From an archaeon (GTDB lineage Archaea; Asgardarchaeota; Thorarchaeia; Thorarchaeales; Thorarchaeaceae): a stretch of 32,000 nt of DNA. The position numbers and the translations under genes are program-made. Below the pieces are notes generated by a model. That model was not told the origin of the DNA. It saw only the letters and a program-made list of their open reading frames with translations, and ran no database searches. The DNA lies in NCBI GenBank assembly GCA_024275415.1, contig JAJRZD010000015.1:10058-42057 (forward strand). The letters are read 5' to 3'. This document shows, in pieces, positions 1 to 32,000 of this stretch; within the stretch, counting starts at the first letter, position 1, and each line of letters opens with the position of its first letter.

Positions 1-1162
1 CTCGCCGCCCATCCGACCGGATGAGATAGTTGCACCCAGGATGCCTGTCAGGACCCCGAATGACCAAATCCTTCATCCTCTCGATGTTCCACTCCGTCAC
101 TCGCTCCGGTATCGTCAGTATCGTCGCAATCTGCTCCGGCACACCCACCTCGTTCATGCTCAGGTTCGGGTCGGGGGAAATCACCGTCCGTGCCGAGAAA
201 TCCACTCGTTTGCCCGAGAGGTTCGACCTGAATCGCCCCTCTTTGCCTTTCAGTCGCTGTGAGAGTGTGCGCAACGCCCTCCCCGACCTGTGTCGTGCCG
301 GCGGTATCCCGCTCACTCCATTATCGAAGTAGGTGGTCGTGTGATATTGGAGAAGTTCCCATAGGTCCTCGACAATTAATTGTGGCGCTCCAGCTTCTAG
401 GTTTTCACGGAGCCTCTGATTGATACGGATGATGTCAATGAGTTTATGGCTCAGGTCGTCCTCTGACCTGACACCTGACTCGAGAGTGATAGAGGGTCTT
501 ACAGTGACAGGAGGGACGGCAAGAACGGTGAGGATGGACCACTCAAGCCTAGCGGCTTCGGGGTTGATCCCAAGGAGGCGATAATCATCGTCAAGGATAT
601 TCTCCAATCGTGCTCGGATGTCAATAGGAGTGAGCCGGACAGAGCCTGCGTCGCTGACCTCGTAGATTGAGGTGGGTTTCTCAAGTTTGAGTTTAAGTTG
701 TTCAGATTCACAATGGGGACAGGTCTTAGCCTTGGAGGCGCGTTTGATGATCTCTTTAGAGAGGTTGGCTGTCTTTTGTCCAATCTCAGGATATCGTTTG
801 AAGAGGCGTTTGAAATGATCTATTTCTTCTTCTGTCAGAAGGATGCGTTGACAGGACCTGCACACAGATCGAAGGACTTTGTGTATGACCTTTGCATATC
901 CAGCATGCATCACTGGACGTGCCAGTTCGATATGTCCGAAATGGCCAGGGCAGTTCCCGACACGGTTTCCGCAGGTTCTACACCGTTGACCAGGGTCAAT
1001 CACGCCAAGCCGAGTATCCATAATTCCGCTCTCAATAGGATAACCATCTTCATCATAAGTGTCGGCTACAACTATCTGGGCGACAGACATCTTACGGATA
1101 TCATCGGGACTGAGCAACCCGAATTCGATTTCAGCAATCTTCTTGGTAGTACTAACCATCAT
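1..1162 (-). CDS. rpoA1: DNA-directed RNA polymerase subunit A' (Rpo1N), N-terminal part; runs off the left edge
   Basis: Missed by the ORF track because there is no stop in the window. Manual translation from ATG 1162 gives [27 protein letters not shown]...[20 protein letters not shown]...[14 protein letters not shown]...[10 protein letters not shown]...[32 protein letters not shown]. It starts 1 nt after the rpoB stop. Confidence 0.97.
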
Positions 1163-1163
1163 C

Positions 1164-4100
1164 TTAGATCATCTCCTTGAGTCGCAGCCTAGTGGCCAGA
1201 CCGAGTGACATCATTTCTTGAATCAGTAATTTGAACGCGTAAGACACGACCACATTGCTGATCTTGGATCCAGTGCCGCATATGGGGCAATAGTAGGTAT
1301 CCCTGTTCCGGTCATAGACACCTATGAGACCACATTCCTCACAGACGAGCATATTGCTCTTGTCAGACTCATCGAGTAGTCTGCCCTTCAAGAGAATGGC
1401 AGCACCGTGTCCGATGAGCACATCACGTTCCATCTCTCCGAACCGGAGTCCTCCTTCCCTAGCACGTCCTTCGGTGGGTTGGCGGGTCAAGATCTGGACG
1501 GGTCCTCTGGCTCGAGCATGTATCTTGTCTGCGACCATGTGATGCAGTTTCTGGTAGTAGATGACACCGATGAAGATGTCAGTCTTCAGTTTCTGTCCGG
1601 TGATGCCAGAATACATGACCTCGCGGCCGTTGTGTTTCAGGCCGTGCTTCTTCATTATTTCGAAGAGTTCCTCTTCAGTCACTCCACAGAAGGGAGTGGC
1701 ATCTTGTTGTCTGCCAGCCATCGCCCCTGCTTTCCCTGCAATCATTTCCATGATCTGGCCGATGGTCATCCGGCTGGGAATTGCATGGGGGTTGATGATG
1801 AGGTCAGGCACGACACCGTCCTCGGTAAAGGGAACATCCTGTTGTGGGACTATGTACCCAATAACGCCCTTCTGTCCGTGACGGGAGGCGTATTTGTCAC
1901 CAAGCTCGGGGATTCGTAGATCCCTTACTTTTACTTTTACCAATCGATTCCCATCGATGGTTTCTGTGAGGATGACGCTATCAACCACTCCTGCCTCGCC
2001 ATGGCGTACAGCCACTGAGGTCTCTCGGCGGTTGGGGGAAGCAATCTCGAATTCCGAGTATTCCTCAAGGAACCGCGGAGGTTAGGTTCTTCCAATTAGG
2101 ACATCGCCGCCCTGCACCTCGACTTCTGTTTCGATGATACCGTCCTCGCCAAGGTTCCTGTAGGACTCCGAAGCACGATACCCACGGACACTTCTGTCTG
2201 GAACCTCGAAGCGATCCTCCTGACCGCCAGGGTACTTTCGTTCTTCGCTCTCATAGACACGGGCGAAGGTGCTTCTGCCAAGGCCTCGCTCGATAGAGGC
2301 TTTATTCATGATAAGAGCGTCCTCGATATTGTAGCCCTCGAAGGACAGAATTCCGACCACGAAGTTCTGGCCGGCGGGTCGCTCCTCGAACCCGATGGAA
2401 TCCATGGCACGGGTCTTGACTATGGGTATCTGTGGATAATGGAAGAAATGTGAGCGAGTGTCAGCACGGAACTTGAAGTTAGCAGCCGGGACACCCACAC
2501 TCTGCTTGGCCATCCCTGCCATGTACACGTTACGGGGCGACTGGTTCCGCTCTGGGAACGGGATGAGTGCTGCCGATATACCAAGAATCGTGGAGGGCAC
2601 TATCTCAAGATGTGTGGTTCGCGGACCGATATCGTCAGGGGTCATGGCAATGAGTGTGTTCTCTTCTTCCTCGGCATCCACAAACTCGACGATGCCATTC
2701 CTCAACAAATCCGTGAATGTCCATTCACCATCTGCAACCATGCGTAGGTGCTCATCTGTCAACCGGCTCTTGCCGTTCTCTACGACTATAACGGGTCTCC
2801 TGACACGACCTGCATCGCAATTGACCTGCACCTCGTTCGTGTCCTCATAATATGCGATATTGACCTCCTCATTGATTTCGCCTGCACGACGCTTCTGCCG
2901 GATGGTCTTGGCAAGTACTTGAGGGGCGGGATGGATGCCTACTAGACGACCGTTAAGAAAGACATCAGCCCATTTCGCACCCCGTTTTCCTCGGAGCTTC
3001 TCGATGGATTCTACCTCAGCCTTGTAGAGCGCTCTTTCGACAGCATCCTCGCCTGTACCTACCGAGATGTATGCCATCATTGCAATGTTTTTGACAAGCC
3101 CGCAGTTTGGTCCTTCGGGAGTTTCGTTCGGACATATCTTGCCCCAATGTGTGGAGTGAAGGTCTCGTGCCTCAAAATGAGGCTGTGATCGTGAGAGGGG
3201 GGATACGACTCGTCTCAGGTGAGAGAGAGACGAGATATAGTTCGTCCGGTCAAGGAGCTGTGACACTCCGGCCTTGCCACCTACCCAATTGCCTGTGGCT
3301 AATGCATGCTTCAGGCGCTGTGTGATGACATCGGCGCGTACAGCTGTCCGGATGTTCGGTTTCCTGCCACGGACTGCTGTCCGTTCGAGTTGATACTTGA
3401 TATCACGGGTCAGGGAATAGAGTGCCACACGGAACAGCGACATGAGTAGGTCACCGGAGAGTTTGAGGCGCTTGTTGGCGTAGTGGTCCTTGTCATCCTG
3501 AGTGCGCTTGCCCAGAACGAGCTCAAGCAGACGTTCCACCATCTGCCCAAGATAGTATGCTTTCTGGAGCCTGTGATGCTCCTCAGTCCCGATGTGTGGA
3601 AGCAGGTATCGATCTAGCACTTTCTCTGCGCGCGCAAGACGATACTCTTTGGTCTGACCCACTGCGACTCGTTTCCCAATGAAATCAAGCGCATTGTTCC
3701 TAGTAGAGGTCTCTTCATCCTCTTCGCCCCTCATGACATTGATTGGTGTTGCCTGCTCTATGGTGACGATGAGCTCGTTTCGAATCTCATCATCATCAGA
3801 GATGACTTCGGCAATGTCCCTGTCAGACTCGAGCCCTAGGGCTTTCATAAGTATCGCAAGAGGAATCTTCCCGGGCACAGATGGGAAAGAAACCCTGAGT
3901 TCTCCTGTGCGCTTTCGTTCGATGGTAACTGGTGCACGGAAACCCCTGCTTGTCGAGAAGACCTTTGCAATGTGGGTGTAGCTCGAGCTCTTGCTCGCCT
4001 CCTCGATAAGGATTCTATTAGGCGCCAAATCCTCCTGTGTTACTAAGACGCGCTCAGACCCGTTGATGATGAAGTAGCCTCCCGGGTCATTTGGATCCTC

Positions 4101-4538
4101 ACCGTGCTTGATGAGATCTTCTTCGGACATACCATGAAGAAGACAGGTTTCACTCCTCAGCATGATTGGAAGGTCACCAACATAGATACGCATCGTTTCA
4201 AGCCTCGTGGTCACTGAGCCCTCTTGGCGGACAGGAGTCATATCAAGGAACAACTTGCTGGCATATGTGAGGTTGCGTATCCTTGCCTCGTTTGGGTAGA
4301 GGGGATGTTCGCTTCCATCTGCCTCCCGCACTGAGGGCGGCATTACTGTTATCTCTCCAAGATCCACAAAATATCCCTCGACCTTGGGATTGAGTCGTCC
4401 AACACTGTCTACGACTTGCTGCAACTCCTCTCGTACAAACCGATTGAACGAGTCAAGATGCTGACCCACAAGTCCTTTTTCTGCGAAATATGACTCGATT
4501 ACTGGCCAATACTTCTGCCTCTCGCTTAAACTCGACAT
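1164..4538 (-). CDS. rpoB: DNA-directed RNA polymerase subunit B (Rpo2), unsplit type, about 1124 codons, interrupted by one in-frame TAA at 2082-2084
   Basis: ORFs 2082..4538 and 1164..2015 are in the same frame. Reading across the stop gives [37 protein letters not shown]. Motifs present: [53 protein letters not shown] and a C-terminal Zn finger. Confidence 0.96.
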
Positions 4539-4707
4539 TGAGCTACACCCTTTCCATTGTGGACGGGGTAACTACTGCAGTCCGTGTCGCTTCCCAAAGC
4601 AGTCCCAGAGAACCCGAGCTTGCTCATCTGCCGCAATAGCCGCCCCGTTGTTTTGTCTCTCACAACCTTCCCCAAAACAAGCCTAAATTATGGCGGGCTC
4701 GGCGGGA

Positions 4708-4737
4708 AATTCCACCTCCATGGGAGTCATGGGGGTA
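4708..4737 (-). other. tRNA-Lys T-loop intron (59/60), 30 nt
   Basis: TACCCCCATGACTCCCATGGAGGTGGAATT. It forms a 9-position stem with a 5-nt loop; the central helix TTCA/GGAA has one A.G mismatch; the T-stem is the outer helix. Confidence 0.85.
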
Positions 4738-4753
4738 TTTGAACCCGCGGCCC

Positions 4754-4788
4754 ATCCCCGTGCAAAGAGAGAGATGCTCTCTTGCTCT
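4754..4788 (-). other. tRNA-Lys intron at about 43/44 (42/43 also possible), 35 nt, relaxed BHB
   Basis: AGAGCAAGAGAGCATCTCTCTCTTTGCACGGGGAT. It has a long internal hairpin and an imperfect central helix ACCT/GGGG. Confidence 0.75.
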
Positions 4789-5349
4789 TCAGGTTAAAAG
4801 CCTGCTGCGCTACCTAGCTGCGCCACGAGCCCCTATTGCCATATGATTCCCGAGCAACGATGAGATGCACGTTGGCATATGACTACCATACAGCATTGCT
4901 AACGGTCATGCATGATCTGGGAAGCGGTTGTGCTGAGCACTCGAATCCACCTGTGTGAAAATAAAAGGTTTTCCTTGGAACGAAATTTAGAGTATCAACT
5001 AACTTGGAGATTTGCGGCCTATGAGCTTGTCCACATATTGTATTCTGAGGTAAAAAGGATTTTGCTGGCACGGGGAACGTGTCAGGTATAACGGGTAATG
5101 GAAGTTCCGGCTGAAAGAAGACGTGTGGAGGTCACAATAAGACAGACTGCGACCGGGTTTGTTTATGCCAAGATTGTCCTGCTGGCGTTTTTACTCAATG
5201 AGTCGGTCATGGGTCTCTTTTAATACATGTCACAATGTTTTTATTATGACCATCGAAAGTCGGCGAGGTTCTACTGGAATGACCGGGAGAGCCGTCTATT
5301 CTCTGGACCAGTTGTGCGATCCTGTCCGGAACAAGAGCGTGATAATAAC

Positions 5350-6003
5350 ATGTCATCAAGAAGTCGTCAAGCAGCGGCACGAACAAGGGACAAATGGAGA
5401 GAGAAAGTCTGGTATCAAATCAGGTCTCCGGAGTATTTTGGCGAGAAGGATATCGGGATGACCCCTGCTGGAAACCCCGAGTTATTGATCGGTCGCACTG
5501 TAAAACCCACGCTCTACGATTTGACAGGTAATTTCGACCAAATCCATGTGAAGCTGAGATTCAAAATCATCGAGGTTGTAGGTCAGGAGGCTAAGACCGT
5601 ATTTCACGGTCATGAATGGAGTTCAGATTATCTCAGAGGGCTAGTCAGGAGAGGTACTTCTCGTATCGACTGGATAGGCCCTATTCTTACAAAAGATGAC
5701 TACCTCATGCGGATCTCCGTAATCGTATTCACTACGTCACGGTCAAAGACCAGTCAGGAGCATTCAGTTAGGAAAGCTATCGAGAAGGTCATCAGGGCAC
5801 ATGCAAAGAAGCATGTCTTTGACGAGCTGGTCACTAAGGTCGTCCTTGGCGAGCTTGCTTCGGAAGTCCGTGAAGAGGTCAAGAAGATAGTACCGATCCG
5901 AGAATGTGAGATTCGAAAGAGCAAAGTGCTCAAAGGGCCCGAAGAGGTCAAGGCGCGCAGAGCAAGGCTTCGAAGGGGCACCGAGAAGAAGAAGTCGGGC
6001 TAG
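5350..6003 (+). CDS. rps3ae: 30S ribosomal protein eS1 (S3Ae)
   Basis: RDKWREKVWYQIRSPEYFGEKDIGMTPA, GRTVKPTLYDLTGNF, DYLRGLVRRGTSRID, KIVPIRECEIRKSKVL. Start moved to ATG 5350. Confidence 0.95.
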   Translation: MSSRSRQAAARTRDKWREKVWYQIRSPEYFGEKDIGMTPAGNPELLIGRTVKPTLYDLTGNFDQIHVKLRFKIIEVVGQEAKTVFHGHEWSSDYLRGLVRRGTSRIDWIGPILTKDDYLMRISVIVFTTSRSKTSQEHSVRKAIEKVIRAHAKKHVFDELVTKVVLGELASEVREEVKKIVPIRECEIRKSKVLKGPEEVKARRARLRRGTEKKKSG

Positions 6004-6079
6004 ACCTGTCCCTCAAGTCAGAGGGACAGATGTGTGCTCTCAGACGCAGACCATTCACAATCAGGCAATATTACCCAGT

Positions 6080-6433
6080 TCAGGCATTCATCCGTTTCAG
6101 CTTGTCAAGCGCCTGAAGAAGAAGCACCATCAGGTTGGCAAGTTTTGTGAGGGCCTCTGTATCGTTCTCTCGTTCTATGAGGACATTAAGCGTTCTTAGC
6201 TTGATGAGGAGTGTTTCTTTGAGTTCTGGGAGCAGTTCTTTCACAGTCCGTGTTTCGACTTCCTCATCAGAAGATGCATAGACAATCCTCCTGTCGCACA
6301 TCGCACAATAGATGTCATCACCCACCTTGAGGAGGGGTGTCCCGCACTTAGGACAACCATCTGCAAGCATTGTCGCACCCTGCTGTAACAACTGGGCCAT
6401 CCTCTTCACCGATGTGTCCTTTCTATCGTTCAT
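6080..6433 (-). CDS. UPF0148 / Sjogren autoantigen p27-like Zn-ribbon protein
   Basis: KRMAQLLQQGATMLADGCPKCGTPL...IYCAMC followed by a helical C-terminus. Start moved to ATG 6433. Confidence 0.85.
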   Translation of the reverse strand: MNDRKDTSVKRMAQLLQQGATMLADGCPKCGTPLLKVGDDIYCAMCDRRIVYASSDEEVETRTVKELLPELKETLLIKLRTLNVLIERENDTEALTKLANLMVLLLQALDKLKRMNA

Positions 6434-6595
6434 CGTGAATCCAGTGATGGATGTCCTCAATCCTTTATGAGAGTTGTTGGATGCTATGTACATCCATTCC
6501 TCTGCCGAAAGAATGATATGAGGATGTTATCCACCTCTCACTTGTTAGTTCGCACTGCATTTCGTGCGTCGAGACAATTTCAGAGGTGAGTCCCA

Positions 6596-6859
6596 ATGGA
6601 CCCCGAAGTACAGAGAAGCATAGACCAATCAAAGCACCTTTTGAGGCAAATCGCTGATGACTCGTCAGTGCCTCGAAACATAAGACGTGCAGCCAATGAA
6701 GCTATTGCGGTTCTTGAGAATGAGAGCGATTCACCTGCTGTCAGGGCTCAGAATGCGATTGCAATACTTGATGACCCTAGTCAGGATCCGAACTGTCCGA
6801 ACCATGCCCGAACTAAAATCTGGCATGTATCCAGTTTACTGGAACCAATTCGCGACTAG
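6596..6859 (+). CDS. UPF0147 family protein
   Basis: DSSVPRNIRRAA, SPAVRAQNAIAILDD, DPNCPNHARTKIW; 87 aa is typical for the family. Confidence 0.88.
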   Translation: MDPEVQRSIDQSKHLLRQIADDSSVPRNIRRAANEAIAVLENESDSPAVRAQNAIAILDDPSQDPNCPNHARTKIWHVSSLLEPIRD

Positions 6860-6942
6860 AGCTAGTGCGGACCAAGAACTGAGATTCGTACCTTCCTGTC
6901 AAAGAGAAGGTCTGTAGCTCATGTAGCACGGACGGAAAATGC

Positions 6943-8400
6943 GTGATTAAGGCTCGAATAAGAGGAATCTATTCACAATCATTGACGCGGATAATGCTGC
7001 AGAACCATTTTGAGATGGTTCAACCTACTCCTGAAGTGGCTAGAAGGTTTGGCCTCCCCTATCGAGCGGAAATCCCAGATGTTGATATCTGGGATAGAAG
7101 TGACCTACAGGGCATCGTGGCCATTGCTTACGAGTCAATCCTGAGAAAGCTCACCGATGTGCTTCGGAGAAGGCTTGGATGGGTGATAACCCGCACCCCA
7201 AGAGTCGCAAAGAGCTCAATCTACAAGGGAGTTGTGATAGGTAGGGATGATAAGACTGGATACACTCGCGTGAACATAGGGCCAATCATTGGGTTGCTAC
7301 CAGAGTTTTCTCCCGAAAGGGGAAGGTCTATCATGGTTCAAGTGAAAGCGCATGATTATGGTCGGAAAGCACCAGTACTCTCCTCTAACATCACGATTCC
7401 GGGAAAAGCCGCCGTACTTCTTCCAGATCCTGTCGTTCGGCTGAGCACCAAAATCAAGGGACAAAAAGAACGTGGGAGCCTCTTGGCGATAGGAAGGAAA
7501 CTGAGAGTTCATACAGAGCCATGGGGAATCCTCTGGAGGACAGCAGCAACTAGGCTCACTGATGAAGAACTCTACAATGAGATTGAGAACCTGTTGGACA
7601 CTGCACAAAAGATAGAGGATAGCTTCAATCAGATTGCAGAAACTGGTCTCCTGTTCGAGGGAACCAGCAATGCGGATATAGAGTTCCCAGCAGAGGTGAA
7701 AGAAGCACTGGATAAGACCCGTGCGAAGATACGACCGACCATCCAACATCATCATTTCTACAAGAGTGCTGGATATGCTTCGTTAGTGGATTTCGCAGAG
7801 ATGATGATTGAAGATAGGCCAAATGACCGTGAATATGTCAGGTCGAAGCTCGAAAAGGTGATTGGCAGGGATATGCCCAAAGTTGAAGATCCCATCAATA
7901 TAGTGCACACGAAACTAGACGGACGCTGCATAGTATTGTCGAAAGGAAGAGTTGTGGATAGCAATAACAATGCGTTTCTGATACGAAGACAGTTCAGGCA
8001 TACCACACGAAAGCTAAAGATGACTCCTGAAAGCGTTGACGGTGTAGTTGTTCCTAGAGATGAAGGCGACTATTCCATCACGAGGGTAGTTCCAGGGTCG
8101 ATGATCCTCATCACAGACTATTATTCACGAGAGAACAAACATAAGGGAACCTATGTGAATATCAACACTGGTGTAGAGGTATATCCAAGCAATGGTTCTG
8201 TCCCGAGCACTATACGGTATGTTGACCTTGAGATAGATGTTGTCGCACCAAAGAGAGGACAGACACGAATCATCGATCAGCATCTCCTGAAGCGTGCTGT
8301 ACAAAGGGGATTCATAACTGAGGAAATGGCAGACCTAGCACGGGCAAAGGCAAAGGCGGAGTATAGACGCTTGGTATCGAATGTGAAAAGTATTGCATGA
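6943..8400 (+). CDS. fau-1: FAU-1 RNA-binding protein/ribonuclease (RNase E/G-like N-terminal region plus DUF402)
   Basis: KARIRGIYSQSLT N-terminus, WGILWRTAA, IQHHHFYK, and C-terminal KGTYVNINTGVEVYP...YVDLEIDVV. Confidence 0.88.
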   Translation: MIKARIRGIYSQSLTRIMLQNHFEMVQPTPEVARRFGLPYRAEIPDVDIWDRSDLQGIVAIAYESILRKLTDVLRRRLGWVITRTPRVAKSSIYKGVVIGRDDKTGYTRVNIGPIIGLLPEFSPERGRSIMVQVKAHDYGRKAPVLSSNITIPGKAAVLLPDPVVRLSTKIKGQKERGSLLAIGRKLRVHTEPWGILWRTAATRLTDEELYNEIENLLDTAQKIEDSFNQIAETGLLFEGTSNADIEFPAEVKEALDKTRAKIRPTIQHHHFYKSAGYASLVDFAEMMIEDRPNDREYVRSKLEKVIGRDMPKVEDPINIVHTKLDGRCIVLSKGRVVDSNNNAFLIRRQFRHTTRKLKMTPESVDGVVVPRDEGDYSITRVVPGSMILITDYYSRENKHKGTYVNINTGVEVYPSNGSVPSTIRYVDLEIDVVAPKRGQTRIIDQHLLKRAVQRGFITEEMADLARAKAKAEYRRLVSNVKSIA

Positions 8401-8401
8401 G

Positions 8402-8650
8402 TCATTCTAACGATTCACATGTGCGAATTGCAAGATCAATCGCGCTCATGATGTCCTCTATCGTCGCACTGAAACTATTGATACCCCGATTGCACTTGAT
8501 ATAAATCCTAAGAGATTCATTAACTGTTTCAGAACATATCTCGATTCCTGTTGGGAGTGGCGAATTATCAGGGCTGATTGCTTGTAGGACGAGATTGGCA
8601 TCAGTAGATGATTTGAATTCTAGTTCGATGGTTGCTTGCAGAACGGTCAT
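8402..8650 (-). CDS. pcc1: KEOPS complex subunit Pcc1
   Basis: 82 aa with AISPDN and SFSATIEDIMSAIDLA; lies downstream of rps15 and the DHH gene, the conserved archaeal order. Confidence 0.85.
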   Translation of the reverse strand: MTVLQATIELEFKSSTDANLVLQAISPDNSPLPTGIEICSETVNESLRIYIKCNRGINSFSATIEDIMSAIDLAIRTCESLE

Positions 8651-9966
8651 GCCTCCTTGAGAAGTATTGTCAAAGCTTCTATTATGGTTTCATGGGTGTC
8701 AGCAGAAGTATCCGGTATCCTGACCGCTCTTGCTGAAACAGACGAGTGTTCGATAGCCCTATTGAAAAGTGCAGCTGACACGGAGAATAACGTGAGTGGT
8801 TTCTTCCATACCAAGGTGGTTGACCCTTCAGAAACCATTATGACGAACATGCACTCCTTAGTAATGTTAGAATCAAGAGCTATGCGTCCTACATCAGCAA
8901 GCGTGTGTTCTGAGAGGGCTCTTGTGTCTACAATGACATAAGTACTGGAGATATCTACGCTACCATCGTTCTCATCCAACAGAATATTCAACTTGGCGAC
9001 ATCTGAAATGGTTTCCTTGCAATGGCGTCGATATTCAGATATCATGTCTGAGAGAGATCGAGCACGATCTCCAATCAAGACGCTCAACAGAACTCCTGTG
9101 ATTTGTCTGCTCCATGCCATACGTGCGAGGGAAGATATACTTGAGAGATATCGCAGAGGGCTTGTCCGAGGTTCTAACAGGAATTCATAGTCATTGCCAA
9201 GGATATGTTCCACTACTGAAGGATGTAATGATGGTAAGAGCACTCCGTTAAGTTGGCGAGCTTCGTCGGATGCAAGCTCGCTGAGAGGGGATCTCCACTT
9301 GCTGAAACGTATGCCTGCGTCATCAAAAATCTTCTGGCAGGCTTCAGGATTACCACTGAGCGAGTCAAGATAGGGATAGATGTTATTTGTAAATACCTCA
9401 TCTAAAGTGAGAAAGTTGAAACCAGGAATCTTGAAGCCTTTTCGAGGGGCAAGCAGTCCTTCCTCGACCGAAGTTTGGATTATCTTAGAAGCTTCGTTTC
9501 CAGAGGCATCCTGAAGCAGTGAGCCGATTGCAGCAAGGGCCACTTCAGCAGCCTCAATGTCCATCGTTGCCAATCCAAATGCACAAGCCTCGACGGCAGC
9601 AGGGGATGAAACAGGTTCCTTTTTGATAGAGGTGGTCTTAGGATAGAACGTACCTCCAATCGGAAGAAAACAGTCGGGGTTGCTTGGTTTACCAATGACA
9701 TTAACGCCAACCGACAAAATCAGTGTTTCAGTGCCATCATAATAGTACTTCTCAGCTTGGGCGACAGGGATGATGGGGTTGCAAAAGGTCACATGAAAGA
9801 GAAACTTTGCTCGTAATGCCGCACGACAGAGTATTGATGTTGCTGTTACAGAGTGAGGTAGATAAGAACTGATAATCACGACCTTTTTGAAACTCTTCAG
9901 ATCAATATCTACGAATCTGCTCTTGAGCTGATTCCTAAGAGAATCAGGGAGGATGCTATCAGTCAT
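8647..9966 (-). CDS. RecJ/DHH-family GAN (Cdc45-related) orthologue with degenerate catalytic motifs
   Basis: Occupies the rps15-[DHH]-pcc1 position. Family-like segments: PYLDSLSGNPEACQKIFDDAGI..WR, ILGNDYEF, IGDRARS..EYRR. The HxDxDG, D(L/M)G and DHH motifs are replaced by SSYLPHS, SVG and IGG-like residues. Confidence 0.75.
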   Translation of the reverse strand: MTDSILPDSLRNQLKSRFVDIDLKSFKKVVIISSYLPHSVTATSILCRAALRAKFLFHVTFCNPIIPVAQAEKYYYDGTETLILSVGVNVIGKPSNPDCFLPIGGTFYPKTTSIKKEPVSSPAAVEACAFGLATMDIEAAEVALAAIGSLLQDASGNEASKIIQTSVEEGLLAPRKGFKIPGFNFLTLDEVFTNNIYPYLDSLSGNPEACQKIFDDAGIRFSKWRSPLSELASDEARQLNGVLLPSLHPSVVEHILGNDYEFLLEPRTSPLRYLSSISSLARMAWSRQITGVLLSVLIGDRARSLSDMISEYRRHCKETISDVAKLNILLDENDGSVDISSTYVIVDTRALSEHTLADVGRIALDSNITKECMFVIMVSEGSTTLVWKKPLTLFSVSAALFNRAIEHSSVSARAVRIPDTSADTHETIIEALTILLKEA

Positions 9967-10002
9967 CTCAAGGAGGACAAGACAGAGTGACCCATGATAA
10001 AA

Positions 10003-10461
10003 TTATCTAAGGAGCACCGCGGCCTTGTCAGGCGAGTATTTCCAGTCGGCAGGAAGAACCTGTTTCTTTCGATAATATTTTGAGAGCCTGTGAATCTTGC
10101 TCTCGACAAGCTGGAGTCCCCGTTTGGAAACAAAGTCTTTCTTTCCGTGTTCCTCAAGGTGGCGCCTAATCTTGAGTGCCTTTGCGATCATGTTCCGCAA
10201 ATCCTCAGGAACTCTGCGCTGAAGGTCATGTTCTTTGATAATCTGATTGATTCTTTTGCCGGTAATCACTTTCACAAGGGGGATTCCATACTGGTCACGA
10301 AGGATCAGCCCAATCATGCTTGGAGTGTTACCTGCCTTTGCAAGCTCTACAACTTTCTCTTCGATCCAAGCTGCATCCTTGTCCATCCATTCAGGGACTT
10401 GTAGTGTAGATGGGCGCTTGCTACTTGACTGACCTTTTCGTCGTGTGTGCATTCTTGCCAT
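10003..10461 (-). CDS. rps15: 30S ribosomal protein uS15 (archaeal S15 / eukaryotic S13)
   Basis: MARMHTRRKGQSSSKRP, PSMIGLILRDQYGIP, VPEDLRNMIAKA, GLQLVESKIHRLSKYY. Confidence 0.97.
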   Translation of the reverse strand: MARMHTRRKGQSSSKRPSTLQVPEWMDKDAAWIEEKVVELAKAGNTPSMIGLILRDQYGIPLVKVITGKRINQIIKEHDLQRRVPEDLRNMIAKALKIRRHLEEHGKKDFVSKRGLQLVESKIHRLSKYYRKKQVLPADWKYSPDKAAVLLR

Positions 10462-10581
10462 AGTGTTAACCTCTTGAGGGGAAGGTTTGACATAAACCGG
10501 CTATTCTCGATGGGCTTAGGACTGTGGATATAAACATTATCGTTTGTACGACATCGCCGGCAAAGGATTGACAAGCACATG

Positions 10582-11226
10582 TCAATGATACCGGCCTCGC
10601 TCACGAATCGCATCCATCCTTTCGAGAACAGGCTCAGCCTCTTTGCCCAACTCATCTACGTACCCTTCAATCGTTCGTGAGAGCATATTCTCTTGCATAT
10701 CCCAATGCGATGTTTCCAACGCCCGTTTGATGAGGTGCAAGTCCACCCCTTTCATCTCAACAGTGGCGTTCATTTCAGACAGACCAAAATCAATTATCCA
10801 TGTTTTTTCATTTGAAGTTATCAACAAATTGCTGGTAGTAGGATCTCCGTGAACCATCCCACCCCGATGGAGTTTGGCAATGATGCGACCAAAGCGATAA
10901 CACAAGTTCCCCAAGGTGGTCGAGCCCAGTGTTGAAGCGACCTGCTTCAGAGGTGTTCCGGGAATATAATCCATCAAGATGCTATAATCATTAAGGTCAA
11001 TAGCATGCACAGCGGGGGTGGGCACTCCAAGAGACCGCGCAACATTGAGACCCTTGCATTCGCGGCTAGTCCTACTTGCTCGAAGTGAACTGTCGATAGC
11101 AGGGATGAGATAGGGTTTACTGGGACGTGTCTTCAGGACAAATGACCGATCCCATAGCGCGACCTTTGTGATGATCGATTCTGCTCCAATGGCTATGTGT
11201 GCTCCCTCAAGTCTCATTCTTTCCAC
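10582..11226 (-). CDS. bud32: KEOPS kinase Bud32 (standalone, not fused to Kae1)
   Basis: GAESII, LKTRPSKPY, VHGDPTTSN, IIDFGLS, MKGVDLHL, IRERGRY. Confidence 0.93.
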   Translation of the reverse strand: MERMRLEGAHIAIGAESIITKVALWDRSFVLKTRPSKPYLIPAIDSSLRASRTSRECKGLNVARSLGVPTPAVHAIDLNDYSILMDYIPGTPLKQVASTLGSTTLGNLCYRFGRIIAKLHRGGMVHGDPTTSNLLITSNEKTWIIDFGLSEMNATVEMKGVDLHLIKRALETSHWDMQENMLSRTIEGYVDELGKEAEPVLERMDAIRERGRYH

Positions 11227-12200
11227 CCGATATCCTGTTCATCAGTCCTCCATTTCGGGAGGACTCCCGAAGATGAAATTTCAAGGGTATCGCCAACCCC
11301 ATATTGCAGAATCCCAGTCCATGCAATCATCGCGCCTTGATCCCCAGCCAGAGGAGGAGACACACGATGGAATCTTGCACCATGCCGGTCTGCCACACCT
11401 TGGAGTATCTCTGTGAGCCTGTTATTCCTTGCAACGCCACCTGTTAGGAGTACTTCATTCTTCTTTGTATGCGCAATCGCCCGTTCAGCAACCTCTGCCA
11501 GCATCCCAAAAGCTGTTTCTTGGATGCTATAGCAGATGTCATCCAGAGGCAGTCCTTCGTCAAAAAGACGACGCGCAGACGTGAGCATTCCCGAATAGCT
11601 TATGTCCATCCCTTTCACGGAATATGGAAGCGTATGATATGTAGAACCCATTTTTGCCAATTTCTCGACCTTTGGACCCGCTGGGAACCGCATCCCCACA
11701 TGTCTTCCAAAGACATCAAGCATATTCCCAATCGCAATATCAAGAGTTTCGCCAAAGGTACGGTATCTACCTCCTGCAAAGGCGATGACCTGAGAGTTCC
11801 CGCCCGATACATAGATGGTGACTGGGTCATTAAAACCAGACTCCAAGCTTCCAATCTCTATGTGTGCCACACAGTGATTGACACCAATCAATGGTACTCC
11901 CAGATGGAGGGACAATGATCGCGCCATGGTGGCAGTAGTGCGTAGGCACGGTCCAAGACCTGGGCCTTGTGAAAAAGCGATAATGTCAATTTGCTTAGGG
12001 GAAATGCCGGCATCATCGATAGACTGCCGTATCAGTAATGGACCAAGATACGCATGGTGCTGACTTGCCTCGCGCGGGTGTATTCCGCCCTCATCAGGTC
12101 GTAACATGTCCCATACATTCGATAACACCAGACCCTCACTAGAAACAATCCCTGCACCGAATGAATGAGCGGTTCCTTCCAGACCGAGGCAGATGGTCAT
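11214..12200 (-). CDS. kae1: tRNA N6-adenosine threonylcarbamoyltransferase Kae1
   Basis: LGLEGTAHSFGAG, GGIHPREASQHH, AFSQGPGLGPCL, VNHCVAHIEIG, YVSGGNSQV, DQGAMIAW, WRTDE. Start moved to ATG 12200 (12233 is possible). Confidence 0.96.
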   Translation of the reverse strand: MTICLGLEGTAHSFGAGIVSSEGLVLSNVWDMLRPDEGGIHPREASQHHAYLGPLLIRQSIDDAGISPKQIDIIAFSQGPGLGPCLRTTATMARSLSLHLGVPLIGVNHCVAHIEIGSLESGFNDPVTIYVSGGNSQVIAFAGGRYRTFGETLDIAIGNMLDVFGRHVGMRFPAGPKVEKLAKMGSTYHTLPYSVKGMDISYSGMLTSARRLFDEGLPLDDICYSIQETAFGMLAEVAERAIAHTKKNEVLLTGGVARNNRLTEILQGVADRHGARFHRVSPPLAGDQGAMIAWTGILQYGVGDTLEISSSGVLPKWRTDEQDIGWKE

Positions 12201-12307
12201 ACTGATATGCTCCTTGCACTTGTTGACCAGCATCTTCTTGACGCTGTCATGCTTTGTAGCAAAGCCTTTATAATCCACACTAAGGGGCACATCGAGAGGT
12301 AAAGGCA

Positions 12308-12553
12308 ATGTCACACGAAAAAATGCCCATCAAAGCACTCGAGCAGAACATCCACGAAATTGTATCAATCAAGCTCAAGGATCAACGGATTTTCAGAGGG
12401 CGCCTGTCCCGATGTGACGTCTATATGAACCTCACTCTGGAAGACGCTGAGGAACTCGTGCTTGGAGGGGATGAAACAACGACCATTGCCAAGTATGGCG
12501 AGATTCTTCTGAGAGGGAACAACATCCTCTGGATACAGATTCCCGAGGAATAG
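12308..12553 (+). CDS. Sm-like archaeal protein (SmAP/LSm)
   Basis: Sm1 motif VSIKLKDQRIFRGRLSRCDVYMNLTLEDAEE and Sm2 motif ILLRGNNI. Confidence 0.93.
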   Translation: MSHEKMPIKALEQNIHEIVSIKLKDQRIFRGRLSRCDVYMNLTLEDAEELVLGGDETTTIAKYGEILLRGNNILWIQIPEE

Positions 12554-12617
12554 ATGTGCTGCTTCGTTTCGATAGTGAGCAATAGGTGGCCAAAGCATCC
12601 AATTAGTCCCTTCGATG

Positions 12618-12644
12618 TTTTATAACGACAACTTTAATATAAAA
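12618..12644 (+). promoter_or_regulatory. Putative TATA elements for tRNA-Asp
   Basis: TTTTATAA (12618-12625) and TTTAATATAAAA (12633-12644), upstream of the tRNA at 12692. Confidence 0.5.
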
Positions 12645-12731
12645 CCGAGATTCGATGCAGATTACCTGATGTGCATCATCAGGACAACAGAGCCCCTGTA
12701 GTGTAGTCCGGCCTAGCATTCAAGACTGTCA

Positions 12732-12761
12732 ATCCAATGCGATTGGCATCTTGGAGCGGAC
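12732..12761 (+). other. tRNA-Asp anticodon-loop intron (37/38), 30 nt
   Basis: ATCCAATGCGATTGGCATCTTGGAGCGGAC. Central helix CTGT/GCGG, 3-nt bulges, inner stem TCCAA/TTGGA. Confidence 0.9.
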
Positions 12762-12782
12762 CTCTTGAGACCCGGGTTCAAA

Positions 12783-12812
12783 TGTGTCCATGATTCCCAT
12801 GAACATTGGAAA
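12783..12812 (+). other. tRNA-Asp T-loop intron (59/60), 30 nt
   Basis: TGTGTCCATGATTCCCATGAACATTGGAAA. Central helix TTCA/TGGA, two 3-nt bulges, 9-position stem with an ATTCC loop. Confidence 0.9.
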
Positions 12813-12978
12813 TCCCGGCGGGGGCGCCACATCATCTCTCATTCTCAATTGTTCAAATCGATAAGTTGCAGGAATCTCTCTGTCAATCTCACATCTTCTC
12901 TGCAGCGATTGTTATAATAATTAGATGTGCATTGTTAATAATAATGATTTATATGAGTAAAATCAGATATATCCTTGT

Positions 12979-13197
12979 GTGAGTGATATGTGGTTGGGCA
13001 TCTTTATTGTAAGCATTCTGCTAATTCTCACAGCCATGGGGTATTTGGTAGGCCATACCGAGAGGAAGTACTGCCCATCAGATAGATCATTCACCAAATC
13101 GCTGTACAGATCTAAAATTTGTGACAATGGATTCTTCCCTCTCGAGGTAGAGGAATATCAGCGGGCCGTTTCAGGAAGCACGATTCGTGGGAGATAA
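12979..13197 (+). CDS. Small hypothetical membrane protein (one N-terminal TM helix)
   Basis: WLGIFIVSILLILTAMGYLVG hydrophobic stretch; AT-rich promoter-like sequence upstream; no family recognised. Confidence 0.5.
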   Translation: MSDMWLGIFIVSILLILTAMGYLVGHTERKYCPSDRSFTKSLYRSKICDNGFFPLEVEEYQRAVSGSTIRGR

Positions 13198-13276
13198 AAA
13201 GTAGTGCGGTTTTTGGATGCGGTCAAAAGGTAAACAATCGCGACTATGATAAGGTTATTCGGTAGATTCCTTAGGC

Positions 13277-13675
13277 ATGCTTACTTGCATTGCGATGCTC
13301 CTTGAGCATATGTTCTCAATCGGAGCACCACTACTACAATCATTGCAGAAGTTATCCATGGATAATCGTACTCGGCACCTCGACCATGGAAGCGAATTGA
13401 TTCGTGACCTGGTCGTCCACCTGATGAACACCGAGCTGTTCTGGCTCAATGTACTCAATGACGTGGGTCTTTTATGAAAAAAAACGGAAGTCAGTCTGCA
13501 ATATGTAAAGCGTCTGTGAGTCGATCCAGACAATATCAGCTTCACTATCGCACGGGCGGTTCTCCTTCTCATCACCCATGATGCGCACCACCGAGGCTTT
13601 ATCATAGGCCTTCTGAAGGAGATGGAGTATGATTCGCCGAAAGGTCAATATGCTACAGGAGCTGACATAAGATGA
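13277..13675 (+). pseudogene. DinB/DUF664-superfamily gene interrupted by two in-frame TGA codons (13475-13477, 13517-13519) and shortened in the middle
   Basis: One frame reads ...LIRDLVVHLMNTELFWLNVLNDVGLL*KKTEVSLQYVKRL*VDPDNISFTIARAVLLLITHDAHHRGFIIGLLKEM...*. Both DinB His motifs are present. The final stop overlaps the next ATG (ATGA). Confidence 0.7.
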
Positions 13676-14673
13676 CAGGCTTTTACAATATCATTCATTC
13701 ATGTATCAGGCAACAGGCGAGTGCAATCCCAAACACTTTGAAAAATGTAGATGGCAAGAACCTCGATGCATTGCAAGGGAAGAAACTGATATTCACAGGA
13801 TGTGGTGATTCCTACGCAGTGGCTGACTATGGGAGATGGGCATTCCGTCAACTCGATCTCGATGCTTCCGTCCTTTCTCCATCAGAGGTGCCGTTGGTGC
13901 CAATCCGCAAGGATACCGTCGTAATCGGCGTGACCGCGTCAGGAAGGAGCGTGGAAACGATAGCAGCCTTGGGATACGCACGCAAGAACGGAGCATCGAC
14001 TGTAGTCCTTACTGATGACAGAGATGGTCGAGCCAGCGGGAAGGCCGACCATATCTGGGAAACCAAGTCGGGAGTGTCGACCTACAACACAAGTCCATCA
14101 GCCCCCACGACATGTGCAATGGCATACCTTATGAAACTCTCTGCACTTCAATGCGGAGATACAAGTAGTGATGTCTTCAGGGATATCAGGCAGCTGGAAA
14201 ACAGCTGTACCAACATTGTAGAGTGGGCAAGAGGCACTGGTAAGGAATTGGCTGCTATCACTAAAGAGAAACAAATCATCTACCTAATCTCTGAGGGCGC
14301 AAACTATGTCGCGGCGCAACTTGGGATGATGAAGTTCAACGAGTACTCGATTATTAAAGGAGTAAGCGTCCTACGAGAGGAGTTCAGGCACCATTGCAAT
14401 CTCTCAGTGAAGGACGGGGATCCAGTCATACTGATATCGGATGCACCAACAGACGAAAGAGACCGTACCTATATCAGGGTGCTTTCGGACACGCTAAAAA
14501 TGAAACATTCTCACCTCTTCTGTCCTGAGTCGTTACAGTTGACAACGCCATTTGGTCAGGCAATTGCAAATACAATCGCATTGCAGCTTGCTGCTTATCA
14601 TTCTGCGAAAAGTGTTGACCCCAAAAAGAAGGGGTTTAGAATCCCACATGCAGAAGCCTTCAAAATCTACTGA
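13672..14673 (+). CDS. Two-SIS-domain sugar isomerase/deglycase (GlmS C-terminal / FrlB-like, no glutaminase domain)
   Basis: FTGCGDSY, VIGVTASGRSVET, APTTCAM, LGMMKFNEYS, EEFRH. Confidence 0.8.
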   Translation: MTGFYNIIHSCIRQQASAIPNTLKNVDGKNLDALQGKKLIFTGCGDSYAVADYGRWAFRQLDLDASVLSPSEVPLVPIRKDTVVIGVTASGRSVETIAALGYARKNGASTVVLTDDRDGRASGKADHIWETKSGVSTYNTSPSAPTTCAMAYLMKLSALQCGDTSSDVFRDIRQLENSCTNIVEWARGTGKELAAITKEKQIIYLISEGANYVAAQLGMMKFNEYSIIKGVSVLREEFRHHCNLSVKDGDPVILISDAPTDERDRTYIRVLSDTLKMKHSHLFCPESLQLTTPFGQAIANTIALQLAAYHSAKSVDPKKKGFRIPHAEAFKIY

Positions 14674-14712
14674 TTGTTTGCCTGATAGAAAAAGGTAACA
14701 TGCGGTACTCGA

Positions 14713-15699
14713 ATGTATGAGAGTGTTGTGAATGTTGTGAGAGAATTGATACTTGGAGCACAGGATCATGGTAGAAGACAGGAGATAGTAGAAAGCATAA
14801 ACGAATCCCCAGCGGAGTTCAAGGCGTTCCTCGATGGAATATTCGACTCCGAAGAAAACCATACCGAAGAGAAGACATTGGTGCTTGACTTGGTAGATTT
14901 CCTCAGCCCCATCCTTGGAATGGAAGTTGTAAGGCGGGCAATCAGCGACTCTGATCGCCAGACCAGGATACGGGGGTTTCAGGCAGCCTATCGCAGGCAG
15001 TTCGACACATTGAATCGGAGAGTCCTTGAAGTGCTTCAGGACTCGACCGAATGTTTTGAGGTTCGAAAATGGGCAGTCCATATCCTAGGGGGAACTGATC
15101 CTGTGGAATACGCGAAATACCTGCGAAAAATCATGCGAGATCCAAATGAGGATGTGCGTGTGCGCAAAGAGGCTATCTATGCTCTGACAAACGCCTCATC
15201 TAATGTGACTATAGGTGCTTTTTGTGCTCTTCTGGGGGATACAAATGTCGAGATTAGACAAGCCAGTGCATGGGCATTGGGAAAGGTCGGGACAGATGTT
15301 TCAGTCGACTGTCTCCTTGCAGCATTAGAGGATACAGATGAAATTGTCCGGGATTGGGCAATTAGAGGTCTTCGAGATTCTGACAATACCCGGGCATTAC
15401 AGGGATTGGCCGAAGCGATGAAGATCCTTGATCCTGCACATCAAAGGCAACTCATACGATTAGTGGTTGAGAAGCGCTCCGAAGTCATCTCTAGAGCGAT
15501 TGTTGAATTGCTAGGCACCTCCGATGTGGAGGTAAGAAAGCTTGCAGCATGGGCGATGGGAGTGTCGCCCTATCCTCCTGCGACGAGCGAGCTTGAGAGG
15601 CTCCTTGACGACGATGACGCTCAGATAAGAGAATATGCCAAGAAGGCCTTGGAACGACTTGGATGGGCAAATCCAACTGATTTTGGTTTGATGATCTAG
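14713..15699 (+). CDS. HEAT-repeat (PBS-lyase-like) protein
   Basis: Repeated units D..VRVRKEAIYAL, VEIRQASAWALGKVG, EIVRDWAIRGL, VEVRKLAAWAMG, QIREYAKKALERLG. Confidence 0.85.
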   Translation: MYESVVNVVRELILGAQDHGRRQEIVESINESPAEFKAFLDGIFDSEENHTEEKTLVLDLVDFLSPILGMEVVRRAISDSDRQTRIRGFQAAYRRQFDTLNRRVLEVLQDSTECFEVRKWAVHILGGTDPVEYAKYLRKIMRDPNEDVRVRKEAIYALTNASSNVTIGAFCALLGDTNVEIRQASAWALGKVGTDVSVDCLLAALEDTDEIVRDWAIRGLRDSDNTRALQGLAEAMKILDPAHQRQLIRLVVEKRSEVISRAIVELLGTSDVEVRKLAAWAMGVSPYPPATSELERLLDDDDAQIREYAKKALERLGWANPTDFGLMI

Positions 15700-16464
15700 T
15701 CACATCATTCCTTTGTACATTCCGCCATCAACCAGAATGAGCGCGCCATGAACATAGCTTGCCATGGGACTCAACAGAAACGCACAGACAGCGCCAAACT
15801 CAGCGGGCCGTCCCATCCTGCCCAAGGGGATGCTAGAGGTAATTCGCTCCATCGCCTCATCGGGGTTCCCAGTCGCCTTCATGAGTTCTTGGACGCGCTC
15901 GGTGTTGATGTATCCAGGGCATACAGCGTTTGTTCGCACACCATCACGGCTGATCTCTTCAGCCAGCGTCCGCATCATGCCAATGACCGCGGGACGCAAC
16001 GAGTTCGATAAAAGCAGATTCCCGATAGGCTGTTTGACAGAGATTGATGTGCTGTACAAGATGGAGGGTGAAGACGATTCTCTAAGGAGGGGCAATGCCT
16101 CGCGTGTTAGACGCACCGCGCTCATCAATGTGAGGTGGAAGCTCCGTTCCCAGTCCTCATCGGTGAGTTCGGAGAATTGTCCGGGTGGAGGGCCTCCTGC
16201 ATTCACGAACATTCCATCAATAACCCCCTTCTCTCGTTCGATATTGGTAATCAGTTGCGAGATGTCCTCAGCTTTCGATACATCTGCGACAACATATCGG
16301 GCATTAGTCCCTAGTTTATGAACTGCACGTTCTAGAGACCCCTTCGTTCTCCCACATAGTATGACTTCTGCTCCCTCCTGAATCAACGTCTTTGCTACTC
16401 CGAAGCCCAGTCCACGTGAGGCAGCAGTCACCAGCATCCTCTTGCCATCAAGTTGCAGATCCAT
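15700..16464 (-). CDS. Short-chain dehydrogenase/reductase (FabG-like)
   Basis: VTAASRGLG, VNAGGPPPG, SNSLRPAV, NAVCPGYINTER, IPLGRMGRPAEFG, VDGG. Confidence 0.92.
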   Translation of the reverse strand: MDLQLDGKRMLVTAASRGLGFGVAKTLIQEGAEVILCGRTKGSLERAVHKLGTNARYVVADVSKAEDISQLITNIEREKGVIDGMFVNAGGPPPGQFSELTDEDWERSFHLTLMSAVRLTREALPLLRESSSPSILYSTSISVKQPIGNLLLSNSLRPAVIGMMRTLAEEISRDGVRTNAVCPGYINTERVQELMKATGNPDEAMERITSSIPLGRMGRPAEFGAVCAFLLSPMASYVHGALILVDGGMYKGMM

Positions 16465-16517
16465 CAGAACGCCCACCATTTTGCTCGCAGAGTTCTATAA
16501 TATCCCTACGACCTGTG

Positions 16518-16814
16518 CTATTGTGCATTGATTGTTGTTTTATGCTCTGTGCGAGCGCCCATTCGCACCTCAAGATGAAGGAAAGCAGCACTTAATCGCT
16601 GGAAGTCACTCGGCACCTCGAACTCACCTGCCCCAAGTTGGTTCAGGGCGTGCCTAATCTTTCTTGTCGTAAGATGGGGATTCTTTTGAGAGTCAAAGGC
16701 CAGCAGGACGCGCAGCTCATCTGGGTCTGGCATCTTGTAGACCGAATGGCATTTGATGCCCCGCGCCTTCAGGTTCTCCCTGATCATCCTTTCAATTCTA
16801 TCCATTCGTCTCAC
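16518..16814 (-). CDS. Hypothetical protein
   Basis: 98-aa ORF filling the gap, with protein-like composition; no family recognised. Confidence 0.6.
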   Translation of the reverse strand: MRRMDRIERMIRENLKARGIKCHSVYKMPDPDELRVLLAFDSQKNPHLTTRKIRHALNQLGAGEFEVPSDFQRLSAAFLHLEVRMGARTEHKTTINAQ

Positions 16815-17076
16815 CGATACTCAATTTCACTTTCCAGTACTTTAACTGCGATGTTACACGAGTATTATCACTCGGAAAGCGCCAATCCCCGTAGGGACAC
16901 TCGAACATCCTAACACTTATCGAAAAGGAGTGCTAGTATCACCGATTGAAACGGCATACCACTTCCTCTCGACTGTTTTGGTGGGCCCGAACCATCACTA
17001 TCTGACAAGTCTATAATCTCGTTGTTCAAAAGCAAGTTGGTCGGGACGGCCGGATTTGAACCGGCAACCGATGGAT

Positions 17077-17107
17077 AGCTGTGAACGCCATCCGAACTGG
17101 CAGCTCT
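17077..17107 (-). other. tRNA-Tyr anticodon-loop intron (37/38), 31 nt
   Basis: AGAGCTGCCAGTTCGGATGGCGTTCACAGCT. Perfect central helix CTGT/ACAG. Confidence 0.9.
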
Positions 17108-17122
17108 CTACAGTCCATTGCT

Positions 17123-17151
17123 TATGGCCCGATACTCGGAAGAGTATCGGA
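17123..17151 (-). other. tRNA-Tyr D-arm intron (22/23), 29 nt
   Basis: TCCGATACTCTTCCGAGTATCGGGCCATA. Perfect 9-bp stem CCGATACTC/GAGTATCGG, TTCC loop, central helix TGGC/GCCA. Confidence 0.88.
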
Positions 17152-17332
17152 CTGCCAGATTGAGCTACGTCCCGGGTGAGCAAACCGCAGTATTGTTTTG
17201 CCTATAAGGATTACTCCGTGGCATTTGCTATCTAGATGTGGCGGGTCTGGACATGTTAATTGAAGAGGCAGTAGATAATACGTACCACACAGGTTTTAAC
17301 TGGTTCGCGGTGGCCATCTCAATGAGTTTGCA

Positions 17333-17551
17333 ATGTCCGAAAGAATATGCAATACCAAAAGGAACCTCGAACGATGTGGTTGTTCATATCCGGGATGCTC
17401 TCGCAAGGGCTATTGTTGTGACTGTCTGGACTACCACTGGAAGCATCGGGAACTCCCAGGGTGCCTTTTCCCAAAAGAGGCTGAGAGAACATACAATAGG
17501 TCACTCGAGTATTTCCTAGAGGTCTGGACAGAAAAGCTTGGAAAGAGCTAG
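17333..17551 (+). CDS. Small Cys-rich protein, DUF6485-like
   Basis: CGCSYPGCSRKGYCCDCLDYHWKHRELPGCLFPKEAERTYNRS. Confidence 0.75.
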   Translation: MSERICNTKRNLERCGCSYPGCSRKGYCCDCLDYHWKHRELPGCLFPKEAERTYNRSLEYFLEVWTEKLGKS

Positions 17552-17559
17552 AAATCTGA

Positions 17560-17637
17560 TGGCGGGCCCGCCAGGATTTGAACCTGGGACATCCAACTTC
17601 GAAGGCTGGCGCCCTATCCAGACTAGACTACGGGCCC
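17560..17637 (-). tRNA. tRNA-Arg(UCG), no intron
   Basis: GGGCCCG TA GTCT AGTCTGGATA GGGC G CCAGC CTTCGAA GTTGG ATGTC CCAGG TTCAAAT CCTGG CGGGCCC G CCA. Confidence 0.96.
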
Positions 17638-17830
17638 CGATACTCCAATTTTGGATTTCCCTTTAAGCTCTTCTGTATCATCATGATTAAGGATCAGAGG
17701 TACGATCAGTAGACTGGGGACATGAAGCTTAAAGGTGAAAGTAGGTCGAGGTATTATATCGACAAAGGAACACTCCTCATTGCAATCTGTTGTTGCTGTT
17801 CTGTCCGCCCTTAAATATACGCCAAAGTTT

Positions 17831-17928
17831 TGGCGGGCCCGGTGAGATTCGAACTCACGAAAACCAACTTTCTCCGAATGTATTGATTATAGGAGGCTGG
17901 TGCCCTATCCTGGCTAGGCAACGGGCCC
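17831..17928 (-). tRNA. tRNA-Arg(CCU) with a canonical 37/38 intron (20 nt, 17870-17889)
   Basis: GGGCCCG TT GCCT AGCCAGGATA GGGC A CCAGC CTCCTA [TAATCAATACATTCGGAGAA] A GTTGG TTTTC GTGAG TTCGAAT CTCAC CGGGCCC G CCA. Central helix CTCC/GGAG. Confidence 0.94.
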
Positions 17929-17955
17929 ACAGGGTGTCGAACTTACGATAATCTT

Positions 17956-17968
17956 GTTAAACCTTTTG
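17956..17968 (-). promoter_or_regulatory. BRE/TATA promoter of tRNA-Arg(CCU)
   Basis: The minus strand reads CAAAAGG-TTTAAC about 28 nt upstream of the tRNA 5' end. Confidence 0.6.
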
Positions 17969-17973
17969 CAGTG

Positions 17974-19239
17974 TCATTGAGCGACTCTTGCAGTAATGGA
18001 GGCTCCTTCTTCCATGGCATCTACGATCATGCTGCCTTGGCGGGTCTTGATACGGATAGAGCTCTCACCGTTCCGTCCGACCATGATAGTGGTCAGGTAC
18101 ATATCATCGGCGAAAATCTCAAGGCGTTGCTTGGCATATTTTCGTCCCGCGTGGATCGTGACCTTCTTCTTGGAGTAGCTGATTGAAACCTTGACTGTTT
18201 CACCGGGTCTGGCACGACGTGCCACCTGTTCTCTTGAAGTGGTGCGGGGGCCTCCTCTAACTGGGACAACGACCTTCTCGCCTCCGAAAGTGAACATCTC
18301 GTATTCTAACACACCAAGCTCGAAGTCACGAACCTCCACTACCGGTCGCGCGAGGTCTCGTTGGGAGCTGCTCATCCCGGTGGGCATCTTCACCTTCAAT
18401 GAGAGAGATGACACCTTCGCCACTCGCCCTGCTTCAATATGGATGACTGTATCCACAGTGCTTGGAAGTTGACCAAGTTCTACCCGGCCCCCAAGGGTAA
18501 GACGCTGAATTGCATCGATTGATGAACCTGCATGGACAACTCCCACCATTCCAACTCCGGCAGATCGCAGGTCAGCATAGGCTGAGAAATCACTTGATTT
18601 CCGCAATTCGTCGTATATCACGTAGTCAGGTCGGACAAGAAGAAGGATATCGGCTGCTTTCTCCATGCTCTTGTCAAGAGGAGAGTATTGTACGATGTCA
18701 TCCGACACTTGAAGGTCACGCGGTTGTTCGAGAGTCTTTACTACGTTACCCTTCTTGCTGTAGAATTCGGCAAGCGCAGCAGAAAAAGTCGACTTGCCAG
18801 AGCCAGGACTGCCAGTAACGAGAATTCCTTCGGCACGTGTTTCCAATCGCTTCATCAACTTCGGGCTGAGGTCATAATCGCCAATTGCAAGCTTCTTGAT
18901 TGGCCTGATTGCAGAGATTTCGTATTTGTCAGCGAAAGGAGGCATAGCGATGGCTATCCGCAGATTTCTTAACTGGACGACGGCAGCACCTTCCTCCTCA
19001 ATCTCGATGAATGACTGACGGTCGTTCCGAGCGGTTTCGATAATTGCCTCAGCTAAGATATCGAGTTCCTCATGAGTAAGGATTCTGTCAGATAGCTCCA
19101 CCAATGACCAATCACCAGGAGCACCGCGTTTTGCACGGGGAGGGTTGTTCTCAATCAAGTGCACACTCATGGTGTGTTCGTCAAAGAAAGCGTCCAGCTT
19201 TAGGAGCTCCTCATCATCATCAATCCAGTCATCATTCAT
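17974..19239 (-). CDS. PINA-type (PINc/VapC-family) P-loop ATPase lacking the N-terminal PIN domain
   Basis: FFDEHTMSVHL, AKRGAPGDW, RIAIAMPPF, Walker A GSPGSGKST, TLEQPRDLQV, LLLVRPDYVIYDE, GMVGVVHA. The probable start is ATG 19239, overlapping the endonuclease stop; the track's longer N-terminus lies inside the endonuclease gene. Confidence 0.85.
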   Translation of the reverse strand: MNDDWIDDDEELLKLDAFFDEHTMSVHLIENNPPRAKRGAPGDWSLVELSDRILTHEELDILAEAIIETARNDRQSFIEIEEEGAAVVQLRNLRIAIAMPPFADKYEISAIRPIKKLAIGDYDLSPKLMKRLETRAEGILVTGSPGSGKSTFSAALAEFYSKKGNVVKTLEQPRDLQVSDDIVQYSPLDKSMEKAADILLLVRPDYVIYDELRKSSDFSAYADLRSAGVGMVGVVHAGSSIDAIQRLTLGGRVELGQLPSTVDTVIHIEAGRVAKVSSLSLKVKMPTGMSSSQRDLARPVVEVRDFELGVLEYEMFTFGGEKVVVPVRGGPRTTSREQVARRARPGETVKVSISYSKKKVTIHAGRKYAKQRLEIFADDMYLTTIMVGRNGESSIRIKTRQGSMIVDAMEEGASITARVAQ

Positions 19240-19873
19240 CGTTCGTGTTCTCTCCAATCTTGCGAAGTTTCGTCTGAGCGACCTTGTAGTAGTTGACCTC
19301 CCCATTCTGATCAACAAGCGCGAACAACAGGTTCTTTCGAGCAGCAACCGCTGCGTCAGTAACCATGTTCAGGTCGTGCAGCGATATGGGATTTCCTTCC
19401 TTCATGACGTAGATTAGTTGTTTTGCTGTAGCCACGCCAGGCTTATCACCACGAGCATAGACCCTGAACCCGATTCCGCCACCGAATCCTTGACGGACAG
19501 CATATCCCCTGCTACGCAGATCTCGGAAGACCAAATACTTCACCCAAAGATTCGGGTCTTCAGGCAACAGCGTCTTTACAATGTAGGGTGCACCGATTCT
19601 TGTACCATCAGGAAGAGAGAGAGTAATGCGCTTCCTTTCGAGAAGGTGCAAAATCTCGATGGGTTCGAGTTCTAATCGTCCATCATCAAGACGGGCACCA
19701 TAGAAGCCTTGTTGTGATATCCTGTCAGCATCGCTTCGGTTCACATACCCTTTCAGATTTTCGAATATCATCTCTGAAGGTTCTTCCTCAGTTTCATCGG
19801 CATCCTCTTCTTTTTGTTCTGCCAAACCGGGTGTCATTTGAGGATTGCTTTCGTCGGGATCGGACAAATTCAT
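19232..19873 (-). CDS. endA: tRNA splicing endonuclease subunit, probably the structural (non-catalytic, beta) subunit
   Basis: LELEPIEILHLLE, YLVFRDLRSRGY, FRVYARG, ARKNLLFALVDQNGEVNYY. No His at or near the catalytic His position. Confidence 0.88.
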   Translation of the reverse strand: MNLSDPDESNPQMTPGLAEQKEEDADETEEEPSEMIFENLKGYVNRSDADRISQQGFYGARLDDGRLELEPIEILHLLERKRITLSLPDGTRIGAPYIVKTLLPEDPNLWVKYLVFRDLRSRGYAVRQGFGGGIGFRVYARGDKPGVATAKQLIYVMKEGNPISLHDLNMVTDAAVAARKNLLFALVDQNGEVNYYKVAQTKLRKIGENTNDE

Positions 19874-19969
19874 ATCGCCTACTCAGGAGTGTAGCTGTTC
19901 CTTAAGCTGAAAAAGCCTTCGACATACCAATGATAAGAACTATAGCAAGGGGATGCAGGATTATCGCTT

Positions 19970-20479
19970 GTGTGCGATTCAGAAATAAGAAAGCATTTAG
20001 AGGAATTCATTAACGACGCGAAGCGTGTTGCGATTCTAGGCATTGGTAACGACCTTCGCACTGATGATGGGATTGGCCCTTACATCGTCAATCATTTGAG
20101 AACAAAACACCAAAATGTATTCATTGAGGATGTGGGGTCAATCCCAGAGGCCTTTGTAAGTCCATTGGCTGAATTCGGTGCGGAGAGAATCATCATGATT
20201 GATGCAGCGGATATGAGAAAGCCTGTGGGACACATCGAGTTTGTGGCAAAAGATCGCATAGGAGGGATAGCAATCAGTACACACAGCATGCCTCTTTCGT
20301 TCTTGATGCAATATCTTGAAGACTCTACGGGAGCAGAAACCATTTTGCTCGGTGTGCAGCCAAGAAGCATAGTATTCGGCGAAGGGCTTACTCCTGAGAT
20401 AGAGGAGGTTGCTCGGAAGCTTATTATTTTGATTGATGCAGTCTTGGAAGTACATCTCCGAGGGACGAAGAATGTTTAG
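19970..20479 (+). CDS. hycI: Hydrogenase maturation protease (HycI-like)
   Basis: ILGIGNDLRTDDGIGP, IMIDAADM, ISTHSMPL, LLGVQPRSI.FGEGLTPE. Confidence 0.9.
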   Translation: MCDSEIRKHLEEFINDAKRVAILGIGNDLRTDDGIGPYIVNHLRTKHQNVFIEDVGSIPEAFVSPLAEFGAERIIMIDAADMRKPVGHIEFVAKDRIGGIAISTHSMPLSFLMQYLEDSTGAETILLGVQPRSIVFGEGLTPEIEEVARKLIILIDAVLEVHLRGTKNV

Positions 20480-21509
20480 GACAATCGAGTGGATGGATGA
20501 TGCCAACAATGTTCGTCTTGTGGATCAGACGAAACTGCCATTGAAAACTGAGCACCTGATTATCTCAAGTCATAAGAGAATGGCTCAGGCTATCAAGACT
20601 ATGGAGATTCGAGGCGCTCCTGCAATTGGTGCTGCAGCTGGGATGGGGATGGCACTAGCCGCATTAGAAAGCGGAGCTAGTACTAAGAATGAATTACTAG
20701 AGTTTCTTGAGCATGCAGCAGACACCTTAAACACTAGACCCACGGCTGTGAACCTTACGTGGGCAACCACAAGGATGCTCAATGTTGCTAGGGCTGCTGA
20801 GGGGGATCCAAACAAAATAGTGCAACTCCTGATTTCAGAAGCAAAAGAGATTGCAGAAGAGGATGTTCGCATGTGCAGGGACATCGGCGAGAATGCTCTG
20901 AGGTACATCAAGCCGGATTTCACAATTCAGACTATATGTAACGCTGGCTCACTAGCAACTGTCCATCTTGGTACAGTAGGTGCTGTGGTAAGGGTGGCAC
21001 ATGAAAGATATAGTGGGCGTATTAGGGTCTACGCAGCTGAAACACGTCCTCGACAGCAAGGGGCGAAATTGACTGTCTTCGAGATGATGGAGGACAACAT
21101 TGATACAACGCTGATAACGGATGGAATGATTGGAACTGTCTTCAAAGAGGGGAGGGTCGATTGCTGTGTGGTAGGAGCTGATAGGATATTGCGAACAGGA
21201 CATGTCACTAATAAGATTGGAACCTATACGATGGCGATCACAGCAAAATACCATGACATCCCATTCTATGTTGCAGCGCCCATGTCTACGATTGATTGGG
21301 ATACAGACCCAGAAAATCTCGTAATAGAAGAGAGAAACCCTGATGAGATTCGGGTCATCAACGGCACTCCTATCACAGTCCCGACTGCTAAGGTCTACAA
21401 TCCGGCTTTTGATACTACTCCACCCGAGCTTGTGACAGCGATTATAACTGACAAGGGAGTTGTTGAGCTTCCAGACGAGGATAAGATGCGTGGGTTGCGT
21501 GACTGTTAG
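20472..21509 (+). CDS. mtnA: S-methyl-5-thioribose-1-phosphate isomerase (eIF-2B alpha/beta/delta family)
   Basis: LVDQTKLP, MEIRGAPAIG, TRPTAVNL, CNAGSLAT, ETRPRQQGAKLT, VGADRI, NKIGTY, YNPAFDTTP. Start moved to ATG 20472. Confidence 0.88.
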   Translation: MFRTIEWMDDANNVRLVDQTKLPLKTEHLIISSHKRMAQAIKTMEIRGAPAIGAAAGMGMALAALESGASTKNELLEFLEHAADTLNTRPTAVNLTWATTRMLNVARAAEGDPNKIVQLLISEAKEIAEEDVRMCRDIGENALRYIKPDFTIQTICNAGSLATVHLGTVGAVVRVAHERYSGRIRVYAAETRPRQQGAKLTVFEMMEDNIDTTLITDGMIGTVFKEGRVDCCVVGADRILRTGHVTNKIGTYTMAITAKYHDIPFYVAAPMSTIDWDTDPENLVIEERNPDEIRVINGTPITVPTAKVYNPAFDTTPPELVTAIITDKGVVELPDEDKMRGLRDC

Positions 21510-21643
21510 ACGGGATTAATGACATTCCAGCTTGCGCTTGTGTGAGACGTGAGTGTGTATTGAAGCACTATGAAGCCATGAACGGCTCCAAGTCAATGTT
21601 TATCTGCGTCACATCATAATTGAAAGACGAGAGGAATCATACT

Positions 21644-22234
21644 ATGCCTAGTTGTGAACTGTGTGGCAGAAATATGAAGAGCAAAGGACGAAAGGTCACA
21701 ATTGAAGGGGCTGAGATGATTGTTTGCCCCCAATGTGCAGCAAAATTTGGAGGCCGATCATCCGACACATTCAGCAAGCCACAGTATGATAAGCCAAGCA
21801 AACCTTCATGGACAAGCACACCAAGTTCTAAGCCATCGAAGGTCGCTCCCTTACGGGTGCCGGCCAAACCAGCACCTCTAAAGAAAACAAGACCACCAAG
21901 GACGAGGTCAGCGCCCCTCATCGACGACATGGTTTTGATTGAGGGTTATGCTGAGGTCATTCGGAAAGCCCGACAAAAGAAGAGATTGAGTCAAGACGAG
22001 CTTGCTCAAAAGGTCGGTGAACGGATCTCAACGTTGCAGTCTATCGAGGCTGGGAGGCTTAAGCCAACCAGAAAGACGATACGGGGATTAGAGCGTGAAC
22101 TAGATATCTCATTGCTAGAACCAATAAGCCCGGTTCCCTTAGTGACTATGCGTGATAGGAGCGCTCCAGGGCCAACACTTGGTGATATCGTCAAGGTAAA
22201 GAAAAAGAAATCTCAGAAAGGTGGTCATGAATAG
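21644..22234 (+). CDS. mbf1: Archaeal multiprotein bridging factor aMBF1 (Zn ribbon plus HTH)
   Basis: CELCG...IEGAEMIVCPQCAAKFG, IRKARQKKRLSQDELA, IEAGRLKP, PTLGDIVKVK. Confidence 0.92.
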   Translation: MPSCELCGRNMKSKGRKVTIEGAEMIVCPQCAAKFGGRSSDTFSKPQYDKPSKPSWTSTPSSKPSKVAPLRVPAKPAPLKKTRPPRTRSAPLIDDMVLIEGYAEVIRKARQKKRLSQDELAQKVGERISTLQSIEAGRLKPTRKTIRGLERELDISLLEPISPVPLVTMRDRSAPGPTLGDIVKVKKKKSQKGGHE

Positions 22235-22379
22235 AAAACTGGGATAAGACTGTGCAACAGGTCAGCTTAAATACTATATGAGTATATATTATTATTAGCA
22301 CATATCTCTCGGCTTTGGTCTTTTCATGATCAGCGGATGCATTCGAATATCCACATAACATTCAGGTGAAAACATAACA

Positions 22380-22907
22380 ATGGCACATTCGAACTTCAAC
22401 AACGAATTATTTCGCTTAGTGGTCGAGGAGATAGCAGGAAAAGAAGGTGTTGACGTAGCAACGGTTCTTGTCAATGCAGACGAAACTACTGATGAAGAAA
22501 TCGCTACCAAAACCGACCTCAAATTGAATGTCGTGCGTCGTATTCTGTACAAGCTGCATGATAACCATTTAGCATCATATCGTAGGATAAGGGACACAAA
22601 CACGGGCTGGTTCTTATACTATTGGAAAATAGATCCGAAGAAAGCACAAGCACTTGTGAACCGCAAGAAGAAAATGGTGCTTAACTTACTTGAGCAACGT
22701 TTGGAGCACGAAAGTAACAATGACCTCTATGCCTGTGTAAATAGGGATTCCTCACCCGTTCCTTTTGAAGAGGCAATGAATCTATCGTTCAGATGCCCAA
22801 ATTGTAATGGTGCTCTTGAGTATGTAGACAACAAGAAGCAAGTAATCTTCCTCAAGAAGCGAGTTGAGGAGCTGAAAGCAGACTTGAGGGCAACATCATT
22901 GAGTTGA
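22380..22907 (+). CDS. tfe: Transcription factor E (TFIIE alpha)
   Basis: TDEEIA, LNVVRRILYKL, YRRIRDTNTGWFLYYW, FEEAMNLSFRCPNCNG. Confidence 0.95.
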   Translation: MAHSNFNNELFRLVVEEIAGKEGVDVATVLVNADETTDEEIATKTDLKLNVVRRILYKLHDNHLASYRRIRDTNTGWFLYYWKIDPKKAQALVNRKKKMVLNLLEQRLEHESNNDLYACVNRDSSPVPFEEAMNLSFRCPNCNGALEYVDNKKQVIFLKKRVEELKADLRATSLS

Positions 22908-22969
22908 TAGGGTGTGTCAGAGGACAAATTGACGGGTATTCACGACCTCAGCATGAAGGAGTTCTCCTG

Positions 22970-23743
22970 TTGAAGAAGATTATCCTAATGACAAAGGTAT
23001 ATGGACAATATCGTAATCGTTTGTTGTCAATCATCCAATCTGAGATCGAATCCATGGTAAGCGAGCTGGATATCACCTCGCTTATCATCAATGTGAATAA
23101 AAAGGAACATATTATCGTGTCTGTCAAGGGATCAGATTCTGAGTTTGTGATCAATTTGTTGGCGCAAGAATATGGAAAAGCCCCTGAGCCTCATGAAGTG
23201 CTACCTCAAACCAAAATTCCTAGCCAATTGCTTGATACTGGAAAGGTGGGATTCGGTTTTTTCGCAGACATTGGTCTGTCAGATCCAGATATCGATCCTC
23301 TACTTCCACTTTACAGAATACGAGAGCAATTAGATATGGAAGGGATGCCCCTACGGAAAATAGCCAAGAATCTAGTTTTTGTCGACTACCTCCCAGTCGA
23401 CATCCAGATAGTGGATGTGGATTATGGATCTGAACAAATTGGGGCTGAATTCGCTCAAACCTTCTTGGACAGATTCACCAGCTGGGTTACCGATGATCAT
23501 GAACGACTTCTCATATTTGGCGCCAATCGACGTATGATTGAGAATGCATTGGAGAAAACTCGTCATGAAGAGGATATCTATACAATCGAGCGTCTAGGTA
23601 AATTCGAATACTCGTTGAGATGCAAACGAAGTACGCGTGCATCAGGCATCCTAGCGGCTATTGGGCCCCGCCTAAGAGGGGTTCCGATGCACCTGTTCAT
23701 CCCTAATGAAATACAGGCGGCGAAAAGTGATGCCAAGGCTTGA
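22970..23743 (+). CDS. DUF2110 family protein
   Basis: KVYG, GKVGFGFFADIG, LLPLYR, VDYLPVDI, IERLGKFE, GILAAIGP. It follows tfe, as commonly seen in archaea. The TTG start is preceded by GAAGGAG. Confidence 0.8.
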   Translation: MKKIILMTKVYGQYRNRLLSIIQSEIESMVSELDITSLIINVNKKEHIIVSVKGSDSEFVINLLAQEYGKAPEPHEVLPQTKIPSQLLDTGKVGFGFFADIGLSDPDIDPLLPLYRIREQLDMEGMPLRKIAKNLVFVDYLPVDIQIVDVDYGSEQIGAEFAQTFLDRFTSWVTDDHERLLIFGANRRMIENALEKTRHEEDIYTIERLGKFEYSLRCKRSTRASGILAAIGPRLRGVPMHLFIPNEIQAAKSDAKA

Positions 23744-24428
23744 TGTCTGGCTTGTGAAAGAAGGACATTTTTCATCTAGACAGATTGCGCAGAGAGCGAT
23801 AAAGGAAGGGTATGTCACAGTGAACGGAATTGTGGTGAAAGCCTCAAAGAACGTTGATGGCTCTGAATGCATTACTATTTCGGAGAAGGCGATAAATATC
23901 CCCTTTGGGTATAGAAAGCTTGAGAAGATAGATCAATTACTCGGGGGTGTCCTCGTAGAATCAGGATTCAAGGCTGTAGACATCGGAACATCAGCAGGGG
24001 GGTTTCTACAGTATCTGATAGAGAAAGGAGTGATGGTGACGGGAATTGAGGTTTCTGACGAGTTCATACCACATTTGTCAAAAATACTTGCAGATAGCAA
24101 TAATGCCGTATTGGTCATTGCAGATGCATTTCGAATCGACCCTCAGATGATATCTGAAAGGCAGGGACTTGACTTGCTATTGATTGATGTCACAACTGAG
24201 CTGGAGGGAACTTTAAATCTGATTAGACGTTTCACGGAACGGCTAAAGGAGAGGGGGACACTCATCTGTGCATTCAAGACACGGCTTACTGATGATATTA
24301 GGGGCGTAATAGAGAGAACATTAGAGAAGAGCTTTGATATTCTTCATTTTGTCGAGCTCGAGCAGTTCAGGAAAGAATTCCATCTGGTTGCCAAAAGACA
24401 CATACTACATCTTCAAATTGATTCATGA
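23730..24428 (+). CDS. TlyA-like S4-domain RNA 2'-O-methyltransferase (FtsJ fold)
   Basis: MPRLDVWLV...SRQIAQRAIKEGYVTVNG (S4 domain), KL, VDIGTSAGGF, LIDV. Confidence 0.8.
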   Translation: MPRLDVWLVKEGHFSSRQIAQRAIKEGYVTVNGIVVKASKNVDGSECITISEKAINIPFGYRKLEKIDQLLGGVLVESGFKAVDIGTSAGGFLQYLIEKGVMVTGIEVSDEFIPHLSKILADSNNAVLVIADAFRIDPQMISERQGLDLLLIDVTTELEGTLNLIRRFTERLKERGTLICAFKTRLTDDIRGVIERTLEKSFDILHFVELEQFRKEFHLVAKRHILHLQIDS

Positions 24429-24508
24429 ACTCTTGAGTGAACTATGGAATGTGGACAGTGCTTGATTAGCTAGAGAGCTGTTGCATAGGTGTGCGACAGC
24501 CCATCACC

Positions 24509-24750
24509 GTTGATTGAAAGTTGGACAAACCTGGACATCAGGCAGTCCGTCCAGCAACGGCACTGGACGTGGTGTCTTGCACGTGGATGATGTTCCGTGC
24601 CGCGTTCACGTCGGCATGGGAGTGCTCGTCACAATCCAGGTCTGTCAAGGATTCTTGCAACTGTGGCTCACCCGACAACCTGCTCACACAAACCACATCA
24701 TGACTGATTACAGTTCTGGGACTTCTCAAGATAGCAGCTCCGTACAATTT
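24509..24750 (-). mobile_element. tnpB: Decayed 3' end of an IS200/IS605-family tnpB (non-autonomous remnant)
   Basis: LDCDEHSHADVNAARNI (HADVNAARNI at 24589-24618) is the TnpB Zn-finger/RuvC-III signature. The upstream Zn finger is frameshifted and no RuvC-I/II is visible. A 3' hairpin lies at 24548-24569. Element boundaries are approximate. Confidence 0.7.
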
Positions 24751-24883
24751 TTAAGAGCAAATATGCAGCAGGCTGACCTCACAGTTAAAGTATACGCGCA
24801 GGCGATATGAGGTTATTCTTCAGGCTTTGTGCATTCTGCTATGACGTTACGTTTTTAATTGACTTGGCGATAGGTGCTAAGTA

Positions 24884-24991
24884 GGGCCGCTAGTCTAGCC
24901 CGGCTATGATGCCTCGCTTACACCGAGGAAGCCTTGAAGGTTTTCTTCGGGGTCTCGACGGTCGCTGGTTCAAATCCGGCGCGGCCCACCA
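24884..24991 (+). tRNA. tRNA-Val(UAC) with a non-canonical variable-region intron 44/45 (30 nt, 24930-24959)
   Basis: GGGCCGC TA GTCT AGCCCGGCTA TGAT G CCTCG CTTACAC CGAGG A [AGCCTTGAAGGTTTTCTTCGGGGTCTCGAC] GGTC GCTGG TTCAAAT CCGGC GCGGCCC A CCA. Confidence 0.92.
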
Positions 24992-25090
24992 CTGTTTCGA
25001 CGAAAAGTTTGACATGATATTTGTAATACAATGACGATGAAAGCGGAGAGCCTCTACGAGGGAAGCCATGGGGTCAACTTGTTGGCCTGA

Positions 25091-25178
25091 GCGGGAGTAG
25101 CCAAGCCAGGTCAAAGGCGGCAGACTTAAGATCTGCTCTCGTAGGAGTTCAGGGGTTCAAAGCCCCTCTCCCGCACCA
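25091..25178 (+). tRNA. tRNA-Leu(UAA), class II, no intron
   Basis: GCGGGAG TA GCC AAGCCAGGTCAAA GGC G GCAGA CTTAAGA TCTGC, long variable arm, AGGGG TTCAAAG CCCCT CTCCCGC A CCA. Confidence 0.95.
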
Positions 25179-25219
25179 TGTTTTGGAAATATCCAAATAA
25201 GACTCAACACCACTAGTAT

Positions 25220-26536
25220 ATGATTAAGATGGAATACAAAGACCTCATCTTTCCTGCGGGCTTTAAATGGGGTACTGCTTCCTCGGCACATCAAAGTGAG
25301 GGAGGGAATCATAATGACTGGAGTGAGTGGGAACAGGTACAGGGAAACGTAAAGGATGGAACGGACTCGCAGGTTGCATGTGATCATTACAACCGCTATG
25401 AGGAAGACTTTGATTTAATGAAGGAGTTCGGTCATCAGGTACACAGATTCTCAATAGAATGGAGCAGAATCGAGCCATCCCCTGAGAGATGGGATGAAAG
25501 AGAGCTAGAACATTACAGACGGGTCATTCAGGCATTACTCGTGCGAGGGATACAACCTATGCTGACGCTTCACCATTTCACGAATCCAATTTGGTTTCGT
25601 GACCTAGGGTCTTGGCTTAATCCAGAAGCGCCTGAGATATTCGGCAGGTATGTCGGAAAACTTGTCAGTGAGTTGAAGGACTTCGATATTATATGGAATA
25701 CGATAAATGAGCCAATGGTTATCTCTGCAATGGGGTATCTCTTTGGCGAATTCCCCCCACAAAGAAAGGATTTTGGGGATGCCCAGGTAGTTTCAAGGCA
25801 TCTGCTTATGGCACATGGACAAGCAGCGGAAGCGATAAGGGAAACCTATGAGGAATCAGGAAAGAATCACCCACTTATCGCTCCAGTAATGAGTGTTTCT
25901 CATTTCATGCCTGAAGACCCAGATGATCCAGATGACGTGGAACTAGCAACATATTTAGACGAACTGTATAACCACATGTGGATCAAGGGGGCAATCACAG
26001 GCAAAGTGATTGATGCAGAGGGAAACGAAATGCGATACGAAGCTTTGGAGAACTCTGTTGATTTCATTGGTATGAACTACTATAGCAGACAGGTAGTATC
26101 GTCCAGGATGGATTTTCTGAATGGCGAAATGCCTGAAAAGACCATTGCTGAACGATGCGATGGTCTTGATTGGGAGGTCTTCCCCGATGGCTACTACCCA
26201 CTCATAAAGACATTCTGGGAGAGATACGGAAAGCCCCTTTGGATGACAGAGAATGGAATTGGTACGATGGATGATTCTCTAAAATGTAGATATATTATCA
26301 GCCACCTTCAGCAAGTGTATAATGCAATCCAAGATGGAGTAGATATCTGGGGATATCTGGTCTGGACCTGGGTGACCAATTTTGAATGGGCACAGGGATT
26401 CATGAGCGATTTCGGGCTTGTTGGGATGGAGCCGAGCACACTTCAGCGAATCCCACGAGAGAGTGCCTATCTACTGAAGGACATCATCGAACATAATGGA
26501 ATCACAAAAGAGATTCAACAGAGGTTCCTACAATGA
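25220..26536 (+). CDS. Glycoside hydrolase family 1 (beta-glucosidase/beta-galactosidase-like)
   Basis: FKWGTASSAHQSEG, RFSIEWSRIEP, TLHHFTNP, acid/base NEP, nucleophile TENG, NFEWAQG..FGL. Confidence 0.95.
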   Translation: MIKMEYKDLIFPAGFKWGTASSAHQSEGGNHNDWSEWEQVQGNVKDGTDSQVACDHYNRYEEDFDLMKEFGHQVHRFSIEWSRIEPSPERWDERELEHYRRVIQALLVRGIQPMLTLHHFTNPIWFRDLGSWLNPEAPEIFGRYVGKLVSELKDFDIIWNTINEPMVISAMGYLFGEFPPQRKDFGDAQVVSRHLLMAHGQAAEAIRETYEESGKNHPLIAPVMSVSHFMPEDPDDPDDVELATYLDELYNHMWIKGAITGKVIDAEGNEMRYEALENSVDFIGMNYYSRQVVSSRMDFLNGEMPEKTIAERCDGLDWEVFPDGYYPLIKTFWERYGKPLWMTENGIGTMDDSLKCRYIISHLQQVYNAIQDGVDIWGYLVWTWVTNFEWAQGFMSDFGLVGMEPSTLQRIPRESAYLLKDIIEHNGITKEIQQRFLQ

Positions 26537-26589
26537 AGCGATAATCTTGTATCTATCGATATCTTCTAAAGCTGGGCAAAGACCAATAT

Positions 26590-27159
26590 GTGGAGATGCC
26601 AATTCCGACTTTTTTGTCAGCCACAGGTCTGATTCTCATTACAGAGCTGGGTGACAAGACGATGCTGACAGCCATGTGTTTCAGTGCACAATACAGAAAG
26701 CCAATAGCGGTTCTTGCTGCAACTTTGCTAGCTCTTGCAGCATCAACTTCAATTGCAGTTGTGATTGGCGTCGTGCTTTCGATTGCACTTCCTATTGACA
26801 TTCTATTCATTGTATCTGCGCTTCTTTTCATTGGACTGGGACTCGTTAGTATTATGAAAAGCTCATCGGAGGAAGCGGGTATATGCGAGGAACCTAAAAC
26901 TTTCTTGAGCATGGTTTCAGTTATATTGTTCTCCGAGTTAGGTGACAAGAGCCAACTTACTATCCTAGCATTGTCTGTGCATTCTGCATATCCCATACTG
27001 ATTCTTATTGGTGCAATCATGGGGTTTGTCATTGTGAACTTGATTGGTGTATATTCGGGTGATTGGATCGCATCTCACGTATCCACCAGCACGGTGAAAA
27101 GAGTGTCAGGTCTTGTGTTCATCATATTCGGTGTCATTGTCCTCATCGGAATCATCTGA
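26590..27159 (+). CDS. TMEM165/GDT1 (UPF0016) Ca2+/Mn2+ transporter
   Basis: Two E-phi-G-D-K-[ST] motifs (ELGDKT, ELGDKS) and multiple TM helices. Confidence 0.92.
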   Translation: MEMPIPTFLSATGLILITELGDKTMLTAMCFSAQYRKPIAVLAATLLALAASTSIAVVIGVVLSIALPIDILFIVSALLFIGLGLVSIMKSSSEEAGICEEPKTFLSMVSVILFSELGDKSQLTILALSVHSAYPILILIGAIMGFVIVNLIGVYSGDWIASHVSTSTVKRVSGLVFIIFGVIVLIGII

Positions 27160-27202
27160 AGTGATACGAAGGCTTTATGTCTGACCAATTAGGCGTGTTT
27201 GG

Positions 27203-28573
27203 TTGAAACGAGGTGAAATTGGGTTGGGTCTAGAAGACTCTGGATACAGTGGCATGGTCTTTGAGCGACTGAGTTCGTTGCACATAGATATTGGTGATTT
27301 GATTTCCATTGAACGAAACGGAAACGAATTCACGGGGCTTTTGATGCCTAGAAGTCAAATTGGGTCAGATGAGAATCACATTGTGATCAAGCTTGAAAAT
27401 GGGTACAACATCGGCGTATGCATTGATGAGAGGTGCATAATCGGCAAGAAAAAATCATCTACGAAACGAAGACGAAAACCCCCAGTGGTTCGTGATGTGA
27501 ATCCAAACTTGCCAACAGTGTCCATCATAAGCACTGGAGGCACCATTGCAAGCAGGGTCGATTACAGGACTGGGGCTGTCAATCCGGCACTTACTGCTCA
27601 AGATCTCTATGATTCTGTTCCCGAGCTTGAAGACTATGCAAATGTACATGCAAAAGTTCTCATGAGTGTCCTTTCGGAGAATATAACCCCCTCAGACTGT
27701 ACCAAGCTTGTAAAGAAGGTAGCATCCGAGATTAGAAGGGGGGTTGATGGAGTAATTATTGCCCATGGAACTGACACTATGGGCTATACAGCGGCAGCAC
27801 TTTCATTTGCACTGAGCAATCTTCCTGTTCCAGTAGCTCTCGTTGGGTCACAAAGATCATCTGATAGGCCCTCATCAGATTCTGCCTTAAACCTCATTGG
27901 AGCCACAAAAATAGTAGGAAAAGCAGATATAGCAGAAGTCATGGTTGTTATGCACGGTGAAACAGACGACAGTTTTCTGTATGCACATCGTGGTACGCGT
28001 GTACGTAAATTTCATTCAAGTCGACGAGATGCATTCCAGTCAGTCAATGACTATCCGTTATTACGTATCAACGACAGAGGAATCGAGGAGATTTCGGAGC
28101 CTTTGCTTAGAAGGAATGCTGAACGGATAGTGAAAGTAAAACCCAAGTTCGAGGAGAAGGTTGCTCTAGTAAAGACATATCCAGGCATGCGTAGCACGGT
28201 TGTTGAAACCCTTTTGGACGACGAATATAAGGGACTAGTGATCGAAGGGACAGGTCTCGGCCATGCTCCTGACATACTTCGACCAGTGCTCAAAAAAGCA
28301 ATCGAGTCGGAGGTTATTGTGGTTATGACGACCCAATGCATTAATGGCCGAGTTGACATGAATGTATACCGAACTGGCGTGCAACTTCTCGATTTGGGAG
28401 TGATTCCTTGTGATGATATGTTGGCTGAAACGGCTTTGGTTAAGCTCATGTGGTTACTTGCTAATACAAAGGACAACAGGGAAGTGAGAACTCTGATGGT
28501 AACTCCGCTTGCTGGAGAGATAGGAATGAGAAGTGAATATTCCCAATATCACATTAGTTCGAGGAAGAGATAA
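27203..28573 (+). CDS. gatD: Glu-tRNA(Gln) amidotransferase subunit D
   Basis: HIVIKLENGYNIG, STGGTIASRVDYRTGAV, HGTDTMGYTAAALSF, GSQRSSDRPSSD, RKFHSSRRDAF. Confidence 0.96.
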   Translation: MKRGEIGLGLEDSGYSGMVFERLSSLHIDIGDLISIERNGNEFTGLLMPRSQIGSDENHIVIKLENGYNIGVCIDERCIIGKKKSSTKRRRKPPVVRDVNPNLPTVSIISTGGTIASRVDYRTGAVNPALTAQDLYDSVPELEDYANVHAKVLMSVLSENITPSDCTKLVKKVASEIRRGVDGVIIAHGTDTMGYTAAALSFALSNLPVPVALVGSQRSSDRPSSDSALNLIGATKIVGKADIAEVMVVMHGETDDSFLYAHRGTRVRKFHSSRRDAFQSVNDYPLLRINDRGIEEISEPLLRRNAERIVKVKPKFEEKVALVKTYPGMRSTVVETLLDDEYKGLVIEGTGLGHAPDILRPVLKKAIESEVIVVMTTQCINGRVDMNVYRTGVQLLDLGVIPCDDMLAETALVKLMWLLANTKDNREVRTLMVTPLAGEIGMRSEYSQYHISSRKR

Positions 28574-28574
28574 A

Positions 28575-30503
28575 ATGTCTGACGAGTCATGGTACGAACA
28601 CATCGGGTTAATGGTTGGGCTCGAACTACATCAGCAATTAGATACAGAACGCAAGCTTTTCTGTCATTGTCCAACCGTCATCAGGGAGGATGAGCCCCAA
28701 GGGAGATTTATTCGAAGACTCAGACCTACTAAGAGCGAGATGGGAGAAGTAGATCCAGCAGCATTATTCGAGTTCAAGAAGAAAAAAAAGTTCTGTTACG
28801 AGTATTACAATGATACTACGTGCTTGGTCGAGGGCGATGAGGAGCCTCCGCATGACATATGCGAGGAGGCAATTGACATTAGCTTGACTCTGGCCAATTT
28901 GCTTCATTCGCGCCCAGTAGATGAGATACATCCAATGAGGAAGATTGTGATTGATGGTTCTAACACAACAGGATTCCAGCGAACAGCGATAGTGGCGCTT
29001 GGAGGACAGGTGAATGTTGGAGGGAAGGATATCCACATTCAAACCATCGCTATTGAAGAGGATGCTGCACGAAAAATCGCAGATGATGAACGAAATAATA
29101 TGCGAGTCTATAGACTGGATCGACTTGGCATCCCTCTCATTGAAATCGCAACAGCACCGGATATCAGGTCCCCTCATGAAGCACAGGAGGTCGCACTGGC
29201 AATAGGTATGCTACTACGTGCTACGGGGAAAGTCAAACGCGGTCTTGGTACAATACGTCAAGACGTGAATGTGTCGATCAATGGGGGGAGCATTACCGAG
29301 ATCAAAGGACTCCAGCAACTGGATATGGTCGCAAAGGTAGTTGAATATGAAGCTACACGTCAGGAAAACCTGCTCATGATACGGGATGAACTGAGAGGTA
29401 AAGGCATCACTCCAAGTGATATTGCGATGGATATTCACGATGTGTCTGACTTATTCGTGCATACTAAATCGAAAGTCATCAAGAGGGCGCTATCGACAGG
29501 GGGGGCAGTGTATGGTGTAAAACTCTCTGGTTTTTCGGGTCTATTAGGAAGGGAAATACAACCCGATAGGCGGTTAGGTACCGAGCTTTCGGATTATGCT
29601 AAATTCTGGGGAGGCGTCGGTGGCATCTTTCATACTGATGAGCTTCCTAATTACGGAATAACTAAAGATGAAGTGGAAAAGCTGTACGGATTCTTCGACG
29701 CTGAGAAAGACGATGCGATTGTTGTCGTGGCAGCACATTCCGATAGGTGCATTGCTGCACTTGAGGCGGTTGTGAGGAGAGCAAAAGAGTCCCTAATTGG
29801 AGTGCCAGCTGAAACACGCACGCCTTTACCAGAGGGGCAAACCAAATATGCGCGCCCAAGACCTGGTGCCCAACGTATGTATCCTGAAACAGATGTGCGC
29901 CCGGTTAAGATAACTGCACAGCGTCTGAAGATGATAAAAAAACACATGCCTGAGCCACTAGAAGAAAGAAGGAAGCGTTTTGTTCGGGAGCATGGACTGA
30001 GTAAGGATCTTGCAGCTCAGATAGTGAGATCACATTTTCTGAACCTGTACGAGTCAGTGACCGAGAAACTTGATATCAACCCAACAATTGTCGCCACTAC
30101 ATTTCTGAACACAGTCGTAAGCCTAAACCGGGAAGGGATTCCAGTAGAAACAATAGGGGATATGCAATTTGAGAGGGTATTTAGTTCAGTTGCTGAGAAT
30201 AAAATCTCTGCTGATGCTATTCCCGAGATGATATCGTATTTGGCTCAGAACCCAAGTGCCACAGTTGATGATGTGATAAATGCCACAGGACTTGCAAGAA
30301 TGAAACAATCAGACCTTCAGGAAATTGTCAAGGGCGTTGTTTCTGAACGAATAGATTACATTAGAGAGAATGGCGAACGCGCGATAGGGGGAATCATGGG
30401 AGTGGTCATGAACAAAGTCAGAGGGAGGGCAGAGGGAAAGACTGTCAAGGCGCTTGTTACATCGGAAGTAAACAAGGTTATTGACGGCGGACTACAACAA
30501 TGA
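28575..30503 (+). CDS. gatE: Glu-tRNA(Gln) amidotransferase subunit E
   Basis: GLELHQQL, RRLRPTKSEMGEVDPAA, IDGSNTTGFQRT, LDRLGIPLIEIAT, GTIRQDVNVSI, RPRPGAQRMYPETDV. Confidence 0.96.
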   Translation: MSDESWYEHIGLMVGLELHQQLDTERKLFCHCPTVIREDEPQGRFIRRLRPTKSEMGEVDPAALFEFKKKKKFCYEYYNDTTCLVEGDEEPPHDICEEAIDISLTLANLLHSRPVDEIHPMRKIVIDGSNTTGFQRTAIVALGGQVNVGGKDIHIQTIAIEEDAARKIADDERNNMRVYRLDRLGIPLIEIATAPDIRSPHEAQEVALAIGMLLRATGKVKRGLGTIRQDVNVSINGGSITEIKGLQQLDMVAKVVEYEATRQENLLMIRDELRGKGITPSDIAMDIHDVSDLFVHTKSKVIKRALSTGGAVYGVKLSGFSGLLGREIQPDRRLGTELSDYAKFWGGVGGIFHTDELPNYGITKDEVEKLYGFFDAEKDDAIVVVAAHSDRCIAALEAVVRRAKESLIGVPAETRTPLPEGQTKYARPRPGAQRMYPETDVRPVKITAQRLKMIKKHMPEPLEERRKRFVREHGLSKDLAAQIVRSHFLNLYESVTEKLDINPTIVATTFLNTVVSLNREGIPVETIGDMQFERVFSSVAENKISADAIPEMISYLAQNPSATVDDVINATGLARMKQSDLQEIVKGVVSERIDYIRENGERAIGGIMGVVMNKVRGRAEGKTVKALVTSEVNKVIDGGLQQ

Positions 30504-30550
30504 AATCAAAGACAATTACAAACAGGGTAAATTAGTTAGATGTCGATGGG

Positions 30551-30589
30551 AATGAAATGCAAAGTTAATGACTAATTTTGCAACTCATT
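30551..30589. promoter_or_regulatory. Imperfect inverted repeat, possible operator (or terminator hairpin) upstream of the small peptide ORF
   Basis: TGCAAAGTTA-ATGAC-TAATTTTGCA (10-bp arms, 1 mismatch), flanked by AATGA/TCATT. TATAAT follows at 30601-30606. Confidence 0.45.
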
Positions 30590-30641
30590 CTTTTTCGGAC
30601 TATAATAGGCATGGAGTGGTATCTAATTTCGTGAACCAAAA

Positions 30642-30755
30642 ATGAAACCGATGTTGATTCCCCCTGGCATTGATAAACCAGAACCTTGGGATCTTGAAAT
30701 TCCTCCTGGCATCGACAAGCCAGAACCATGGAAATCCGAGGATAGATCCAACTAG
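30642..30755 (+). CDS. Unannotated 37-aa repeat peptide MKPMLIPPGIDKPEPWDLEIPPGIDKPEPWKSEDRSN
   Basis: Below the track cut-off. ATG 30642 to TAG 30755; the internal 11-codon repeat differs only at synonymous positions. Confidence 0.75.
   Translation: MKPMLIPPGIDKPEPWDLEIPPGIDKPEPWKSEDRSN
30657..30731 (+). repeat. Two 33-nt direct repeats (period 42 nt) encoding IPPGIDKPEPW
   Basis: ATTCCCCCTGGCATTGATAAACCAGAACCTTGG (30657-30689) versus ATTCCTCCTGGCATCGACAAGCCAGAACCATGG (30699-30731): 5 differences, all at third codon positions. Confidence 0.95.
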
Positions 30756-30831
30756 TTCCAGAAACTGAAGCCAATCAAATAAGATGGCAGGTTTCTTGCT
30801 GGGCTACGGCCCAGCACTTGTTTCTTTTCGA

Positions 30832-31521
30832 TTACATAGCTCTTCTTACTACATAAGAACTATCTTCGGTGCCAACATGGATCTCATCCGCCATGCCTAT
30901 AAACAGCCCAGTTTCAACAACCCCGGGAATCATCTTCAGTACAACGGAAACTCGTTCAGGTTCATCAATCGGTTCGGGAAATTTGAGATCAATGATGAAA
31001 TTGCCGTTGTCAGTCACTACAGGCCCCATTTTCCTTTGTGCCATTCTAATAGTGGGAAAGACCCCCATAGATGCAATCTTTCTCTTGACAACACTGAGCG
31101 CAAAGGGCAAAACCTCGACAGGGATCTCAAATCTTGTGCCAAGAGAATCAACTAGCTTCGATTCGTCAACGATAATCACTAATCTGTCAGAAGCAAATGC
31201 CACCACTTTTTCTTGGAACAGTGCACCCCCACCGCCCTTTGTCAGGTTGAGATCCTTATCTACCTCATCTGCGCCATCGACTGTGAGCACAAGAGAAGGA
31301 TTAATGTCAAGGTTTGTGAGAGGGATTCCATATTCTATGGCTAACTGATATGCCTGATAGGAGCTTGGGACGACCTGCACATTGACTATACCATCTGATA
31401 TTGCCTGACCCAATTCTTTTGCAAAGAGAGCTACCGTAGAACCGCTACCTAGTCCGAGAACCCCTTTTTTTGGGATCAAAGGGAGAACGCTCTTCACAGC
31501 ATTTAGTTTCGACTTGGACAT
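30832..31521 (-). CDS. rpiA: Ribose-5-phosphate isomerase A
   Basis: GLGSGSTV, TVDGADEVD, LTKGGGGALFQEKVVA, IPVEVLP, GPVVTDNGNFIID, IPGVVETGLF. Start at ATG 31521 or 31575. Confidence 0.96.
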   Translation of the reverse strand: MSKSKLNAVKSVLPLIPKKGVLGLGSGSTVALFAKELGQAISDGIVNVQVVPSSYQAYQLAIEYGIPLTNLDINPSLVLTVDGADEVDKDLNLTKGGGGALFQEKVVAFASDRLVIIVDESKLVDSLGTRFEIPVEVLPFALSVVKRKIASMGVFPTIRMAQRKMGPVVTDNGNFIIDLKFPEPIDEPERVSVVLKMIPGVVETGLFIGMADEIHVGTEDSSYVVRRAM

Positions 31522-31704
31522 GACATAGTGATTTTGATTTATTTCCAAAAGGCTTTCTGTTGGAGGTATTGTCATTCCTCGGTACTTCTGGAAATCACAC
31601 CTGCATAGTCTATTTAATCGTTAAGTGATAGAGAACCATGGTTCCCTATCGATTCTGAACACAATTGTATGAGTTTGTCGGGTGGGGATGAGGTAAACTT
31701 TGGC

Positions 31705-32000
31705 TCAATCCCCACTCATCAACGCCTTAAGCCGTTCCATTTCTGCAAGCATTTCTGATTGAAGGGAGCTTTTGCCACTACTTGCAGATACTCCACTAGA
31801 AACACCACTTGGAGGACTGCTGCTGGGAACACCACCCGGAGGCCCACCACTAGGAGCACCGCCTGGAGGCCCACCACCCGGAGGCCCACCACTAGGAGCA
31901 CCGCCTGGAGGCCCACCACCCGGAGGCCCACCGCTAGGAGCACCGCCTGGAGGCCCACCACCCGGAGGCCCACCACTAGGAGCACCGCCTGGAGGCCCAC
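31705..32000 (-). CDS. C-terminus of a Gly/Pro-rich repeat protein ending in an amphipathic helix (partial, runs off the right edge)
   Basis: The likely frame differs from the track's: ...(GGPPGGAPSGGPPG)x4-GVPSSSPPSGVSSGVSASSGKSSLQSEMLAEMERLKALMSGD*, with TGA at 31705-31707. Confidence 0.75.
   Translation of the reverse strand, partial: GPPGGAPSGGPPGGGPPGGAPSGGPPGGGPPGGAPSGGPPGGGPPGGAPSGGPPGGVPSSSPPSGVSSGVSASSGKSSLQSEMLAEMERLKALMSGD
31831..31998. repeat. Tandem array of four 42-nt units, continuing to the window edge
   Basis: ACCACCCGGAGGCCCACCACTAGGAGCACCGCCTGGAGGCCC at 31831, 31873, 31915 and 31957; one synonymous change in unit 3. Confidence 0.95.

Follow-up and report, generated by a model that had tools for sequence, protein, structure and literature searches.

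Why should tRNA genes on one short stretch of an archaeal genome be interrupted by introns of nearly the same size, wherever in the tRNA they are inserted? The window analysed here, a stretch of 32,000 nt, carries seven tRNA genes, five of which hold eight introns of 29, 30, 30, 30, 30, 31, 35 and 20 nt. A preliminary description made from the letters alone proposed that the introns descend from a common ancestral mobile mini-intron or, alternatively, that the splicing and ligation machinery contains a length ruler. The tRNAs, introns, lengths and insertion sites that it listed were all re-found in place, as were the shared layout (1+9+loop+9+4+2) and the loops TTCC, ACTCC and ATTCC. The genes and their introns are as follows.

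4691..4832, minus strand: tRNA-Lys(UUU) gene, 142 nt, two introns, CCA encoded; spliced 77-nt cloverleaf with 20-21 of 21 stem pairs
4754..4788, minus strand: Lys intron 1, 35 nt, at 42/43-43/44 (1-nt ambiguity in the boundary), relaxed BHB
4708..4737, minus strand: Lys intron 2, 30 nt, T-loop 59/60, layout 1+9+5(ACTCC)+9+4+2; central helix 3/4 pairs, outer helices 3/3
12692..12829, plus strand: tRNA-Asp(GUC) gene, 138 nt, two introns; spliced 78-nt cloverleaf with 21/21 pairs
12732..12761, plus strand: Asp intron 1, 30 nt, canonical 37/38, BHB score 10/10; site and size (28-34 nt) kept in the family
12783..12812, plus strand: Asp intron 2, 30 nt, T-loop 59/60, loop ATTCC, BHB score 10/10
17038..17174, minus strand: tRNA-Tyr(GUA) gene, 137 nt, two introns
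17123..17151, minus strand: Tyr intron 1, 29 nt, at 22/23, 9-bp stem, loop TTCC
17077..17107, minus strand: Tyr intron 2, 31 nt, canonical 37/38, BHB score 10/10
17560..17637, minus strand: tRNA-Arg(UCG), without intron
17831..17928, minus strand: tRNA-Arg(CCU) gene, 98 nt, one intron
17870..17889, minus strand: Arg(CCU) intron, 20 nt, canonical 37/38, without hairpin, one of the few short exceptions
24884..24991, plus strand: tRNA-Val(UAC) gene, 108 nt, one intron
24930..24959, plus strand: Val intron, 30 nt, variable loop 44/45, 9-bp stem, loop GTTTT
25091..25178, plus strand: tRNA-Leu(UAA), class II, without intron

Once the introns are removed, the tRNAs of the window form cloverleaves of 77-78 nt that have 20-21 of 21 stem pairs in place, and CCA is encoded at their ends.

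A broad genome-wide length distribution, which would have made the clustering at 29-31 nt a matter of sampling, was not found when all 50 introns of the genome were examined. The tRNA set comprises 47 genes (46 standard anticodons, each present once, plus tRNA-Sec), and 34 of them contain introns, at an average of 1.06 per gene. Thirty-two of the 50 introns are non-canonical, and the tRNA-Trp gene alone carries four. With a majority of its genes interrupted, many insertions at non-canonical sites and several introns in single genes, the genome resembles other heavily interrupted Asgard tRNA sets. Intron length has a median of 30 nt and an interquartile range of 30-32; exactly 30 nt is the mode (20/50), and 41 introns measure 28-32 nt. 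All 32 non-canonical introns lie within 27-35 nt. The long outliers (38, 59 and 61 nt) are all canonical, as are two introns of 18 and 20 nt that lack a hairpin. The same script placed only 8 of 41 introns from two outgroup Asgard genomes in the 28-32-nt range, against 41/50 here (Fisher p = 1.7e-9, a descriptive value only, as genomes are not independent samples).

Introns were called with our own solver, which combines a cloverleaf with the BHB motif and applies a penalty per intron. The BHB score breaks ties between boundaries, and boundaries in the D-loop and variable arm carry an uncertainty of 1-3 nt, so a peak at 30 nt created by the BHB-guided solver or by misplaced boundaries has to be considered. 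Such an artefact is very improbable, however. Total intron length equals gene span minus canonical mature length and is independent of the BHB score, Rfam alignments independently give the same insert sizes, and removal of the 50 called introns leaves a complete, non-redundant set of 46 anticodons plus tRNA-Sec. In addition, the same code returned medians of 17 nt (range 14-29) and 22 nt (range 12-48) for the Rfam-detectable tRNAs of the two outgroup lineages, and therefore does not force 30 nt.

Other search strategies were less productive. A strict genome-wide BHB search followed by ARAGORN was dropped after giving 11 loci only, and ARAGORN scores alone could not set boundaries because parts of the introns were taken up as long variable arms. 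Two broad scans for anchors and anticodons produced mostly useless lists, but led to Asn(GUU) and Trp(CCA). GatE, used as a query for related loci among the genome contigs, had no match.

The archaeal hBHBh' motif consists of two 3-nt bulges with a 4-bp central helix between them, and is cut after the second nucleotide of each bulge. In this genome, the central helix has 4/4 pairs in 29 introns and 3/4 in a further 19, so that 48/50 have at least 3/4, where chance would give about 15%. Relaxed motifs are seen in two introns, in the variable arm of Leu(GAG) and at 12/13 of Thr(UGU). The exon helix h has at least 2/3 pairs in most introns and is weak (0-1/3) in about nine, chiefly in the D-loop and variable arm. 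Removal of the introns restores U8, U33 and the T-loop, with 20-21/21 stem pairs. Together, these features mark the introns as genuine hBHBh' pre-tRNA introns on the evidence of sequence, and their splicing would follow from it.

The internal part of the introns is as regular as the splice motif. Read in the BHB frame, the intron helix h' is paired in 62-96% of introns at each of positions 1-9 and falls to 0.33, the chance level, at position 10; each of the nine positions shows five or six of the six pair types, and shifted controls remain at chance. The common module begins with the third bulge nucleotide, mostly A or U, followed by a hairpin whose stem spans 9 positions and whose loop of about 5 nt often includes UUC. 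It continues with 4 nt pairing with the last exon bases before the cut, which form the central helix, and ends with 2 mostly A-rich bulge nucleotides, giving a sum of 30 ± 2 nt. The loops themselves are not random. UUC occurs in 16/45 introns (3.4 expected), a count reached in 0/2000 shuffles, and AUUYC in 10/45 (0.75 expected). Furthermore, rpoA2 of the same genome carries the identical module (1+9+ATTTC+9+4+2), with in-frame stops.

Comparison with related genomes indicates that the size persists as the sequence changes. Introns of about 30 nt are found over 16 genera of the Thorarchaeota-type family. For example, the canonical tRNA-Asp intron stays at 28-34 nt in orthologues whose stem sequences differ. 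MAFFT and RNAalifold gave no consensus structure for the orthologous Asp introns because their stems cannot be aligned by sequence, and this approach was replaced by counting pairs in the BHB frame. The second tRNA-Asp intron, at 59/60 in the window, is absent from most family genomes or placed elsewhere; depending on the genus, second introns are found at 59/60, 53/54, 43/44 or in the D-loop, always with 29-31 nt, and a fifth site, 12/13, is less certain. Similarly, tRNA-Lys orthologues are either intronless or carry introns of 27-35 nt at four sites, and orthologues of Lys intron 1 (29-33 nt) are present in 10 family genomes. Introns placed independently in tRNA-Asp and tRNA-Lys are all about 30 nt long. 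One genus within the family (G029) is looser, with 6/11 introns at 28-32 nt and 7/11 at 27-33 nt among its Rfam-detected tRNAs.

We lean towards the view that these are BHB introns of one fixed design, whose size is a lineage-specific constraint maintained by selection on hairpin geometry and not by recent copying. Selection would hold the length, and new introns would arise at about 30 nt and keep that size while their sequence turns over. The ruler-like reading of the preliminary description is the better fit, because length and the 9-position hairpin are kept across tRNAs, sites and 16 genera despite this turnover. Its mobile mini-intron fares less well: recent mobility or copying finds no backing, and an older common origin is compatible with the data. 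As for what sets the length, some factor might recognise the loop by its constant spacing from the cut sites; alternatively, folding at non-canonical sites might demand it.

A purely thermodynamic account is one alternative, which we regard as unlikely. Here, the BHB would have to compete with the native tRNA fold at non-canonical sites in a mesophile, a hairpin shorter than about 9 bp would be too unstable to serve as a nucleus, and a deletion bias would trim longer introns, with no factor measuring length. In line with this, the hairpin-less introns of 18 and 20 nt occur only at 37/38, a site at which the BHB already has the anticodon stem to support it, and the long outliers are likewise all canonical. 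These short introns also imply that the endonuclease cannot strictly need a 9-bp stem, at least at 37/38. Nevertheless, the abrupt loss of pairing at position 10 and the 20/50 introns of exactly 30 nt are tighter than a one-sided limit plus drift would produce, the loop sequence is non-random, and one of the outgroups (G007) tolerates non-canonical introns of 14-24 nt.

The other main alternative is that a single self-propagating mini-intron lineage spread from a founder 30-nt BHB hairpin among tRNA, rRNA and mRNA genes, in which case size would be inherited and not selected. The excised circle might reverse-splice into a new RNA, with reverse transcription and recombination as the next steps, or the spread might take place at the DNA level. 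This is possible but doubtful. Introns at differing sites across genera, all of 29-31 nt, speak for such spread, as do the A-rich bulge nucleotides found here; the UUC/AUUYC-enriched loops and the rpoA2 module fit descent from one propagating element equally well. By direct reading, the 59/60 introns of Asp and Lys also have 13/14 central bases in common. However, over 45 introns pairwise identity does not exceed structure-preserving shuffles. The top value is 0.73, five pairs reach at least 0.70 where 3.8 are expected, and counts at 0.60, 0.65 and 0.70 all fall within or nearly within the shuffled range. BLAST searches for donors elsewhere in the genome found no non-self match for any intron above shuffled controls. 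With neither likeness beyond shuffles nor donors, recent copying is unsupported. Moreover, the 4-nt tails are specific to each insertion site, and orthologues that have diverged almost to randomness still hold their length, which inheritance alone does not explain. A preprint on other Asgard lineages likewise found no copying signal (10.64898/2026.10.13.758758).

A REP- or MITE-like element was also considered and rejected, as hairpins combining a BHB with a 9-bp stem outside tRNA genes are flat over 28-55 nt (about 250 at each length), with no excess at 30 nt. Hairpins with an AUUYC loop are at most about 2-fold above the average of all 5-nt loops in the genome. The loop enrichment and the rpoA2 module would still, as far as sequence can tell, be compatible with an older common origin of the introns.

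A more specific version, in which a self-propagating 30-nt mini-intron peculiar to the Thorarchaeota host lineage is read by a dedicated loop factor and inserts by reverse splicing, appears rather unlikely. The excised intron would be a dumbbell circle in which a 9-bp stem separates an AUUYC-type loop from the joined 7-nt remnant of the bulges. The factor would recognise the loop by its constant spacing from the cut sites, and insertion could occur into any RNA with a 4-nt match beside a helix. If true, this would explain the same module in tRNAs and an essential mRNA.

The genome encodes the splicing enzymes, and one subunit of the splicing endonuclease lies in the window.

19232..19873, minus strand: EndA second (structural, beta-like) subunit, 213 aa; PF01974 and PF02778 matches

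Compared with EndA of M. jannaschii, this subunit keeps the Tyr and Lys, and the position of the catalytic His is not His. The catalytic alpha subunit, on contig C69, has the Tyr/His/Lys triad, and its nearest match is the A. pernix catalytic subunit 3p1z_B; RtcB is found on contig C127 (582 bits). The genome encodes both a splicing endonuclease of a presumably broad-specificity type and RtcB. The closest named EndA homologues belong to 'Candidatus Thorarchaeota archaeon' (62-71% identity). A two-subunit (alpha-beta)2 endonuclease would cut the BHB, and RtcB would join the exons. No ruler component is evident, and an extra EndA domain acting as one was rejected on subunit sizes; short-intron lineages have the same two-subunit make-up and similar sizes. 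In eukaryotes, TSEN measures the distance from the mature tRNA body to the cut sites, at 37/38 only. The notion of a fixed distance that counts in intron recognition is common to both cases, whereas the constant here is the intron's own hairpin length, at many sites. We know of no such ruler in archaea.

How does this compare with known intron-rich archaea? The preliminary description named Thermoproteales and some DPANN lineages as the best-documented cases of multi-intron tRNAs, a statement that is out of date, Asgard archaea now being the most intron-rich on record (PMC11291895; bioRxiv 10.64898/2026.10.13.758758). Other intron-rich Asgard lineages share with this genome a majority of interrupted tRNA genes, many of them at non-canonical sites and many multiply, together with gains and losses between relatives, an (alpha-beta)2 EndA, introns that often escape standard tools and no sign of copying between tRNAs. 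However, they have about 2.2 intervening sequences per gene with a median of 22-23 nt, compared with 1.06 per gene, a tight 30-nt mode and a fixed 9-position hairpin here. A family-specific fixed intron size appears in neither PMC11291895 nor 10.64898/2026.10.13.758758, and the main text of the latter does not name Thorarchaeota. Intron-rich Asgard tRNA genes are therefore already known, but we found no description of a fixed 30-nt hairpin design as a lineage-wide regularity.

Thermoproteales also share several features: their introns have hBHBh' or relaxed motifs and occupy, for instance, 22/23, 43-45, 53/54 and 59/60, single genes hold more than one of them, and EndA is a heterotetramer of broad specificity. 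They reportedly contain near-identical intron families across tRNAs, which Fujishima is said to have taken as transposition in 2010. Families of this type were looked for here and are absent (identity at most 0.73, no BLAST match above shuffled controls). Thermoproteales introns are mostly shorter, with medians of 12-25 nt per isodecoder tRNA, that is, with the same anticodon (PMC4090602).

BHB introns outside tRNAs include those of the cbf5 pre-mRNA and short hairpin introns in Crenarchaeota 16S rRNA. These have the same splicing motif in other RNAs, as does rpoA2 here with its 30-nt module, but are isolated and of varied size, whereas one module size is common to tRNAs and rpoA2 in this genome. 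The 16S gene is present in the assembly as a partial copy only, at a contig end.

BHB introns are usually seen as free in length and internal sequence, with the splice motif alone mattering. That a whole archaeal family keeps one 30-nt hairpin at more than 12 sites, across many of its genes and genera, suggests that this lineage places a further requirement on its introns or has its own mechanism of intron birth. As the arrival of Asgard tRNA introns is stated to be open (10.64898/2026.10.13.758758), a fixed unit size provides a concrete and testable clue.

The expectation that standard pipelines miss these tRNAs holds for ARAGORN and Rfam. In the window, ARAGORN finds 2/7 tRNAs by default; with introns allowed, it still fails to detect Lys and Asp, and it assigns the wrong type to Tyr and Arg(CCU). 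Rfam at its gathering threshold finds 4/7, and tRNA-Asp(GUC) is overlooked by both. Genome-wide, Rfam recovers 30/47 tRNA genes; with its intron mode off, ARAGORN is limited to the roughly 13 that have no intron. For such MAGs, estimates of completeness and inferences on codon usage that rely on tRNAs are therefore biased. With a search tuned to the module, the missed tRNA genes would be recovered, and introns of this kind could also be brought to light in rRNA and protein-coding genes.

Combined Rfam and ARAGORN searches recovered six tRNA-like loci in the window, and a seventh gene, tRNA-Asp, was found by splicing and rescanning with the bulge-helix-bulge (BHB) pattern as a guide. Gene structures were obtained with a custom solver that joins a canonical cloverleaf score to the BHB frame and charges a penalty for each intron.

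tRNA genes of the window and their introns
4691-4832, minus strand: tRNA-Lys(UUU), introns of 35 nt (42/43-43/44) and 30 nt (59/60)
12692-12829, plus strand: tRNA-Asp(GUC), introns of 30 nt (37/38) and 30 nt (59/60)
17038-17174, minus strand: tRNA-Tyr(GUA), introns of 29 nt (22/23) and 31 nt (37/38)
17831-17928, minus strand: tRNA-Arg(CCU), intron of 20 nt (37/38)
24884-24991, plus strand: tRNA-Val(UAC), intron of 30 nt (44/45)
tRNA-Arg(UCG) and tRNA-Leu(UAA): intron-free

Once spliced, the window genes form 77-78-nt cloverleaves with 20-21 of 21 stem pairs. They encode their CCA end, which is present in all seven window tRNAs and absent only in tRNA-Asn among the tRNAs seen. The preliminary description, made from sequence alone, had reported near-uniform introns of about 30 nt, and the solver reproduced its introns in count, site and length.

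A census was then made of the source genome (G000; 3.5 Mb in 127 contigs, 92.9% complete, with the window at C117:10058-42057). It combined Rfam and ARAGORN seeds, acceptor-stem plus CCA anchors, the solver, and manual parsing of those genes that were most fragmented. All 46 standard archaeal anticodons were found, each once, together with tRNA-Sec; this complete and non-redundant set lets the intron calls be checked internally. The census yielded 50 introns in 34 of the 47 tRNA genes, whose ends are uncertain by 1-3 nt where they lie in the D-loop or the variable arm.

Lengths of the 50 introns
18, 20 and 27 nt: one each
28 nt: four; 29 nt: four; 30 nt: twenty
31 nt: six; 32 nt: seven; 33 nt: one; 35 nt: two
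38, 59 and 61 nt: one each

The five far outliers (18, 20, 38, 59 and 61 nt) all lie at the canonical site, 37/38, and every non-canonical intron (32/32) measures between 27 and 35 nt. The clustering claimed for the window therefore extends to the whole genome: the broad distribution that the preliminary description had named as counting against it was not seen among the 50 introns. Several genes carry multiple introns, and three leucine tRNAs share a common variable-arm site for an intron of 28-31 nt.

Multi-intron and leucine tRNA genes elsewhere in the source genome (leucine coordinates along the given strand)
C82:8872-9097, plus strand: tRNA-Trp(CCA), a 226-nt gene for a 77-nt tRNA, four introns (in the D-loop and in the variable loop, about 30 nt each; at 37/38, 59 nt; at 59/60, 31 nt)
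C10:33964-34129, plus strand: tRNA-Lys(CUU), three introns of about 30 nt
C10:60091-60252, plus strand: tRNA-Asn(GUU), three introns of about 30 nt
C123:51619-51736, minus strand: tRNA-Leu(GAG)
C127:5195-5310, minus strand: tRNA-Leu(CAG)
C82:4969-5086, plus strand: tRNA-Leu(UAG)

The variable-arm boundaries in the leucine genes are the least certain because the BHB there is weak. Both tRNA-Leu(GAG) and tRNA-Leu(CAG) are intron-free in G029, a genome from a distant genus of the same family. No clear C/D boxes were seen in the 59-nt intron of tRNA-Trp(CCA).

In the standard BHB frame, each 3-nt bulge is cut behind its second nucleotide, and a central 4-bp helix forms between the exon and the 3' tail of the intron. 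Read in this frame, 48/50 introns have at least three of the four central pairs. On sequence grounds these are genuine BHB introns, of a type already recognised and predicted to be spliced out, in a superphylum known as intron-rich. The typical intron comprises 1 nt, a 23-nt hairpin (9 + 5 + 9), 4 nt and 2 nt. Among the 45 introns of 27-35 nt, 62-96% pair at each of hairpin positions 1-9, and pairing drops to 33%, the chance level, at position 10; with control partners shifted by 1-2 nt, pairing is at chance. Every position from 1 to 9 shows at least five of the six possible pair types, and therefore it is the length of the helix that is defined, not its sequence.

Comparison with relatives shows how far this module extends. 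tRNA-Asp was traced in 41 family genomes from 16 genera, which are non-independent samples, and 25 of the fetched loci were solved, the window's own included. Its canonical intron is seldom missing and measures 28-34 nt (29-31 in most cases), with diverged stems; one family genome has an intron-free tRNA-Asp. Second introns lie at 59/60, 53/54, 43/44 or in the D-loop depending on genus, all of 29-31 nt, with 12/13 a less certain fifth site. The introns of tRNA-Lys(UUU) lie at 42/43-43/44, 59/60, 53/54 or 37/38, all of 27-35 nt, and the gene is intron-free in nine family genomes, one of them in the same genus as the source. Among Rfam-detected tRNAs only, the median in G029 is 29 nt with a looser spread (6/11 in 28-32 nt, 7/11 in 27-33 nt), and the same script gave medians of 17 nt (range 14-29, n=16) in G007, from another family of the order, and 22 nt (range 12-48, n=25) in G008, from the same phylum. 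In the literature, medians for each isodecoder tRNA are put at 12-25 nt across archaea at large (PMC4090602), and 90 Asgard genomes give 22-23 nt. The 30-nt length is therefore family-specific and not imposed by the method; that the peak is an artefact of detection, a highly improbable reading, is excluded by these outgroup controls. The module is a trait of this Thorarchaeaceae family and not general to BHB introns. We found no description of such a fixed module or of its family-wide constancy.

Stabilising selection on hairpin geometry is the explanation of intron size towards which we lean, since length is kept despite heavy sequence turnover, the stem stops sharply after position 9, and introns at differing sites in differing genera have one size. 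A purely thermodynamic lower limit on the hairpin would leave the sharp upper edge unexplained, and is improbable. At 37/38 at least, the endonuclease cannot depend strictly on the 9-bp hairpin, which the 18- and 20-nt introns there lack.

Recent transposition has been proposed for the tRNA introns of Thermoproteales. In contrast, it is unsupported in the present genome. Under global pairwise comparison, identity among the 45 introns did not exceed that of hairpin-preserving shuffles (five pairs at 0.70 or above against 3.8 expected; top identity 0.73 against 0.72), and BLAST of the introns against the genome gave no non-self match above shuffled controls. Outside tRNA genes, hairpins combining a BHB with a 9-bp stem stay at the chance level, with about 250 for each length between 28 and 55 nt, and thus offer no excess; strict matches yielded nothing further. 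Hairpins with AUUYC loops do not form a genome-wide repeat. Other Asgard lineages likewise gave a negative result for copying (bioRxiv 10.64898/2026.10.13.758758).

A more ancient shared origin, from which new copies would arise by an unspecified route, is possible and a serious rival, although it is the less probable account. It fits well with the loop sequences, which are non-random: UUC occurs in 16/45 loops against 3.4 expected (0/2000 shuffles reach 16), and A[ACU]U[CU]C in 10/45 against 0.75. Introns begin with A or U in 37/45, and the penultimate base is A in 35/45. An insert in rpoA2 also fits an older origin well.

About C117:7984-8013, minus strand, some 2 kb before the window start and outside it: 30-nt insert in rpoA2, A + ATCACGTAC + ATTTC + GTACGTGAT + GTGA + AA

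The insert brings two in-frame stops and splits the conserved motif MTLRTFHYAGV, which is whole again once the 30 nt are removed. It is the same 1+9+5+9+4+2 module (bulge nucleotide, stem, loop, stem, central-helix nucleotides, bulge nucleotides), with the same loop type, as the tRNA introns. Selection on geometry and an older common origin can both be true together.

The splicing machinery was also examined. The genome encodes RtcB and two EndA paralogues. The one on contig C69 retains the Tyr/His/Lys triad, and its nearest counterpart is the catalytic subunit in the heterotetramer of Aeropyrum pernix; the other lies in the window, with the tRNA cluster at 17038-17928 about 1.3 kb away.

19232-19873, minus strand: EndA structural (beta-like) subunit, with both EndA domains and no His at the catalytic position

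The missing catalytic His marks the window protein as the structural subunit; its nearest named homologues are from "Candidatus Thorarchaeota archaeon" (62-71% identity), in agreement with the assigned taxonomy. The source genome's EndA belongs to the (alpha-beta)2 class, previously reported in Asgard archaea, Thorarchaeota included (PMC5829648). Two similar-sized paralogues were present in 5/5 Asgard genomes checked, from both long-intron and short-intron lineages, so the size rule is not accounted for by domain composition.

Two further observations concern the tRNA genes themselves. A tRNA-Sec(UCA) candidate on the minus strand of C69 (ARAGORN c[8832,8922]) suggests selenocysteine use. Many family genomes, G017, G039 and G016 among them, have tRNA-Lys(UUU) and tRNA-Asp side by side in divergent orientation, with about 0.4-0.5 kb separating the two. 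In the window they are 7.9 kb apart, and the DNA between them (4833-12691) includes an RNase E/G-like + DUF402 gene and Kae1; this wide spacing with intervening genes suggests that the stretch between the two tRNAs has undergone an insertion or rearrangement.

Follow-up and report, generated by a model that had tools for sequence, protein, structure and literature searches.

The window, a stretch of 32,000 nucleotides, belongs to an archaeon of the Thorarchaeota, in agreement with an earlier note in which an Asgard genome had been proposed from the sequence, and contains two tRNA genes that each carry exactly two introns according to ARAGORN. The tRNA-Lys(UUU) gene (4691..4832, minus strand) is 142 nt long including the encoded CCA. 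It is interrupted by a 30-nt bulge-helix-bulge (BHB) intron in the T-loop at position 59/60 (4708..4737, minus strand), recognized by its fold and by the covariance model R1, and by a second intron of 35 nt at approximately 43/44, the junction of the anticodon stem and the variable region (4754..4788, minus strand), which was located with ARAGORN. The tRNA-Asp(GUC) gene (12692..12829, plus strand) is 138 nt long, also including the encoded CCA. It has a canonical 30-nt intron at 37/38 (12732..12761, plus strand), called by ARAGORN after removal of the T-loop intron, and a 30-nt BHB T-loop intron at 59/60 (12783..12812, plus strand), again recognized by fold and by R1. The window further encodes a 213-aa subunit of the tRNA-splicing endonuclease EndA (19232..19873, minus strand), with the N-terminal domain PF02778 (E 1.6e-10) and the catalytic domain PF01974 (E 7e-19).

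Structure and predicted splicing of the T-loop introns

Both T-loop introns share the same layout, consisting of one nucleotide, a 9-position stem with one mismatch, a 5-nt loop, a 4-nt central-helix strand and two nucleotides. In both, helix h of the BHB motif (hBHBh') is the 5-bp T-stem and helix h' is the 9-position hairpin. In the Lys intron, 5/5 T-stem pairs, 3/4 central-helix pairs and 8/9 hairpin pairs are formed around the loop ACUCC, and the central helix contains an A-G mismatch adjoining the bulge. The Asp intron forms 5/5, 4/4 and 8/9 pairs, respectively, with the loop AUUCC; two of the four central-helix pairs are with G, one being G-U. R1 gives the Lys intron 61.9 bits, the best match of the model, and the Asp intron 59.1 bits. 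The 59/60 junction was placed by BHB geometry, as the sequence by itself leaves it ambiguous by 1 nt (Lys) or by as many as 3 nt (Asp), and cuts placed behind the second nucleotide of both 3-nt bulges restore UUCAAAU exactly in the two genes. After both excisions, the removal of the 35-nt intron being required, ARAGORN recognizes a 77-nt tRNA-Lys(ttt) cloverleaf, and the intact Lys gene gives no ARAGORN match. A 78-nt tRNA-Asp(gtc) is called by ARAGORN only once the T-loop intron is removed. The intact Asp gene is missed by both Rfam and ARAGORN, which in practice means that standard tRNA finders overlook such genes.

A probable splicing route follows the geometry of the motif. In the precursor, the T-stem would act as the outer helix, T-loop nucleotides 54-57 (UUCA) would pair with the 4-nt strand near the 3' end of the intron, and the remaining intron would fold into the 9-bp hairpin. 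EndA would then cut the two 3-nt bulges, and RtcB would ligate the exons, restoring UUCAAAU. In addition to the EndA gene in the window, a second gene with an EndA domain (PF01974) is present on contig C69 and one RtcB gene on contig C127. Asgard EndA has been reported as an (alpha-beta)2 type with a loop conferring a broad substrate range (PMC5829648), and the two EndA paralogues are compatible with this heterotetrameric form. The Lys and Asp segments are probably functional BHB introns, with splicing itself deduced from the sequence.

A family of 30-nt introns and its distribution

The covariance model R1 was built on nine orthologous introns found by exon similarity. In these seeds, 91% of the cells are paired and all nine hairpin pairs show double changes; none of 500 shuffles reached a covariation as high, and slid registers scored much lower. 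R1 matches were found in 66 of the 86 genomes of the Thorarchaeota family, at about 130 sites, and the covariance search of Asgard genomes proposed in the earlier note gave matches in 85 of 151 sampled genomes and in 16 of 27 families. Among the distinct introns of the Thorarchaeota family, 80 of 91 are exactly 30 nt long. The class layout comprises one nucleotide, a 9-bp covarying stem, a 5-nt A-N-U-Y-C loop, four nucleotides and two nucleotides. Members are located at 59/60, with a few at 58/59, where a YGRA-type strand pairs with the T-loop UUCR, and their hosts represent at least 15 tRNA types, with no fewer than 15 distinct acceptor stems. The most conserved positions are G10 (89%), A11 (85%), T13 (91%) and C16 (85%), followed by G19 (66%), T9 (60%) and C7 (59%), frequencies that lean towards seed-like loops because most members were collected with the nine-seed model. 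The loop consensus is also observed in samples that were not selected by intron sequence, namely the Lys and Asp orthologues and a motif-free T-arm census of this genome. Loops in other Asgard families are more diverse, though often U-rich.

Stem positions change in compensating pairs, while the A-N-U-Y-C pentaloop and the pairs that close it are conserved, and the apical hairpin is, as had been noticed earlier, conserved beyond the needs of BHB splicing. A complementarity between the loop and the 3' tail within introns gave only a weak signal. The evidence supports the assignment of the Lys and Asp introns to one family defined by structure and sequence. Because many different tRNA genes carry this family at one shared site, it must have spread between genes in the past, and copying of the class into BHB-competent sites is inferred. 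The Thorarchaeota T-loop introns form one stereotyped class with a fixed length, a covarying stem and a conserved loop, found in many tRNA species and with quick turnover between congeners.

Within this genome, 59/60 introns are also present in the Phe, Ile, Asn and probably the Trp tRNA genes; the claim that no other tRNA has this intron therefore holds for the window but not for the genome. Both T-loop introns lie in the context CGGGTTCAAA|TCCCG, and this T-arm is indeed absent from the five other tRNAs of the window. The proposed dependence of the intron on the T-arm CGGGTTCAAATCCCG was not borne out. Six tRNAs of the genome have the CGGGTTCAAATCCCG T-arm, and instead of all six only two carry a 59/60 intron; another two have an intron at 53/54, and the remaining two, Thr(GGU) and Gly(UCC), whose T-arm is identical to that of Lys and Asp, have none. 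Four other T-arm sequences host 59/60 introns in this genome, and host T-stems vary widely (GAGGG, GCCGG, GCGTG, GGGAG and others). A target-sequence-specific mobile intron was rejected, as intron presence does not track CGGGTTCAAATCCCG. These counts come from a filtered T-arm census, which does not capture tRNAs that lack an encoded CCA (Asn, for example). A REP- or MITE-like multicopy repeat was also rejected, because the core motif occurs only at the Lys and Asp sites in the 3.5-Mb assembly. A genome scan for the hairpin plus loop gave 144 matches versus 76 in a reversed-genome control (approximately 2-fold), and few of the matches outside tRNA genes had BHB flanks. The tRNA gene lengths cluster at 77-78, 105-111 and 136-142 nt, making about 30 nt the usual intron size at all positions, and in a purely qualitative view the canonical introns are also hairpins of about 30 nt with 5-nt loops of other sequences. 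For the other introns, the single-excision solver gives unreliable boundaries (20 nt instead of 35 nt in Lys), and whole-genome ARAGORN in canonical-intron mode mis-assigns multi-intron genes and misses Asp.

The class is patchily distributed, even among congeners. None of the other sampled genomes in the genus has the Lys T-loop intron, and genomes G005, G003, G013, G020, G008 and G011 have a relative of the 35-nt Lys intron at the corresponding site. In the Asp gene, the T-loop intron matches those of congeners G003 and G004 at only 15/30 positions, and the canonical intron is 26/30 identical to that of G003, 24/30 to G011 and 23/30 to G046. This patchy presence and the mosaic of Asp introns indicate rapid turnover. 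The T-arm common to Lys and Asp is also carried by intron-less orthologues, indicating that it predates the introns.

Relationship between the Lys and Asp introns

The positions, the 30-nt length, the 59/60 site and the fold given in the earlier note were all reproduced, as were the ungapped identity of 18/30 between the two introns and the 13/14 match in the core CCATGAyTCCCATG (intron positions 6-19). An identity of 18/30 places Lys and Asp among the highest 9% of cross-tRNA pairs within the class, and 0.5% of these pairs attain 13/14 in the core, a resemblance that is not exceptional for class members; against random sequence, such a match at the same register has a roughly estimated probability of 1e-5. 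None of the 45 same-genome cross-tRNA pairs exceeds 20/30, which means that no recent copying is visible, and in the class as a whole no cross-tRNA pair with more than 80% identity was seen. Nearest-neighbour and gapped-alignment analyses of the 30-nt introns resolved no phylogeny.

A direct, lineage-specific transfer would mean that, in the ancestor of this genome, one of the two T-loop introns was copied into the other gene, or replaced the intron of that gene, by reverse splicing or gene conversion, after which the outer stem diverged with compensatory changes. Such a transfer would fit the observation that Lys and Asp are the sole 13/14 core match among the 45 same-genome pairs, the restriction of the Lys T-loop intron to this genome within the genus, and the low similarity of the Asp T-loop intron to those of congeners next to a canonical intron of the same gene that is 26/30 identical. 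Cross-tRNA introns are also slightly more alike within a genus than between genera (14.3/30 vs 13.4/30, permutation p = 0.005). However, 0.24 pairs at 13/14 are expected among 45, making one such pair unremarkable, and the pair was chosen post hoc. Outside the core, Lys and Asp match at 5/16 positions, which is at or below the class background, and the core itself equals the class consensus. Moreover, introns of other tRNAs in other genera match the Lys and Asp introns equally well or better, and the shared T-arm is older than the introns. A direct transfer is therefore considered quite unlikely. As the class consensus, the core is likely to reflect common class ancestry or shared constraint and not a traceable recent transfer between Lys and Asp. 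Of the earlier proposal, the single family and its past spread between genes stand, and the specific recent transfer or gene conversion between these two genes does not. The only same-genome 13/14 pair, the genus-unique Lys intron and the diverged Asp T-loop intron nevertheless leave room for a lineage-specific event linking both. More generally, a motif common to two introns of one genome is not evidence of recent transfer.

It is very unlikely that the introns lack common descent and arose independently in each gene, with selection (an EndA substrate preference, hairpin stability or avoidance of misfolding) driving the same 30-nt hairpin and U-rich loop. To our knowledge, no plausible process exists for the repeated de novo creation of a 30-nt hairpin in the T-loop, which counts against this explanation. 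The usual intron size of about 30 nt, the similar hairpins with other loops in canonical introns and the lack of cross-tRNA pairs above 80% identity would agree with independent origins, as would the structurally favoured 59/60 site, where the T-stem supplies the outer BHB helix, and the lack of general intron copying in other Asgard families described in passages of a preprint (10.64898/2026.10.13.758758). However, BHB cleavage as it is understood needs no particular hairpin length or loop sequence (PMC4090602), and a loop kept across at least 15 tRNA types and an mRNA insert is more easily explained by shared ancestry plus constraint. That the insertions are unspliced, leaving pseudogenes or tRNAs that work with an enlarged T-loop, is highly improbable. 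The genome is a metagenome-assembled genome of 93% completeness, in which further gene copies could be unassembled; still, the Lys gene is the sole match in the 3.5-Mb assembly and the Asp gene is the only Asp gene matched, so these are the only detected genes for essential isoacceptors. In both genes the exons are intact and match those of intron-less orthologues exactly or almost exactly; the inserts adopt BHB motifs with covariation between genomes, and EndA and RtcB are encoded.

Descent within one class, the preferred reading, may extend beyond tRNA. The rpoA2 gene, just outside the window, is interrupted by the same 30-nt hairpin form in an unrelated exon context, which suggests that the class is not confined to tRNA genes. 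As a speculative and rather unlikely extension, the 30-nt hairpin with its A-N-U-Y-C pentaloop could mark a family of mobile BHB mini-introns that is native to Asgard archaea. Such introns would settle in any transcript offering a stem together with a complementary tetranucleotide, the mRNA of the essential RNA polymerase subunit A'' among them. A factor might then bind the conserved apex, or the apex might function within the excised circular RNA, promoting splicing or re-insertion, and the Lys and Asp copies would have arisen in this lineage by insertions of that kind.

Comparison with known intron systems

In canonical archaeal introns at 37/38, one of the tRNA's own stems serves as the outer helix of the hBHBh' motif, together with a 4-bp central helix and two bulges of 3 nt that are cut after the second nucleotide. 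The T-loop introns have the same geometry, but the T-stem replaces the anticodon stem as the outer helix, and in contrast to canonical introns the T-loop, and with it the tRNA elbow, can form only after splicing.

For the Thermoproteales, transposition of non-canonical BHB introns has been proposed (Sugahara 2008, Fujishima 2010, as cited in passages of PMC4090602). The described features shared with these archaea are short BHB introns that occupy non-canonical sites, the T-loop among them, genes with more than one or two interruptions, different tRNA species with related introns at one position, and a heterotetrameric EndA of broad specificity. As in a Thermoproteales-type family, position and BHB-flanking sequence are shared here; the high identity of such transposed families (about 70-80% or more) is not seen, with 60% for Lys and Asp and a maximum of 20/30. 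Passages of the preprint (10.64898/2026.10.13.758758) place 28% of Thermoproteales introns in cross-tRNA families of at least 80% identity, whereas the best same-genome pair here reaches 20/30. The relationship in this Asgard lineage is visible only as shared architecture, length and loop consensus. The same passages report no general copying route at an identity of at least 80%, and an intron class of the present kind would escape such identity-threshold tests.

The introns also resemble those of heavily interrupted Asgard tRNA genes as described in passages of Valentin-Alvarado 2024 (PMC11291895) and of the preprint (10.64898/2026.10.13.758758), in which many non-canonical and multiple introns are concentrated at 37/38 and in the T-arm, lie at BHB-competent sites, were gained repeatedly and are missed by standard tRNA callers. 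Both studies centre on Freyr-, Jordi- and Atabeyarchaeia, and the passages mention neither Thorarchaeota nor a conserved pentaloop or a hairpin form with a fixed length of 30 nt. The rpoA2 insert is paralleled by the BHB intron in the crenarchaeal cbf5 pre-mRNA (PMC2738675), an EndA-type intron in a protein-coding gene that is patchy among relatives. Host gene and phylum differ, and splicing of cbf5 was confirmed experimentally, whereas that of rpoA2 is predicted from the sequence only. If confirmed by RNA data, the rpoA2 case would extend EndA-dependent mRNA splicing to Asgard archaea.

The tRNA-Lys and tRNA-Asp genes and the splicing enzymes

The tRNA-Lys(UUU) gene (4691-4832, minus strand, 142 nt) and the tRNA-Asp(GUC) gene (12692-12829, plus strand, 138 nt) both encode CCA and contain a 30-nt segment inserted after T-loop nucleotide 59, at 4708-4737 (minus) and 12783-12812 (plus), respectively. 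Both genes remain undetected by default ARAGORN, and no tRNA was found when each intact gene was submitted to this program. The Rfam tRNA model missed the Asp gene entirely and scored the Lys gene below threshold. After removal of the T-loop segment, ARAGORN called tRNA-Asp(GUC) with a canonical 30-nt intron at 12732-12761, and a clean 77-nt tRNA-Lys(UUU) was called once 35 nt at 4754-4788 were also excised. Only one copy of each gene was detected in the assembly (93% complete), so both genes must be functional.

In both precursors, the T-stem (5/5 pairs) serves as outer helix, and UUCA (nucleotides 54-57) pairs with intron positions 25-28 (4/4 pairs in Asp, 3/4 in Lys). Intron positions 2-10 and 16-24 form a hairpin with 8/9 pairs in each, the loop being ACUCC in Lys and AUUCC in Asp, and the splice sites sit in two 3-nt bulges of each fold. 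The T-stem and hairpin were recovered in both by minimum free energy folding, and the central helix partly, in Asp only. The earlier note had described the two introns as 18/30 identical without gaps, with 13/14 identity in the core CCATGAyTCCCATG (intron positions 6-19), and this description, including the fold, was borne out.

The genome, a Thorarchaeota (Asgard) MAG, encodes two EndA-domain proteins and one RtcB. One EndA subunit gene (213 aa, Pfam PF02778 and PF01974) is located in the window at 19232-19873 (minus), the second paralogue is found on contig C69 and RtcB on C127. Asgard archaea have been reported to possess an (alpha-beta)2 broad-specificity EndA (PMC5829648), and the two paralogues are compatible with such an enzyme. 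The window that holds the EndA gene also holds seven tRNA genes, intron-bearing or intron-free. Besides Lys and Asp, three have introns outside the T-loop (17041-17174 and 17834-17928, both minus, and 24884-24991, plus), and one of these, Val(UAC), has a 30-nt hairpin insert with loop GUUUU in its variable region. The tRNA genes of this genome cluster at lengths of 77-78, 105-111 and 136-142 nt, so introns of about 30 nt are the norm at every position. The canonical introns, too, are hairpins of about 30 nt with 5-nt loops; their loop sequences differ from those of the T-loop introns. Nearly all other tRNA genes of the genome encode their CCA, whereas tRNA-Asn(GUU) (contig C10, 60091-60255, plus) terminates in GCTA; it is interrupted three times, and its 59/60 intron (32 nt) combines a short stem with a large loop.

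A large class of 59/60 introns

The Lys and Asp introns belong to an already known kind of intron. Some orthologues of the two genes in the taxonomic family, identified by BLAST, have a 30-nt insert at the identical site with a different stem. Nine orthologous introns were aligned without gaps; under the BHB structure, 91% of their cells are paired, and double (compensatory) changes occur at every one of the nine hairpin pairs. This pairing was matched by none of 500 shuffles, and slid registers scored far lower. The covariance model R1, built from these nine introns, gave about 130 matching sites, distributed over 66 of the 86 family genomes, and in a sample of the phylum it matched 85 of 151 genomes and 16 of 27 families. 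An exact-pattern search across 185,579 species gave true matches almost exclusively in MAGs of Thorarchaeota and other Asgard lineages; one more came from a Thermoplasmata MAG, and bacterial matches were ruled out, having neither T-stem nor hairpin. The sole non-Asgard match (MAG JASHSU010000060.1, labelled Thermoplasmata, 2716-2756) has a perfect T-stem, an 8/9-pair hairpin and a 30-nt 59/60 intron with the form typical of the class, and may be either a real intron or a binning error.

From the fetched sites, 91 distinct introns were obtained, 80 of which are exactly 30 nt. At least 15 distinct acceptor stems occur among their host genes, which include, with anticodons read heuristically, Lys, Asp, Thr, Ser, Phe, Ile, Leu, Asn, His, Val, Pro, Trp, Gly, Ala and other tRNAs. 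From the position frequencies, the consensus is C7-a-T9-G10-A11-n-T13-t-C15-C16-a-t-G19, then T25-G26-A27-A28, and the core shared by Lys and Asp is thus the consensus of the class. Since R1 favours seed-like sequences, loops were also checked in samples chosen without intron sequence. The loop centre is T in all 15 introns of Lys and Asp orthologues, and the first loop base is A in 13 of them. A motif-free T-arm census of the genome under study yielded six T-loop introns, with loops AUUUC (three times), AUUCC, ACUCC and UCUUC. Loops in other Asgard families vary more, but are often rich in U. The AUUUC loop also complements the 3' tail of its intron, GAAA(A)U (positions 11-15 versus 26-30). 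Across 80 class introns, position 14 in the loop shows weak covariation with position 27 in the tail (Fisher p = 0.02, relatedness ignored), and the paired fraction is 0.625 versus 0.599 +/- 0.010 for shuffled partners (relatedness ignored).

A 30-nt insert is also present in rpoA2, encoding RNA polymerase subunit A'', about 2.05 kb ahead of the window (contig C117, 7983-8012, minus; locus L218, 1484-1513), which itself spans 10058-42057 of that contig. The insert splits a Phe codon in the conserved TLRT|FHYAG motif and brings in-frame stops. Its 9-bp stem is perfect, its loop reads AUUUC, the central helix has 3/4 pairs and the flanks are BHB-compatible. The insert is also found in G006, a genome of the same genus, and in G007, from another genus, where the stem has compensatory changes. 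In all eleven other relatives that were read, the rpoA2 frame is uninterrupted and exactly 30 nt shorter. Judging from these sequences, the insert is probably an EndA-spliced BHB intron in an mRNA, with the same form as the T-loop introns. The only experimentally confirmed precedent for a BHB intron in an mRNA is cbf5 (PMC2738675). Both the stereotyped class and its extension into an mRNA may be new.

Relationship between the introns and their turnover

The similarity of the Lys and Asp introns could reflect a direct, lineage-specific link between the two, which is considered unlikely. Among 2,985 cross-tRNA-type pairs of 30-nt class members, mean identity is 13.5/30; 18/30 is reached by 9% and a 13/14 core by 0.5%. 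A direct link is favoured by the fact that, among 45 same-genome cross-tRNA pairs, Lys-Asp alone has a 13/14 core match (expected number 0.24). In addition, the Lys T-loop intron is absent from all other sampled genomes of the genus, and the Asp T-loop intron is only 15/30 identical to those of the congeners G003 and G004, the gene's canonical intron being 26/30 identical to that of G003. Outside the core, Lys and Asp match at 5/16 positions, which is not above background. The Lys intron is closest to Asn, Ser and Thr introns from other genera (19/30) and the Asp intron to a Ser intron (21/30), also under gapped alignment. No same-genome cross-tRNA pair exceeds 20/30, in agreement with a preprint on other Asgard families (10.64898/2026.10.13.758758), which saw no sign of general copying at 80% identity or more. 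Cross-tRNA introns share 14.3 of 30 positions within and 13.4 between genera (permutation p = 0.005, relatedness ignored).

The introns are subject to rapid turnover among relatives. Across the family, tRNA-Lys(UUU) (L001-L020) has 37/38, about 43/44, 53/54 and 59/60 introns in various combinations, or none, and four different configurations were observed in six genomes of one genus. In tRNA-Asp, the pairing of canonical with T-loop intron is mosaic from one congener to the next (L021, L025, L033, L089, L269, L270): the genome under study combines canonical type I with T-loop type b, G003 type I with type a, G004 type II with type a, and G005 type II with no T-loop intron. The mosaic goes both ways, as some genome pairs keep the canonical intron with an unrelated T-loop intron and others the reverse. 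This suggests repeated loss and re-insertion (intron replacement) or, equally well, shuffling of intron alleles by recombination across near-identical exons.

The T-arm as insertion site

The earlier note had proposed a homologous intron family that spreads in dependence on a T-arm target sequence. The T-arm [C/G]CGGGTTCAAATCCCG[C/G] occurs in six tRNAs of this genome: Lys and Asp have a 59/60 intron, Thr(CGU) and one Gly gene have a 53/54 intron, and Thr(GGU) and Gly(UCC) share the CGGGTTCAAATCCCG T-arm, yet have no intron. The other 59/60 hosts, Phe, Ile, Asn and a probable Trp, have T-stems that differ from it. Target dependence was therefore dropped, and a specific Lys-Asp transfer was left unproven, the core being the class consensus. 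The spread of a homologous family among tRNA genes was upheld, as was the conservation of the apex beyond the needs of BHB splicing. What the 59/60 hosts have in common is the universal UUCR of the T-loop. The 59/60 position is a site where the T-stem can serve as outer BHB helix, the role that the anticodon stem plays for the canonical 37/38 intron.
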